Below are positions 1 through 64,000 of a stretch of 64,000 nt of DNA, piece by piece. A program made the position numbers and the translations under genes. Under the pieces are notes generated by a model. That model ran no database searches, was not told where the DNA came from, and saw only the letters and a program-made list of their open reading frames with translations. The stretch is from contig OZ365116.1 in the NCBI GenBank assembly GCA_977030845.1, positions 12,958,001 to 13,022,000 on the forward strand, given 5' to 3'. How positions within the stretch are numbered: position 1 is the first letter of the stretch; each line of letters starts with the position of its first letter. The DNA is from Fimbriosthenelais zetlandica (taxonomy: Eukaryota).

Positions 1-1811
1 TACAGGACCCCTACCCCTCACCCCTTACAACCCTTCCCCCATCATCCCCACTGGCTGCAACGTCACAAAGTCAGGAACAGACCCCCACAGCCACCTATCG
101 TCCACAGCATGTAACTGGCGGGCTTTATTGACAATGTCAACAATTCTTTTCACATGTATATCAGAGCCGAGGCTTGCTGCAGGCGAATAAGACCTTTAAA
201 TGGTATAGAGTCTGCCTCCACAAGCCCTACCGCTATTCTATACAACGGTATATATGCAGGCGAAGTGAACAGTTCATGCTGGGACCTCGTCTGGGGAAAT
301 GAAACTCGGACTTTAACAAGGGATTTTTCAATGCTATTTTTGCAGCTAAAAGTTACATTTTCATTACTAAAATCATTTGTACTTTGCGAACCAAATGATC
401 AAACTTAAATTGTGGAATGTGGAAGTAAAATTCGGAGGATATCAGTTGGAATTTTTGGAGGTGGGAGAGGCGGCTACTCGAGAGATATTATTGGAGGGTG
501 GGGTTAGGTTGTGTGGGATTGACAGGTGGGGGTGTGGCCTTTGTGATGGATCTACCTCAGTATAAAGGTGAGCGTGATAACCTTTAAACTGGACTCACTG
601 ATTGGAAAGTGTTGGATTAAGTTGGACTATAGAGAAGGATTGTCCATATATTCAGTGTTAAAACCACCACCACCCACCACCACCACACCAAGGCACCACC
701 ACCACCACTGTATAAGGCCCCCACTTTATAAAGTGTGCCCAAATCAGACCTGGAGGTCTCTCCCCCCATGATAGGTAGGCTATATCACTCGACCATAAGC
801 CACACCAGCCCTCACACCGCCTTCCTACCACAGACCCCGACACACGTGTACCACCAATATGGTTCACGATCCCTAATACTCGCCATTCTACTATCTTAAA
901 GGGTTATGTGGTGCTTATCAGCAATGGACCCTTTATAATATAAGCTGCCACTGGACCATTGTTTGCTCGGACAGCTATATAATTAATATCCCCTCCAATA
1001 GGATTTACCATATATAAATTATATATACTTGGGATCATCTGGATTTGTGCATATACCTTGATTTGTATGAACCCTTTTGTGGATGATTTCCTTCTTGGAT
1101 ATGACTGATGTGATATTATGGAAATATCCTGAACAACTCTTAGAGAAACATTGATTGAGATTGAAGGTGTGGGTTATTTTTTCACCTGGATTGGTCGATA
1201 CGATAGCCTTCTTATAAGTGGATAGATACCAAATCATATATCCTGAGACAAGGAAGAGGGTTTGGAGGAAGAGGAGGAGGGGTGGTAGGTTGGAGGAGGA
1301 GGAAGAGGAGGTGGATCCCCTCCATGCATTCTCCAGTACATGGTCTGGAGAAGGAGCAGGAGATTTAATTATATTCAGGATGACTATGGGCTACAGTTGC
1401 TCTAAGCCCCATCTAGACCCATTGGGAATTCTTCTAGCCGACCATGCCAGTACCTAAACCGCGAGCCGAAGGGCATATACAAAGATATGAGGAGTTCACT
1501 TACTATTGTGAGAAAAGGTTGAAAGGCAAGTCGCAATGCGATTCGAGTACATACTCTATTACATAGTGCCTTTCCTGGACGTCGCTAGCGCCGGTAAGTT
1601 AAAATTTCTATTAAAAAAAATGGGTTTGTTCCCCTTTTGGACATTTTGTCAAATCGCAGAATTGTTTCAGATGGAATTTTCTCATAGGGAGGTGGTGGCA
1701 GAAAGATTCCTGATATTTATGTGTGGAAATTTAACTGATTTATAATGAAGTCTGCCCTGATTTATTTTATTTTCATCACAAACATTTTATAACTTTTGGT
1801 ACCAATATTAA

Positions 1812-1895
1812 ACTAATGCTAAAACTGGGACGATCCGACTTGGTCGGTGCAGTGGACATAACCCTCCTTAGACCAAATTATGCATATATATATGT
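1812..1895 (+). repeat. Hairpin-bearing dispersed repeat, copy 1 (possible end of a non-autonomous element)
   Basis: CTAAAACTGGGACGATCCGACTTGGTCGGTGC (1819-1850) is identical to 2431-2462, and similarity continues ~45 bp further. It contains the stem-loop CCGAC-TTG-GTCGG. Confidence 0.7.
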
Positions 1896-2423
1896 CTATA
1901 TCTACCCTTATACGTCCTGCTTATGTGTGCATATATAGAGAGAATGAAGGACATCAGATTGGGGACGGTCAGGTAAAAGAGAGAGAGAGAAGGGGGACTG
2001 ATGAAAGTTTGCCAATTTGGTTTGTTTGTCGAGAGTAAACGGGCCGGGCAAGCCTCAACTCGGGCTCCAGCAGGTGGGTCGCGGTCTGCTGTTAGAGTAT
2101 ATAGAGTAGAGGAGCTGGGAATGAAGCATAGAAGGACGAATACCCCACACAGAATTACTTCAGTCTTTTCAACCTTATGGCAAGAATTCAATCCAGGGGT
2201 TCTTTATCTCTAGCTTGATGCACACACACACATCTGTGAGAACTTGTAACTGTACATCAGTGCCACTAACTTGTCACTTACATATGACAAGGAAGTTAGT
2301 TAACTATGCCGCAGCTTCCTTAATATTGCTGTACCAGACATAACAATGCACTGACCAAGCCATAAAACGTGCAAACAAATATGGGGGTTCGTATGTTAGA
2401 GGAAAAAGATTCCTAAAATCTAG

Positions 2424-2505
2424 ACTAATACTAAAACTGGGACGATCCGACTTGGTCGGTGCTTTGGACATCGCCCTCCTCAAATCGAATTGTGCATATC
2501 TATGC
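2424..2505 (+). repeat. Hairpin-bearing dispersed repeat, copy 2
   Basis: 32-bp exact match to 1819-1850 plus a degenerate extension, in the same orientation. Confidence 0.7.
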
Positions 2506-4219
2506 CAAAAATTTTACCCAAACGGAAATACGAATTTGCAGTAGCTTTGAACAGGCTTTGATTAGTCTATTATCTAAGCCTTTATTGTAGGATGTCTATA
2601 CTATAAAAGGACAGTACTTTATATGTTACATTACGGTAGATGTTAGTGTAGGGATCGAGGGAGTAGTAGTATACATAGCCGAGTCTTGGCCGTGTCAGGT
2701 TGTTTTTGCCGGTTCTACTCCGCTGGTGGCCTGTTGTGATGTTGTTCATTTTGGGCCCAGAGATGCCAGCCATTCCATCCATGAACCAATCGGAGGGCCT
2801 CACGGATCATGATGCGATACCTCAATCCTATACACTTCTATCATTCCATGTACATCATCCATACACTCATTATCTATTCTTTATATTATTTTTATGATTT
2901 CAAGCTTGAAATTTTTCAAGATGGAACATTATTAGCTTAGTACTAGCAAATCGAAATCTCAACCAAAAATCAAAGCAGAAGGCCCTGCTCCACCTCCTAT
3001 ATGCCACCAACCACGTCACAAATCTATTAGTTCTGCTCGTGATTTTCTTTTAAAGAGAATCATTGCAGAATGATAACATAATGCCCCCTTCAGTCTTGAG
3101 GTCCATTCAAATTGAGAATATCTCCCCCAATAAAAATACCACGAAGACAGAGCCTTATGTCCCCCGTCCTTTTTTCTGTGGCTTTCTTTAAGAGTTTTGG
3201 GGTGCGAGGTCGCTGTGGGCCAGCGGAGCATATCTGGGTATACAAATAAAGTACAGAGAAATGTGGATATTTTTCGGCAGCTGTAGGCTTTAGGGAAAGG
3301 TTGTAAAACGGAGAGGTACTGACATTTATAGACTTTAGATGTGACTATCTATACCAATATATGCATTATATAACTAAATACACAATGTGAAGATATGAAT
3401 CAAGTCAGAGCTATAGCTTAGCTTCTCTGTCACTGATGGTCGCTTTTCATTTCATTGTGAAATGAAATTTAACAATTATTTAATTATAATTGTCATTAGA
3501 AACTATATATTACGACCGTCGATAGTTCGGATTATCAATTAATCAATGTTTGTATGTACATATCATTGATTAGTCGATCTATGATTGATAATAATCCAAA
3601 GCCACCCGAAACTTTTATATATTGGCAAGTGCATGCGTAGAGCTATGGGCCTATGTATACATACTATACATGTACCATATAAGTCATCTTGCTCCTCCAT
3701 TCCTCACCTCAATCGCTGTCATTTCTCACTCTCTCCCTGGAAAATGTACGACATGTCCTGACAGCTATATTACTACCTATTCCTCTTTATAACAGTGTTT
3801 GACAGTAAAATGGTAAATCATCACTTTTCTCCGTTTCACTCACAAGGATAGGCATATTATCACACATATACATATATCCCTTACTTCCTAAATTTAAATC
3901 ATATACTCTGTTTACCGATTTTTTTTCTAGATGTTTTTCTTATGGTTTTTGAAGTTTTTAAAGCAGAGTTTCTTTCTGGTTGAATCTCTCTGTAATCTCT
4001 TTAGCTCAGTTTGAAGGGAGCAGGTTTCCTGCCTCTGGGTAGGTATAAAAAGGGCCTTCTCTCTCCTGCTGGAGACTCCATTACTTACGGCCCTGAGCAA
4101 TTGGTGAAGTTAGGCTGACTTTTACTGAACTTAAATAGTCAGTTTGAAAAGGACATTAGTTAGGGCTGTGTGGAGGTGCTGTAATCGGGTAGAAGCAATG
4201 TGTAGGAGTCTGGAAGATG

Positions 4220-4374
4220 NNNNNNNNNNNNNNNNNNNNNNNNNNNNNNNNNNNNNNNNNNNNNNNNNNNNNNNNNNNNNNNNNNNNNNNNNNNNNNNNN
4301 NNNNNNNNNNNNNNNNNNNNNNNNNNNNNNNNNNNNNNNNNNNNNNNNNNNNNNNNNNNNNNNNNNNNNNNNNN
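4220..4374. other. Assembly gap (155 N)
   Basis: Run of N in the sequence. Confidence 0.99.
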
Positions 4375-5169
4375 AGTTCCTAATAACCTATCCAGGAAAT
4401 TACCAACTAAAAATATATCCCAAGGTTTTTAATGATGTCTGGATAACGAATAATACATGGCCATTAGCTAACTCCATTAGTTCTTGGGTCTCTACTCTTT
4501 ATCCACTCTTTAATTTCAATCAAAGGTTGAGAACTGACTAAAACAAACAGAAACGATAAAGGATAGTGTTTTGGCCTTTAATTGGAATCCAGATGAGATG
4601 TGAAAGTTCAGATAATTAAGTTTTTAGAAAAGGGATAATCTTGTATTCAAGGAAGGTAAAGTTAATCAGTTAATTAGATAAGGAATTTCTATTCCCTGAT
4701 TGTCTTCACAGACATTTATTAATATGCATGTACATATACAATCTTGTCCATTCCAATGCCACCTTTATATTGATGACTTTTGATGGGCTTGGTTCATAAC
4801 AATGCTTTAGCCTATGGTTATGAAACAGGCCCCAGCAGTGGTTGGGCATTGTACATTCCCGTTGCCTTAAATGGACATGACGTCCCAAAACTAGGAAGTC
4901 TTTGATTCCCATATATGTATAGCCCTTGTGTTGTATCTGATGGGGGTGTGTGAGGTATAAGGGGGGAGAATACCGATACATTCCACACATACCTCCCCCA
5001 CCTTTCTTCTCCAATTGCCTACAATCTGGGCAGAAAATATGCAACATTGATTCGTCTCATGATCGCCCGTGGCGCAGCTCCCCACTGAAACCTCCGACAG
5101 TTTATCTCCCATTAATTCGATATGCTGGTCGTTAGTAGACAGATAGCTATCCCACCTATATACCTTCAC

Positions 5170-5460
5170 CTGCCCTCTCCTATACCCTCCATACCTCTCT
5201 CTCTCTCCCTCTCTCTCTCTCTTTCTGCTCTCCTTTCCTTCACGTTTCTGTGACCATCGCCCTCCTTCCCATATGGTTGCCTTTCCATCTTTTCCTCAAT
5301 TTCCTAATTCTACTTCTTAATTTCTATATCTTTCCTATTTCTCTGTCTATCTGTCTGTCTCTCTCTCTCTCCCTCTCTCTCTTTTTCTATCTCTCTCTTT
5401 TTCTCCCTCTCTTTCCCCCCTCTCTCTCTCTCCCCTAATTTCTCTCTTCTCTAGGTCCTC
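5170..5460. repeat. (CT)n-rich polypyrimidine low-complexity tract
   Basis: Multiple CTCTCT runs, seen directly. Confidence 0.85.
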
Positions 5461-6899
5461 TTTCCTCATCTCTCATATTTGCAAACAATCGACATCAACG
5501 TCAGAGTCGTGACTGTTTGCCCTCCAATCCTTGACGTCACCAATGTGCACAAACCATTTGGCAATGTCGTAAAAGGGAAAATTATATCAGTTGACTGTGA
5601 AAATGATTTCTGAAAGGCAAGATGTGGCAACAATAAATTTTGGAATGTTTGCAGGTGAATATAAGGAATTCTGTTCAATACACTGACATTCCATCGATGT
5701 TTAATAACTCACCTCTGGTGATAAGAAACCGCTTTTGACATTCCAGGCGGATAAGATAAAGAACTGTGGTGTCTGGAGTTGATATACAATCTTTTTCACA
5801 CTCTAAAACTAATCCTCCTGAAACCATTCCTTTATTATCGAACAGAGTGGGATTATATTTATTACCCAATGTCTCATCCATTAAGTAGAAGATATGTGAG
5901 ATCCTATTTTTTCCCAGTGATAAATATTATTGATGTTCTTTTAGGAAAATACTATGGTATTTACAAGCAAGTATTTTGCTTTAGATATGACTGTCTGAAC
6001 CCTCCTCTGACCACAGTTATTATATCCCTTTATCATAACTAGGTTACATGAAGTGCACTTATAGCTTTATGATTAGTTGGACACCTTTAGAACTTAGCCA
6101 TGTTATGTCAACATTAAGTTCAACATATTATATAATGGGGAAGAGTGCACTGGAATGATCATCCTTAAAAAATATAAAACTATTGCTGCAACAATGATTA
6201 TAATACATGTATACCATAGTATCCATTTAATTCAAAAACTAGTTTCACTTTTACCAATTGCAACCTGGCGCCAATAAAATATCAAATCATAAATTTTGAT
6301 TATCTTCGGTTCCTCCCAGGCACCTGCACTGAAGGGGTCAAGTATACCATTCAAAACAAATGAACACCTGTGGAGACACCATTGGAATATTCTAAGTAAT
6401 CACTGATCATTTTTCTGTTATTTAAAGTTTTCAAAGTTACTAATACTCCCTAATTATTGGAGTATCAAGAAGATTTTCTCAGTTTTAGAAAGCCCTGGTC
6501 AACCTCTTATAAGAGGAACAATTTGTAAAATACCCCCTTTCTGAGACCCTCCCGCTGCGAAAGGGTTAAGAAAGCGAAAGCATTAATTATAATATAGATG
6601 AGGAGAGGTGACGATATGGACCTATAACCGAGTAATTGCCTGGATCTGTATGACTGGTGCCTGGTCTCAAGTCTTGGCTCTCGTCCATTGTGCTAGGCCC
6701 CTTTTCGACCATCCCCCTCCTCTGGGCAAAAAAAGAAAGGCAAGTTTCTAGCTTGGTGCGGAAAATTAGTCAGAAAACTTTGAATATAGGAGTCAGTGGA
6801 GTTTTTGGGGTATAAGTTACAAATTGCAACTCCTCACTTCCATGAATTTTAGTAGAAAAAATTGCGATTGGATTGGGTAGTTTGGGGAAAGGGCTACTG

Positions 6900-7480
6900 A
6901 AGAACAATAATCCTCTGGGTGCTTTTATAGCACTGATTGTTTAAATGATCCTCGCATTCCGGCAGTCAATCCTTTTGCAGTTTAGAGGCGAACTCTCCTT
7001 TTATATCTCATCAAAAGCTAATCTTTGAGCCACTACAAACACTTTTTCCTTTTGGCCTTGTCTTATAGACGACGAGACGTAAGCCTTGTGAGTTCACACC
7101 TGTGATACTAGCTTCCCATCCGGCACTCTGCCCAGCTAAAAACTCTAAAGAACGTCTCATATAGGTGAGGTGTCGGTGTGGAAACCTCCTGACCACCATC
7201 CCACCAACCCCCACTGTGCAAACCCTTTCCCTTTATAGCCAGAAACGGTTTTGATCACCAACCATATCATAAGTCTTCAGCCAAGCTGAAGTGACGGACT
7301 GAAAACATCACAGCACCTCCGATTTCATGCCCAACAATAATAAGAAATTAGGTTAAACAGCTCATATATGCTCCAAAGGCTTTGCGATTGTCATGCAAAG
7401 GTGTTTTTCCACTTGAAGATAAAATGCTGCAAGATGATGATGCTTTATCAAGCCGGACATCACTCATAAAGGCAATCATG
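6900..7480 (-). pseudogene. Degenerate CR1/L2-type LINE reverse transcriptase fragment
   Basis: Minus-strand motifs occur in RT order across frameshifts and stops: LDKAS, IAKPLEHI (7388-7365), KGKSVC, AFDEI (7018-7004), GMRG. The ~115-codon spacing from PLxHI to AFD matches CR1/L2 RTs as I recall them. Confidence 0.5.
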
Positions 7481-8121
7481 ATATTCATATGTTTACCTGG
7501 ATTAAATGTTGGTGTGGGTATAGGATTTATACCTCCCATTGCACCATCATAAAGCTTAATTTACATTGCCCCTCCACATTTTTCTTCAGGGCCAACAATA
7601 GGGATTAATCATGTCTTTCTTGTATGCAGACTCTATGAAGACGGAAGGCTGTGTGTTTGTCTATGTAATAATGCTTGGTGACGTGGGGGTATGGGACTAT
7701 ACGGGTCGGCATGCATACATATATACCTACCCTTCTCTGTTGTCATACCCTTCCCCACATCCACATTGTCCGAACACGGGAGAAAGTCATTCTGCAAATG
7801 TGCCAGCTTGAAAGGGGACTATATCTCCTCTGATGGTGGCAGGAAAAAGGGTCTGTGTAGGAAACGGTCTACCCAGTGGTTTGGGGGAAGAAAAGAAAAG
7901 AAAAGAAAAGAAGACATCGTTTGTCACCTGGGTTATTTGAAGGAACCTGACAACAGAATGCCCGTCGTGAGGTGTATGTTCATAAACTCACACTCGGGCA
8001 TCTCTTGGTACATTCAGACACCATCGTTGGTGGGTCCATACTACCGCAAGACAGCAAGCAAGGCCACTTTAAAGTACATTTTCACATCCGTTCAATCTAG
8101 ACATTGTCTGAAATGAGTATA

Positions 8122-8307
8122 AACCTGTACTCCACTGCTGCGATTTTGCTTGCAAAACTACTGCGACAAAGGTGATGCTTGTGTCTCAACACAATTAATA
8201 AATTCTGTGTCCAAGGCCTTAATGCCGTCCTCCACTGACACAGTTTTCATTACGACACAAACATCACCTTTTGTCATAAGCAAAATCGCAGCAGTGGAGT
8301 CCAGACT
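8122..8307 (+). mobile_element. MITE family C (Harbinger-like), copy 1
   Basis: TIRs ...ACTCCACTGCTGCGATTTTGCTT / AAGCAAAATCGCAGCAGTGGAGT, with inner arms TGATGCTTGTGTC / GACACAAACATCA. TAA on the right flank. Four other copies are in the window. Confidence 0.85.
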
Positions 8308-9086
8308 TAAGATGATACCATCCAATGGACTGAACGTGGGGCTTCATTTTAAAACCTGCTGCGGATTCATTTAAGGAATGACCCTCCAGAATGACCTTAT
8401 GGTCGGTATATATACTTACTAAATACATACATGTACCGTACAATGTACCCCTTGAAACATACCCCTACAACCCCCCCATCTCCTCCTCAAAAAATACTCA
8501 CAGACTTGGCTCCAAGTGACACCATTTTAATGTTCAAGTGATGGATGGGGGGAAGATGCATCCGGCTTTGGACTCGGGGGGTGGGGTGGGGGTGGGGGAT
8601 GGGGAAGAGTAACGGGAATTGTATGAGGAGAGAGGAGGAGTCGGATTACAACCCCGTTGCCTGTCCTCCTGCATGGTAAAGCCTTGTATCTTGTGCCAAA
8701 GAAGGGCAGTGACACCGACACGACCAAATGTATTTTTTGTGCCCCATTACTTATCAATCCGCAAAACCCCGAGTTTCATGTGAGGAAAATGTGTATGTAT
8801 TCAGGTGAATGTAGTAAGGATCTTGACCGAATGAATGAAACAGGGGCTTATGATGATCAAGACAAGATTATATGGTAGGAAGGAGATGGCAGGAGATGGT
8901 CCTGCCTGATGGATAGTTGAGAGAAGTTGCAGACAGCTGGATCAGACATCGCCCAATACACAGTCACAAGTGTCCTTGTCATTCTTCCCCTACAACATTT
9001 TCCCATTTTGCAGATTCTTTATCTTTCTTCTGCATTCTGTCAGTCTTTTAAATTTGCAGGATTGTTTCCCATAAGCCTTGCAGTCT

Positions 9087-9122
9087 GTCCTACTATCTGT
9101 CCTACTATCTGTCCTACTATCT
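9087..9122 (+). repeat. 12-bp tandem repeat (GTCCTACTATCT) x3
   Basis: Seen directly. Confidence 0.85.
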
Positions 9123-9277
9123 TTCAGTTATAAATGGAAGTGAACTCGCAGGACGAGGTTGAGATCATTAATGGGCCAGAGCATCATGATGTCCATGTTT
9201 GACTATGTCAAGACAGGATGCTTACACATATAGTCCCACTCTTTGTTTACTGTACTTTCCATATCCATTCATGTTCT

Positions 9278-9512
9278 GTGCAGAGAGAGGGAGAGAGAGA
9301 GAGAGAGAGGGGGGGGGGGAGACACAGAGAGAGAGAGCCAGAGAGAGAGAGAGAAAGAGAGTCAGAGAGAGAGAGAGCGAGAGAGTGAGAGAGAGATAGA
9401 GAGAGGGAGATAGCAAGGGAGAGAGAGACAGAATCAGAGAGAGAGAGAGTCAGAGAGAGCCAAAGAGAGAGAGAGGATAGGGGTGGGGAGACAGACAGAC
9501 AGACAGACAGCT
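9278..9512. repeat. Compound (GA)n / (GACA)n microsatellite
   Basis: Seen directly. It explains the overlapping ORFs 9199-9416. Confidence 0.9.
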
Positions 9513-9967
9513 ACGGAGAGTAAAAGGTAGAGAAGAAATGAGTGCAAAAGTTGGAATGATGAGACTATAAGCAATATGGTGCTAAATATATATCCAATCA
9601 TCTGCAAGAGTTGGAGGCTTAACTGAAGATCGTGTCCATCTGTTTTCTTAGGACTGATCTCTGATTCTTTAGGACATGTTACAACGGGAAAGAGGAGTTA
9701 GAGATGGATAGAAAGGCTATAATGTTTAAAGAGCCCTTGTGGACCTAACCCTATTTATATACATGACAAACTCTTGCCCACGGCAGGAAAAGGATGAGTG
9801 CAAGCGGACCTGGAAGGTTCACCATGTTAACAGTTCATGTCCAAGTGTCTGCTGAAAGAGTATCAAACTTCCTGTTTGACTAATCAGTGTTACTTCACTT
9901 CATTTTTGTCATTTTTCCAAACGTCGTATGATATCCATTCTTTTAGCTGAAAGTGTGTCCTCTTTAA

Positions 9968-10159
9968 AACCTGGAACACACTAATGCGATTCTTCATGCA
10001 ATCCGTCGGCATCCGAGCTCCTATTTCTAATGATATCCAATGATTGAAATTGTGTCAGTGGTTAGCCTTAAAATTACAAATATTGGGTGTGAATAGAAAT
10101 ATAGTTTGATAGGTATCGGATGGAGACGGATAGAGAATCGGATTAGTGTGTTCCAGGCT
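9968..10159 (+). mobile_element. MITE family A (Harbinger-like), copy 1
   Basis: TIR (A)CCTGGAACACACTAAT.CGATTCT / AGAATCGGATTAGTGTGTTCCAGGCT, with TAA on both flanks. Confidence 0.9.
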
Positions 10160-10586
10160 TAATTCTACATGAATTACAGTGAATAAATATCGTTTACAAT
10201 CTCTTATACCTTATTTAAAGTCTATGTCTTAACAAGTTCTAGCAACTGGCAGAAAATATCCAAAAAATTGCCAGGCCAGCAGTGACTATGAGACACTTAT
10301 GGATTAGTAGTATTTTGATTGGTGTATTTGATATCATGTGTCTTCAGTGGATGAGAACCTGATGTTGGTAGAGATGGAACCCTAGAGTGATTCCTTTTGA
10401 CGCATGCCTGGCATATTTTTACCTAATGATCATTTGATCCCTGCTACCATCAGACGTAAACATACTTCAGTCTATTTCAAATGAGTTTGTGAAAAGCGAG
10501 ACAAAATTCCTCCCAATATCAGGGTATTCATGACAAATATTTACAACATAGATTTTTTCATTGGTAAACATATTGACTCAGGTTAG

Positions 10587-10880
10587 TTTTCCTTCCAATG
10601 GTTTGTGTATTGGACTTTATTTCGAAGTCAATTTTTCTGTAGAGAGTTTTCCAAAAGGTTTGTGTATTGAACTTTATTTCGAAGTCAATTTTTGCATACA
10701 TGTAGATAGTTTTACAAAAGGTTTGTGTATTGAACTTTATTCCGAAGTCAATTTTTCTGTAGATACTTTCCCCAAATGATTTGTGTATTGAACTTTATTC
10801 CGAAGTCAATTTTTCTATAGATTCTTTCCCCAAATGGTTTGTATATTGAACTTTATTCCCAAGTCAATTTTTCTGTAGAT
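10587..10880 (+). repeat. Minisatellite, 5 units of 57-63 bp
   Basis: Core GGTTTGTGTATTGAACTTTATTCCGAAGTCAATTTTTCTGTAGA starts at 10600, 10657, 10720, 10778 and 10836. Confidence 0.92.
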
Positions 10881-12569
10881 CCATTGGCTTACAGATATTA
10901 TCCCCCTTTCGGGAATTTACCAACAGTCAAATCCTTTAGCTAATTTAATGAACTGGCATTTCCTCCTTATTTGTTTACAGTGCACACAATCCTATATTTA
11001 AAGGGGTGATATTTGTTCCTTGTCAAACTCACTTTTTCCGACAGATTCTCCTCACCTTTCCTTCGTGGGAGGAGGAACAGTGTTTGATACCCGTACCCTA
11101 TCATTCCCCAGATAAACGTGTGCACAGTAACTCTAAGCTACCATACCCCACAATGGATGCCGAACCTATACCCCTACACATAGACTCCCCATAGGACCTC
11201 AGGTATTTTATCCAGGTACCACGACAACTGAAACTCTGGGTCATCCCTATCCATCACTTGCCCCTAGGGCTCATTTTTTATCTCAACATCCAAAAGGGGA
11301 ACAAGGCACCCTAGTGAGAAAGAAATTATTGTTTGATCAAATTCGAAAGGTTCGAGAGCCAGCACTTGGCTGATTCATTTGGTGGGCCAGTAAAACATAG
11401 TAAAGGTATAGGATTTGCTCTGAGTGGAACTAACCGACCTTTTACCTACACACATCAACCCCCCTTAAGGATATATTTTTCTGGGTGAGAGTCTGATCGG
11501 TTTTCAGGGGAGTGACAGTTGTCTTTTCTGGTTGAGGCTGAGTATATTTGTCTTCTGTGAAACCCAAGTCTGGCAGGTTGCAGTGTAGAGAGCACCGCCC
11601 ATGTAAGGGAGAGGAGGTGGGCACACATATAGTGGATGTCACCTGTGACGAACGGAGAAAAACCAAGGTTGTGTTCGAGAAGTCAAAAGTTAATCCTCAA
11701 ATCGGGTGTTAGTCATATATTATCTGCCGAGAAGGATATGGGAATCGGTGTTTGACAAACTGGACAGATTTACTCTATGGAAGATGAAAGGTCTATTGGA
11801 AAGTTGAACTTGGGTCTGAAAGTTGAAAATTAAGAAGACCACGAGGTTAAAGGTTATTCCCACCATTGCCCTTTTTAAAATGTCACTGACCTGAGAAGCT
11901 TGCCAACATCCTTGCTCCAAGTGAACAAATCTGTCCATGTGCAAACCGATTGTCACTGAGAAGTTTCATATTCACTTGCCTTCAAACTACTTACATTCCT
12001 GCAAGTAGATCTTACTGATAAAACCATTACTTGTACATACAAGATTTGTCAAGAAACCCTAACATTGGTGTGAAAATACAACAGAAAAGGTGCAAGACGT
12101 GATAGAAAACCCACCAAATTAAATACCTATCATTATGAAGGAAATTGACCTTTTTTTGTCAACCCTTTCAGGGGATCTTTAGTAGCTGGATTTTTCTTCT
12201 TCATGCCCTAGTAGAGGTCGCTTGTAGTAGAGCAATGGTCGTTAGCTCTAGCAGCCTTGCGGCCATGCCGTTAGGTATGTGTAAATCAAACTTGAAGTGA
12301 CTTTTGAGATTTGTTTACCTGAACTTAAAAGGTCCGTTTAAGTTTGCGAAAGAGTACAAATCAGTGATTTGAGGGTCAGTCTGTAGTCAACCAGGGCCTT
12401 CTCACTATATCTACAAATTACAGCCTTGTATTGACTGAGTCAAGAAAATTACCCCCACCAGAACACTACCTACAACTGTATGAACCCTACTATACACACT
12501 GTCACTTGTCTCTGTTAGTAAACCAAGTCATGTTGGTTACGCTAAGTGCTTTGTTTTATCTTGAGGCTA

Positions 12570-12836
12570 ATAGCCTGAACCCATTGAGCTACGATCTCCC
12601 TACAATCTGCTTTACGATCCAATTACGATTAAAAATTTTCAAAGTATGTGGATATACCTACTGAAAAAGTATGTGGAATGACCCTAAAATCATAGTCCTG
12701 TGTGCTCTGCGTTTTTTTCATGGATCAGAAAACTCTGCGGTCTCATTTTGAGCATGCTCAAACAGATCGTAGGCAGATCGTAGCTCAGATCGTAGGGAAA
12801 TCGTAGCTCAGATCGTAGCTCAGTGGATTCAAACTA
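12570..12836. mobile_element. MITE family D (267 bp, TAA TSD, subterminal AGATCGTAG repeats)
   Basis: Left TAGCCTGAACCCATTGAGCTACGATCT pairs with the reverse complement of the right end (TAGTTTGAATCCACTGAGCTACGATCT). TAA at 12567-69 and 12837-39. Five (C)AGATCGTAG units on the right are mirrored by CTACGATCT-like units on the left. Confidence 0.75.
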
Positions 12837-15800
12837 TAATGCCTGAACTAACTGGATAATTCTGTGAGCATTGGATGATGGAAAGAGATGGAGAAACTGT
12901 CCTCTCATATCTCACACGATATGTCACTGCTGCCTGAAAATTGTGTGCACAAGACGTTGCACCCACTGATTGTGTTGGGTTGAGGTATAAGTGAATTCAT
13001 ACCGCCAAGATCAGACAGAAAGCAAAGGCAAATGATGAAAAGCAAGCTATTCTGTTGTTATAAATATCATTCCACCTAAAGCGAGGCAAGGTCACAACGA
13101 CCAGACCCAAACCAATTGATTCACTACTTACGCAACAAAGAAGAATTCTAATGTGTACACACTTGATGCATGATGACAGAGGAGTAAATATTATTTCATA
13201 ATAAATAAGACCTCTACCTCTGAGGGAGGGATTACCGGGGTAATCTCACTCGATCTGCGCACATCCAATGGGAAAATTCTTTGTAAGGGAGTGTCCACAA
13301 TAATGTGTATCCACCATAAACCACCCAACTAACTCAATAACAGTCACAGATTGTCTGCTATAGGTGTATAGAGAGCAAGTTTCTATGTCAGAACTTCACA
13401 CTATGTGTGAGAATTCCATACCGGCCGGTGCATGGGGCACTATACATAGAACATGGGATTTTTCTGAATCTCCGAGAATTATGCTAATAACTAAAAGGAA
13501 GATTTCCGAGAAAGTAGCTCAGGAATGGCAGATAGAACCTGGTAGGAGATCAAATGATGTATCTATACGGGCCGTTTCCGCCCTACACACCTAATCCATA
13601 TGATGGAGACCAACCTCTAAATATCAGCGGATAACTGTAAACAGAATACCTGGTATGCTTCAGCAACTTATAACTCTATTATCTCTCTGATATTTTATTA
13701 TTTTTTTATCTTTTTTTGGAGAAGTTTTCCCTTGTAAATGATGATTTGTTGGGTGCGCGGGGTAACAGGGAAGGTTTTGTTTTTCGGGGTTTGTAACCAG
13801 GGTAGAGATATTATGTATTTTCTTGGCAGTCCGGGATATGGATAGTCTGCAGGTGTGTCGAGGCATTTAAGGAATTTTCCTTGTGGATTCAGACCTCGGA
13901 TCATAAGGCTGTAATGCCCATAGCCAGATGGAGATGGAGGGGGTACTGTACTAGAAATTCCATTTATCTATCTACATTACTATATATAAATGTACTTTGA
14001 GACATGCATCCATTAATTTACCTCAGTAAATAGATTAATATCCGCTTATTACTCAGTCTTCGGCGTCCAAACTCCCTGAAACTTTATGCACTCTTCCAGA
14101 AAATGATAATTAATTACATTGGTTCCGACTTCGAAATCGAAGTCAATGATGTTTAAAACATTTCCTTCTCTCAGGTATTTAATTGAATCTTTGAGCCCAA
14201 ATCACATCCAATATATAGTGTCCCCTACCCCCCGTCCACCTATATCCCTCAGAGCCTGTGTATTCAAGCGAAATATTTTTCACAAATGAAGCAGAGAACA
14301 CACAAAAGGCAATCCCACAGTATAGACTTCTATATTATCCTTTCATTTCCTTTGTAGATCAAGAATAATTTTTGCTAGGAAGTCTTATATGGCGTTTTTT
14401 TATTATCAGGAAAGATAGTCTTGGAAAAATGAAAGATATGTAAGATGTGTTTGAACATATGCTAAGAAGTATATGTCACTATGTCCAATACAAAGTATCA
14501 TACCTAATTTGGAAATGACTGCTCTTTATTTGGGACGTTGGCACTGCAGAAGTGACGTCATTGTTGTCACGTGCCCCCACGTCACATCCATATGTTAAAT
14601 CACTTGTGACAGACAGTCCAAATTAGAATGGAACGCGCCAGAAATAGCAAATCTCGCGAGGTACGGACCTTCACGAGAATCGAAGAAAAACAGTGCCGAC
14701 TTCGACCGACATAGTAGACATGGAATGCGAACCATCTTGAAGTCATTTTGTAAAAGGACTAAGCTTTTATCCTGGAATGGATGAGGCTGAAAGAAAAGGA
14801 GATGTAAAAAAATTCACTTTGTCTCAAACACTAAGAGAAATAGTGCCTTCATCTCTCTTGTATATTATGAGTGTTGTTGGCTGGAAGGTTGGCTATAACC
14901 AAAGTGAATTCTGTGATGGATACAATTACTCATTGTAGGCAATCACTTCATCAACTGAGTATCTTTACATAAACAATTAAATCAATTCTTCAAATTTCTA
15001 CCCTTTAACGTTAGACTAACATGTCTATAATTGACGGCATTGTTATTCAGAGCAGATTCAATTTATGACATACCATAAACCAAAACTTAATTCAATGTCA
15101 TATATCATGCACTAAATACCAACATATATATGCACATGTATATGTATGCAAAATTTTAAATATCATAATACAACTCCAAATGGCCTTAGGCTAACAATTC
15201 CTCCAGTCCCTTTACCAAGGGATTTCAGTACAGAATTCCGGAGTAAAATACCAATATCTCTTCTATAGCATTGTATTACTAAACGCAAGTCAGAAAAGAC
15301 CAAATTCTATCTTTTGAAATGTGATGTGTGCACTAGCCATTAGCCGTGTAACCTGTCTGTGTATTAATAGAGAATTACGGCAGCTAGTAACCCGATAACA
15401 CTGATCCTCAAGGCCCTTTCTTATTCAACACCAAATGCTCGAGGCCTCCAGATCAGCTTTCATAAAATCTCGGCACAGAGAAAGGCACCGCGAGTTGGTA
15501 TATAGCATCTGACTTCAAAGAATGGAGTTGGAGTTGGAGTAAGAGTATTGGATTGACATTATTGATATGAAAGAAGCGTGATTTAAAGTATACAAACTTG
15601 ACTCTCTATCGTCATCTTACATTTGTTGTTTGCTCGTGAGAGATCTATATTCAAGGACTTTTACTCCTTGATGTTTAGGCCGTTTCCTCGGCTATTTGTC
15701 TCGATCGGAAGGGAGTTTATCTATTCGCATTTAGATTAATAAATGAAAAGGATTTTTTGGAAAGCTCTTATACACTATTTTTACAGACAGAATGGAGGTT

Positions 15801-16386
15801 TAATTTCAACTGATCAAAGGTATCTATTCAATACCAATTTGACGGATAGTACCAAGAAGTATCAGTCAATCACAATTGATTTATAGAGTTCTGAACGAAC
15901 ACCGATCGTTCGACTACTGCAGAATCCAGTCCATGAACTTTGTGTCCTTTTGATTGATGGCAATTCTTTTAGGGAAAATCCCAGACCCGGTTATGTTTTA
16001 ACCTATTTTATAAGAGAGAGAGAGAGGGATCGTTTATCATGTGATAATGCATTCTTGAATGGGTTAGACAGGAGCCTGCCGGGGGACAAGCAGGCAAATC
16101 AGCCAGCTCCATGATACTGGGTGGGGGCGGGGGGTGGGGGAGGAGTGCTGGGGTTAGACATGGGAGAATGATTAGAGCCCAGAGGCTACTCTGTAACAGT
16201 TGGTCTAACAGGAATGTCCCGATGACAAATCGTGCAAAATTGATTCATTTTCATTCCTCAAAGAAAAAAAAACATTTTCCACGAAAAATACTTTAGACTT
16301 TATAAAGTGTGTACATACTTTTTTAAAGCAGTTACATTATCTTGTATCTCCTTCGTTTTCTGGGCAACTGTCTTTTCTTTTCGTTG

Positions 16387-16589
16387 AGCCTGGTCTCCAC
16401 TGCTGTGATTTTGCTTACGACACCTCTGCGACAAAGCTGATGCTTGTGTTTCAATGACAAATTTACCAGTGGAGGACGGCCTTAAGTCCTTGAACACTTG
16501 GGCCACAATTTACAAATTTTAATCCTACACAAGCATCACCTTTGTCGCAGTAGTGTCACAAGCAAAATCGCAGCAGTGGAGACCTGACT
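16387..16589 (-). mobile_element. MITE family C, copy 2 (203 bp)
   Basis: TIRs AGCCTGGTCTCCACTGCTGTGATTTTGC / GCAAAATCGCAGCAGTGGAGACCTGACT. The core is inverted relative to copy 1. Confidence 0.88.
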
Positions 16590-17063
16590 TAAAACTGTCA
16601 CCATCGTCTTACTTATAATTGACCACCTCATCACCCACCCCCCTGTCATATTTCCCCCTCCCCACTCCCCCTCCCACTCACTCCTCTCTTCCTTGTCTAT
16701 CATCCTCCACCCCCACACCCCCCGTCCCCCGTCTACTCGTGATCTGGGTTCCTCCAGGGCCGCTCGGTGACACGTTCCTGTACTATTGGTGCCATATGTG
16801 TCTCACTGGAGGAGCCGTATTGGCACGTGATAGCACGTGACGGTATGTATGACGCGTCTCTCTCCTCCAGGTCTTATGACCTTCTAAAGTCCCGCAGATA
16901 ACAACTCATCTTCCCCCCCCCCCAGACGACCTCATCTCTCAACATGTCATCTTCCCTCTTTATCTTCTGGTCCAGACTCCCAATTTTGTTGACTGTAGAT
17001 CAGTCTCATAAGTTGATTTTAGTCAAACCTATAGTGTCCGTCTCATTCTTGATCATAACCTCT

Positions 17064-17290
17064 GGGGCATGTTTCATAGGATTATGAGCAATTTTAGGCC
17101 TATGGTTAATATTTGTTTTGAAACAGGCAATGCTAGTTCTATGGCCAATATTCGTTTTGAAACAGGCTCCAGGGACCTGTTTTAAAAGGACTATGAGCAA
17201 TGCTAGGTCTATGGCTAATATTCGTTTTGAAACAGGCTCCAGATTCCCATTTCAAAACAAAAAGCCATAGACTTGTAATGTTTCTTTTGA
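17064..17290. repeat. Array of palindromic family-E units bounded by GGGGCAT.TTTCA / TGAAATATGCCCC
   Basis: Three tandem ...CTATGGCTAATATTCGTTTTGAAACAGG units are followed by an inverted unit. Homologous to the palindrome at 20166-20235. Confidence 0.7.
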
Positions 17291-17572
17291 AATATGCCCC
17301 TGATCGTTCTATTTCTGAGCACTCATTGCTAATGTCCAATTACAATAACCTGCAAGGCTCATCATCTATAGGAACGACAATGAGTTATAGTCTAATTGAA
17401 AAGCTCATGTATCATACATGTTTTTCTCGTGTCACTCATGTTTATCACAACATGTTTGCCGTGTAACAGATACCATGTGTTTTTGAGGTAGTCTGACGTA
17501 CTTTGACGGAGGTCTTTGACACTGCCTGTGTGAGTGTCAGGAACCCGGAATAAGGCCTGATATATAGGCATT

Positions 17573-17682
17573 CCCCTGTCCCTGTCCCTATCTGTCCCCC
17601 TGTCCCTTGTCCCCCTGTCCCTATTATGTCCTCCTGTACTGTCCCTATATGTCCCCCTATCTATATGTCCCCTGTCCCTTTC
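17573..17682 (+). repeat. Degenerate (TGTCCC)n simple repeat
   Basis: Seen directly. Confidence 0.8.
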
Positions 17683-19504
17683 TCCCTAGTTATTTAACAT
17701 TGCTGGAAAAGTGGAAAACTGTTACACAATTAATCGGTTTTTCACCCTAGCTGTCTCTCCCTTCCTACCCTGCACCTTTCACCCTTCCAGTTGTCAGGGT
17801 AATCACTGAGACAAACAATTTTAGTTGCCATCACGACTCACGTACACTTATGATTTTTTTTTATCTTTTCACCCAACATCAAAAGAAATGTGCCACATGG
17901 AATTACTTCCAAACTTGATCACCTTTGTGATCCGTGGCCTATAGCAGAGCAGATACTCTATCGGTTCTGATGTTTATTCTTACTATTTAGACATTAAAAT
18001 AGGTGCGACTATTCAATTAATTAGCAAGCCTAAATATATGCCGCCAAATCCTCTATATTTGCACAGAACCACTCTTTCCGGGCGTCTACTATCCTGTATG
18101 ATTAACCTTCTCTAAATATACAGGTTAAACTCTTTTTTTCATTCGAAATATATATCATGTGCAAGATTTGCAAAATGTAGAGCAGTGGGTTTGGAGTTTC
18201 TTTTTTCACCTAGTCCTTATGACTTACATACCACTGCAAATAACATGCATGCCCTTTGAAGTTACACAAGATGAATATGATTTTTTCACCTGGATTTTGG
18301 TATCCAGCTCTCGAAATCTTTTGCTTTTGTTGGCGGGGTGAGCATGGCATATTAGTGCACTTGAGGGGATTGCGGACGGGGACCTCTGTCGTTGGTGAGG
18401 TCAGGTGAGATTCAGCTCGTTATCCCAAACGGCTGAGCTGGGGGATTAAGTCAACTATTTGAAAGGATGAGGACAAACAAGTTTTGGCTTAATCATGGAG
18501 CCGATAGTGTAAGAGTCTGGTATGCCTCTTCTTTACAATGGTGGGCGCTTGAAAACTGTGTTCGTCTGACTCATCTAAGGCCTGTGAGATTTCAGTTCTC
18601 AATTCTTGTCCTGCAAGATCCGAAGAAACGGACTATAGACAACAACATATAGCTTGTTCACAGAATATTAATTCATCTCAGACTATGTTGGTTGGTTGGA
18701 GTCACGAGGTTTGGAGCTTAAAAACCCTGCTTGAAAACGACCCAAGTTTACGATATTTTTTGATATTGGCTTTTCACAGAGAAGTGCATGGACGGAGACC
18801 GTTTTTGCATTCAGTGAGCAAAATTAGGTGATCTTGGTCTGTTCCACGGCCACCCACCCACGCTACCTTTTAACATGGTCTCCTATATCTCTGCTTTTTC
18901 TCCATATTTTTTTAGGGAAGTAAATGTTCTAATGTTTAACTGACTATGGAAACCAAAAACATAGTTGGTCCTCTGATGCGAGGAGTCAGTGGAAACTCCG
19001 CTCCTTGCCTTTCCGAACTTGAAAATAATGCAGGTTAAAAAGTACATATTTGTGTCCTTGGGAGGCTAACCAATGCATAGTGCAAATTATGGGCTGTGAC
19101 ATTATATGATGAGTATAAAAATACTGTTTCATGTATTCACCACAGCTGATTCCCCCTTTCTAAAGGCAGCACACCTGTGATATGTTCCACGGCCAATGTG
19201 TAAGCAAGGAAATAATTTTTAGCAAATCACGCCACCTTTGCTAACATAAAGCAATGTGTATTGCAGTGTGAGACGAGAAGTAGAAGGTGAAGTTGACCGA
19301 CTCAGACAAGTTCATATCTGCTTTGATCTAAACATGCCTTTACATGCCTCATTTCACCTATACATCATGCTCATTTTATCATAGAAATTAAAAATTACAA
19401 ACAACATGTGGTTCACTTGGAGCTCTCCCTCTCTCTCAGAGAAAGGTGTGTTGCCATATCAGACAGCTGAGTGAAAGATACCCTACCGTGTAGTTCCCTA
19501 CTTA

Positions 19505-19707
19505 TGCTGGCCACACACAGAGGCGATTTGCCCAAGCGATGCAGAGCGATTGTATATTTCTAGTCACACCCAATGCGTTTAATTTTGTCAGTGGTTAGCC
19601 TTAGCTAGGTTTAAATGACTGTTAAAATTACAAGCATCGGTTGTGACTAGAAATATATACTATCGCTCTGCATCGCTTGGGAAAATCGCCTCTGTGTGGG
19701 CCTGGCA
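19505..19707 (+). mobile_element. MITE family B (Harbinger-like), copy 1 (203 bp)
   Basis: TIR TGCTGGCCACACACAGAGGCGATTTGCCCAAGCGATGCAGAGCGAT / ATCGCTCTGCATCGCTTGGGAAAATCGCCTCTGTGTGGGCCTGGCA, with TTA TSD. Confidence 0.92.
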
Positions 19708-20165
19708 TTATATGAAAGGCCTATTGATTAGCATTTAATCTATAGACTGACCATGAACTTTTATCAATTGTGAACTGACCAGCCCCTGATATTACTGTCC
19801 TTATGAGGCCCCATTCACCAAAATTTATCCGTTTCATATTTTGAGCAAGTTGAGAAAGCAAATCTCTTCATCAGAAAGAGGTATAGCAAACGGACTATTT
19901 TGACTTCAAATGCCAACCATCTTTCTCCACAATGATGATATATGCTTTGTATCTACACAAGATTAAAAAAAACTATGAAAATATACGATGTTTTTGAGAG
20001 AATATGACATGATATTTTCACGAGTCTGGTACAAGCTTGGGTGTGGTTATCACTATGTTTATAGGCTCTGTTCCAAAGTTAAGGTATAGCCAGCTTTCTC
20101 TCTTACTCTACCATGATTCTATAGGTGGAGGTTAGAGGAGGGGTCCTGTGGTGAGAAACCAAAGC

Positions 20166-20235
20166 GACCTGTTTCAAAAGGAATATTAGCAATACTAAGT
20201 CTATGGCTAATATTTATCCCTTTTGAAACAGGGTC
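20166..20235. repeat. Family-E palindromic monomer
   Basis: GACCTGTTTCAAAAGG-AATATTAGC ... GCTAATATT-TATC-CCTTTTGAAACAGGGTC. Homologous to 17173-17240. Confidence 0.75.
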
Positions 20236-20419
20236 CAAGACCACCCTATACCTTCAACCAGCTATTGTCAGTTGACAGAAGATCTCCCCAAATGCCCATT
20301 CTCACAATTACAATCAGTTTTCCCACATCTTAATGGTGGTGGAAGGAGGAAGCTAGATAAACCAATAAATACCCTCAGGCATGAAGAATATGGCTGGAAA
20401 GTCCACCTGCTAAACCCAA

Positions 20420-20616
20420 AGGCATTACTCCATTTCTGCGACTTTGATTCCGACAAAGGTAATGTTTGTGTCGCAGTAAAAAATGTGCCAGTGAAGGACG
20501 GCCTTATAAGTCCTTGGACCAAAATGTCCTTGGTCCTTGGAATAAATTGATTTTATTTCGACACAAGCATCACAGTATAGTGTCGCAAGCAAAATCGCAG
20601 TAGTGGAGTACAGGCT
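20420..20616 (-). mobile_element. MITE family C, copy 3 (eroded left end)
   Basis: Right end GTGTCGCAAGCAAAATCGCAGTAGTGGAGTACAGGCT|TTA, core CCAGTGAAGGACGGCCTTA, degenerate left TIR from ~20427. Confidence 0.8.
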
Positions 20617-22948
20617 TTAAGCACAATATGGCAACTGTGATCAATCTGACAAAGCATGTTCTCTTACATCCATGTTCAGATGACTATAGAGGTTCGGCCA
20701 TTCACCCTAGCCCTACACAGAGCTAACTCTGAACAATGTCAATACCAATGAGATCCATGACAGAATGTTATTCACGAATTCCATTTTTTTTTACTTCAAT
20801 CCACTAATCCCGTATGTTGAAGAGCATAGGCTGCCTGTTTATGAAAGCATTGCGAGAATAGACCCCGCTTAAAAACCCAGCTAACATGTCACGGATCAGA
20901 GAAGCGTGAAGACATTAAAAACTCAAAGATCTTTTTTCAAACTTAAAGCAAATAAATATGATGTTCCATATATGCACCTTAGAGTTCTACCTTAGAGTTC
21001 TTCTTAGTTCCTGAGTGCTGCCATTCGTCAAATCTGTGTCCAAGCAGACCAGAGTAAATAGACAAGAGGAGTTTGATTTTCCTCTGTCTAACAGAGTCAC
21101 TTGCTTGTTCTGGGTCAAAGGCACTAATCCCTGCTGATCATTGCTTGCTTTTAACCTTGAGAGGAAGGTCAGGATCTCCTTCCATTAATGTACAAAGGCT
21201 GGATGGGTGTCTGGATAACCTGTATCCAAGTCAAGAGGGTCTCCAAGACAGTTCTCCATGATCTGGAGAGGGTGAAGCTTAATGCCCCTCCACAGCCACC
21301 CCACCACCTTCCCCAATCTCCCCGATCATCCCCTCTGATCCAGAAGACCTTCTCCGATGTTTGGTTGCTGTGGAAACAGGTCATACTGCCATGGCAACAG
21401 GGCTTAGTTTTCACCTAGGTGGTCCATTGTTAACTTTACCTCCTCAGATTTAAACTTTTTTTTTCTTATTTTTTTACCACCATGAGGAAGTGGGTCTAAA
21501 AATAAGGTGATATAAATAATTTGATATGAAAGTTAGAATATATTGATTAGTATTTATATCCCTTCCTTCTATTTAGATTTTAGTTAAAAGTGATGAATTT
21601 AGATTGTGCTTATAAGTGATGATATATTACTTATCTTCAGATCTTGATTTGCCGTTTTAAAGCCAAAGAAACTGGTCTGAGCCTTCCTTTTTTGGCTCAA
21701 GGCCATCACTCTAGAAAATCAATGTTAAGTTATGGGAATGCACCCCGGCAACTTTCCCAGCCGCGCTTTATATACCACTGCCACAAGTTTAAGTGTATCT
21801 ACTTCCATTCTAATCTCCCTGGGATGTGATATTTGTGATAGACTTAGTACATGAACATAAAATAGAAACCAGAATAGTAAGATGGCCGACCTTGTTCAGC
21901 CAGCAAATGTAAAATATATTACATCTCTAGTAACATACTCATATAGTCCTCGATACCGAAGGGGATTCATTCGGTGGAGGAAAATGTAGCATAAAACAAG
22001 GACAAATCAGACTGTCTGTGATCCCAATCATAGAAACTATACATTCTCTAAAATTGCTTAGCTATATACTTACCTATAGGGAAAGATCTATCAGCAAGCT
22101 TCATTGTAAAAATGGCATAAAATGAAATGTATTCCGTCAGTGCATAAAGGCAAAAACTTATATACACTAACTTTGTGTTCAAAATGCTCAGATGCATTTT
22201 AGAGATTTCATTCAGTGCCCTATATAGCAAGCATGTGGCTTGTGAATGTTTTATTTTTTACATTGTGGTTTTCTGTGATATATAGTACCATGAATTGGTT
22301 TTCTTTTCCTGAAGAATTTAGTGGTCAATTTTGCGGTTGACCGCAATCGCCCATCCTAATTGTTCCGATACATTTTTTCCAATGGTCATGGGTTTCTGTT
22401 GACAGGAATAAAAGCGCCTTAGGCACTCCTCGATATCTTTATTAGCTGTTCAACAATGTTACTTGTGGATTTACTTTACTTTACTTAGCCCATGCCTTGA
22501 CAGACTCATTTCCGTATCATCTAAATATTTTGGAATTGAATTAACTATTAACTGATACCTTTGGGAATGGATTGATTGAAAGGAAAGACAATATATGCAA
22601 AAAAGGCCCTATATATAAGGCTCTAGTATAACTATAGAAGTGTCTCATGCTATCTACTGTATACTGACAAACTTTTCTGCTGTGTTTGCACTTTTCCTCT
22701 AGTCACCCAGCCCTTCTCCCCCTATCACAATCTCCTGATAACAAGTTACAATATTGTCATTTCTACCACAGAGATTACCATGTCTGTCTTTAGGGGGAAA
22801 AGAAGAAGTCCCAATCCCCTTGAGGTCCCCCTAAACTCCCAATTTCTTACAGATTATATCAATTTTCATTGATTTACGCCAATTTCTTGATTTTAAAAGT
22901 GCAGAGGGACACTGCTGAATTGCATAAGTAAAGTATAGCTTTCTGTTA

Positions 22949-23151
22949 AGCCTGGAACACACTAATCCGATTCTCTATCCGGATTCTCTGTCCAAAACCA
23001 TATTTCTCTTCACATCAATTGCTTGTAATTTGAACAGACCTTTACACCTAGATAATACTAACCACTGACAAAATTTCAATCATTGGAAGTCATTAAAAAT
23101 GGAAGTTCTGATGGCGACGGATTGGAGAATCGGATTAGTGTGTTCCAGGCT
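22949..23151 (-). mobile_element. MITE family A, copy 2 (203 bp)
   Basis: Perfect 26-bp TIR AGCCTGGAACACACTAATCCGATTCT, TTA TSD, inverted core. Confidence 0.93.
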
Positions 23152-23490
23152 TTAGACAGAGCAGCGCAAGAGCAAGGTTCTTATGCTCTCCCTGACGAAG
23201 GGCATTGACCTTTTCCCCCTATGGATGTCAGGCAATTTTGTCGCATGCGTTGGCGGGTGGGGGCTGGAGCATCTGGAGGGTATTGGTGTGACCAGGGAGA
23301 CATGTGATGAGCAACTTGGGAGCTTGTAGTGACTGCATGGTACGACTGTCACTGGAACTCCACCACCCACACTCTCTACTCCTGACAATTCTCTATGACA
23401 CGTCATATGTGACCATTTTGCCAGGCATGTATAATGTCTTGGTCACTGTGTGACAACCTAACATGTGTAAAATATATGTAAAATACCTGT

Positions 23491-23693
23491 AGCAAGGTCT
23501 CCACTGCTGCGATTTTGCTTGCGACACTACTGCGACAAAGGTGATGCTTGATTCACAATAAAATTTATAAAATTAAGTTGAAGTGTCCAAGGCCTTAAGA
23601 CCGTCCTCCACTGGTATTTTTTTTATTGTGACACAAGCATCACCTTTGTCGCTGTAGTGTCGCAAGCAAAATCGCAGCAGTGGAGTCTTAGCT
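23491..23693 (+). mobile_element. MITE family C, copy 4 (203 bp)
   Basis: TIR ...CTCCACTGCTGCGATTTTGCTTGCGACACTAC / GTAGTGTCGCAAGCAAAATCGCAGCAGTGGAG... Confidence 0.9.
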
Positions 23694-24132
23694 TTATTGT
23701 AAAATGTACTTGATTGCCCTAGAAGATCCCTATTTCTTTAAAAAAACATTGCTGAAATGACAAACTGGAAGAGAACTTCTTAGAGAAATGCGTTATTACA
23801 AAACTCTTAACTTAGATTTTCTTAAACCAAGGAGTATAGAATTCTTCGTTGTCTAAACCAAGATCCCTCACTTTCTTAGTTAATGGCGTTGGGCTTCCCA
23901 TAGAAGGAAAAGTACTTCCGAAAACAGCTGATGGAGATGTGGTGTAAGAGAGCGCTAACAAGGCCCCTGGTGAAAAATAGATAATAACAGCTAGCCACCA
24001 TCGTTATATGCATGGAAGAACATTGTCTAGAGACTGGTGGAATACTTCTCTATATGCTTTACTATAGGAGGGTGCCCCATGCTCTAATACAATCTCACTC
24101 TAAAACCACTATATATGATGCCAATGCCAATG

Positions 24133-24170
24133 GTTAATATCTAGATTGGTTAATATCTAGATTGTCTAGA
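24133..24170 (+). repeat. 16-bp tandem duplication GGTTAATATCTAGATT x2 plus a partial unit
   Basis: Seen directly. Confidence 0.75.
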
Positions 24171-24885
24171 TGTTTCCTGGCAAGTATTTCAGGGGCGGAT
24201 CCAGCAATTTGAAGAGGGGGGTTCGAATTTGAGTTGGGTTGGGAGCAATGTCCCCGTACATACCTATAGAAATGAAGAAAAAAATCACATATAAATAAGA
24301 CCGTTCAGTACTGAAACCTACATATATGGTAGACTCAAACTGTCCCACCGACTTTATTTGACCACATTTTTTCCAGATCTTTTATTTCTTCCTTCCCCCC
24401 CCCATTGAATTCGCCATTACATCTTTAACGGAAGTGGAAATGGAGTGGAAATGGGCATAAGGAAGTGAGAGGTGGAATTAGGGAAATAAGACAATTGAGT
24501 TGGAAAAATGGGACATTGAAGGATTATAATCTATATGTGTGTGGGAGGAGGATGGGGGATGACGAGGAAGAAGAATGTTACAGCATGAATTGTCACATGA
24601 TTCATTCATTTCATCATGTAGACCATGTGCTCCCACTTCCTTATATGATTTTACAGACAAGGAGACTGAATTCTTACCACATCAGTCAAACTTTACCATC
24701 TGACACTAGTACTCAACCAGCGTCTGTGAGGGCCACCCTCACACACTGAGTATAAGTTATGTGGGATGGCAAGATTGAATTCACACTTGAAAGAAAAAGA
24801 GAGGATGTTCAAATGGGATGCTTCATTCCAAAATGTGATTCAGGCTGGAACCCCCTACACACTATTAGCCTCCTTAATAATCCCC

Positions 24886-25080
24886 GAAACACACTAATCC
24901 GATTCTCCAATCCGTCGCCATCCGATCCCCTATTTCTAATGATATCTTGAGATTGAAATTTTGTCAGTGTTTAGCCTTACTTCAGTGCAACGGACTGTTC
25001 AAATTACAAGCATTTGGTTTGAATAGAAGTATAGTTTCGGATGGCGTTGGATAGAGAATCGGATTAGTGTGTTCCAGGTT
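24886..25080 (+). mobile_element. MITE family A, copy 3 (left terminus eroded)
   Basis: AACACACTAATCCGATTCTCCAATCCGTCGCCATCCGA ... AGAATCGGATTAGTGTGTTCCAGGTT|TAA. Confidence 0.88.
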
Positions 25081-25518
25081 TAATATCGATATCAACTGTG
25101 AAATAAGCATATCAAAGATGAAATATTCTCACTAGAAATTGTTACGGAATCTCTCACATTATATGCCAGTATGAGATAGTATGTGAGAAAGATTCAGAGA
25201 ATTATAGGCCACATATAGAACCTTAGAGGGGAGGGAGGAGGAGATGTTGGTAATGGGTTTAAGTTTTGAACCTCTTTACCCCTGAGACGTGAATGGAATG
25301 TGCGACGACGACGGGGAGCAGGTCACAGGAGCAGCTCACTGAGCTGACCCCGGAGTGTGTGACAGAGAGGTAGCAGATGATCATCCTCCTCCAGTCACTG
25401 TCGCCAGATTCTGAATCACCTTCACAAGTAAAACCCCCGCAATCTCTATACTCACTCGCTCCATGGCCACTTCATACTAATTTCAAGGATTCTTTCGAAA
25501 TTTCTAAGTCACTTCTAT

Positions 25519-25729
25519 AGACTGGAACACACTAATCCCATTCTTCAATCCATCGCCATCCGATCCCCCATTTCTAATGGCATCCAATGATTGAAATTTT
25601 GTTAGTTGTTTGCCTTGGGTAGGTGTAAAGGTCTGTTCAAATTACAAGCATTTGGTGTGAATACAAATATAGTTTCGGACAGCTATCGGATGGAGCCGGA
25701 TAGAGATTCGCTTTAGTGTGTTCCAGGCT
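25519..25729 (+). mobile_element. MITE family A, copy 4
   Basis: AGACTGGAACACACTAATCC ... TAGTGTGTTCCAGGCT, with a full family-A core. Confidence 0.88.
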
Positions 25730-26925
25730 GATGTCCTGACAACTTTTCAATTAGTTTCTTTGCTCTTATATTATCTTTTCCTCATCTCCTTCTCTTGAAT
25801 TCATTCTTTCATCCTCTTCTTCCAATTCTTCTTTTCCTACTACATAAGTGTACACTACTTTTATTGTCTATATTCATCATTGTCTTCTTCCATCAAGACC
25901 TATGTCCCTCCGTCCTTCTATCCGTTTCCTTTGCCATACATTACATATATACATGTCTGGAGATGTTTGTGGTTATAAACTCTCTTACTGCCACAGTTCG
26001 GTTCTTCATGTGGTTTTAGCGACATTCCTCCCGCTAAAATACTCACTCTGACCCTCTAACAGATTGACTCATAATTTTTTTTCACTCATCTTCTTCACAA
26101 GAAATACTCACCAACTTCTAATCCTTGATCTCAGAAGTTTTGCCCATTATATATCCTGTTCTTTGATTTCATTCTATTTTGTCTTTCTTCTTTTTTTTTT
26201 GCTAAGTATTTATGCCTCAGCAGCATCGCGCTTGCTTCCTACTTGTCCTCCGTCCAAAAAGGACAATTCCAAACATGAATACAGTTACATGTTTGTCCTA
26301 ACGTGTTTTTCTGAAACATGTTGCAGACTAATTGTATTAGCAAGCATGTAACTCTGTCTGCTCACCCACTGCCCTCTTTTACTCAGCCATGCAATAAACA
26401 ATATTGTGTAATCTGGATTACTTTGAGGATCAAAAGAGAGTTACAGAATTGTCCTTTATATGTTACTGCCTTGATTTTTTAAAACTTTTTTTTTGCATCA
26501 ACCTTATTTTGTAGTCTAGCCATATAAATTTGAATAGCGGCACTTATTGTAATTGAAAGTCTCCAATAAATTTTCCTGTGATAGAAGTTAAACATCTACA
26601 GCAAATATACTTAATATGATAAAAGTATATGCTCAGACAGTGGGTGTTTCATGCTACAACACACGGTTGGCAAGCAGGCTGTGGAAGGCGAACAACACAC
26701 ATACTTCCATCCAGTTTATACAGGCTTTTATTATGTTATCTGTATTGACATAATTTCTCTTTTACTACCTGCATTTACTTCAAGCATGGAATTTCTGCTT
26801 CATCATTGGGTGTCAGTGTATTTGTGGTTTGCTTTCCTCCATGGTCTAACGCCTTTTGGTCTTTGGCAGTCACAAAATGCTACAGACAATTGGTGCCTCT
26901 GTCATTGGTCAATCTTGATACAATT

Positions 26926-27235
26926 GGGGCGGGGGGGGGGGGGGGGGGGTCGGCCCTATATACCCACGGATCCTTATATGACCTTGACAGTTTTTTTTCT
27001 CACCTTTGACCTCACCTGGAGTCGATGATCAAGGTATAGGCTATAAAGGTGTGCATCCCCTAGTCGACCTACATCCTGAGTTGAGTTTCTATTGAAATGT
27101 CAACGTACAAATATAGGCAGAGATGTGTATATGGGTGTCCTCCCTCCTCCTCCCGATGTCCATGTAGGTCCCTATTTCTGAACACGTACGGATGGAGTGT
27201 GTGTGTGGGGGGGGGGGGAGGGGGGGGAGGGGGGT
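26926..27235 (+). repeat. Poly-G and G-rich tracts (26926-26949, 27205-27235)
   Basis: A 19-G homopolymer and a multi-GGG run, seen directly. Confidence 0.7.
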
Positions 27236-29879
27236 AGAGGTATATATGTATAATACACATACACAGCTGGTCTGTTCCACCTATAGGGACAGGTGGTAGT
27301 GTCACTGCTCGGCAGTGGGATGCCCCACCACCAGCTCTGTCAGGTCTCTATTTGTGGTCTCTGTCAACATATCCACCTCTATAGTCTGTTTCGCTATAAG
27401 GCGATTTTCCCAATACTATATAGCTTCATCTCTCTCTAAGCTACGGGTAACATAGCATTACTGGAATCCATGCGTGTATTTGTTATCCACGTGGAACGAA
27501 TGCGCAATAGGCTGCATCTACTTCACCTCTGTGTATTGGAAGAAAATATGAAATATAAAAAAAATCAAATAGATATGTCATTCACGTTGTGCCGGTGAAA
27601 GGATTTTTGAATTTTTGTTGATGCGGAGTGATTGATTCAGTTGGGAAAGAGTGATTTAAGTAAATGTTTCCCAAGTACCATTATTATTCTGTAAAGATGG
27701 GGAAGTAAGCATTGCTAACCTACCTATTTTTTTACAGCACCTGAATTTATAAATATATGATGAAATATAAATGTTTCCCTTATATGGATATATGGACCAT
27801 ATATATGTGTATGGCTATTTTGTCTATAACTCCACTTAATTCCACCAAAGCCATTCTGCTCTTTGCATAGCCTCCCCTAAATTCATTGGATGTCGGTTCA
27901 GCCTACTCAAATATGGTCACATCTGTGCTCGATTTCAGGAAAACATACATTCTCCCTCTCCCGATCAAAAGGGGTCTTGTCTTGGGCATAACACGATACC
28001 CCGAATGAATTTCCATGCCCGAAATCGAGAAGACCTCTCGAGCATTTACTTAAACCTAGCTGAATTTCAAATTTCCGATTCAAATCCCACACAAGTCACA
28101 TATCTTCTTCACCCACACATCTTGACAACAATTGACGCTGACGTGTTTATCTTCAGTTTTAATGCGAAAACGGACATTCTTAGCACACCTTTTACATTCC
28201 CTATACTCTTTATACCATTCTCCCTCACGGTCTTGCTTCAATGAATCTCCCTAAATAACGAAAAACACTATTTTTTCCCCATTTGAAATAATCTCACCAA
28301 CTCGAAGAACAAAAGATGCAAAAATGGACTTAGAGTAAGATATTTTCTGCTGCGGTGATAGAGATGGTAGGATTTTTATGACCATATCGCGGGAGGATCG
28401 AAAAGTAGGGAGCGGAGAGGTCATTGCACTTTTGATGGGAGTGTGACAATACCTGTAGTGACTGAAGCTTTTATCTGGTTTGGTATACAGGTAGAGGATG
28501 TGGGGTATATGTGAGGGACTGTATATAGTGAAGGCGGTAGATTCACCTGATAAGCTCTAACACTGAGTGATGTCCTGCTATCAGACGACAGTCAAGGATT
28601 CCATGTTCCCCACCGCCGCCAACAGGCTTCACAGCCCACACACGTTTAACACCCTTTCTACATACCTGGAAACAATAAAAGATTCACCGCAATTCTATGC
28701 TAGAAAAATGAGGTACAAAAATTGGACATCAAATTGAGTGTTTATTTAGGAGTTCGGGGAAATATAGCGAGACTTTTTTTTGAAGTGATCAAATGAATAT
28801 GAAAAAATAGGTCAGTGAGGATATATCTTTAAATCGTTAAATTTGTGTGTTGATTTTTTAAATTGAATTTTATCTAGATTTGAAAAGATATGTTAGTTTG
28901 GTGGATTTACTATGAAATGTATCTCTTGTGATATTTCATTTTGAATCTTTTAAGATGAAAATGCTGTAATAAGGGCGTTTGGACGAAAATTTGTTGAAAT
29001 GAAGAAAGGTTTGACTTTCATGTTACTTGACACTTTTGCGTCAGAATTTATGGGAAATTTGGGAGGTCCTGCCTACCAAGGAGTAAAAAAAAAAAGATCG
29101 TTCATTGAGTGTGTCACAGACATAAGCTATTTCTACATGCTCTATAAAATCACACAAATACATACACTGACTATGTCTAGTCGCTACAGCTTTTAATTGG
29201 GATTTCAAAGCTTGGGAGTTTGAGATTAATGTCGATACAATAGGCGAAGGTGAAAAATGTGACTTGGCTTCATTGATAGCTCATAGTGTCAGGAGTCTAT
29301 AGTCTATGTCTAGGTGTACTCAGTGGAAAAGGTCCACAGTCTCTCCACTCACGCTATAGCGATGATTTCAAAGAAAGCTACTTTTGAAGAACACCATTTA
29401 CTTCCCTGTATATATACCATGCACATTTATTTGTCCAAATGATTTTTCTATCCCTTATATTCTCTCGAGGAGAAAGGGATATATATATGAAGAAAAGAAA
29501 ATGATCAATTGATCAGAAAACTCAACTGTTCTTACTAGCTATTTACTTTATTTGTCTTGAAAGTTAAAACTCTTAAAAGAGTGAAATCAAAAGGGGAGAT
29601 GAGTGAATTTGTGACATGTAATGCACGCTCTATATTTCACCAATTCAAGCTTTGTCACACTGTTTTTATGGACTTCCATCTTTGAGTCCTCGAACCACCG
29701 CCGGAGAACCCCCCTGCGTTCAAAGTGATGGCCGGTCTTTGTCCTCCTCTCTTGTTTTGTCTGGAATATAGCTTCTTGTCAACAGTCTCTCCATACTTTT
29801 CTTTGTTGTCCTCAGAAAACGCAAGTGTCCTCCCTCTGCCGCTCTGAGGGGTCGCTGATCAGCTGTGACAAGTTGTCGT

Positions 29880-29980
29880 GCTTACACTAACGACATCAAA
29901 GACAGAACCCACTGACGGCAAGATCAACAGCACGGCGGCCATGCGCACTGACAACTTGCCATGGCTTGCCTATATAATCT
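29880..29980 (-). promoter_or_regulatory. Candidate Pol II core promoter and first exon (TATA + TCAGT Inr + ATG + GTAAGC donor)
   Basis: On the minus strand, TATATA (29976-29971) is followed by TCAGT (29951-47), ATG (29942), 19 codons MAAVLLILPSVGSVFDVVS, then GTAAGC. The region is CpG-rich. No downstream exon was identified. Confidence 0.25.
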
Positions 29981-31377
29981 CTTTTAAGCCCATGTTTTCT
30001 CCCTCTCAGAATTACTTCATTTTTTTATGAATTGTGTACCATTGAAAAGAGAAATGTTAGTGACAACTATTAAGTCTCTCTATATATATGGTCCCATCTT
30101 GCTGGGATACTCTCATGAGGAAATGTATAGTTCACTTCTATAGAAAATACCCCAATTTTTTGACCCCATAAGTTAGAATATGAAAAGACACTCCTCAATC
30201 CCAATATCCATTTTAGATAAAGAGGGAGAAATAAAATATCTGGAAAGAAATAAGACAAAACAAACAGTTTGAATCTATCCCAACCCAACTCTAATTCGAA
30301 CCCCACTTTTCAAATGCTGGATCCGCCCCTGAGATATTTCTTGAATGAAGTATCCCTGATAACTAGGCATGTATGGGGTACACATAGTATATAGGCTTCT
30401 CCTCATGATCATACACATATGTAACATGATCATGAAAGCGATCATGGGGCTGGAGGACGAGTGCGATTCTTCTGCTTGGGTCACTTTTGACTAAACTGAC
30501 ATAGTTTTTGGAGTGGGTATCATTTGTGATTCGTCTCTTGCCATACGAGGATAGATAATTAATGTGGGACAAAGTCATTATATTATTACACACTTCAAGG
30601 GAATGTATAGTATTCTGACCTCTTATTATGATCATCATTGTATTTATGATCAGTCAACCGTGAATTATATCACATCTCAAAAGAATAGACTTATCTACCC
30701 AATGGTCTATGCCTCCTGTTTCACCACACTAAACTTTCTCGCGCTTTTCCTTACTTTCCCTGCTTTTCCAGTCCAGATATTTCACAAATTTTGACTCATT
30801 CCTTATAGTTTGCCAACTCTCTCTCTCTTTTTCCTGTTTTTTCCTGGTCCAGTTCTCCTTGACCTACTTCTCCTCTTGATCGTTTCTTCCTCCTACAGGT
30901 TTAGTTCTTTTCCTGAAAGCTTAGTTCTTTTCCTGAGGGCTGATCATACCTTCCTCTTCCTACTATATCTATTCCGACCAGTTTCCCGTCCGATCCTCCC
31001 CTTCTCCCTATCTTCCCCCACCTCCACCTCCTCCTCTCAGATTCCAATGCCTCATCCCCGCCCACATAGATGGGTAGGAGGAGGGACCCTGGAGGAGCCC
31101 ACCAAGCATATAGGATCCTCCAGCTGATGATTTGTCCACCAACTCCACATCTTCACCCATCCATCTCTTCTTCCCATCCCTCCACGCACTCATTCCTTAC
31201 AACTCCTCCAGTGTAGTGAGCAACTCAGGACTTGCTCAGAGTTGCTCAACTCATCCTAATGCACATGGTCCCATTCATACATGTATGGGAACTGCTCCAT
31301 GCAAGTAGTAGGAGGAAGTCAGAGGAGCAGGAGGAGGAGCATATGAGAGCAGCTCACTGTTTTTAATTGCTCGTCAT

Positions 31378-31500
31378 GCTGATTGGCTGTAGGCCGCACC
31401 CCCGGGCTAGTCTGTGAATGGAGGGAGACAGAGCTAGCAGTCCCACCAGCTGATGGGTGGTAGACTTATATATAAAGAAGACAGTCACCGCGGCTGATCT
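31378..31500 (+). promoter_or_regulatory. Candidate promoter (inverted CCAAT + E-box + TATA)
   Basis: GATTGGC at ~31381, CAGCTG inside a CCACC/GGTGG stem at ~31443-60, and TATATATAAA at 31467-76. Confidence 0.25.
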
Positions 31501-32409
31501 GAGAAAGGCTATTAGAATGGCCGATCACTGGAGGCGACAGAAGGATCGCATCATCAGAATGTTATCACCTTTTCACTACCTGGAAACAGAATCAGATCCT
31601 TTTTCAATAGTGAGAAAAGGTGCAACAACGTGATAACTCAATTAGTTAATTATTGACACAAAGTACTAAATTAAGTTTATAAATCAATTTTTGACGCAGG
31701 ATTACCTTGAGGATCCAAGATCAGGCAATTTTACTGACATGCTTATATCATAACTCTGCATCATTCCATTGATGCATAGATTGAACACAAAATATTATAC
31801 AAATCACTTTGAGACGAAATAGGCGAATTTCAATGTTACATTTGGATTTAATACATGTTCAAGGAATACTAATTTAGGACATTAAAGCTTTTGTTGCAAG
31901 TCTGACCCAGTCCCCTTGAAGACAAGGGTGAGGGTTTTGTTGTCCCCCTGGAGGGGTATAATAGAGACTGGAGTAGGACGACAGGTGGAGAGACCAGTCT
32001 CTTACTGGTCGTCCCACACCTGTAGAGATTACTAACATAGGACATGGATCTTCCCTCATGGATCAATAATCTAGTTATGATTACACTCGTATTCCCATCC
32101 TCCCTGGCCTCAGGTGAGCTATTATACCTATACCTACTTATATTATATCCACCAGTCTAGTTTTAGTGAAGTGAACGAGATGATTTTGTATATATGGGAA
32201 GGGAATGGCGAGAAAAGAAACATTCATGTTTGCATTATGTTTACGGGTGTCCGATCAGGAGGGCCCATATTTCTAACTAAGTTGCTCCTATAGATCTAAT
32301 GAATTGAGGCTAGAACTCATTTGCCCATTTTAACACAATACCTTATATGAGGTACCTGTTTCAAATAAGGGCATATTGTACTGTATAATATACGATACTA
32401 TGAGCATAA

Positions 32410-32594
32410 TGCTGGGCCCACACAGAGGCGATTCTCCAAGCGATAGCTGCGCGAAACTATATTTCTAGTCACACCCAATGCTTGTAATTTTAACAGTCCT
32501 TTACACCTAGCTAAGGCTAACCACTGACGAAATTACAAGCATTGGGTGTGACTAGAAATTTAGTTTCGCGCAGCTATCGCTCGGAGAATCGCCT
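32410..32594 (-). mobile_element. MITE family B, copy 2 (A/B-intermediate, right end truncated)
   Basis: TAA|TGCTGGGCCCACACAGAGGCGATTCTCCAAGCGATAGCTGCGCGAAACTA ... TAGTTTCGCGCAGCTATCGCTCGGAGAATCGCCT. Confidence 0.88.
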
Positions 32595-34505
32595 ATATAT
32601 ATAGGGGCACTGCATAACCATCATGAAACGGTCTGAGTGCTATATTGTGAATGTACGGTAAGAGGGACAGAAAGGGCGTGTGTAGATAGAGATGTAAAGG
32701 ATTTGCATGGAATTTTGTTCTACATATCTTTGGAAGCTGATGGCGATAACGACTGGGAGGGAACATAGTTAGATCTCTATGAGATACTGACTCTATGTCA
32801 CTCATCTCAATTTAAAGCGCCAGTTACCAGTGATGTCTATATACCCATAAAGAAGAGTATCAAATGATAACTTTATCATAAATATTGACAGTTCCTTTAA
32901 TATCGGTACCATGATGTCCCAACATTATCACTGGGAACATCCATGGGGTGTGCATGCACCTCCTTAAGTTGATGTTGGACTGATATAAAAAGGAAAAAAT
33001 GTCCATGCTGCTGCTGGGGGACCCATCCTAAAAAGGGCAATATGGGGCACTTTTATAGAAGCCCAGAGGGTACTTAAAGAATGCCAGTGTTATTATATAT
33101 ACACCCAATGTAGGACGATCATTTTAAGTGGACACGAGCCACCCTTTCTTCTTGTTTCTCATCTTTTTTCCCTCTTTTCCTCCTCCTCCTCCTCCTATAT
33201 GTATTATTCCAGTAGGTTTTACCCTCGCCTTTTCAATGCTTACTCATCCCTTGCCTGTAAATGTACAACTTCTGGATTCTCTGTTTCTTTTGGCATGGCT
33301 CACCTTTTTGGTGCTTGGAACCTTTTATCTCAGTAGCTTTCTAGTTATCTCCTTCATATTATAGGGTGTCTCTGGATACTTTTAGCATTTAAGTTAAAGG
33401 TTGGTGTAATTATGCAATTCTGAAATGGGGAATCACCGAAGGGAAGGAGTTCTGTGGAAACTATTTGACTGTTACATGAGATCTGTGAAAGTTCTTGTGT
33501 GTGTGGTTGCTTCCAAGTGCTTGTATGTCAACCACAAATCACGCACGGTACCATTGACATCCGGAAGCAGGTGTCGCAAACAGTATCTTTCCTCTAAAAC
33601 TTTTGATTTTCATATTCTAACGAGTATATATAAAGGTTTCTTTCATTTCTGACGGTATTAAATCAAATCAGTGTTAAGAAAACGTTGGGGTTTTTTAAGA
33701 CGATCGTTTTCTCAGAAGATCTCTTATTTTGTAAACTTTGTTTGAAATCGCTTGAGTGTTTGCAACCAAGTAAACAAGACCGACTTTGTGATTGGAAGCA
33801 GCAAAGATAATAGAATGAATTTCATTCTATGCTCATTCGAAGCAGATAGATCCCATTCCAGATTTGCGGGCCCTAACTGCAAACCACAGATTGCCAAGAC
33901 ATGCAATTCTAAATATATGAAAAATATGAATCTTGTATTTTTCTCTTCTTTATTAACACAAAATATAAAGTCTATATCTTTTGGCAAGTCGGAATGTATG
34001 GAACTTCTGAAGGTCAGGTCTGTGGGGAATGGGGTGGAATGGGTAGCTTATAGCCCCGCGCTTAGCACGTGCATGCGTGGGTTGAACAAAATGATGTTTG
34101 CTAGAGGAGTGGGAGAACCCCCACCTACACAACACTCGCTTCTTGCATACCTCCCCAATGAACAGACCAAAAATGAAAGAAATTTGTCCATTTATTCATT
34201 TTTGAGCATCAGGATGGATAGTCCATCACTTCCAAATGACCATTCAGAAAAATCATCCAGAGACATTCTGGAGACAATATTAATTAAGAATGTCTCTGAA
34301 AACTGTACCTGTTAATAGCTATGTTGTCACTCAGAAGTAGACCTTCATAGGTGGATCATGGTAGGAGGTGGGGTCAAGCGGGGTCACGACCCCCTTTCAG
34401 ACATGAATTTTTGACGCTCAAATAGTAAATTTTTGTGGGTGGAAGCCTTCCCCCTCGGCTTCTTTAGAAAATGTTGGATCCATTCCTGATCTCCTAATTG
34501 CTACA

Positions 34506-34648
34506 TAGCCATTGGGGATAGCCAGTGAAGATATTGGGGATAGCCAGTGGGGATATTGGGGATTGCCAGTGGGGACATTGGGGATAGCCAGTGGGGATAT
34601 TGGGGATAGCCACTGGGGATAGCCATCGGGGATATTGGGGATGGCCAC
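34506..34648 (+). repeat. G-rich minisatellite (~21-22 bp unit GGATAGCCAGTGGGGATATTG)
   Basis: About 6 degenerate units. It explains ORFs 34418-34709. Confidence 0.88.
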
Positions 34649-34995
34649 TGGGGATATTGAGTTGAGCGGGGGGAGGGGGGATGACTGAGGTTTGACTCAT
34701 GCTACTCACCTTTCTACCTTTATCTCACCTGGACAGGTGTGTTATCAGGCATCAGGTGGGGTGGAACATTGAGCTCGTCTCTGTGGTGGGTCTCCATACT
34801 TCCCTCTTACCATGCATTACTATCTACTCACTAATCTAACTCTCTTCTTAAGCTCATGGGCACTCATAATCAAAACCGGAATCTATGTTTGTTCCTGTTC
34901 TGAAAACCAGACTTTTCCCATTGAAAAAATAGCATTCGATCATGAGATATTGTTGTGATACAAATATTGCATCTGAAACAAAATAAACAGTTTTA

Positions 34996-35178
34996 AGCCT
35001 GGAGCACACTAATCCGATTCTCCAATCCGTCGCCATCCAATCCCCTATTTCTAATGACAATTAAAGATTGTAATTTTGTCAGTGGTTAGCCTTACTTATA
35101 GGTGGGGAGGTCTGATCAAATTACAAGCATTTGGCGTGAAGAGAAATATATTTTCGGACAGCTATCGGATGGAACCGA
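34996..35178 (+). mobile_element. MITE family A, copy 5 (right TIR missing)
   Basis: TTA|AGCCTGGAGCACACTAATCCGATTCTCC plus core. Similarity ends at ~35178. Confidence 0.88.
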
Positions 35179-36809
35179 ATTGGAATGAATTACAAGAATA
35201 AATTTTATGTTCTTCACTCATTATTTCCACCAATCTGCAACAACAGAAGTAGAAATTGCACCCGAAAGGTCCATATAACTAGACCCACACCCTCCGGATT
35301 ATTGCTTGCTTGTACCAATATATTATGTATTAATTTATTGAGCCTCAGCCTCACGGCAATATCAAGTAACCAAACGTAATGGTAGAATGTGTTCACGTAA
35401 TGCATTTATTTGTATGCATAGCTCTTACGTGTTCTCTCTTCCATTCACAGGTTTGTTTTATGAGGAGATAAAAACCTTGTTTGATAAATGAGGCTATTTA
35501 TGAGTATGAACATGATATTGTGCTCTCTCCGCCCTCACCGATCACAACTCTCATATCTCATCCTATTCATATATTAATAGAGAAAGGTATGGGTGTTGAG
35601 AGATGGTTCAACATCACATCAAACCAGGTATTACTTAAAGTAGGGGGAGGAGATGATGAAGAAGTGGATGACACCTGGGACTTATGAGTAACTTAGATCA
35701 CAGGGTATTCAACCGACTGTACTGTCTTTTTCTATGATAATTTTCGACTGATTTTTATGAAAAATGTGTAAAGTTTTACGACTTGTGATTCCCAGCTATG
35801 ATTCATTCATTCAGACAATATCCCCCCGTTATATTGATCAGAGGAAAGTTGTTTGAGAGAATGATGTGAACAATAGATCTAAATGTCCATGTTTCTTTCT
35901 TCATTTCATTTCATACAGTTCCCATACACTGCTTACCAAAATGAGCCAAAATGTTTTTTCTCAAAGCTTTAGTCCTTTGGTGAAGATGACAATAATGTAC
36001 AATGACATTGTACATGGTAGAATTGTTCTAACACCTGCTACATTATATTGAAAACAAAACCGTGAGTTTTCTCTGCTCATCTTGTGAAAATAATTTGCTC
36101 TTCGCACCTTCCCGCCCCTCAATAGCACCTTTGGAAAGGTGTCAAATTGTGGTTGAATCAAATTGCATTATACATATTCCATTACTAAGCAATGTAATGG
36201 GTGATATAGTTTCCCCACATTAAATGAAATCAACAGCAAGTTCACATACACACCGAGGTCAATGTGCACCTGTGTTGGGGGCAAATCATCAAACTTTGAT
36301 TTAACTACAGTAAGGAAGAAAGATCTAATGTATGAGCAAATGTATATCATTATTTTGAACTCCATAAATCCTCAGAGATTACCCCTGACTGTCTTCCTAT
36401 AATCACCAAGATGAGAGATTGTATCTAACATATAGATTAAGATACATAGAAGCATGTATATCATGATAGACTACCTGTAGCTCATTATGTGATGACCTCA
36501 GGTATTGTGATGGGAGTATAACAATGATGTAGATGATCACTACTATTTATATACAAGGGCTTGTCAGGACTCAAAGGGTCACATTGATAGATGGGCAGAG
36601 CTACTTCATGAGCTGTGGTCACACCAAACCAACCGACCGGCCGGTTGATATGAATCTAAATCAGATTGCTTTTAAGCAAACTATAAGTGCTTGGTTATTC
36701 TGTTACAAGAATGAGCAGATATTTAAAGTGCGATCGGTGACTTTCACGGTTCAAAGTCCAGTTCTTTATATAGTTGGTCGTTGATTTGGTCAGCGCATCC
36801 CTGGTCTAA

Positions 36810-37014
36810 TACCGGAACCACACTGAGGCGATTTTCCCAAGCGATGAAGAGCGATATAATATATTTCTAACCACACCCAATGCTTGTAAGTTTGTCAGTG
36901 GTTAGCCTTAGCTAGGTTTAAAGGACTGTTAAAAATACAAGCATTGGTTGTGACTAGAAATATATACTATCGCTCTGTATCGCTTGGGAAAATCGCCTCT
37001 GTGTGGGCCTGGCA
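36810..37014 (+). mobile_element. MITE family B, copy 3
   Basis: TAA TSD. TACCGGAACCACACTGAGGCGATTTTCCCAAGCGA ... TCGCTTGGGAAAATCGCCTCTGTGTGGGCCTGGCA. Confidence 0.92.
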
Positions 37015-38529
37015 TAAGAGACTGTGCATGGACACGTGGGGACAATCTGCTATATAGCTCACCTTAACTGTCACCTCTGAACTCTGCTCAGGTATGTGAG
37101 TCAGGTGTTCAGGTCACCATTGCTCTGACTATCTCTCTTAAAGGAGTCACTTCTACCTATACCAGCCACTCATTATCTTATATAGAAGATTCTCTCCCAC
37201 CTTGAAGCGTCCCTGAACATCTGAGTCAAGTGGAAAACTTGACAATACAAAGAGGGGGCGTGGTCTTCCTAATTAGGGGCTAGTCCCTCTCAGTCGTTCC
37301 CTCACCCCTCCTTCAGCTGTCAGGTGAAAAACACATGTCTACCCATTATAAGAATACGTCCTACCTACCCACCCCCCAGCAAAGCTGCATCCCAACAGGT
37401 GTGCTATATACTTATTAAGCTGTCGCTCTTGTTAAGTACAGTGGTTACAAGTTCATCGGTGGATCGAGAAAGTAGTAGATCACTCTTAGAAATGACCATA
37501 AATTCATATGCCAAGAGTGTAAACACGCACTAGTAAAGGGACAATAGTGATAGTGAGTTGATGATATTAATTGAATTAATATTAAAAAAGATTGGTAAAA
37601 CTTGAGCATTTCTTCATTTTGAGCCAAGGTATTGTCTTTGGGATGAGTGCTGAAGATGGTTGGTTGGTTGGTCGACGTTTATTGAAATGTAAAAAAAGAA
37701 AATAGAATTTTTACAATTTCAAAAGTTAAAGCTCTACCGGTACAAGAAGGATTACAGTGGTTTAATACAGATAGGAATATGTGAAGAAAAAAACAATATA
37801 TAATATGCGAAATAAAGTGAAGTTAATTAATACAATACTATATAGTGAAATGAAGATAGGTCTATGTGAAATATAACATTTCAAAGGAACAGTGACAGGA
37901 CTCATTGTTGACCATTTAAGAAGCTTTTGGTTGTCTGCCTATAGTTAGGAAGGAATGCAGGGTGTTTAGAGTATGTAAAAAGGGGGGTGTTCCCTCCGTG
38001 TCGGGGGATCATAGGGAGAATGGAAATGGCTGAACGTTTTCTAAATTACAGGTTCCTTAACAAGACTAAGACAAATGAAGGTGGTGCAGAATAGGCCTGC
38101 CAGACTTTAAACCATTGTTCAGCATTCGATGAGTTCCCATGTTTCCATTCTGAAATGAAGTTCATTTTGTTGAAATGTATATTTGCGTTCCATCGTTTCT
38201 ATTGTGCTGGGGCGTTCAAAAATATGGATCAGAAACAATTAGAGAACAATTAGAGATTTCAATAGATTGACTTGAAATGGCCATGGAGAGAATTCAAGTG
38301 ACGAAATACTAAACTAAACATAGAACTGTGTGTATATATCAAAATATCAAAACGACATTCTCCGAGAAGGCAATTGATGTTTTTATGTCAAGGAGTAATG
38401 TTTGAAAAAGTGGCTGTTGTATAATAATCCTGTCGGGTATTTCATAACTAAATGTCAAATCTATAACAGTCATCTGTACATTCCATAAAGGGACTTTACT
38501 CACTCTGTCCCCTCTCCCTTCCAACCATC

Positions 38530-38890
38530 AATCATTCAATTAACTCTCCCATTACCTGGCCTCTAGTTGGGGGAGAATATTTCACCGGGGTCTCTTGTGC
38601 TATTTTGTCATCATTACTTTCTATGATACAGCTTTTTCGGTCTTCAAAATTCCCCAGGCTTTGAGCTAATGGTAACCAAGTGGATGGAAATTTGTCTTTG
38701 CTCAAGGCTTTTTTCTGCCGACCTGAGAGAGATAGCCATCGAGACAAGGGACGTCAAACATAAGGGCTGATGATGAACTCCCATTTTCTATGCAGGATAT
38801 AAACGTAGAATCTTGATATGTTAGGGACGAAAACTGGATGAAACCCATATGGAGAAAATGGTGAATTTTAATATAGCCGACAGTCAATTT
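38530..38890 (-). pseudogene. Degenerate CR1-like reverse transcriptase fragment
   Basis: Track ORFs 38702-38887 (HMGFIQFSSLTYQ...IENG...FDV) and 38532-38747 (WLSLSGRQKK...STWLPL) resemble RT QxGF..ST..Q, AFDxV and LSGRxQxV..SxW motifs in the right order. Confidence 0.35.
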
Positions 38891-39137
38891 TTGAGGGATT
38901 TAGACATTATACCATTACATTACACCTGCAGGTTTCATAGTTAGCTTCCTCATCCTTCTATGCTATCCTAGAGTTCCAGATGAGTTCCACAGAGCCTTTC
39001 ATCCTTCTCAGGTATAGCCAACACACTGGAAAAGGATGACTACAGTCTCTCTCATTGAACGATGCATGATACTGCTTTTGAGGGTATGATAGTTCATAAT
39101 GTATAGAGGGAGACTGAGATACATTGGGTAGACTATC

Positions 39138-39565
39138 TGTGAAGTGTTTTCACTAAATGAGTCTAAAAGTCGCAAAAATGGATTTGGAGTTAGATTACCA
39201 GCGATCCAATGATGTATAGCATAATATTATGTGAAAAATATGTACATTTTTAATAACATTTCAAAATATAAAAGTAGTGACAGCGGGAACTAGATAAAAT
39301 ACCCATTTCAGACAATTCTCTGTCCAAGTGAAAGAAATCTTAAAGGGACAACACGCACAAAGTTGAACTTTTCTCGATTTCACCCACAAAAATAGTAACA
39401 TATCCTTGCTTTTATTGCGAAAATGCTAAGAAATATAAGTGGCTTGTGTACAACGATTTCAAGCCTGTAGCGCTGAATGTCATGGTGCGACTTTAAACTC
39501 ATTTAGTGAAAACACATCACAGCACATTGTGCGACTTTAGACTCATTTAGTGAAAACACATCACA
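39138..39565. mobile_element. Non-autonomous TIR element (family F) with a tandemly duplicated right TIR
   Basis: Left TGTGAAGTGTTTTCACTAAATGAGTCTAAAAGTCGC (39138-73) is the inverse of GCGACTTTAGACTCATTTAGTGAAAACACATCACA, present twice (39487-521 and 39531-565, 44-bp period). Confidence 0.75.
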
Positions 39566-39869
39566 CACATATGAAGCGCTCACCATTATAGCATTTTTCC
39601 GCTCCTCCTGTAGCCCATTTATTTGAGCTCACCTGGAGCCTCCTCCTCCTCACCTGGAGTATAGGGGCTCAGGTATAGTAAGGTGCCGCTCATGGGGCAG
39701 GTAGTGGGTTGGGGCATGCCCGGAATGCACCTTGAATTAACCCTAGTATGGATTCACTCACTTCCCCCTGTGTTTCTCCTCAACAGAGAATAATATGCAC
39801 CATTACTACAGGCTACATTCTCCTATCTCCTCCCCTCATACCTTCTCTAACCTATTTTACCATATATGA

Positions 39870-40145
39870 ACCTTCATTTGCCCTAGCTTTTTGACACCTA
39901 AACCATCGGGTCAATCTGGCCAACTTTGCATCCCTCTGAATGGGGACAGGGCTTTCGCAAAGTTTGCACCATCTGAATGGAATTGCCTCACTCATCTTAG
40001 AGACATTCCTACTATAAATGTTTTTAAGAACGCCCTTAAGACTGATTACCTTTTGCAACTTTAATTCACGTTAAGCGCATAGAAATGCATAATGTATGAT
40101 ACTTGCGCTATATAAATGAACTTTTACATTACATTTACGTTTTAC
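39870..40145 (+). mobile_element. L2-clade LINE 3' end (ORF2 C-terminus + 3' stem-loop + TTACA tail)
   Basis: 39942-40064 encodes GDRAFAKFAPSEWNCLTHLRDIPTINVFKNALKTDYLL*, the typical L2 GxRAF..AP..WN.L..LR....FK..LKT end. It is followed by an AGCGCA/TGCGCT stem, GCGCTATATAAAT and (TTACA)n. Confidence 0.8.
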
Positions 40146-40729
40146 GTCTGTACTATAATGTAAAAGAGACAATATATACAAGTGGAAATATAGGTATATA
40201 GTATGTCATACATGTGAAATGACTTTTAGTCATTGGTTTGTTTTACCCTTGAGCGTCTATGTCTTAATTAGCTAATTAACACCTGTGATTTTAATTGCTC
40301 TAGTTTGCTGCCTTTGGGGCATACCTTCCTCCTTCATTAGGAATTTATCCTCATCGCTCAGTCAGCTCCCCCAGGGATGTTGAGTCCTAACACTTAAAAA
40401 AAACATCCCCCCAAAAAATAGAGCTGGAATTCATGTCCGAAGATAGCAATCCGTCCGCCGAATGTGTACATATGTGGATAGAACACGTTTACACTTTAAT
40501 ATATACATACCCACTTATTTTATTTAATAAATGTATTTTGTAATTTTCAGTTGTGAGTGCACGCTTCACCTCGCCCTCCGTTCTCGATCTCATGCAGCAC
40601 GTGGCCAGCAACACCTCCAGCCAAGCAATGAAACGCATTCCAGGAATCAACGGTCATTCCACCGCTCATCTCTTTCAAGGTATGTCTTTTTTATTTGGAT
40701 TATTGTAGATCCGTATAGAGCAAATCATG

Positions 40730-40932
40730 AGCGTTCCAATGATGTATAGCACATGGAGATGTGAAACATATTTATATTTTTAACAAAATTTCAAAATATA
40801 AAAGTAGTGACAGCGGAAACTGCAGAAAATGCATATTTCAGACAATTCTCTGTCAAACTGGACTAGATCTTGATTGAAGGGACACGCATAAATGCGAAAA
40901 TTTTTAATGCGAAAATGTTAAGAGAAATATAG
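40730..40932 (+). repeat. Second copy of the family-F internal segment (no TIRs)
   Basis: Aligns with 39200-39437, e.g. CCAATGATGTATAGC, TTTCAAAATATAAAAGTAGTGACAGCGG, ATTTCAGACAATTCTCTGTC. Confidence 0.8.
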
Positions 40933-42125
40933 ATTTTATAACAAAAATCACTCCTAACATCAGCCTGAAGTGAAACAGGAATATTGACAAATTTCTGAAT
41001 TATTACATTGTCCCTGGACTTGGCAGAAACCCGAGGTTTCTTGGTACATATTATGGATTTCCAAAACTTTCATTGTTTCCCCGACTGCGCATTTTATCTC
41101 TCGTCCACAGTGTTAATTGCTGTTTTACACAATTGATATTTTATATCAACTGTTCTTCCTCATACTGTTAAGTACCCTTATTATTGGAAGGTTGCCAATT
41201 CATATAGAAAGACCTCTCCAAAGAGACCCTTTCTCATATTACTCGGGCCACCCTTATTCAGAAAACAATTGCCAGAATCTGTTATAGAATCTGTCAATAT
41301 ACCAATGAAACTGAACAGACGAGATATTATGGAGGAAATGGTGTTGAGAGAAATGAAAGGAAAACAGTAAGAAATTCTGTGTGAAGCGACAAATGGATAT
41401 GGTCTACCTAAACAGAAATATCATTCCTGATATACTAGACACTCTACCCAACACTGTACCGGCAAGGAAACAAACAATTAAAATGCTTTCCATATTACAA
41501 AAAGATCTCAAAAAGGCCGCTTTTATTGGGCTTTTAGTTCGTGTGAATGACTTGGGAAGTAGGGATAGAAATGCTGGGGTCAAGTCATAGTCTACAAAAG
41601 GGCGAATTCTAACAATGCCTTTGCACTGCTCTTTTAATGCCCTCACCTTGGTATTTTTGTTCTTGGCTTACTCTAATCAGGAAGCTGGTGGTTTCAACCA
41701 TAACCAGGGTTTACTTAAACCAAAACGACTTGTTTCTCTGTGTTAGTTTTAGGCCTGGTTCTATCACCTCAGTCGTGCCTTCACCTGGGTACAATGAGCC
41801 TATACAGTGATGGTATAACATACTTCATGTCTTTGTTGGCATCTTTTTGCCCATCTTGTACCTTTGTTATAGAGAGGGTCTTTTTTCCACCATCTACCTG
41901 CCACTATGCTCCCTCTGGGGGATGTATATATACGATTTTTATCAAGGCTTTCAATGAAGGTGGCTCAATGGGTGGTACTTATGGTAGTTGGGATTGTCCA
42001 AGGTGATCCTAAAACCAGACAGCGTCTGAGATAACGAATATATACGGAGAGACAAGCGAGTAACGTACAAATATAGGCAAGCAGATAGACAGGCAGTCGA
42101 TTCCCGCGCAGAAAAAGACTATTAA

Positions 42126-42320
42126 AGCCTGGAACCCACTAATCCGATTCTCCAATCCGTCGCCATCCGAAACCCTATTTCTAATGACATCTAAAGATTG
42201 AAATTTTGTCAGTGTTTAGCCTTACTTAGGTGTAAAGATCTGTCCAAATTACAAGCATAAATATAGATTCGGACTGTCGGATGGCGCCGAATAGAGAATC
42301 GGACTAGTGTGTTCCAGGCT
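42126..42320 (+). mobile_element. MITE family A, copy 6
   Basis: TAA|AGCCTGGAACCCACTAATCCGATTCTC ... GAGAATCGGACTAGTGTGTTCCAGGCT|TAA. Confidence 0.92.
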
Positions 42321-43064
42321 TAAGGCAGACTCGTAGAAAGTTATGAAGTCAAACCCGCAGCCTAATTGAGCTCTCCATCTGAGTCCTTGGCCTGCCTTTA
42401 TGCCTAAAAACTCTCTTTATTCCTTTCTTCTTTCAATAGAAACCAGCATTACAATGGTTGCCTAATCCCTGCAATGTACCCACACACACATTGAGTCATA
42501 CAATAGTACCTTTAATCAGATTCAACCAGTGGTCTTGTGTGTACCATGGCCACAGCAGCTATCCCCACCTCGACCCACCTGACCCCCTTAACTATAAAAC
42601 TCTGATATAACCAAAAAAACTATTGGCAGGCCTTTCTCTATAATGACAGAATTCATAATAACCCATCAACAATGAAGTGGGTAGGAGAACAATTTTCTCT
42701 CACATTCCACGGTAAATTTTCACTAAATTGGAAATTAATAGCTAGATTTGAAATGTCATCAAATCTGCATTTCAGTCTGGGGCTGATCAGGGGGTTGAGT
42801 ACTATGTTACAATTAGTTGTTTTTTCTTCTGGTTGACTTCATCTCCAACTGACAAGGTCTAGTCAGCTATGATGTAACTGATGACGCAAGGTGCGGTCTG
42901 CCACCTCAGCCTATTCACCCCTATATACACCTAGTTATCTCACCTTACATTCTGACACCCCGCCCATGGCCTACCAGCAGAAAATAAATCCCTTAAATCC
43001 CTTGAATCTCAATGCAATAAAATGGAAGCGATCTTACACTATTTTCGGCACAGACATTGTGTTA

Positions 43065-43262
43065 TGCCGGGCCCACACAGAGGCGATTTGCCCAAGCGAT
43101 GCAGAGTGATAGTATATTTCTAATCACACCCAATGCTTGTAATCTTGTCAGTGGTTAGCTTTAGCTAGGTTTAAAGGACTTAAAATTACCAGCATTAGTT
43201 GTGACTAAAAATATACTATCGCTCTGAATCGCTTGGGAAAATCGCCTTGTGTGGGCCCGGCT
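43065..43262 (+). mobile_element. MITE family B, copy 4
   Basis: TTA|TGCCGGGCCCACACAGAGGCGATTTG ... AAATCGCCTTGTGTGGGCCCGGCT|TTA. Confidence 0.92.
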
Positions 43263-45263
43263 TTAAAGGCATAGATCTCGCTTCGTTTCAAACAGTTGGG
43301 CGATGCAATTCCATCATTATTATTCCAACTTTTCCATTTCTTTCATGAACCTTTACTCTCTATGTTCTGCTTTGTACAAAAGGGCTTTTAGTGGCAAAAG
43401 GTCATGTACCCTGCAAGCTCCGCTTCCTACACGATTCAAGGCGGAAGAGGAGGCCAAGTGACGACAACCTCTTTTGTTAAAAGATATTTGAAGGGCATTA
43501 AAACCTAGGGATGATCCCTTACCAAAGAAGGAACCGGGCGTGGGCTTTTTCTAGTTTGGCATATATAGTGTCGGGTATATTAAGAAGGTCTAAGTAGTTG
43601 TGTACACTCGTTAAAACTCTCCTCAAGGACTGGAGATCTACTTACAGTCAACTTGTCAGTAACCCTCAAGGGTGTCCTGTGCCCAAAAGGTTCACAGTGG
43701 AAATAATCTCTCCCACTGGCTCAAAGAATTGCCCATTTTTACTTAATTTCCTATAAAGTAACATATAAATGACAAAGTCAATATTGGCTCGCTTCTTTTT
43801 CTAGCTTCGTTTTTTCAACAGAATTGGGCTGGCTACTATTTCATTTCCTCTATAGCTGTATATAGCCCACAATGACTGACTAAAGAGCTATTGACATTTC
43901 CACCCCCTTCATCCGACTTTACCTGAGTGAGTGAACTTACCCAATATGACATCACTTTTATATAGGAAAACGTCACAAATCCTCAAGCCACATTCTTCCC
44001 AGCCATTTAAGTGCACCAATTTAAATTGCTTGAAAAAACACTATTATATCCATATAAAGCCAGAAGCTTTTTCTTCCTGAATTTGAGTGCATTTATTTCT
44101 ATATCGGTGAATTTTCTCACCATTTAAAAAAATTAAATTCCTGGAGAATATTTCTACTTGTGGAGGAGATTCACAACTTATACAAGATCTTTTGAAGAAC
44201 ATTCAGTTTAGAGGACATTGTTTGCCAAAGAAACTTTGCCATCGAGTATCAAATTAAAGCTTGTATATATCCGAGTGGAAAACATCCACTGCAGTGCAGA
44301 GTCATCCAAAAGCTGTAACATTGTCCCCCAACCTTATCTGGCTGGATTCATTGTCCATGCAACTCAGGGCTGTGGCAAAGGCAATCACATCTGTACACAA
44401 ACCTATCACCAGTGTAATAGCAGCAGATTGTCATTCTTACTCCATCTCCCATCATCCCTGGTGCTGGCCAAGGATAAATATTGTGATAGCTCTAGAAGTA
44501 GGGACCCAGAAGAAGTGTCTGATATGTTAGGGTTGTCAATACCCTATAATAATCACCCCCTTTCAGTGAGATTGTGATGCTTGGATCTCCACCAGTATTA
44601 TAAGGGATAAACCCTAGACAGACAGATCCTAGACAAGAGTAACATATATAAGGCTCATGTTTTCCTTAATTCCTGTGGTTTAATGCTATTGTGTTGAGCC
44701 TCATTGTTGTGTCTATTCACCCAGCCATTCTTTGTGAAAAATATTTTCAGAAATGAAAAGTTTAGAAGTTTAGAGATGAAACACCAGGTGTTCTCTCAAG
44801 AAATTCTTTCAGTTAAAGGACAACAACTTGTTTTAAGTTGTAGTGATTTGCATCCACTTCCCCAACGCCTTTAGCGACAAGGTTAACCTAGAAAATTTAG
44901 GGTCCTAATTTCAGGTGTTAAAATCAGCAGGGGAAGAAATGTGAGTGTCCCCCATCATCCCCATGTCTTCTCCCTACGATAGTGTCAGACTTCCCAAGTA
45001 GACTCAGGTGTGCAAAGAGATCCTCCTCCTTCCAGTGACCACAGTGCTTCTATTGACTCCGAGCCAAAGTCAATAGACGATTTATTATTAGAGATTATAG
45101 GCCGATTGACTTGTGATTAAAGCTCTATTGTTATTGCAGTTAGTGGTGTACTTTGCTGCCTTACAATAGGTCATTGGGTTAAGGTTTAAGTCCAAGCTGG
45201 CCACCAAATATGTTAGCACAACACACAGCTGAACACATTGTATATGTACATCTTTTAGCGTTA

Positions 45264-45496
45264 TGCCGGGCCCACACAGAGGCGATTTGCCCATGCAAGC
45301 GATGCAGAGCGATAGTATATTTCATAGACAAATGTTTATGGTATATTTCTAGCCACAACCAATGCTTGTAATTTTAACAGTCCTTTAAACCTATCTAAGT
45401 TTAACCACTGACAAAATTACAAGCATTGGGTGTGTAACTTGAAATATACTATCGCTCTGCATCACTTGGGAAAATCGCTTCTGTGTGGGACCTGCA
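45264..45496 (-). mobile_element. MITE family B, copy 5 (with ~30-bp internal insertion)
   Basis: TTA TSD, family-B TIRs, inverted core, extra CATAGACAAATGTTTATGG segment. Confidence 0.9.
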
Positions 45497-46159
45497 TTAT
45501 AAGCGCAACTCAACTTGCTTCAGTTTAAAAGAAATGTATCTTCAGAGGACATGGATTCAGCGCAATAAATGGTGCAGGGCAAGGACGTAGGTGGTCCTGG
45601 AAAGATCTACAATGATTTATGACATGCAAGAATGATATAAGGTCATAAAATAGTTACATATTTGTGCACCGAGAATCGCTCCGTGATCATATAACCCATT
45701 CATCAGGACGTATCCTGGTTTGTCATTTAAATATAACAAAACAAAATACCTGGGATTATTACAAGACAAAAGAGAACCACCCCCTCATCCAACTATAGGC
45801 GTTGGCCGCCATTTTTTTGAGCATCCAAGACAATTATAAGATTCCGAAACTTTTCGAGAACAAAAGCCGCTTAATTTAGCACCTTATTCTTTGATGAGCT
45901 ACATTAGATGTGTTGTAGGAGGTAGCAGGTATAAAGGGTAATACATCATTGTTATGTAAGTATATGTATTAGGGATGTTCTGCTTGTCTTACACTGTAAT
46001 TGACTGTGACTCGCGGTGTGGTAATGTTGGGTGGGGCAGGGTGATAATTGATGGGTCATGCCACCATCAGTGTCTTGATTTATTTACCCATGCCTGGGGT
46101 ACTATGTTACTAACGTATTATCACTCAGTCTCTGATAATATGAGGGGGCGAGATGAGCC

Positions 46160-47060
46160 TTTTTTAGTTTAATGTCAATGAACTTCCATTTCCACCCCAA
46201 TTGCTCTTTGTCTTGCATCTACCAGAAATCTAATAGGAGTCTTTGAAACCTACCAATGTAGAAATTCGCCAGAGTAATTTAAATTTAAACAAAAGTTTCT
46301 GACCTCTGTCCAAAACTCACTTCCTCTTTCACCTTTGTTCCTTTTCCGAAATGACCAAATTTGGTGCTCTGATACCATCTGAAACATACCACCCTAGTCC
46401 ATTATTTAATGATTTAAGACAATTGCTTTAAGTTTTCATCCTCCATTTGTACCCCTTAAATTCTTTCTATAAAGGTGTGGGTGACCCTATATCCCCTCTG
46501 GTGGCCAATTAGTCACCTTTATAGATGGCCAGCCAAGCATCATGACACCACCTGCCGTCCTCTCGTCCTTTCCGATATCCCTTTTTAAAGCCTGGAACAC
46601 ACTAATCCGATACTCCAATCCGTCGCCATCCGATACCCTATTTCTAATGATTTCTAAAGATTGAAATTTGGTCTGTAGTTAGCCTTACCTAGGTGTAAAG
46701 GTTTGTTCAAATCACAAGCCTTTGGTGTGAATAGAAATAGTTTTGGACAGTTATCGGATGGTGTCGGATAGAGAATCGGATTAGTGTGTTCCAGGCTTAA
46801 TAAGGAGCAGGTTGAGTGATTTCTATTGGGCATACCAATGACATACCGGAGGTTCCATCAGCTGGGGCTTTGTTTATGACCTCTGATCATCTCCCAGTTA
46901 CAACTACTTGTAGAGGCAATCCTGGACTGCCACCAACACCTGTTGAAGAATTGGTCTTGAATTGGTCTTGGATTTGTTAAGGCCACTCACTTACTTCAAA
47001 CCTGGCATCAGTTACCCCGAGATACTTGTATGAGATGTCAGATTTAAAGAAAGTTTCTTT
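46160..47060 (-). pseudogene. Degenerate L1/Tx1-like ORF2 C-terminal relic, interrupted by MITE A
   Basis: Minus strand YKYLGV (47030-47013), then GR*xxVINK and LRYV motifs across frameshifts, and IWYQxxKF... near 46380. Heavily disrupted. Confidence 0.35.
46589..46797 (+). mobile_element. MITE family A, copy 7
   Basis: TAA|AGCCTGGAACACACTAATCCGAT ... ATCGGATTAGTGTGTTCCAGGCT|TAA. Confidence 0.93.
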
Positions 47061-48883
47061 TTGAGAGAATTCTGACCTCTATACCATTCTATATCCCATC
47101 TATTTACCTCTCCAGAAAATCAAAAACAAAAACACGAAACAGTTTCTTCAACTGTTTCCTAAAGAAAATAAATGCTGTAGAACAATTAGCCTATAGGTTT
47201 CCATCGCCATTCCTTGAATATTTCGGTTGGTCCTTTTCACAAGTTGGAACCAAGGAGAGCAGTATATTTGTCACTTTTCTCCTCATCCTAACTTAACTAA
47301 GCATTTTCACGGTCGATTTTATGGTCAGCCTTTTAAGAGTATATACCATTCTACTTTGAACACACTTTTTCATATGTTAACTATGAAATGCATGCATTGT
47401 ATAGTGAGCCACACAAACCAGTTCTCAGAATCCTCTGGAAATTATCCAGTAGTGGCAGCATTTTAAATAAGATGCATTTCCATTATGACCCACTTTTCAA
47501 TTTAAAATCCACATATTGGGCTCATATTGTATTTCAAGCCCACACCTATGAGGAGAATGGCAACCATTACTCAACCTACCCATCTTAACTGCTTCATTGT
47601 GTGAGATGCTTCTTTCCATTGCTCTCCCCTCTGGTCAAAAAACTCCCAGCCTCAGCTAAAAAAGAAAGTTAATCAAATTTACCTCAGGTCCCATCAATGA
47701 AATGTAAAGGTTCGCTCATTGTCAAATGGCCAGCGTTTGCCTAGCTCACACATCCTCCCCTTGCTCATGTTTAGAAATACTTATCCCTATAGTCATCCCT
47801 ACATTAAATGCCCCTTACACCTTCGGCCTATTTCTATATATATTACACTTTAATACAGTTTTCATTTTATAGAATTTTTGGCACAAATTGATGGAAAAAT
47901 AAATAGAGATTATCAAGATTGTGGAAGATGTGGATTTGGTATGCGGGCTGCTAGGCTGGCCTATGGTGACCTCTGACTGGAGAAGTTATAATCGGGATAT
48001 TACGGGGTTGAAGTATGCACATATATGCTCACTCCCTTCCACCTATATATATATGTATCTTGGGCCATTTTTCAGAGCCCTGAGTAATCCCTGAGTGAAC
48101 CGGTGCCAAATTTGGACTTTATTGAATCTCTCCACAAAAAGTAAATAAAAAAATGAAGTCTGGTCATTGAAATACCTCCCTGGATGCTAGCCAGATGATA
48201 TGAGGGAATGAGGAAAAAAATGTAAGCTAGAGTTTCAGTACACCATTATATTGCCTGGCTTTGCTACTTCATGGCATGTTTGGAGGCCAAGGACAAAACT
48301 GGGATCGAGATTTGAAACTATTGTGTTGTGAGATAAACCTCAGTGTGTCTTCGTTAAAGGCACCTTTCCATGTATACACTCTTTTGCTCTTGATCCTTTT
48401 TCATTTTCTTTTTTTTTCGCTTTTCAATGGTGTCTTTTTATAAGAGATCTTTTTCTAATATCACTCAGCAAATTGGATGAACTTAATTCTCCCCGCTAAA
48501 TGGTGGAGAGATTTGATCGGATAGGCCCAATTATTGTTTTGAAAGAAGGCTAGAAGACGATTTGTGGCCAGTCAGTGAGTGAAGAGGTGACTACAACACC
48601 TTTTATTGTACTTGAGAGATACCTACTCCTTACCAAGACTCTCTGCCTTCTCTCTCCCCCACTAGTAATAGCCCCTTATACATTGGCCGGACCCAGACCT
48701 TCTATACCGTATCATGTTTCAATCCGTCGACAACACTAAGATGGCTTCCATGCTTGGATGACTGCAAATTAAAGCTTTTCTAACAGTGATATTCTCGGAT
48801 ACAATCAGTGTGCTGAAAATGACGTGGGGAGGCTTTCAGGGAAACGATTGGGCTGAAGAAATGGGACAGAGGCTGTTTGAAAA

Positions 48884-49894
48884 TGTATTATTCGTATTGC
48901 AATAATTATGATTCGGGATGCAATGGCCTTGGCTTTTCTGGGGATACCAGTTGGTAACTTTATTATGTTTCTGGGGATCCCAATTTGTAACTATGTTTCT
49001 GGGGATACCATTTGGTAACTATATGTTTCTGGGGATACCAATTGGTAGCTATGTTACGTTTCTGGGGATACCAATTGGTAAAGATATGTTTCTGGTGATA
49101 CCAATTGGTAAGTCTATGTTTCTGGGGATACCATTTAGTAACTGTTTCTGGGGATCCCAATTTGTAACTATGTTTCTGGGGATACCAATTGGTAACTATG
49201 TTGCAGTTGTTCGTACAGCAATCTATTTCCTACCGGGACACCAATGAGGAAGCACGTGAGGTTGTTTGTCTTCCTCATCCTGTAGCTAACAGCAGGCGTT
49301 CAGTCTTAAGTTATGAACTGTTATTTTCTCGCCTTATTTTGTAAACAGGCGCAATGGGAAAGAGAAAACTTTGATGTGAAGCACAAAGCACTGGCCTGCA
49401 ACTAGATACTCCTCCAGACTAAAGAAGTAATTATTTAAATTCAGATCTCCGCAAGCTGTCTATTTAATTCTGATATGATGCACTGAATATTGATGGGACC
49501 TCAGAGGAGGCGGTGAGGGGAGGGGAATTTGTGGTATTTGAGGAGGAAATCTTGTCTATTGAGTCTATTGAGAATTAGTGCGAGTTTATGATTTGTATAT
49601 CCCCTTATTGTACGATGAACCTCGCCAATGACGAGGTTCAGCGAGGGCAACGTCGCCGAGCGTTTGCTTCGTTCAAGTACTGTTTCCTTTAAAATAAAGT
49701 ACTGGACAGTTGCTTGTTATTGCATTGACCAAGCACTGTTTTTTCAAAAATATTCCTTGTACAATAGAATCGCCCGACGAAGGTACCCTCGCCGACCCTC
49801 GCCATAGTTACCAATTGATATCCCCAGAAACATATATTTAGCAATTGGTATCCCCAGAAAAGGGCATTGCAATTATTGCATTACGAATAATACA
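48884..49894. mobile_element. Foldback-like element with 24-bp TIR and asymmetric 29-bp subterminal arrays
   Basis: TIR TGTATTATTCGTATTGCAATAATT / AATTATTGCATTACGAATAATACA (23/24). About 9 units of TTTCTGGGGATACCAATTGGTAACTATG lie on the left (48935-49200) and 2 inverted units on the right (49806-49860). Confidence 0.8.
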
Positions 49895-50097
49895 AATCAT
49901 TTTGAAGACCCTACATGACCAATGGGAGGAATAGCTCTATAGACAAAGTTAATGATTATAGATGTCTATTCGGTCAGCTAGTAGGACTCTATAGTAGTTA
50001 TGAGGTTTAGAATCTGGAGGCCAGACGTACTGGTGCCTGCGGCTGCCTGGCTGTCCACTCCACTATTTCATATAAACCACTTTATATGGTTTGTGTA

Positions 50098-50392
50098 CAC
50101 TCTAAGACCAACCAAATGTTGGATGGAGTGGCCATTCAATACAAATCATATATAGCTCAAAACAATGAGGCTACAGAGTGCATTGGTATATCGATGGTTG
50201 TATCCATTTTACTCTATGGTTGAATGGATTGAACTTAGAGTAAAATGTTCGTTTTACTCTAAGGATTCACTCACTAATCGACAATTGTTGTAAATGCAAC
50301 AGTTAACTAGCCTTACTTCTGTGAGAAAAGAGAGAGGTCCAAATATTGGGAATCCAACCGAAAGTACATTTTGTCATTTTGGGTTTAGAGTG
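50098..50392. mobile_element. Candidate CMC/EnSpm-like MITE (CACTCTAA termini, TA TSD)
   Basis: TA|CACTCTAA ... TTAGAGTG|TA, with internal TTTTACTCTA/TAGAGTAAAA motifs including a perfect 12-bp stem (50205-16 / 50236-47). Confidence 0.55.
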
Positions 50393-51649
50393 TAAAAGAA
50401 TGGCTCCAATATAAAAGAGTTTTTTTCATAAAATATATTTTATCGATCCACATGAAGAAGGATCTCACGAGAAGAAACATTTCAACTAACATAAATATCA
50501 GTTTTACTAGGTTTGGGGTATGGATCTTGCCAACAACTCATTGGATGAATTCCATGAAAAAGATACATAAAAAAATACTAAATGTGATTATCTCGGGTCG
50601 AAACAGTATATCAAAAGTTGATATAAATGTATATACAGCTTTGATATACTTCTGATCAGTCAGTCTCTGTTTGTGTGTATATATGTTTACCAGCCAGAAT
50701 GAGGGGCCAACAAGATATATAGCTAAATGGTCATGTCTATGATAGATGTACAGCGTTCAGAGAATCAAAATATCTATTCATGACGGCTTCACGCCATATT
50801 GGATTTCATTTGATTCAAGCAAACAGGAAGATTGACTGGTTGCTGCGGCTAAATTCTAGGGTACGTCTCATAGCCGCTTTAACAAATTACCGAAACAAAT
50901 CGACTAACAAGCCAGCCTCAATACGATACTCTACTTAAGTCCTTTCAAGCTTTTAAAAACTCGAATTTTAAGTAAAGTTGTAGCAAAGTAATCGCAGCCC
51001 TTATCGGGGCAGCCTGTTGGCATACCTGCTTCAAAATTCTTTTGTATTCGGCCGGTTGTATGATCGGTTAAAAGGCAGAGTATGCTTTCTTCCGCGGCAA
51101 ATATATAACCCTCCGATTCCTCCCCTTTAATTATAATATATTTTAGTCCTATTTTGCAGCGTTTTACTGTTCAGGGAATTTAATCAAAGCTTTGGCAGAA
51201 ATCCAAAAGTTACAATTTTTATGAGGATTAAGATTTTTCAGAGAATCATACACCTTTGTAGGTCTGTGTATATATATGGGATGTTAGCTCAGTTGTTGGT
51301 CAGTAGAAACACATAGCCCCAAGACACCTCAATTGATGTCCATCTTGACCATTACGATGTCTAATTTCCCAGCACAGGTACAAATGGAAGGTATGCAGAC
51401 AAAGGTGGACACAGGGCAGAACAAGTGGTCAGGACCTATGTTGTATATACTCGCCCTATGTGTATGTATACAGGCTCGTGGCCTTAGGGCGCCAAATACC
51501 GAATATACTTAAAGCACTGTAACATTCCTAGCCCAGTCAATGAAAGCTATCTGCATCAACAGCTTACTCTTTATGGAGGAAAAGAAAAAGGAAATTCACT
51601 GTATTGAGACCTGAATTTGAAGGTTAACTTGACGTCCTTGTCTCCTTTA

Positions 51650-51852
51650 AGGTGGGACTCCACTGCTGCGATTTTGCTTGCGACACGACTGCGACAAAAG
51701 TGATGCTTGCGTATCAACAAAATTGATGAATTGTATTTGAAGTTTCTAAGGCCTTAAGGCCGTCCTCCACTGGTACATTTCTCATTGCAACACCTGCATC
51801 TTATTTGTCGCTGTAGTGTCGTAAGCACTGTCGCAGCAGTGGAGTCCCACCT
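51650..51852 (+). mobile_element. MITE family C, copy 5 (203 bp)
   Basis: TTA|AGGTGGGACTCCACTGCTGCGA ... TCGCAGCAGTGGAGTCCCACCT|TTA, a perfect 22-bp TIR with TSD. Confidence 0.92.
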
Positions 51853-52163
51853 TTAGCGAATAGAGAATATTTAATGACCCATGGTACATGATCAATATCT
51901 GATACTTTTCACACTTGGGTTGTAAAGTGACATGGAATTTGATTGTAAAGTTCCATGTCCTCCTCTTTTTTAATATTTTTTTTTTGCACTGGAGGATGTG
52001 ACGAGGGATATATTTATACGAGATTAGATGCAGTACTTAGGATGGTTCGAACTGAAGCTGATCAAAAGTATGGGTCTGTTAAAAGAGGGCGAAAGAGGAA
52101 TGATATCGTTAGGGTACGGAAACAGACCAGGGGGTGAGAGGGTGCAATAACAACAGTTGTATA

Positions 52164-52322
52164 NNNNNNNNNNNNNNNNNNNNNNNNNNNNNNNNNNNNN
52201 NNNNNNNNNNNNNNNNNNNNNNNNNNNNNNNNNNNNNNNNNNNNNNNNNNNNNNNNNNNNNNNNNNNNNNNNNNNNNNNNNNNNNNNNNNNNNNNNNNNN
52301 NNNNNNNNNNNNNNNNNNNNNN
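52164..52322. other. Assembly gap (159 N)
   Basis: Run of N in the sequence. Confidence 0.99.
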
Positions 52323-54309
52323 GATATGCTAAAGGATATATCTATAGGGCCTATATATGGTATGAAATAATGAAAAAAGCAAACGCAAGGCGACACTTTA
52401 TTATGGAACCTAAAAATCATTTTATTATATTTCTTTAATAAATATGATGACCAGGTCAATTCAACATTACAAGATTTTATTGAAAGGAGGAAACATTTCT
52501 TGTGGCTCTTCTCCATGTGCACCACTGAAGGTGTGACAGAGTCGAGGCCCACCAAGTTTTTCTATTTTCAATAACACCAACTCCCCTTCATCCATCACCA
52601 TTATTCTACGTGTGTCTATAAGATCTGAAAGCTTTTTCTTTGCGCCACAACATTCAGAAAAACTCCCATGTACTGCATATACCAGTTCTTCAACTCAGAT
52701 GAATTTTACTTTACATATTTTAGAGCATATATGACCATTGACTGACAATGATATTGTGATTAATTGGAATTGCCGCCAATAGACATGATTAGGGTATATA
52801 TTCATCAGAGGGCACCACTGGTGGTATGAGTGACGTCATTGATCCCAAAATCAACAAATATTTCCTTGAAATAACTACCTAGATATTCTATATTTTTTCA
52901 TCAAATGCATAAATTTCAGAGTAAATAATTCATTTTTTTGTGTTTATAAAACACTACATGATACTAGTTTTTTCTCTTTAATGAAATATAAAATAATTAG
53001 ATTAAAACTGTGCTGATATAGGTGTAACCCAGGCACCAGTCTATAATGTTCCCACTCACTCTCACCTGGTCCCCTGCTCTCCTCAAAAACATCTCCGCAT
53101 TCCAGACTGAGGCTCAAATTTCACCTCAATCTTTCGTTCGGCGATTAATCCCCGCGGATTGTGAGGGTAAACTATTTCAGGTAAAGCTTTGGTCGGGTCA
53201 GATTTAGCGAGGAATAAATAGGCCCGTCTCTGATCTCAGGCCGAATCATATGCCCCACCGACTAAGAAATGGTTATTGTGCTTTTAAACCATAAGATAAT
53301 ATTGGTTTTATGCAAACTTCTAGATTAATAAACTCTTGATATTGGCATGCACGACCTGCGCAGGAGGTACACTATACTTTTCTTGCAGCTTGCCTTGCTT
53401 TTCTTAAATTGAAATATTCATAATAAGGCATCGTATTGCCAATTAAAATGAACATCATTTGCCATTTTGACTTTGATACATTTAATGGATTGGATGGGAG
53501 TTGTCAAGTGTTCAATCTTGGTGTAAAGATATATACATGTATTTTTTGAGGTACATGTATCACTATTTCTGTTCGGATGCAAGCCCAGTCACACATTGGC
53601 GCATCTTAGTCCCTATATAGGATCTTTATTCTATACTCATTGCTATAGGACCTAATGGCCCTAGAATGCTTCTCTATGATTATTGGTATTAAATGTCTTA
53701 AATGAATTATTACGAATCCACCCTCATACATTTTACCGCTCCTTGCTTTATATTTTTCTTCATTACATGCATGAACAAGCAAAGGTACATATTTCAGATT
53801 CCATGTTGAAACCTGATACTTCTACAATCAATAAAGATGAGAATTTATGCTAAATCAGAGGGACAATCAACTTCCTTTGAGGTCCAAATCAATATAGCTT
53901 GAATGGCCTTTTTGTTCGATAGAATATGCTGATGAAAATGATTAGTATATATACATATTTACTATTGATGTGATTATGAATGTGTCAATTATACCTATGA
54001 TTTAATAACAGGGCTGAGTTGTGCTTTGTGCCGGGGTATCAAATGTTGTAGAGTGTCATATTAATTAAGTTGTCAGGCCACAAATTGTACCTCTTTATAT
54101 AAGTGGAGGGGTCTCAGTTATGATTATGCCTGACATAAATCCATGTCACCCTTGGTTGGCCTCACAAAACTCGCACCGGGGGTAATGACAGTGTGTTAAA
54201 GTCTGTTAAATCTTCATGAAATGTATAATGCAAAAGGAATCGGTCTATAATCATTCCTGGTGGCTCATCTTTTCTCGTTTTTTTCATCAGCTTTTATTCC
54301 CCTTTCTCC

Positions 54310-54570
54310 TCCCACTTTCCTTTCATCTTTCTCCCTCCATCTTTCCTTTCCATGTTCCTCCCTCCATGATCTTTCCTTTCTATCTTCCTCCCTCCATCTT
54401 TCCTTTCTATCTTCCTCCCTCCATCCTTCCTTTCCATCTTCCTCCCTCCATGATCTTTCCTTTCTATCTTCCTCCGTCCATCTTTCCTTTCTATCTTCCT
54501 CCCTCCATCTTTCCTTTCTATCTTCCTCCCTCCATCTTTCCTTTCTGTCATCCATCCTTTCTTCCATTCC
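54310..54570 (+). repeat. Polypyrimidine minisatellite (27-30 bp unit CCTCCCTCCATCTTTCCTTTCTATCTT)
   Basis: About 8 units. It explains the four overlapping ORFs 54216-54748. Confidence 0.92.
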
Positions 54571-54647
54571 TCCCTCTTGTCTTTCTCTTCTCTGCATGTT
54601 TTCTTTCTCATCGATGTCCTTGCCATTCCATCCACCTTTCCCTCTAA

Positions 54648-54852
54648 TGCCGGGCCCACACAGAGGCGATTTCCCCAAGCGATGCAGAGCGATATTATAT
54701 ATTTCTAGTCACACCCAATGCTTGTTATTCCATCAGTGGTTAGTTTAAATAGGTTTAAAGTACTGTTAACATTTCAAGCATTGGTTGTGACTAGAAATAT
54801 ACTATCGCTCTGCATCTCGTGGGGGGCAAATCGCCTCTGTGTGTGCCTGGTA
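54648..54852 (+). mobile_element. MITE family B, copy 6
   Basis: TAA|TGCCGGGCCCACACAGAGGCGATTT ... AAATCGCCTCTGTGTGTGCCTGGTA|TAA. Confidence 0.92.
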
Positions 54853-56107
54853 TAACTGTTCTAACTCTGTGAATATGAATGTTTCTAATATATCTGTATG
54901 TAATTTAGTTAGTTAGTAGCACCCACAGGGCTGACAGTGGTAGAGTGACAGCCACTGTCAGTCTCACCCCAGGCGCTATCATCTATACTCCTCTCATATG
55001 TTTGTTTTAAGGTGTCGTTTAACTGTCGCAAACTCTCAAAGTCATTCTATAAAAACCACCCTCTTCGCATGTGTTTGCTTCACGCATGACCTCACATCCC
55101 TAAGACAAGAAATATGTAGACAGTATATGATTCTAAATGGTAGCATCTATCACATTCCATCATCCACAGATTCATAACTGTACCTCGTGTAGTTTAGGTG
55201 AAACTTAAATCTAATTTACTGCTATCATATTGATGTATTAGTATTTGCATTGTCATCTATATGCCCCGCGGATCATATGGTTATTTGAACCCTGATTACA
55301 AATCCATTGGGGTTCTACGATTCAAGTTATCTTTGACTTGTTCAAAATGGCAGCCGAAATGTGTACTTTCTCACTGTTTTGATCGATCAAAGTACTTGGT
55401 CGATCCGTGGGCCATCACTTCCCAATCAACTTCAGAGACGAAGATATCTTATATAATGACTTTTTCATTGAGATGGTGGTGGCATACTAGACAAATGACA
55501 CATATTATAATGCTTTGTTTCCATGTTTAGTCCCTAATTATTACCTTTTTATTCCCCAAACCTTTCTAATCTGTATACCTACCAGTGTCTTTTGCTGTGG
55601 ATACCTTTTTCAGTTTAGAGTGTAAGTTGGTATAGAGTAAGAGTCCCTGGCTTTACATCTACTGTTGCTTTGGCCACCAGTGCCTTATCACACACCTGAA
55701 CTGTCATCTTCTCCCAGGTAATTATTCTCATTCTCCCCTCATCATCCAGGGTCCTCTCCCTCCCCTCCCACCTCTGTCTCTGTCTCTCTCTCTCTCCCTC
55801 TCTCTCTACCCCAGCTGCAGCCATGGGCAAGATAAAGTATCTAGTCAGTCACATTCGAAAGAGCAAGTGAAATCCGATATATTTTAAATGTCCATTTAAT
55901 ACAGAATTTGGGAATGACTATTTATCTTTGAATGATATGAAGATATTGCTATGTGTGATTATGTAACATACTTTGAAGTACAACATTCGGATGACCTCTT
56001 AGGAAAAAACTTTCGTATATTACCTGTTGTTAAAGCTAAAGAAAAGAGATTACTTCATCCATATGGTCATGATGAAATCACGGTTCCATTAAAGGGAAAA
56101 GGGCAAA

Positions 56108-56340
56108 ATGATAAAAACCAACCCTGCTACCTGGTGGGAAAAAGAAAAACAATTGACACCTGTGTTATGGGGAAGTGGGGAGCCCTTATACCCGTGCAGG
56201 TGGGCCTCCTCCTCCTCAGACCGCTCTCATGTTGCCAATTCTAGTGGTAAGGAATTTCTCCACGAACTCATTCCCACCAACCTCTCCCACACGCAGGCGG
56301 GATTGAGAAGCGTTAATCTTGTGGAAGGAGTATGAATTGG
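56108..56340 (+). pseudogene. Possible degenerate hAT transposase C-terminal dimerisation-domain fragment
   Basis: Track ORF reads NPATWWEKEKQLTPVL...ASSSSDR, resembling the hATC pattern P..WW......P.L.......IPASS..SER. Confidence 0.3.
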
Positions 56341-57271
56341 TGGCATGGATTTTGGTCATGCCACTGGGACGGAGAGGGTAAACAGAGAGTATGGGTGAGT
56401 GAACATAATGTGGTAATGACATATTGTTACCTCACTCCCTGCTGAGACAGACGGCTTAAGCTCTGCCAGTTGCATGACACCTTTAGGAAGTTTGCTAGCA
56501 ATAGTGATATGCTCTTCATATGGTCCGTGAGCTACAGGAACCCATGGTAAATTAAATCTTAAAAAAAGGTGCGCAGATCGAGGCAGAAAAGGAAAAGGAG
56601 GGTAGAGGTGTATATATATAAAGAGGACCCAAATATCCTTCCACTTCTAAAAGGTAAATATTCTGCACTGATTCTGGCTGGGACTCAAAAGGATTTAAAG
56701 CAGAAAGAGTTGATTCCATTTTCCACAATCGAAATCTGGTTGATATCACATATGATGGGAATATGTCTAGCTTAACACAGACTCTTTCTGTCTATACCTT
56801 ACTTACTTTCAAATTCTCTGTCATAAATTTCCCAAACTGTTTAAGGGAACAGACAAACTGGTGTTACTATACACCTCTTGTTTAGGCCATTGTCCAATGT
56901 TGAGAGTTGGAAAACAGAGAGTTATAGCTGAGACGGGAAGAGTAATTCATGGTTAGTCAATGACCATGCTATACTAGCAACACAGCATGGCCTACAACAG
57001 ATGGTCAGAGCTTCCATCTACTCTCTCTTACATCTCTCCTTCATATTCAAAACCTTCTCTTGCATGCCAGTTCCTCCTTCTTCCTTGTCGTCCAAACTAT
57101 GAATACGCGTCAGTTCACCCAAAATACTCATTTATTTCAATGACCGAGCTATATACGCAACTATCATTTAAGATTCTTTATTGGTTATCTTTCGCTGATG
57201 TGTAAGAAAGAATAGAAAGTATTTTGTTTTTTTCCTGCATGGAACCATTGGCTTCCGCAAGTACTTGATTG

Positions 57272-57305
57272 TATCCATCATTGTATCCATCCTTGTATCC
57301 ATCCA
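57272..57305 (+). repeat. 12-bp tandem repeat (TTGTATCCATCM) x3
   Basis: Seen directly. Confidence 0.8.
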
Positions 57306-57869
57306 GGAATGTACTGCAGTAACCCAACAATTAGATACCACAGTTGGGGGCTGCACCAACTATGCTGCCTTGAGAAACAGATTGATACATATAGAAACAA
57401 GCTGAGACAATAAAGAGGAGAATGCTGCAGTGGCTTTAAAGACAAGGTTGTTAGGTACACTCAGATAATGCACTAAAGCCTCCAATACAGATGAGCCCTA
57501 TTATTACATTTTTCTCATTCATTGCTTTCATATAAAGATATTGCTTTGGAATTATCCCCATCAATATCTTATATAAAATTAATAATTCAACTGAAAACTA
57601 TGACATTATCTCTTGTATAGTTTCACCAGTTGAGCTTGTGTGATTTTTTTGATATCTAATATTTTCCTGTAACAAGCCAGCTTAAAGGCAACGGCCCATG
57701 AGATTGTAAAAACGCTATTCTCCTCACTTAAATTATGTGTTATATGTTACTCTTTGATCGTGTAAATTATTTCCCGAATCCCTTGTACCCCGCACCCGTG
57801 AGAGGCTCGTGAAAATAGATAGCATGACAATTAGGTCACCGTGACCTAGTTTTGGGGTCAAGAGGCCTG

Positions 57870-57877
57870 TGACGTCA
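57870..57877. promoter_or_regulatory. CRE palindrome TGACGTCA 88 bp upstream of the transposase ATG
   Basis: GTGACGTCAC within a CpG-rich leader. Confidence 0.45.
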
Positions 57878-57964
57878 CACGCACAACACCTGGCGCTCTG
57901 AGCAGCTCGCGCGGCTAGGTAGCTTGCATTTTTCTACTTGCAAAAACCCTTATTTCGTATTACA

Positions 57965-58327
57965 ATGGTGCGCTGTATTGTTTTTGGATGTTCCAATACA
58001 TCGGGAGAGAAGATAAGTTTACATGAGTGGCCCAAATCAAAGGATAACAAACGGTCAAGAGCTTGGATCAAGTTTGTTCAGCGGACGAGGGCCGACTGGA
58101 AGAAACCAGCGACCTCTGGACGCACTTTTATTTGTTCCGATCATTTCACAACGGATTCTTTTAGCAACTATATGAAATTCGCAAAGGGCTTTGACAAAAA
58201 ACTATTGCTCCGACATGATGCCATCCCCACTATCTATCCAGAAGGCACCTGCAGATTATTAAATGATGCATCCACATCGAGAGCACCAAGGGAGGCCTTC
58301 CTAAAACGGGAGATGAGCAGGGACAGG
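57965..58327 (+). CDS. Transposase exon 1: THAP zinc finger
   Basis: MVRCIVFGCSN...AWIKFV...ICSDHF...DAIPTIY; donor GTATGT at 58328. Confidence 0.92.
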
Positions 58328-61300
58328 GTATGTGAAGAGTTTCCTTATTATAACTAGATCTAAGTTATAAATTAAAGACAAAAGCTTTGGGTCTAAGCCT
58401 ATATAAGGTCATTTTTCCTTTCTACTTTTAAAATCCTAATAAAGTTCGATCTATTATTAATCAAATTCCCATAAATTAATGGAACTGGAAGTTTTGAACC
58501 ACAATTCTAGGCCTAAATTAGCCTAAAGTAATTTAACCGTTCGCCTGCTGACACTGAAAGTGTAACTAAGTGTCACTAGTGACAAGTAGACTTAGTGTCA
58601 GATGGGTAGGCCATGGGCGACACACACTGGGAATTCTCTTTACTAGATACTAGACCTAGTACTTAGCCTAGTTAAAATACTGCAGGCTTTTATTATCAAT
58701 TATTATAATTGATTATTCTGGGGAGCAGAGTCACTCAGGGTCTCTCGGGCTTAGAGTGAGCATGGACAGTGAAGTAGGCTCGGCCCTTGCCAAGTAGACC
58801 GGGACTGGAGTTACGAGACTGATAACCTCTGATAGGCCCCTATAATAATGGCAGTTTATAATAAGTTTCTACCAGCGGAAGAACAGAATATTTGATTTCT
58901 TTGGTAAAATTGTTACTTCAAGCCACTGTGTCACGCTTCCATGAACATGATTGACCATATGTTTGTTATGCGATCCTATGCACCATGTCTGAGTCAGTGA
59001 GGAACTCAGACATACTCATAGTCTAGATAGAGTAGGGTAGCCTAGCCCTAGATATGTGTGTGAGTGATAGCTTGATATTTCAATCATTGTCCGTATAGAT
59101 AGGTTTCAAGTATGAAATCTATAATGTAGGCATCCAAAGTCCAGTTGTATCTATCACTCACTGAATCTTACCTTAAAACGGAGCAATGATCCGACATTTC
59201 ACAATCAAACTTCCGCACCGAGTGTGGACAGCTGTATGCGGACGAGCCGTTCTCGAGGAATGAGGTCACATGCTGGAAAATCCCTACAGATTTCTTCAGA
59301 TTATAAGCAGAAATACAGCTTTCTTCTGGATCAAACCTGGATGCATTGACGTAGTATCCAAGTTGTTTTCACTTCTTATAGGCATGTCCAACTCTACTAG
59401 TAGTAGGCCTAATATCCTTGCTCTCTCTACTTCTATGCTCTGAGCACATGTCATGGCCAGATAGGGCTATGACAACACTGGAAGTGACGTAGTAGGCATA
59501 GGCATATAGGTGGCGCTAGCATCAGCCTTTCCCGCCCATAACCTGTTTCCTATGTAAAATACATTTTTAATTAAAACGGGTTAAAATAAAGAGGTATACC
59601 TACCGACCCACTAAAAAAGGTATAATTGTCTTTTTATAGTTGGAAAATGCTTCGAAGGCTGACACCGAGGAAGAAAGTGAGATGCCCAATCAAGATACTC
59701 AACCTTCAGCTTCAGATGAAGATCCAGAACCAAGAGCTATGATCATTGATCAACATCCAGCCACTTGTGACAAAGGTATCGTCACCAAGCCTGAGACCAG
59801 GTCCATTGGGACTATGACAGATCAGTCTCTTTTCCCAATACCCCATACACGGAAAGGTAGGCCTAAGCATAAGTTAATTTCATTGTGGATCTAGTAGGCC
59901 TAGGTGGTTGTTGTTGTGGGGCTTAATTGGGGGGCAGGGTGGGTGGGGGCTTTTAGGTCTAACCCCGAACCAAATATTGGCATTTCATTTAATCATTTAA
60001 ATATAAATGAAGCACGATTTGCAGGATTAAATTATTATTAAGCTATTATTAATACAATTCCTATTTTATTCTTTTTAGTGAAAACTCAAACAACGGCCGT
60101 AAACACGTCTGATAAGGCTGTTCAGGTAAAGAGGCGACCCTCAACCCCATGCCCTCCAAGAGCTTCCACTCCTGTTGAGTACTCCAGTAGTGAGGATGAT
60201 CTAGACACCACTGATAGCGATATGACATGGGAACCCTGTGATGTATCCGGGGATGATGATATGTCTGTGATTAGGTAAGTAGGCCTAGTATGTACACAGA
60301 ATAATATCTAGGTAATATCTTTTGCGGATTGGTGTTTGTGGGGGTGGAGGGGGAGGAGGAAAACTAAAAACCCTACATATATTTGCAAGTATTGTGAAAA
60401 TGTATTTTCTCATATTACAGTGACGAAGGGCAATGGGATGAACCAAAATACATAGTCTTTAAATCAAAGCTATGGGAACTCTTTCTACGGTGCCCAATAT
60501 GTAACATGTGTTGCGAAATACAACACTACTGTAAGGGCACAATGCTCCACGTCACCCAAAGCTGTACCGACTGCAAGTACACCAGGAGATGGGATAGCCA
60601 ACCATCTGTCAAAGATATCCCATTGGGCAACCTCCTGGTGTCTGCCTCTCTCACCTTCAGTGGCTTATCCCCCACGAAATCCATCCGTTTCATGGAGTCA
60701 ATGGGACTCGCTACCATCTCGCTAACCACATACAAGTCACACACCAGCCTCTATGTGCAGCCAACTGTATGGGATTTGTGGAAGGAGGAGCAGGAATCTA
60801 TGGTGAGGAGCCTGCAGGAGCTGCAAGGTCCACTGCAATGTGCTGGGGACGGTAGGGCTGATAGCCCAGGGCACTGCGCCAAGTATGGCACGTACACGTT
60901 CGTGGAGACCCGCATTAATAAAGTTCTAGATATTGAACTTGTCCAGGTAATAATAATATGCTTAACAGCTAACTAGTGTAAAGCATAAATTAGACTTTCG
61001 CGTATATTTTTTAATACATATAGGGCCTAGACATAAGGAAAAAATGTTAGGCCTATAATGTTATTTAAATACATTTTTCAGTGTGGTCGGATTTAAATTT
61101 CAATTTTCCGACGTCCATGTTATAGAAATGATAATAAATGTTTGAAATGTATGCTTGTCACCACAGAGCAACGAAGTTGGGAACAGTGCGCGAATGGAAA
61201 AGGAGGGTCTGGAGAGGTGTCTCTCCTACATTGATGATAGCGGATTAGAGCTTGGGACGCTGGTGACAGATCGTCATCCTTCCATCCAGAAAATGATGAG

Positions 61301-63264
61301 AGAAGAGCATGGGAATGTTAAACATCACTACGACATCTGGCATGTGGCTAAAGGTGAGAAAATTGTTCGATAAAGGGCTCGATAAATAATGTCCGGGACA
61401 TTTTCCTGCTGGACTACCAAGTCTAACCAACATAATCAATTGTTCAATAATAGTTAATAGCTCCATCCGACTACTACAATTCGCTAAAATATTTCGAGCC
61501 ATGAGCCTACTTCTTTAATATATAGAACGATCATTTTGAAATGTTTTGTTTTCATTTAAAGGTTTCTCCAAGAAAGCTGAGGCTTTGGCCAAACAACGAG
61601 AGTGCGAAGACATAAGGCCATGGATAAAAAGCTGCTCTAACCACATGTACTGGTGTGCCGCCTCTACCCCAGATGGAGATCAAGATGTCATAGAGGAAAA
61701 GTGGTTATCTATGGCAGACCATATCCAGGACATCCATCACAGATGTGCCCATGAACCCCTAGATGATGAGGCCAGGAGGAGAAAGAAGTGGCTCAAACCA
61801 AGTAAGAATTAGCTTGTCCACCATAGTACTCGCCCACATTTACAATATATAATACGAATCTAATCTTAATCTCCAGTCATTAATTAATTTGTTGAATTTT
61901 TTTTGCATAGATCCACTCTCATAAATGCTACATATTTTTGAACTTCACATATGTACTTCACATGTTCCCCTGTGGCTGGTCAATCATGACATTGTACATC
62001 CATAGGCAAAAGCATTCTTATACAACACCCTGGTCATTTGTAAAAAGAAAAAAAAATTATACCTTTTCGTCTTCAGACACCAAGGCCTACGAGAAGTTTC
62101 TGGATCTTATCCAAAATACCAGACTGTGTAATGATGTCAGAAAGCTGTCACCGAATATTCAAACATCTTCAGTGGAAGCAGTCCACAGTTTGATGCTCCA
62201 TTGGACACCAAAGCACACGGCATTTGGATACAAAGGCATGCTTGTCAGGTAGAAAAAATATATTTATAATATAATATCATTCAATCACAAACATTATTGG
62301 TAACATTTACTGGCAGATGTTTACATATTGCTTCAACAAAGTAATTAAATTTTTCTGTAAATTTCTGATTTTTAGTCGTTTAAATTGATATTCACTCAGG
62401 CACTTCATCACTTGTCTCCACTTCAACGAGAACAGTGGCAAGGATTTCAAAATGGATGCCGAGGGAAACCAAGTGTTCCGAATCATCTTCCCCAAAGCCA
62501 AGAAGGGGGATTTCACATTACGTAAAGTAAAGTGTGAATCAACATACGGTAATTGGACATTTCTTTTATTGGTATTTACATGCTTATCATTTTTCCCACA
62601 CTGTACAAATGAATTTGCGAGAAAATATTATGTGAAAATGTTATTACTATGTACATCTTCTATAACATCACTATTGAACTATCGCGCATAAGGCCACTGT
62701 CAGGAATTAGAATTTTGTGAGGAAGTAAAACATGAAAGCCTAAATTAGAAATATTCGAAATTAAGTAACATAAACCTACGAGGACTTAAATCCTTAAAAT
62801 GATAGTCTAAACCACATCTCTAGAGATATCCAATATACTAAATCCCTACCCGGGAATTCCCTCGGGGAAAATACAGGTCTCGGCTGCCTGACAGGGATGG
62901 TTTGTGTTAGTGTCATAATTGTTTTTTTCAAATATACTGTACCGTACTAGATTTAGAGGGAAAAAGTCTATATTACAAATCAAACCTGGTAATATCTTGT
63001 ACAATCACAATAAAGGAAATGAATTAGAAACTTCTCGCCAGTGTATATTGCCTAAAAACTATCAATTAAATTATTTTTCTCTTTTCAGATTATGTCCAAA
63101 AACTCCTCGGTAGACTGATACAGCTAGTAGTACCAGAACCATCACTCTACCAAAACAGCTGGGAGAGTTCTGTGACTGAGCCCCCATTCCTAGCTTCTAG
63201 TTGTGAACGTCCCAACAAATCCAGCGCAGTAGAAAGGTTTCAGAATGTGACACGCTACCAGTAA
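57965..63264 (+). CDS. Kolobok transposase (THAP domain + DDE core), 9 exons, 741 aa
   Basis: Exons 57965-58327, 59640-59856, 60079-60274, 60421-60946, 61167-61353, 61562-61801, 62077-62248, 62400-62548 and 63089-63264 all have GT-AG introns. Phases 0,1,2,0,1,1,2,1 are consistent, the total is 2226 nt, and there is no internal stop. THAP: C-x4-C, W, CSDHF, AIPTI. Core: GDGRADSPGH, LVTDRH, YDIWH, QTSSVE, LHFNEN. Confidence 0.92.
59640..59856 (+). CDS. Transposase exon 2 (acidic linker)
   Basis: Acceptor TTTTATAG, LENASKADTEEESE..., donor GTAGGC; phases fit the neighbouring exons. Confidence 0.8.
60079..60274 (+). CDS. Transposase exon 3 (linker)
   Basis: Acceptor CTTTTTAG, (V)KTQTT...DDDMSVI, donor GTAAGT. 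Confidence 0.85.
60421..60946 (+). CDS. Transposase exon 4 (CxxC..CxxC region, first catalytic D in GDGRADSPGH)
   Basis: Acceptor TTACAG, DEGQWDEPKYIVF...RCPIC...CTDC...GDGRADSPGHCAKYGTYT...LVQ, donor GTAATA. Confidence 0.93.
61167..61353 (+). CDS. Transposase exon 5 (LVTDRH, YDIWH)
   Basis: SNEVGNSARMEKEGL...HVAK, donor GTGAGA. Confidence 0.92.
61562..61801 (+). CDS. Transposase exon 6
   Basis: FSKKAEAL...NHMYWC...HIQDIHHRCAH...WLKP, donor GTAAGA. Confidence 0.9.
62077..62248 (+). CDS. Transposase exon 7 (putative catalytic E in QTSSVE)
   Basis: Acceptor CTTCAG, TKAYEKF...LSPNIQTSSVEAVHS...PKHTAF, donor GTAGAA. Confidence 0.9.
62400..62548 (+). CDS. Transposase exon 8
   Basis: Acceptor ACTCAG, HFITCLHFNEN...FPKAKKG...STY, donor GTAATT. 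Confidence 0.88.
63089..63264 (+). CDS. Transposase exon 9 (terminal)
   Basis: Acceptor CTTTTCAG, YVQKLL...PPFLASSCERPNK...TRYQ* (TAA at 63262-64). Confidence 0.85.
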
Positions 63265-63315
63265 TATGTAAAGTACATGTATCCCCGTGTTCCCCTCTAT
63301 GTGAAACGTTCCTAA

Positions 63316-63743
63316 TGCCAGACTTTTTTTATTGTTTGGTTCGCGGACCCGCAGAATTTTTTTTTGAAAAATAGAAATTTTTTTTTTTATTTTTTCTACC
63401 ATTAGCGGATCTGCCGGCGCTTGATCCAGGCAAAAAAAAATATTTTTTTTTAGATTCCGACCTCCCAAGTTTAAAAATGTTTATAAATATCAACTTTAAA
63501 AATGTTTATAAATATCATGGACCTATACATCAATGGCTTTTAGCAGTTTATATATATACTTTTAATGAAGATTTAAAAAAATTATTATAAATTTATATTT
63601 TTAATTAAAAAAATTCTCTTTTTTCTCCGCCGACATTATTTTTTGAAAGATGACTATTGTGACTCAGAATTTTTTTTCCGCCCGCCGACGAAAATTTTAG
63701 AACCATTTTTGTCTGAGAACCAAACAATCAAAAAAGTCTGGCC
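63316..63743. mobile_element. Harbinger-like MITE (428 bp) nested in the Kolobok element
   Basis: TAA|TGCCAGACTTTTTTTATTGTTTGGTTC ... GAACCAAACAATCAAAAAAGTCTGGCC|TAA, a 27-bp TIR with 2 mismatches and a TAA TSD. Confidence 0.85.
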
Positions 63744-63830
63744 TAACCAAAGAATTACTTGCCTGGAAAATAACTTTTGTCACTAAAATGTCCACCCTGT
63801 TAATATTAGAAGACTGTATTTTTATAACAA

Positions 63831-63990
63831 TTAATCTAACTTGGGGTATTTAAAACCAACATGGCTATCGGAAGGAAACTCTGCTCTAATCCTTGTAACA
63901 GCACATGCCGGCAGAGGAATTCTGATGCTCTTTCCCACGTATCCGTAGCACCACCTTACAAGTTGACGATACGATGTGTAGCGATAGCGG
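63831..63990 (-). CDS. KolX (P2RX7 C-terminal/nanor-like) terminal exon; upstream exons lie outside the window
   Basis: After the acceptor ATTTACAG it reads RYRYTSYRQLVRWCYGYVGKSIRIPLPACAVTRIRAEFPSDSHVGFKYPKLD*. This matches the YR..AYRQ...W..G.LG...R..LP.C.V..IR..FP...GF pattern of KolX/P2RX7-like proteins. It is below the ORF-track cutoff. Confidence 0.9.
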
Positions 63991-64000
63991 CTGTAAATAT

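What the first reader, a model, noticed from the sequence alone, without database searches (positions are those of the whole stretch)
8122..54852. Three MITE families share one terminal grammar and one length: five copies are exactly 203 bp
Seen: copies at 16387 (C), 19505 (B), 22949 (A), 23491 (C) and 51650 (C) are each 203 bp, and most other complete copies are 192-211 bp. The TIRs differ but keep CAC at positions 12-14 and CGATT at 20-24 (A AGCCTGGAACACACTAATCCGATT, B TGCCGGGCCCACACAGAGGCGATT, C AGCCTGTACTCCACTGCTGCGATT). B and C both carry an inward-facing ATGCTTGT/ACAAGCAT pair, and all three have GCCTTA centrally. Established: TAA/TTA TSDs mark PIF/Harbinger, which use a transposase plus a Myb/SANT-like DNA-binding protein. 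Inference: a cohort mobilised by related transposases under selection for end-to-end distance (helical phasing of the synaptic complex or a nucleosome-sized unit), with the fixed-position motifs as protein contacts.
Basis: partly seen in the sequence, partly recalled or inferred. Interest (0 to 1): 0.7.

Follow-up and report, generated by a model that had tools for sequence, protein, structure and literature searches.

The report
Related hairpin MITEs, no length selection
The window is crowded with small non-coding jumping elements of three related families whose ends are diverged versions of one 46-base end module. Their similar sizes, including five copies of exactly 203 bases, come from shared ancestry and chance, not from selection on length.

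Summary
The copies, coordinates and end motifs are real: 18 copies of families A, B and C lie between 8122 and 54852, and five measure exactly 203 bp.

"One length" fails genome-wide.
- Modal lengths are 211 (A), 201 and 203 (B), and 211 plus 202-203 (C).
- A fourth family, D, has the same kind of ends and a median of about 226 bp.
- The five 203-bp copies have three different origins. About 2.8 such copies are expected in the window by chance (P = 0.16).
- Indels do not compensate each other, and off-mode lengths are not in 10.5-bp phase.

The "terminal grammar" is real, and it is homology.
- The first 24 bases agree in register at 16-17 positions between families, and the first 46 at 24-26.
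- Each arm carries three or four CGA-core motifs near positions 20, 32/33 and 43, about one helical turn apart, with family-specific neighbouring bases.
- A and B align over their full length. Their 10-bp length difference is one extra motif unit in A.

TWA flanks, a palindromic S-W-C-TWA-G-W-S target and at least 150 DDE_Tnp_4 hits in the genome point to PIF/Harbinger.

One side observation is unexplained: about 27% of young insertions have inverted rather than duplicated flanks.

The parts
9968..10159 (.). family A copy, 192 bp
22949..23151 (.). family A copy, 203 bp: the 211-bp consensus minus one private 8-bp deletion that removes a motif unit in the four-unit arm. TAA/TAA flanks.
24881..25080 (.). 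family A copy, 200 bp (11-bp deletion in the motif array)
25519..25729 (.). family A copy, 211 bp, the family's modal length, no indels
34996..35182 (.). family A copy, truncated at one end (profile positions 1-185)
42126..42320 (.). family A copy, 195 bp
46589..46797 (.). family A copy, 209 bp, TAA/TAA flanks
19505..19707 (.). family B copy, 203 bp: the 201-bp consensus plus 2 bp in an ATATA run. TTA/TTA flanks.
32410..32614 (.). family B copy, about 205 bp, one end degenerate (9 of 20 mismatches)
36810..37014 (.). family B copy, 205 bp
43065..43262 (.). family B copy, 198 bp
45264..45496 (.). family B copy, 233 bp (26-bp insertion)
54648..54852 (.). family B copy, 205 bp
8122..8307 (.). family C copy (older C2 type), 186 bp
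16387..16589 (.). family C copy, C2 type, 203 bp, the consensus length of that subfamily
20420..20616 (.). family C copy, 197 bp, diverged ends
23491..23693 (.). family C copy, C2 type, 203 bp
51650..51852 (.). family C copy, C2 type, 203 bp, TTA/TTA flanks. Both ends carry the same private change (AGGTGGGACT).
12571..12836 (.). family D copy, about 266 bp. Its ends have the same parts (AGCC.G, CAC, CGAT) and arrays of 4-5 TACGAT units about 11 bp apart.

Best explanation
A, B and C (with D as a further relative) are non-coding, hairpin-forming MITE families of the Tourist / PIF-Harbinger type.

They share by descent a terminal module of about 46 bases at each end. It holds a terminal GCC.GG, CAC at 12-14, and three (in one arm of A, four) short CGA-core motifs at about 20, 32/33 and 43. 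The motifs sit about one helical turn apart, so they face the same side of the helix.

Inferred: these are the docking sites for the DNA-binding partner of a Harbinger-type transposase, the Myb-like ORF1 protein, which brings the transposase to the ends. The family-specific bases next to each CGA core (A TCCGA, B GCGAT, C TGCGA, D TACGAT) would reflect diverged binding specificities or unit duplication.

Shown: lengths near 200 bp are inherited from master copies and drift by small steps.
- A (211) differs from B (201) by one motif unit.
- The largest young burst, C1 (211), is C2 (203) plus an 8-bp insertion.
- D is about 226 bp.
- After insertion, copies decay neutrally with a deletion bias.

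The five 203-bp copies in the window are a coincidence of three different histories.
For: Lengths:
- Exact-end pattern samples, n = 50 per family, give A mode 211 (203 in 1 of 50), B modes 201 and 203, C modes 211 and 202-203.
- D has median 226 and sd 22.

Origins of the 203s:
- A 22949 carries a private 8-bp deletion.
- B 19505 has +2 bp in an ATATA run.
- The three C copies have the C2 consensus length of 203.

Homology:
- A and B share 147 of 211 columns, z = 18.7; their internal parts give z = 31.
- The first 24 bases agree at 16-17 positions and the first 46 at 24-26, in register, between A, B and C.
- CG cores lie at 20, 32/33 and 43 in both arms of all three families, with a fourth at 53 in one arm of A.

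Superfamily:
- Flanks are TWA. The held sample has 33 direct against 11 inverted pairs, Fisher p = 0.006.
- 784 of 1080 family C copies genome-wide have direct flanks.
- The half-site is S-W-C-T-W-A, with chi-square p from 4e-3 to 2e-46 per position.
- At least 150 DDE_Tnp_4 matches pass the Pfam cut-off, many as open frames of 300-570 aa.
- One locus was read and encodes HTH_Tnp_4 plus DDE_Tnp_4.

Established knowledge: PIF/Harbinger elements have a 3-bp duplication, an extended target preference, and two proteins, with ORF1 binding the ends (PMC2836001).
Against: - No autonomous element with these ends was found, so the link to a particular transposase and to a Myb-like protein is inference.
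- C's internal part is not detectably related to that of A and B (z -0.1 to 3.0), yet it has nearly the same size. Descent explains that only if the internal homology has eroded.
- A and C1 share the modal length 211, and B and C2 share 203.
- 27% of young insertions lack a direct duplication. The textbook mechanism does not predict this.
Confidence: 0.75

Rival explanations
1. There is a real length optimum. Master copies of this clade amplify best at about 200-211 bp, through helical phasing of the two end complexes or wrapping of about one nucleosome. Lineages with unrelated interiors therefore converge on the same size.
For: - The interiors of B and C2 are not alignable (z = -0.1), yet the consensus lengths are 201 and 203.
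- A and C1 both have mode 211.
- Only 62 family C elements span 293-452 bp, against 2026 that span 132-292 bp.
- Motif spacing of about 11 bp shows that helical phase matters within an arm.
- A published hypothesis holds that internal nucleosomes bring mPing ends together (PMC9921582).
- From my own knowledge: IS50 mini-elements show a 10.5-bp periodicity (Goryshin et al. 1994).
Against: - Family lengths differ significantly (Kruskal-Wallis p = 5.6e-15), and D, with the same kind of ends, is about 226 bp with sd 22.
- The biggest recent burst (C1) is 8 bp longer than its parent, which is not a helical multiple.
- Off-mode lengths are not in phase. A's cluster sits at +4.5 bp, in antiphase; B, C and D show no phase concentration.
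- Indels do not compensate: mean |net| is 11.5 against 11.3 under the null.
- There are only three independent lineages. With 5-7 subfamily lengths falling within 15 bp, exact coincidences are expected.
Confidence: 0.1
2. The elements belong to a superfamily other than PIF/Harbinger, and the TWA flanks mislead. Candidates are a TA- or TTAA-targeting group such as the Kolobok element at 57682-64000, or another 3-bp-duplicating group.
For: - 27% of insertions have inverted-complementary flanks.
- No partner element was identified.
Against: - Flanks are T-W-A at 106, 109 and 107 of 118 half-sites, and the direct association is significant.
- Readings as a TTAA or a TA duplication do not fit the flanks (read directly).
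- The left end of the Kolobok, TTAA then AGGCAACGGCCC, is unrelated.
- The target half-site S-W-C-TWA matches the 9-bp palindromic PIF target (the consensus CWCTTAGWG is from my own knowledge; the 9-bp preference is in PMC2836001).
Confidence: 0.07
3. C is not a descendant of the same ancestral MITE as A and B. It arose independently, by internal deletion or end capture, from a related autonomous element. Only the 46-base end modules are homologous, and the similar size is chance.
For: - The internal regions of C against B or A are at or near shuffle level.
- The end modules are clearly homologous.
Against: - A against C2 internal gives z = 3.0 (P = 0.016).
- The blocks ATGCTTGT, CAGTGG and GCCTTA occur in the same order in B and C2, which hints at eroded homology.
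- This rival changes the history, not the verdict on length selection.
Confidence: 0.35

Closest known systems
Tourist-like MITEs mobilised by PIF/Harbinger elements (mPing with Ping/Pong in rice; mPIF with PIF in maize)
   Same: Short non-coding elements with terminal inverted repeats, TTA/TAA flanks, an extended palindromic target, bursts of near-identical copies from a master copy, and a host genome rich in DDE_Tnp_4 transposase genes.
   Different: About 200 bp against 430 bp for mPing. B and C are almost perfect hairpins. A quarter of insertions show inverted flanks. The autonomous partner is not identified here.
Harbinger3N_DR / Harbinger3_DR of zebrafish (reconstructed; ORF1 Myb-like protein binds the ends and recruits the transposase; PMC2836001 summarising Sinzelle et al. 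2008)
   Same: It gives a model for how short end motifs could act as docking sites for a separate DNA-binding protein.
   Different: No protein or binding was examined here. From my own knowledge, that element duplicates CWG, not TWA.
Subterminal repeat arrays of Ac/Ds, En/Spm and P elements (own knowledge)
   Same: Several short copies of a motif related to the inner part of the terminal repeat, spaced along the subterminal region and bound by the transposase.
   Different: Other superfamilies. Here the array is compact (3-4 units in 46-56 bases) and kept in register across families.
Length and helical-phase dependence of very short IS50/Tn5 derivatives (Goryshin et al. 1994, own knowledge), and the mPing size and nucleosome hypothesis (PMC9921582)
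   Different: The signatures expected from such a constraint were tested here and not found.

Membership tests
Tourist-like / PIF-Harbinger MITE | Short, non-coding, with terminal inverted repeats | tested here: met
   186-233 bp. Inverted arms of 27-95 nt. None of the ten longest window ORFs scanned (113-187 aa) has a Pfam hit between 8 and 55 kb.
Tourist-like / PIF-Harbinger MITE | 3-bp target site duplication TWA | tested here: met
   Direct TWA pairs number 33 against 11 in held copies (Fisher p = 0.006), 784 of 1080 for C genome-wide and 36 of 50 for B. Caveat: 27-28% have inverted flanks.
Tourist-like / PIF-Harbinger MITE | Extended palindromic target preference around the duplication | tested here: met
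   Half-site S-W-C-T-W-A from 118 half-sites. Positions -6, -5 and -4 deviate from background at p = 1.6e-7, 4e-3 and 4.5e-7.
Tourist-like / PIF-Harbinger MITE | Ends shared with an autonomous element that encodes a DDE_Tnp_4 transposase and a Myb-like ORF1 | not tested
The one transposase locus read (L051) has no such ends.
Tourist-like / PIF-Harbinger MITE | Harbinger-type transposase genes present in the same genome | tested here: met
   150 scored matches to PF13359, all over the cut-off, out of 478 candidates. L051 encodes HTH_Tnp_4 plus DDE_Tnp_4.
Length- or phase-constrained short transposon | Same modal length in families that share the end module | tested here: not met
   Modes are 211, 201/203 and 211/203 for A, B and C, and the median of D is 226. 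Kruskal-Wallis p = 5.6e-15.
Length- or phase-constrained short transposon | Deviations from the mode fall in steps of about 10.5 bp | tested here: not met
   Rayleigh test at period 10.5: B, C and D are not significant, and A clusters in antiphase at +4.5 bp. Deletions of 9-13 bp are common, and at least some (the 10-bp deletions in L008 and L010) remove one motif unit by slippage.
Length- or phase-constrained short transposon | Internal indels compensate to restore the length | tested here: not met
   In 21 copies with two or more indels, mean |net| is 11.5 against 11.3 after shuffling events (P = 0.57). Three copies net to zero against 1.0 expected (P = 0.07).
Kolobok-derived MITE | TTAA duplication and ends like the resident Kolobok | tested here: not met
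   The flanks do not fit TTAA. The Kolobok end at 57685 is unrelated.
Foldback-type (palindromic) MITE | Most of the element forms one long hairpin | tested here: met
   Consensus against its own reverse complement: B 184 of 202 and C 169 of 228 identical alignment columns. Folding z = -27.7 (B), -23.0 (C) and -11.0 (A).

The most novel reading that the evidence does not exclude
Master copies of this MITE clade are under an optimum for end-to-end distance of roughly 200-211 bp. The optimum would be set by how two arrays of helically phased binding sites are brought together. That would explain why lineages with unrelated interiors (B and C2, A and C1) sit at the same lengths.
Probability: 0.08. 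Interest if true: 0.6.

Novelty: new member of a known kind. Interest (0 to 1): 0.27.

Why it matters
The headline idea does not hold, so this region is best read as ordinary, if dense, MITE biology.

Two things are still useful.
- The in-register end module, with its family-specific motif variants, is a natural experiment in how binding-site arrays and their binding proteins diverge together. This becomes testable once the partner elements are read.
- The large, reproducible minority of insertions with inverted flanks is unexpected for a 3-bp-duplicating transposase. It could reveal something about the cleavage and joining chemistry of PIF/Harbinger elements.

Tried and rejected
I did not try to obtain those letters through another tool.
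- **L051**, the one Harbinger locus read, has no end of this kind and no clear inverted ends. tblastn with its two proteins found nothing in the window or in the held flanks.
- **Literature search for the end strings** gave one 15-base match to a triatomine microsatellite primer that diverges straight after. I treat it as chance.
- **Rfam** gave no family in the window.
- **A degenerate search for further abundant families** with CAC-N5-CGATT and A/T at position 19 found only 16 elements, mostly mutated A, B and C copies.
- **Mirrored private changes in both arms** number 6 against 1.3 expected (P = 0.002). This is weak, because some sites are CpG and unsampled subfamilies cannot be excluded.
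- **Nested insertion of C1 copies** at the central CCTTAAGG of older C copies: only half copies could be matched.
- **Read laying, protein homology, structure and atlas tools** were not needed.
Full report
**What is there.** The window is G000:C27:12958001-13022000 of a 447-Mb eukaryotic assembly. The other 12 complete copies measure 186-233 bp. The gap at 52164-52322 lies 312 bp from the nearest copy end (51852), so no measurement depends on it. I did not examine or fill it.

**Lengths across the genome.** I searched the assembly for exact end cores separated by 100-260 bases.
- This found 390 A, 212 B and 2026 C elements, with none in the reversed-pattern control.
- The first 50 listed per family are in genome order, so they are not chosen by length. 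They give the following:
  - A: mode 211 (12 of 50), exactly 203 in 1 of 50, sd 12.4.
  - B: modes 201 (12) and 203 (10), sd 11.6.
  - C: mode 211 (22) and a second group at 202-203 (10), sd 8.5.
- A second B sample agrees, with 201 in 7 and 203 in 8 of 50.
- Family consensuses built from fetched copies are 211 (A), 201 (B), 211 (C1) and 203 (C2) bases long.

So 203 is the consensus length of one C subfamily and one of two common B lengths. It is not the length of A or of the main C burst.

**Where the five 203s come from.**
- The A copy at 22949 is the 211-base consensus with one private 8-bp deletion in its motif array.
- The B copy at 19505 is the 201-base consensus plus 2 bp in an ATATA run. 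Two other 203-bp B copies carry their +2 at different places.
- The three C copies are old, individually diverged members of C2. They share only the subfamily gap pattern.
- With genome-wide frequencies, 2.8 copies of exactly 203 bp are expected among the 17 complete copies, and P(>=5) = 0.16.

**What the shared "grammar" is.** In register and without gaps, the first 24 bases agree at 16-17 positions between A, B and C, against a shuffle mean of about 6 (no shuffle of 20,000 reached it). The first 46 agree at 24-26 positions, against 11.8 (P <= 1.5e-4).
- Invariant in all three: GCC at 2-4, GG at 6-7, CAC at 12-14, CGATT at 20-24.
- The CGATT is the first of three CGA-core motifs. CG lies at 20, 32/33 and 43 in both arms of all three families, spaced 10-13 bp apart, about one helical turn.
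- The bases just 5' of each core are family-specific and the same in all units of a family: A TCCGA, B GCGAT, C TGCGA.
- One arm of A has a fourth unit at 53. That unit is the 10-bp gap in the A/B alignment and explains 211 against 201.

A and B are sister families. They share 147 of 211 columns (z = 18.7), and the interior alone gives z = 31.

C shares the end modules but not a detectable interior: z = -0.1 against B and 3.0 against A. The words ATGCTTGT and GCCTTA shared by B and C are therefore not evidence by themselves. Two 200-base sequences are expected to share about one 8-mer, and the palindromic arms make any match appear twice.

**A fourth family.** Family D has a copy at 12571-12836 and two more in L005.
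- Its ends have the same parts (AGCC.G, CAC, then CGAT), shifted by 1-2 bases, with arrays of TACGAT units 11-12 bp apart.
- Genome-wide there are 86 exact-core elements, with median length about 226 (228 if the extra end base is counted), sd 22 and no sharp mode. Unit number varies between copies, and some ends are tandemly duplicated.
- Lengths differ between families (Kruskal-Wallis p = 5.6e-15). Only A against C is not different.

**Direct tests of length selection.**
- Compensation. Among 21 copies with two or more indels, mean |net change| is 11.5 bp against 11.3 when events are shuffled among copies (P = 0.57). Deletions remove 320 bp and insertions add 100 bp, as expected for neutral decay.
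- Phase. Offsets from the family mode show no concentration at 0 modulo 10.5. A clusters at +4.5 bp, in antiphase, and the other families show no clustering. Deletions of 9-13 bp are frequent, and at least some of them (the 10-bp deletions in L008 and L010) remove one motif unit between direct repeats.
- The most successful recent lineage, C1, is its parent plus 8 bp.
- Longer C elements are rare: 62 span 293-452 bp against 2026 that span 132-292 bp, and many of the longer ones look composite. Amplification from one master copy predicts this and needs no constraint.

The residual argument for a constraint is that unrelated interiors give nearly equal totals: B 201 and C2 203, A and C1 both 211. 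With only three independent lineages and 5-7 subfamily lengths inside a 15-bp range, exact coincidences are likely. I give this reading about 0.1.

**Which transposon superfamily.**
- Flanks are T-W-A at 106, 109 and 107 of 118 half-sites. Positions -6 to -4 read S-W-C, which gives a palindromic S-W-C-TWA-G-W-S target.
- PIF/Harbinger elements are known for a 3-bp duplication, an extended target (9 bp in plants) and two proteins, with ORF1 binding the ends (PMC2836001). That the plant consensus is CWCTTAGWG is from my own knowledge.
- The genome holds at least 150 matches to DDE_Tnp_4 over the Pfam cut-off, many as uninterrupted frames and several as identical multi-copy groups. One locus was read and encodes HTH_Tnp_4 plus DDE_Tnp_4.
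- No autonomous element with these ends was identified. The roles I give to the motifs are therefore inference.

**Structure.** B and C are nearly perfect hairpins, with folding z of -27.7 and -23.0; A is less so, at -11.0. No Rfam family matches in the window.

**An unexplained side result.** Among family C copies with perfect 14-base ends:
- The flanks are TTA..TTA in 386 and TAA..TAA in 398. These are direct, 72.6% of 1080.
- They are TAA..TTA in 235 and TTA..TAA in 61. These are inverted-complementary, 27.4%.
- B shows the same fraction, 14 of 50, but not the 4:1 asymmetry: 6 against 8 (Fisher p = 0.004).
- Four of nine near-identical C1 copies are of the inverted kind, so this is not mutational decay.

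It does confirm a large minority. Untested ideas are in the notebook:
- A donor-derived overhang that leaves a central mismatch.
- Template switching across the palindrome.
- A second, blunt mode of integration.

**Comparison and verdict.** These are new or at least unnamed members of a known kind: Tourist-like, foldback-shaped MITEs. I had no repeat library to check names against. The shared end module and its phased motif arrays resemble the subterminal binding-site arrays of other cut-and-paste elements. The idea that nucleosomes or spacing help bring MITE ends together exists as a published hypothesis for mPing (PMC9921582), but nothing here supports it.

Noticed in passing
whole genome (family C and B copies); held copies L016-L030: About 27% of insertions with perfect ends have inverted-complementary flanks instead of a direct 3-bp duplication. 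For C the counts are TAA..TTA 235, TTA..TAA 61 and direct 784. For B they are 14 of 50, without the 4:1 asymmetry. Young C1 copies are included, so this is not decay.
   Followed up: partly
window 12571-12836; L005:266-497 and L005:2330-2558: A fourth MITE family (D) has related ends and arrays of TACGAT units 11-12 bp apart. Unit number varies between copies, and some genomic copies carry tandemly duplicated end modules (for example C1:1895317-1895590).
   Followed up: partly
L017:1493-1703, L018:1493-1703: Young C1 copies sit exactly at the central CCTTAAGG of older C fragments, and C copies cluster and abut one another. The family's own centre seems to be used as a target. Only half copies could be matched.
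   Followed up: partly
window 51650-51852 and other copies: Some copies carry the same private change at mirrored positions of both arms (for example AGGTGGGACT at both ends of 51650). There are 6 such rare mirrored changes against 1.3 expected. This hints at arm-to-arm conversion in the hairpin, but CpG sites and unsampled subfamilies could explain it.
   Followed up: partly
L051:3124-4530 (+) and L051:5656-7017 (-): An intact Harbinger-type transposase gene (469 aa, HTH_Tnp_4 plus DDE_Tnp_4; the same 469-aa frame is listed at four places, three with identical match scores) lies next to a 454-aa frame with a YqaJ-like recombinase/exonuclease domain. No Myb-like gene and no clear inverted ends are visible in the 8.5 kb read.
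   Followed up: no
window 39137-39565 and 63317-63742: Two other inverted-repeat pairs (arms 30-32 nt, 91-97% complementary, 324-368 nt apart) look like further MITEs with unrelated ends. The second lies inside the Kolobok element.
   Followed up: no
   Followed up: no

What the first reader, a model, noticed from the sequence alone, without database searches (positions are those of the whole stretch)
9968..54852. Families A and B: conserved ~115-bp core inside divergent TIRs, the reverse of usual MITE evolution
Seen: A core TATTTCTAATGACATCCAATGATTGAAATTTTGTCAGTGGTTAGCCTTACTTAGGTGTAAAGGTCTGTTCAAATTACAAGCATTTGGTGTGAATAGAAATATAG aligns almost base-for-base with B core TATTTCTAGTCACACCCAATGCTTGTAATTTTGTCAGTGGTTAGCCTTAGCTAGGTTTAAAGGACTGTTAAAATTACAAGCATTGGTTGTGACTAGAAATATAC. 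The outer 30 bp match at only ~19/30, and the changes are mirrored at both ends. Established: related MITE families usually share TIRs and differ inside. Inference: either the core was re-housed in new termini (switching to a different transposase partner), or it carries a selected function such as a protein-binding site or small-RNA template. The GTCAGTGGTTAGCCTTA motif is retained in most of the 13 copies.
Basis: partly seen in the sequence, partly recalled or inferred. Interest (0 to 1): 0.72.

Follow-up and report, generated by a model that had tools for sequence, protein, structure and literature searches.

The report
Sister Harbinger MITEs with re-coded ends
Two families of small, non-coding jumping-gene relics share a middle part but differ at their ends, most likely because the ends were re-tuned to a different transposase; the pattern is real but has a published precedent and shows no sign of a host function.

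Summary
The window has exactly 13 copies (7 A, 6 B) of a ~200-bp palindromic element. Each full copy is flanked by a 3-bp TAA/TTA duplication, so these are Tourist-like MITEs of the PIF/Harbinger superfamily. Between family consensuses the ~103-bp core is 85% identical and the ~50-bp ends are ~53% identical.

- The ends are not foreign. A, B and a third family C share one end layout (nGCCnGG..CAC tip, CGA motifs at 20, 32/33 and 43 nt).
- Copy B2 is an intermediate. Against the A right arm it differs at 5 of 14 tip bases and at all 6 bases just 5' of the CGA motifs (TCCGA becomes GGCGA/AGCGA/CGCGA), but at only 2 of 37 other subterminal bases.
- Within families the core decays as fast as the ends, and the 17-mer decays at the family average. 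Nothing suggests host selection on the core.

Best reading: sister MITE lineages whose recognition ends were re-coded for a different transposase/Myb-like partner. Coral CMITEs (PMC2872659) are a precedent. An earlier scan note (s1-210764, unchecked) reports a similar pattern elsewhere in this genome. The assembly gap touches no copy.

The parts
9968..10159 (+). Family A copy A1 (192 bp, loop partly deleted), TSD TAA/TAA
22949..23151 (-). Family A copy A2 (203 bp), TSD TAA/TAA in element orientation
24881..25080 (+). Family A copy A3 (200 bp), TSD TAA/TAA, left tip decayed
25519..25729 (+). Family A copy A4 (211 bp), TSD decayed (TAT/GAT)
34996..35190 (+). Family A copy A5, truncated at its 3' end (right tip missing), left flank TTA
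42126..42320 (+). Family A copy A6 (195 bp, 13-bp core deletion), TSD TAA/TAA
46589..46797 (+). Family A copy A7 (209 bp), TSD TAA/TAA
19505..19707 (+). Family B copy B1 (203 bp), TSD TTA/TTA; folds as a nearly perfect 95-bp-arm hairpin
32410..32614 (-). Copy B2: intermediate subfamily. B-type tip and GCGA motifs, A-type spacers, core 96% B-like. One tip is partly replaced by a (TA)n run. TSD TAA/TAA on the + strand
36810..37014 (+). Family B copy B3 (205 bp), TSD TAA/TAA
43065..43262 (+). Family B copy B4 (198 bp), TSD TTA/TTA
45264..45496 (-). Family B copy B5 (233 bp, with a ~26-bp internal insertion), TSD TTA/TTA
54648..54852 (+). Family B copy B6 (205 bp), TSD TAA/TAA
8123..8307 (-). Family C copy C1 (context): same end layout as A/B, different interior
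16387..16589 (+). Family C copy C2 (203 bp)
20420..20616 (.). Family C copy C3 (decayed; orientation uncertain)
23491..23693 (-). Family C copy C4 (203 bp)
51650..51852 (-). Family C copy C5 (203 bp), TSD TTA/TTA

Best explanation
A and B are sister families of Tourist-like MITEs: non-coding, ~200-bp, whole-length palindromes moved in trans by PIF/Harbinger enzymes. Both descend from one ancestral palindromic MITE.

Each arm has three parts:
- a 14-bp tip (nGCCnGG..CAC);
- three or four phased CGA motifs, with the CG at 20, 32/33 and 43 nt from the tip;
- a core arm.
The two core arms enclose a ~40-nt asymmetric centre.

The tip and the motifs form the recognition module for the transposase and its Myb-like DNA-binding partner. 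In one lineage this module was re-coded. Tip bases changed, and the dinucleotide 5' of every CGA changed from TC (A: TCCGA) to GG, AG or CG (B: GCGA), with the same change on both arms. The element then answered to a different autonomous Harbinger.

The core is passive cargo that diverged at the ordinary rate (about 13-15%). It looks conserved only in comparison with the re-coded ends.

Shown: the anatomy, the TSDs, the statistics, the intermediate copy B2, and the equal decay of core and ends after insertion.
Inferred: that the motifs are protein-binding sites, that two distinct autonomous partners exist, and the direction of change.
For: - TSD: a 3-bp TAA/TTA duplication flanks 11 of 12 full-length copies (and my reading). 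This is the PIF/Harbinger hallmark (TWA, PMC13668399).
- Structure: whole-element hairpins, DNA fold z = -18 (B1) and -13 (A7).
- Common MITE ancestor: A and B share the same asymmetric centre and the same junction.
- Shared end layout: the CG of the motifs sits at identical distances from the tip in A, B and C (my count on the consensuses).
- Mirroring: end changes are mirrored (14 of 19-23) while core-arm changes are not (0 of 4-7). Symmetry is kept only where function is expected.
- Localised change: A right arm vs B2 arm differ at 6/6 positions 1-2 nt 5' of CGA, at 2/37 other subterminal positions (p = 5e-6) and at 5/14 tip bases.
- Graded, congruent series: A-ii, A-i, B2, B appear in that order in both core and ends.
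- No extra constraint after insertion: core and ends decay alike, there is no CpG effect, and the 17-mer decays at the family mean.
- Literature: in PIF/Harbinger elements the Myb-like ORF1 protein binds terminal or subterminal sequences and recruits the transposase (PMC2836001, PMC13668399, both citing Sinzelle 2008).
Against: - No autonomous Harbinger lies in the window, so neither partner nor its ends could be compared.
- Only 13 copies from one 64-kb window were available, and B2 is a single copy (its two arms do agree).
- The category 'positions 5' of CGA' was defined after seeing the data.
- At the ends A, B and C are about equally distant (59-66% over the first 32 nt). That also fits replacement of the ends from separate sources.
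- Nothing measures the neutral rate in the master lineage, so a mildly constrained core cannot be excluded.
Confidence: 0.55

Rival explanations
1. Chimeric re-housing. The ends of a different but related Harbinger element were joined to the interior of an existing MITE, by template switching during gap repair or by recombination. On this view core and ends have different histories.
For: - Identity steps up fairly sharply at the TATTTCT boundary (sliding identity 40-65% rising to 90-95%).
- At the ends A, B and C are about equidistant, while only A and B share a core.
- Abortive gap repair is a commonly proposed origin of MITEs (PMC13668399).
Against: - B2 keeps A-type spacers throughout the subterminal region (35/37) and differs only at the tip and motif positions. 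A single breakpoint cannot produce that.
- The core and end trees are congruent, with B2 basal to B in both.
Confidence: 0.17
2. The core is conserved between families because it helps transposition in cis, for example as a stem or bend, a shared host-factor site or an enhancer of excision. This was proposed for coral CMITEs. Only master copies with an intact core amplify.
For: - The same idea is offered for CMITEs, with reference to internal sequences that enhance MITE transposition (PMC2872659).
- The core is part of a long hairpin.
- This kind of selection acts only on source copies, so it is compatible with neutral decay of inserted copies.
Against: - In family A the core arms have lost symmetry (24/31 paired against 30/31 in B), and A-B core changes are never compensated or mirrored. 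The stem itself is therefore not maintained.
- Family C has the same end layout and length with an unrelated interior (z about 2), so this core is not needed for this kind of end.
- A-B2 spacers in the ends are at least as conserved as the core.
Confidence: 0.2
3. Host-level function of the dispersed copies. On this view the core is a protein-binding site or a template for small RNAs and is kept by purifying selection in the host.
For: - Long hairpins are the usual substrates for small-RNA processing.
- There are weak sub-threshold Rfam similarities to long-hairpin miRNA families (41.5 bits against a gathering score of 230).
Against: - Within-family divergence of the core equals that of the ends (A 9.2% vs 8.0%, p = 0.45; B 5.6% vs 6.6%, p = 0.60).
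- The 17-mer decays at 7.2% per site, the family average.
- Copies carry deletions and insertions in the core (A1, A6, B5).
- Nothing reaches an Rfam gathering score.
- Expression could not be tested because no run was listed.
Confidence: 0.05

Closest known systems
Tourist-like MITEs of the PIF/Harbinger superfamily (e.g. mPing with Ping/Pong; Harbinger-1M_cIno derivatives)
   Same: - 3-bp TWA target duplication, terminal inverted repeats, about 200 bp, non-coding and multi-copy.
- Terminal blocks of roughly 80-100 bp are retained.
- They depend on a transposase plus a Myb-like DNA-binding protein that recognises terminal or subterminal sequences (PMC2836001, PMC13668399).
   Different: - No autonomous partner is seen in the window.
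- The elements are palindromic over their whole length.
- Two families share the interior but carry different recognition motifs (TCCGA against GCGA).
CMITEs of the corals Acropora millepora and A. palmata (Wang et al. 2010, PMC2872659)
   Same: - Several MITE families whose internal region is more conserved between families than their TIRs.
- A short terminal motif is kept in all families.
- The authors also discuss cross-mobilisation and a cis role for the interior.
   Different: - CMITEs are about 100 bp with TTAA duplications and the CCYT tip of piggyBac.
- The elements here have TWA duplications, a Harbinger-type tip and phased subterminal motifs.
- Here an intermediate copy shows that the ends changed at specific positions rather than diverging throughout.
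Family C of the same window (five copies)
   Same: Same TSD, same tip skeleton (AGCCTGG..CAC), CGA motifs at 20, 32 and 43 nt, the same modal length (203 bp), and palindromic.
   Different: Its interior cannot be aligned with the A/B core (z about 2). This is the usual MITE pattern of related ends with a different inside.

Membership tests
Tourist-like MITE (PIF/Harbinger-mobilised) | 3-bp target site duplication of consensus TWA (TTA/TAA) | tested here: met
   11 of 12 full-length A/B copies have identical TAA or TTA on both sides, and A4 is decayed. A 4-bp TTAA reading is excluded because the fourth base varies.
Tourist-like MITE (PIF/Harbinger-mobilised) | Terminal inverted repeats, small size, no coding capacity, many copies | tested here: met
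   Perfect 26-bp TIR in consensus A and ~85-bp arms in B. Length is 192-233 bp. There are 13 copies in 64 kb. No ORF of 130 aa or more lies within any copy; two frames overlap the first bases of B6 and have no Pfam match.
Tourist-like MITE (PIF/Harbinger-mobilised) | Ends shared with an autonomous element encoding a DDE_Tnp_4 transposase and a Myb/SANT-like protein | not testable with these tools
No solo ends or longer elements with these ends occur in the window. The rest of the genome could not be reached.
CMITE group (conserved interior, divergent TIRs) | Internal region more conserved between families than the TIRs | tested here: met
   85% against 53%.
CMITE group (conserved interior, divergent TIRs) | TTAA duplication and piggyBac CCYT tip | tested here: not met
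   The TSD is 3-bp TWA and the tip is nGCCnGG. These elements are an analogue of CMITEs, not members.
MITE-derived hairpin RNA / miRNA gene | Match to a curated RNA family, or evidence of processing | tested here: not met
   No match at gathering score. The best sub-threshold hit scores 41.5 bits against 230 needed. Expression could not be tested because no run was listed.

The most novel reading that the evidence does not exclude
The A, B2, B series records a stepwise change of DNA-recognition code in a natural transposon system. All phased subterminal sites on both arms switched from TCCGA to GCGA, and five tip bases changed, while spacers and core stayed in place. If two autonomous Harbingers with correspondingly altered Myb-like proteins exist in this genome, this would be a clean natural example of how a MITE 'chassis' is re-addressed from one transposase to another. 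It would also be a ready-made pair of orthogonal end/protein sets.
Probability: 0.3. Interest if true: 0.55.

Novelty: new member of a known kind. Interest (0 to 1): 0.33.

Why it matters
How MITE lineages outlive their autonomous partners and come to be moved by new ones is still poorly documented. Most evidence is for shared ends with unrelated interiors. Here the reverse case comes with an intermediate copy that localises the change to the tip and to the two bases next to each subterminal CGA motif. That gives a specific, testable prediction about which bases the Harbinger transposase and Myb-like pair read. It does not point to a new host function or a new kind of element.

Tried and rejected
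- **Sequencing runs, for expression or small RNAs and to name the organism:** none was listed.
- **The core in other organisms:** two pattern scans of metagenome contigs and one of prokaryotic genome contigs found nothing.
- **More DNA of this genome through the neighbouring Kolobok transposase exon:** the best relatives are only 57-60% identical and come from another organism's contigs. Those loci (L001, L002) hold no copy of the element.
- **Rfam and tRNA scans:** nothing at threshold. A resemblance of the centre to tRNA A/B boxes, which I considered by eye, was dropped because the A box does not fit and ARAGORN finds nothing.
- **CpG hypermutability as a cause of faster end decay:** rejected. 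CpG sites change at 6.7-7.1% and other sites at 6.5-8.3%.
- **Ongoing gene conversion between A and B cores:** rejected. 13-15 diagnostic core positions stay family-specific in every copy.
- **The first MAFFT alignment of the right ends:** it misplaced a 10-bp indel and inflated the B-B2 end distance, including the 0.41 branch. The arm-by-arm alignments are the ones to trust.
- **Sinzelle et al. 2008 (PMC2290759):** not held. Its result is cited only through PMC2836001 and PMC13668399.
Full report
**What is there**

A profile built from the aligned copies finds exactly 13 elements in the window and nothing else. There are no fragments, no solo cores and no solo ends. Seven belong to family A and six to family B; coordinates are under 'parts'.

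All are 192-233 bp and non-coding. No ORF of 130 aa or more lies within any copy. Two such frames (54216-54647 and 54260-54748) overlap the first bases of B6 and have no Pfam match. Eleven of the twelve full-length copies are flanked by an identical 3-bp TAA or TTA. The fourth base outward varies, so the duplication is 3 bp and not TTAA. A TWA duplication is the hallmark of PIF/Harbinger elements (PMC13668399), so these are Tourist-like MITEs.

The assembly gap at 52164-52322 lies between copies and touches none. It does not bear on this finding, and I did not try to fill it.

**Anatomy**

Each element is a palindrome over its whole length. B1 folds as single-stranded DNA at -77.6 kcal/mol (z = -18) and A7 at -54.4 kcal/mol (z = -13). 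Consensus B matches its own reverse complement at 180/206 positions. Consensus A has a perfect outer 26 bp and looser inner arms.

Reading inward from the tip, each arm has:
- a 14-bp tip (A: AGCCTGGAACACAC; B: TGCCGGGCCCACAC);
- three motifs built on CGA, with the CG at 20, 33 and 43 nt from the tip in both families (the A right arm carries a fourth motif on an extra 10-bp unit);
- a 31-bp core arm.

The centre is about 40 nt and only roughly symmetric. A and B share the same departures from symmetry there, and the same junction. They therefore descend from one ancestral MITE and not from two independent deletion derivatives.

- Consensus A and B are 88/103 (85%) identical in the core and 51/97 (53%) in the ends (p = 6e-7).
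- The arms are mirrored and not independent, so I repeated the test with one arm only against the whole core. This gives p = 6e-5 (left) and 0.002 (right).
- 14 of the 19-23 end differences are the same change on both arms. None of the 4-7 differences in the core arms is mirrored (p = 0.007).
- The core and end trees have the same topology (A, then B2, then the other B copies). The branch between families is 0.08 substitutions per site in the core and 0.50 in the ends, while terminal branches are alike.

**No sign of selection on the inserted copies**

Divergence of copies from their own consensus is the same in core and ends. For A it is 9.2% against 8.0% (p = 0.45); for B it is 5.6% against 6.6% (p = 0.60). 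All CpGs lie in the ends, but they do not mutate faster than other sites, so methylation-type decay does not distort the comparison.

The 17-mer 'retained in most copies' has 1.23 mismatches per copy, or 7.2% per site, which is the family average. Several copies have deletions or insertions in the core (A1, A6, B5). Whatever keeps the core similar between families acted on the source lineage, not on dispersed copies in the host. The power of these tests is limited to 13 copies.

**The ends are homologous and changed at particular positions**

Copy B2 is an intermediate. Its core is 96% B-like, though it keeps the A state at two diagnostic positions. Its tip and motifs are B-type, and its spacers are A-type. 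Its two arms agree with each other.

Comparing the A right arm with the B2 arm:
- 5 of 14 tip bases differ.
- All 6 bases lying 1-2 nt 5' of the three CGA motifs differ (TC in A; GG, AG or CG in B2).
- Only 2 of the other 37 subterminal bases differ (p = 5e-6).

I defined the category '5' of CGA' after looking at the alignment, so the p-value is descriptive. Even so, the spacers are at least as conserved as the core. The main B subfamily then changed further in its spacers.

Within family A, copies A1, A2 and A4 share two B states in the core. Together this gives a graded series, A-ii, A-i, B2, B, that is congruent between core and ends.

**A third family supplies the usual pattern**

Inverted-repeat scanning turned up five copies of a family C. 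It has TWA duplications, the tip AGCCTGGnCTCCAC, GCGA motifs at 20, 32 and 43 nt, and a modal length of 203 bp. Its ends resemble those of A and B about as much as A and B resemble each other (z = 3.0-3.6 against 4.2). Its interior does not align with theirs (z about 2).

The same window therefore holds both the usual MITE pattern (related ends, different inside) and the reverse one. Family C also shows that the A/B core is not required by this kind of end. An earlier scan note on this window (s1-207692) had described a 'shared terminal grammar' of three families, and my counts agree with it.

**Most likely mechanism**

In PIF/Harbinger elements the transposase lacks an obvious DNA-binding domain. 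A Myb-like ORF1 protein binds terminal or subterminal sequences and brings the transposase to the ends (PMC2836001, PMC13668399, both citing Sinzelle et al. 2008, which I could not open).

The phased CGA motifs are the natural candidates for those sites, and the tip for the cleavage site. The differences between A and B are concentrated there and are kept symmetric there and nowhere else. I therefore read the ends as a recognition module that was re-coded to answer to a different autonomous partner, while the core rode along at the ordinary rate.

What is shown: the anatomy, the localisation of the changes and the neutral decay. What is inferred: the binding role of the motifs, the existence of two partners and the direction of change.

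**Rivals**

1. *Chimera by template switching.* It fits the fairly sharp identity step and the near-equal distances among A, B and C ends. It does not explain A-type spacers inside B2's ends.
2. *A cis role of the core in transposition*, as suggested for CMITEs (PMC2872659). It cannot be excluded. However, A's core arms have lost pairing without compensation, and family C manages without this core.
3. *A host function.* It is disfavoured by the decay data and could not be tested for expression, because no run was listed.

**What is known**

Wang et al. [quoted passage not shown] They discussed the same two ideas, a cis role for the interior and cross-mobilisation. Those elements are piggyBac-type (TTAA duplication, CCYT tip). 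The present elements are an analogue in another superfamily, not members.

The pattern is therefore uncommon but published. The added value here is the intermediate copy and the motif-level localisation. Another scan note (s1-210764, unchecked) reports a similar shared core with different TIRs elsewhere in this genome.

**Limits**

- I had one 64-kb window, 13 copies and no autonomous element.
- I had no access to the rest of the genome or to related species.
- The organism was not identified here.

**Verdict**

This is a new member of a known kind, of modest interest.

Noticed in passing
window 8123-8307, 16387-16589, 20420-20616, 23491-23693, 51650-51852: A third palindromic Harbinger-type MITE family (C). 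It has the same tip skeleton, GCGA motifs at 20/32/43 nt and TWA duplications. Three of its five copies are exactly 203 bp. Its interior is unrelated to the A/B core.
   Followed up: yes
window 12585-12810: Another inverted-repeat element whose arms are built from repeats of GCTACGATC (ACGAT, a third variant of the NCGAT motif). One more repeat unit lies just outside the right arm. Its superfamily and TSD were not worked out.
   Followed up: no
window 39137-39565: A ~430-bp element with 30-bp inverted ends and a duplicated right end (arms at 39492-39522 and 39536-39565).
   Followed up: no
window 32590-32614: In copy B2 part of one 14-bp tip is replaced by a (TA)n run, which would probably have disabled that end.
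   Followed up: partly
window 45318-45345: Copy B5 carries a ~26-bp insertion next to a short repeat of the ATATTTC segment, at the boundary between end and core.
   Followed up: no
all 13 A/B copies: All 5-9 CpGs per copy lie in the ends, and they are not mutated faster than other sites. These elements show no methylation-type CpG decay.
   Followed up: yes
window 57938-58357 and 60506-60976; L001, L002: The THAP-domain exon (Pfam E = 2.6e-16) and a transposase exon of the Kolobok element at the window's end. The closest relatives (57-60% identity) lie on megabase eukaryotic contigs of an ENA assembly (ERZ25767047), again next to a THAP ORF.
   Followed up: partly
window 22949-23693 and 24881-25729: MITEs are clustered. 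A2 and C4 lie 340 bp apart, and A3 and A4 lie 438 bp apart in the same orientation. Overall there are 18 Harbinger-type MITEs in 64 kb (about 6% of the window).
   Followed up: no
window 4220-4374: A second assembly gap (155 N), outside the finding.
   Followed up: no

Follow-up and report, generated by a model that had tools for sequence, protein, structure and literature searches.

At the right edge of the 64-kb window (the whole stretch of DNA analysed here, ending at base 64000) lies an intact THAP-DDE transposase gene, which raises the question of what kind of element it belongs to and whether that element could still move. By the definition of Kojima and Bao (2022, PMC9587614), Kol0 elements combine a DDE transposase with KolX, have RR termini and duplicate TTAA. 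With a probability of about 0.8, the region is the left ~6.3 kb, or left two-thirds, of an autonomous Kolobok-superfamily DNA transposon of this KolX-carrying Kol0 lineage. The assignment was made because the transposase motifs, the KolX exon, the left TTAA/AGG and the layout of a Ptychodera flava element all agree. The proposed element would run from its TTAA target site through an AGG terminus and a 280-bp CpG-rich leader into the nine-exon transposase gene, followed by a convergent KolX gene (Table 1).

Gene model of the transposase

Every GT/AG combination within 4 nt of the junctions given by the sequence-only reading was searched, and exactly one open model was obtained. It consists of nine GT-AG exons on the + strand (57965-63264), with canonical dinucleotides at all 16 splice sites and intron phases of 0, 1, 2, 0, 1, 1, 2 and 1, which join into an uninterrupted frame of 2226 nt (741 codons and a TAA stop). 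Exons 1 and 4-9 are backed by collinear homology to full-length proteins, with which the transposase aligns end to end. Residues 122-258, encoded by exons 2 and 3, form a variable linker modelled from the open frame, the splice sites and the restoration of frame only; no homology support was found for exon 2, and the end of exon 3 coincides with an intron position also seen in the Diadema and Ptychodera homologues. The claim that nine canonical exons encode a 741-aa protein with THAP, CxxC/CxxC and DDE parts was thus upheld by the sole open model, the THAP match and the motifs described below. The gene had also been called intron-rich, which its nine exons bear out, but this is not special to the present copy, as at least five intron positions are common to sea-urchin and acorn-worm homologues. 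Because the frame is intact, the copy is either recent or else has been retained by selection.

Table 1. Features of the element within the window (positions counted from the first base of the window)
Feature	Position	Strand	Basis or remark
TTAA, presumed left target-site duplication	57682..57685		read directly
Presumed left terminus AGGCAACGGCCCATGAG, beginning AGG	57686..57702	+	unique in window at <=3 mismatches
Leader/putative promoter region, 280 bp, CpG o/e 1.03	57686..57964	+	promoter function predicted
Perfect IR3 palindrome AGGTCAccgTGACCT	57833-57847	+	in leader; nuclear-receptor-type
Perfect CRE TGACGTCA	57870-57877	+	in leader; putative function
Exon 1, THAP DNA-binding domain (C4, C9, C57, H60, AIPTIY box)	57965..58327	+	Pfam THAP E 1.3e-16; motifs
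Exon 2, acidic variable linker	59640..59856	+	open frame and GT-AG only
Exon 3, variable linker	60079..60274	+	open frame and GT-AG; only marginal similarity
Exon 4, CxxC/CxxC zinc module and first catalytic Asp (GDGRADSPGH, D402)	60421..60946	+	phmmer; conserved columns
Exon 5, second catalytic Asp (TDRH, D469) and DIWH motif	61167..61353	+	motifs; weak MULE/Mutator match
Exon 6, NH(M)YW motif and H2CH zinc motif (H550, H555, C558, H560), short 2-residue loop	61562..61801	+	conserved columns
Exon 7, catalytic Glu (QTSSVEAVHS, E610)	62077..62248	+	motifs; conserved columns
Exon 8, conserved LHFNEN / FPKAKKG block	62400..62548	+	133 homologue matches
Exon 9, conserved C-terminus (PPFLASSxERPxK...RF), TAA stop	63089..63264	+	family consensus ends at same C-terminal motif
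Nested MITE-like insertion, 428 bp, 32-nt TIRs (91%), TAA at both sides	63316..63743		between convergent stop codons
KolX last exon, P2X7 cytoplasmic-ballast homologue, ...YRQLVRWCYGYVGKSIRIPLPACAVTRIRAEFP...FKY and stop	63831..63990	-	Pfam P2RX7_C E 2.3e-6

Domains and conserved residues of the transposase

The transposase carries a zinc module (C283xxC286 and C307xxC310), a C521xxH524 pair and a catalytic triad of D402 (GDGRADSPG), D469 (TDRH) and E610 (EAVHS). When it is measured against the columns of 25 full-length homologues, all 56 invariant residues are present, as are 40 of the 41 that are nearly invariant, and in phmmer searches exon 4 gave 3215 matches, 124 of them at E<=1e-30. The core fits the published Kolobok_1_BF1p and Kolobok_1_XT1p rows (Data S5, PMC9587614) motif by motif when compared by eye on the published text, the motifs in common being GDGRxDSPGHCAKY, TDRH, YDxWHxAK, WIK..NH, EKWLS..DHI, CAH, KWLxP and E..HS. 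This agreement, the triad, C521xxH524 and the invariant columns place the protein among Kolobok-superfamily transposases, and, with the THAP domain and the KolX partner, support the family assignment of the sequence-only reading. Of the two further hallmarks of Kolobok, the N-terminal THAP domain (C2CH, P/W/F and an AVPTIF box, which here reads AIPTIY) is present at E 1.3e-16 and the H2CH residues H550, H555, C558 and H560 are conserved around a short loop. In 135 of 138 homologues the loop is longer by 7 residues. A deletion lesion was considered and rejected; the short loop is a sub-lineage trait, because it is common to three of the 138 homologues, including the nearest relative, P0157.

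No solved structure matched the transposase core by sequence when a profile of 25 homologues was used. In the AlphaFold model (pLDDT 84.7) of P0151, the closest relative with a full core, the invariant residue aligned to D402 lies on strand 1, that aligned to D469 just past core strand 4, and that aligned to E610 in a later helix. In Foldseek the best matches of this model were the IS256-family transposase of ISCth4, the Drosophila P element transposase and Hermes (E 3.5e-5 to 4e-3), with which it is predicted to have in common an RNase-H-like DDE fold and a helical insertion domain; the TM-scores are low, however (0.25-0.49), at sequence identities of 7-12%. Database and fold queries consisted of exon pieces and homologues. 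Recognition of the ends of the element would fall to the THAP domain and the CxxC/CxxC zinc module, and the DDE core would cut these ends and then paste them into TTAA by a putative cut-and-paste chemistry.

Presumed left end and leader

Kolobok elements make TTAA duplications (PMC9587614), and AG/AGG termini are the rule for Kolobok and T2-MITEs (PMC6004289). The terminal inverted repeats of Kolobok take the form 5'-RR ... YY-3'. The TTAA/AGG claimed as the left end of this element is present at 57682, 280 bp upstream of the transposase ATG, and the distance from AGG to ATG resembles that in the P. flava element. The + strand of the window holds 14 copies of TTAAAGG, so that one would fall by chance in the 300 bp before the ATG with a probability of ~0.06, and TTAAAGG alone is weak evidence. 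An inverted partner of the left terminus was not found within the window at <=3 mismatches, and the right end falls past base 64000, where it would be expected as ...CTCATGGGCCGTTGCCT followed by TTAA. Full-length XKol elements of Xenopus measure 7.8-12.2 kb (PMC6004289), and the present element is therefore expected to continue well past base 64000. The CRE-bearing leader was likewise confirmed, with a perfect TGACGTCA at 57870 that may act as a CRE. A 21-mer of the left terminus gave one match in metagenome contigs, which was rejected as chance because it falls where a bacterial AAA ATPase gene encodes its Walker-A motif.

The KolX exon and a nested insertion

A KolX gene converges on the transposase gene, and the window holds its last 52 codons only, its upstream exons falling past base 64000. 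The exon is open up to its stop, as had been claimed, its P2RX7_C match covers HMM positions 143-185 of 192, and it fits the KolX alignment in PMC9587614 (Fig. S6). The second gene that distinguishes the Kol0 lineage is thus represented by these 52 codons. KolX, a zinc protein with the P2X7-ballast fold, is likely the ancestor of the P2X7 receptor ballast domain; any part that it plays in transposition is putative. The MITE-like insertion between the two convergent genes may disturb the 3' ends of both: AATAAA is missing from the + strand after the transposase stop, and the only AATAAA signals available to the minus-strand KolX gene lie inside the insertion.

Relatives in other genomes

Genome annotations of fish, echinoderms, hemichordates, amphioxus and bivalves already list hundreds of full-length THAP-DDE homologues. 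Two of these are informative for the layout of the element. The P. flava homologue (P0174, locus L002), with TTAA/AGG 270 bp before its ATG, belongs to an element of 14.4 kb that is flanked by TTAA and has a 15-bp TIR (AGG...), and the homologue of the sea urchin Diadema antillarum (P0168, locus L003) is followed downstream by a convergent P2RX7_C gene, the same gene pair as in the window. Both have introns in common with the window copy after residues about 121, 258, 434, 497, 577 and 634. In contrast, they are only 34-43% identical to it and belong to another clade of the tree, and no non-coding sequence or repeats in common with either locus were found. A GCCCATG motif occurs in the left ends of both the window element and the P. 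flava element, in the latter outside the TIR.

The nearest relatives, P0151, P0153, P0156 and P0157 (metagenome-derived, loci L004 and L005), fall in the same clade at 44-51% core identity, and P0157 has the short H2CH loop of the window transposase. Their cores are intronless, a single open frame covering residues 212/266-741, whereas five introns interrupt this part of the window copy. The window transposase stands on a long solitary branch, its nearest relative being 50% identical; the exact product of the exon-4 ORF had no record in public assemblies, and the window's own transposase was absent from two homologue lists in which it was expected to rank.

With the Kol0 elements Kolobok-1_XT, Kolobok-1_BF and Kolobok-1_Aqu (Kapitonov and Jurka; PMC9587614) the window element has in common two genes, THAP, H2CH and the core motifs, as well as a presumed TTAA target and a presumed purine-purine terminus. 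It differs from these references as a separate family whose nearest database relative is ~50% identical over 400 aa, in its shorter H2CH loop, and in being represented by its left part only within the window. Judged by its sequence, the element is a distinct family within the already known Kol0-lineage Kolobok type.

Alternative readings

It is highly improbable that the transposase comes from outside Kolobok, from one of the other superfamilies with THAP domains or TTAA targets (P element/THAP9, ISL2EU or piggyBac). THAP domains are found in P and ISL2EU transposases too, and the P element transposase ranked second among the fold matches, but the core carries the motifs seen in the Kolobok-1_BF and Kolobok-1_XT rows as published. 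P element/THAP9 membership was rejected, the 25-homologue profile aligning with P transposase over THAP only (E 0.0058, query positions 1-137) and the resemblance in fold being remote (TM 0.25-0.31). The partner gene is KolX and not a YqaJ/lambda exonuclease. In common with Kolobok, piggyBac has TTAA target specificity and, in a few of its families, a KolX-like gene (PMC9587614). It has another transposase family, however, and was rejected after a Pfam scan of the nine exons (E<=1) returned no piggyBac transposase family, the core being Kolobok-like. Its termini also differ, with CCC in piggyBac and AGG at the presumed left terminus here.

Granted a Kol0-lineage Kolobok, the copy may still be immobile despite its intact transposase, with a right TIR or upstream KolX that is truncated or mutated, or with 3' processing disabled by the MITE. 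This is possible, with the odds somewhat against it. The window ends within KolX, and the MITE lies between the stops with AATAAA placed as described above, whereas the fully conserved 2226-nt frame and the complete set of splice dinucleotides would speak against long neutral decay nearby. A host-retained, domesticated gene resembling D1-D7 XKol of Xenopus, selected for a DNA-binding or regulatory role and no longer mobile, is unlikely. Kolobok transposases have been domesticated repeatedly in Xenopus (PMC6004289), and such a history would suit the retention of all invariant residues, the CpG-island-like leader with its perfect nuclear-receptor-type and CRE sites, the long branch without a near relative, and the nested MITE, which implies some residence time. 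Neither a second copy of the element nor an empty insertion site was found within the 64-kb window, and the lack of a second copy would also be in keeping with domestication. Against it, TTAA/AGG keeps the distance to the ATG that is seen in the bona fide, TIR-bounded P. flava element, the KolX partner is still adjacent, convergent and open, and neither the catalytic triad nor the H2CH motif is damaged. In the Xenopus study, active and domesticated genes were told apart by copy numbers, the presence of both TIRs, synteny and dN/dS (PMC6004289).

Value as an experimental system

The boldest version of the preferred reading, a Kol0-lineage transposon, would have the copy complete and currently mobile, KolX a required cofactor, and the transposase promoter responsive to hormones and cAMP by way of two perfect sites in the leader, AGGTCAnnnTGACCT and TGACGTCA. 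We regard this combination as distinctly unlikely. If the copy were mobile and KolX needed, the locus would offer a naturally occurring pair of genes with TTAA specificity from which a functional Kolobok could be reconstituted for the first time; we know of no Kolobok transposase that has been reconstituted. Only the transposase half of the element can be vouched for from the window.

The suggestion that this is the best experimental candidate was overstated, given the hundreds of annotated full-length homologues and the full-length, TTAA-flanked Kolobok copies reported in Xenopus tropicalis in 2018 (Hikosaka et al., PMC6004289). Like the window element, the Xenopus XKol elements have DDE, THAP and H2CH motifs, and their AG termini are flanked by TTAA, as is presumed for the left end here (PMC6004289). 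The locus is thus not unique as a starting clone, many full-length homologues being annotated in other animals. A full-text literature search found no Kolobok excision assay, no solved structure matches the core by sequence, and an intact transposase beside KolX is therefore a reasonable clone from which to start.

Structure of the transposase gene

The gene model was rebuilt by combining every GT donor and AG acceptor no more than 4 nt from each proposed junction, and a single combination left an open frame. Its nine exons total 2226 nt (741 codons plus TAA), with canonical splice dinucleotides at 16/16 sites, intron phases of 0,1,2,0,1,1,2,1 and intron lengths of 146-540 nt, except for intron 1 (1312 nt). 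The uninterrupted nine-exon, 741-aa transposase put forward in the sequence-only reading was thus recovered at the same length. By alignment, the protein is collinear with full-length proteins in the database, starting at residue 3-4 and ending at 731-741, and homology backs exon 1 and each of exons 4-9. Homology support for exons 2 and 3, which encode an acidic linker of variable sequence (residues 122-258), was looked for and not found; these exons are based on open frames, canonical sites and joint restoration of the frame between exons 1 and 4.

Features of the element and of its nearest relatives (window positions unless a locus is named)
Feature	Position	Strand	Basis or content
Presumed left end TTAA|AGGCAACGGCCCATGAG	57682-57702	+	read from sequence
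Perfect CRE TGACGTCA	57870	+	leader
Exon 1	57965-58327	+	GT-AG model; THAP domain
Exon 2	59640-59856	+	GT-AG model; open frame
Exon 3	60079-60274	+	GT-AG model; open frame
Exon 4	60421-60946	+	GT-AG model; homology
Exon 5	61167-61353	+	GT-AG model; homology
Exon 6	61562-61801	+	GT-AG model; homology
Exon 7	62077-62248	+	GT-AG model; homology
Exon 8	62400-62548	+	GT-AG model; homology
Exon 9	63089-63264	+	GT-AG model; homology
MITE-like insertion, 428 bp	63316-63743		between convergent transposase and KolX stop codons
KolX last exon	AG acceptor 63991-63992 to stop 63831-63833	-	encodes ...YRQLVRWCYGYVGKSIRIPLPACAVTRIRAEFPSDSHVGFKYPKLD
Intron-less catalytic cores of nearest relatives	L004:4386-6113; L005:2106-3992

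The THAP, CxxC/CxxC and DDE content claimed for the spliced protein was present in full. Exon 1 matched Pfam THAP (E 1.3e-16), with an AIPTIY box as well as C4, C9, C57 and H60; C283/C286 and C307/C310 make up the CxxC/CxxC pair, and the catalytic motifs are GDGRADSPG (D402), TDRH (D469) and EAVHS (E610). When aligned with 25 full-length homologues, the protein retained 56/56 invariant columns and 40/41 columns conserved at 90% or more, the sole exception being a conservative I to L change. Its H2CH loop, from the histidines to the cysteine (residues 550-560, 61562-61801), has 2 residues against the usual 8-10. A lesion was considered and rejected, as the same loop was found in 3/138 homologues (P0135, P0157 and P0241), among them the nearest relative, P0157 (50.8% identity). 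Being common to these proteins, the short loop is a trait rather than damage and may mark a sub-lineage.

Searches of solved structures matched THAP domains alone, with no sequence match to the transposase core. An AlphaFold model was considered for the homologue P0151 (46% identical to the window protein, residues 205-731), made from 40 sequences, with a mean pLDDT of 84.7 and a pTM of 0.80. The first invariant Asp is placed on a strand and the second just past a subsequent one, while the Glu belongs to a helix, with about 140 mostly helical residues separating the second Asp from the Glu. The top Foldseek PDB matches were the IS256-family ISCth4 transposase (E 3.5e-5) and the P element transposase (8e-4), followed by weaker matches to Hermes and retroviral integrase cores. 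The predicted fold lends support to a cut-and-paste mechanism of the RNase-H-like type, of which the chemistry is inferred.

Assignment to Kolobok

A phmmer search of 1.8 billion representatives with the exon-4 peptide returned 3215 matches, including 124 at E<=1e-30. With two of the nearest matches as seeds, word-indexed searches revealed a very large family marked THAP (PF05485) and "Mutator-like transposase" (PF20700), whose members come from teleosts, sea urchins, starfish, acorn worms, amphioxus, bivalves, a nemertean and a sponge. Each member so retrieved is labelled "uncharacterized". Full-length homologues are numerous in public genomes, and the suggestion that this copy is the best experimental candidate was for that reason overstated.

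Kolobok elements duplicate TTAA and have RR/YY termini, and the Kol0 lineage (type Kolobok-1_XT) is defined by a DDD/E transposase together with KolX, a homologue of the P2X7 C-terminal ballast domain (Kojima and Bao 2022, PMC9587614). The usual transposase motifs are DDE, THAP and H2CH, and full-length Xenopus copies measure 7.8-12.2 kb, with AG termini and TTAA (Hikosaka et al. 2018, PMC6004289). In the core alignment of PMC9587614 (Data S5), Kolobok_1_XT1p and Kolobok_1_BF1p have a series of blocks in common with the window protein, in identical order: GDGRxDSPGHCAKY, ME, TDRH, YDxWHxAK, WIK..NH, EKWLS..DHI, CAH, KWLxP and E..H(S/N). The minus-strand exon matches the KolX alignment of that paper (Fig. 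S6) and Pfam P2RX7_C (E 2.3e-6), and it is open to its stop, so that the convergent, intact KolX last exon also stands. All protein-level hallmarks of Kolobok are thus present, and a presumed end with TTAA and AGG is seen on the only visible side. The family assignment made from sequence was right: the element is a Kolobok of the Kol0 lineage with KolX, a kind already described.

Probable left end, layout and introns

The TTAA|AGG of the presumed left end and the CRE-bearing leader were both found as described. The distance from TTAA|AGG to the ATG is 280 bp, and this leader is CpG-island-like (o/e 1.03 vs 0.40-0.57 in the surrounding flank, introns and exons). It holds a perfect IR3 palindrome, AGGTCAccgTGACCT, of the oestrogen-response-type nuclear-receptor consensus, which could alternatively be a transposase-binding site; allowing one mismatch yields no further match across the 64 kb (0.11 expected). 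At 57833-57877 the order is IR3 palindrome, GGGTCA half-site and CRE.

The homologous gene of Ptychodera flava (locus L002) begins 270 bp downstream of TTAA|AGGTCTGGTGAAATG, and an inverted copy of these 15 nt precedes another TTAA at a distance of 14.4 kb; we estimate well under 0.05 such pairs by chance in that scan. The spacing in P. flava, so close to that in the window, is the best available support, by analogy, for 57686 as the probable true left end, and by the same layout the window element would be expected to continue for several kb past base 64000. The P. flava element (L002:9728-24143, CM083789.1; TTAA-flanked, with the 15 nt as TIR) sits within a gene whose annotation includes a CARD domain, and it holds segments resembling the KolX tail on the minus strand (18805-18879) and on the plus strand (22091-22225). 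At the Diadema antillarum locus (L003), a 246-aa P2RX7_C gene lies downstream of the homologous THAP gene and converges on it.

Introns after residues ~121, 258, 434, 497, 577 and 634 occupy positions also used in the Diadema gene, the Ptychodera gene or both, and the intron-rich structure is therefore ancestral rather than peculiar to the window copy. While the window copy, Diadema and Ptychodera have five or six introns in common, the nearest relatives, on metagenome contigs L004 and L005, have a single continuous frame for residues 212/266-741, which suggests intron loss, or possibly retro-copying, within Kol0. Maximum-likelihood analysis put the window protein alone on a long branch (1.29 changes per site) within a well-supported clade (98/98) of intron-less metagenome sequences and fish proteins, and the Diadema, Lytechinus and P. 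flava (P0174) sequences fall apart from it.

Possibly a recent copy or a domesticated gene

A frame of this length, with every splice dinucleotide and invariant residue in place, would be lost beyond about 1% neutral divergence, and we infer that the window copy is either recent or under selection. Within the 64-kb window neither a second copy nor an empty site was found, and the left terminus had no inverted partner there; look-up found no record of the exact ORF product, and the protein was absent from two homologue lists in which it was expected to rank.

Selection could mean that the gene has been exapted by the host, as is frequent for Kolobok in Xenopus (PMC6004289). The CpG-island-like leader, its perfect palindrome and CRE, and the solitary branch of the protein all leave room for domestication. 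The TTAA|AGG end is still kept and an open KolX exon adjoins the gene, both of which speak for a transposon copy rather than a gene exapted by the host.

Nested insertion and surroundings

The MITE-like insertion has TAA on either side and 32-nt TIRs (GCCAGACTTTTTTTATTGTTTGGTTC..., 91%), in which it resembles PIF/Harbinger; no further copy was found within the window. Its presence shows that the locus has been in place for long enough to receive an insertion, and the 3' ends of the transposase and KolX genes may be affected by it.

Upstream of the element (1-57681) no convincing protein-coding ORF was found, and all stop-to-stop frames of at least 85 aa look non-coding or repeat-derived; the surroundings are a gene-poor stretch or a very long intron. 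Runs of N at 4220-4374 (155 nt) and 52164-52322 (159 nt) are assembly gaps or masked stretches. A low-complexity tandem repeat at 54210-54750, with long open frames on both strands (PPSIFPFYL... / RKERWREEDRKE...), is probably a minisatellite and not a gene.
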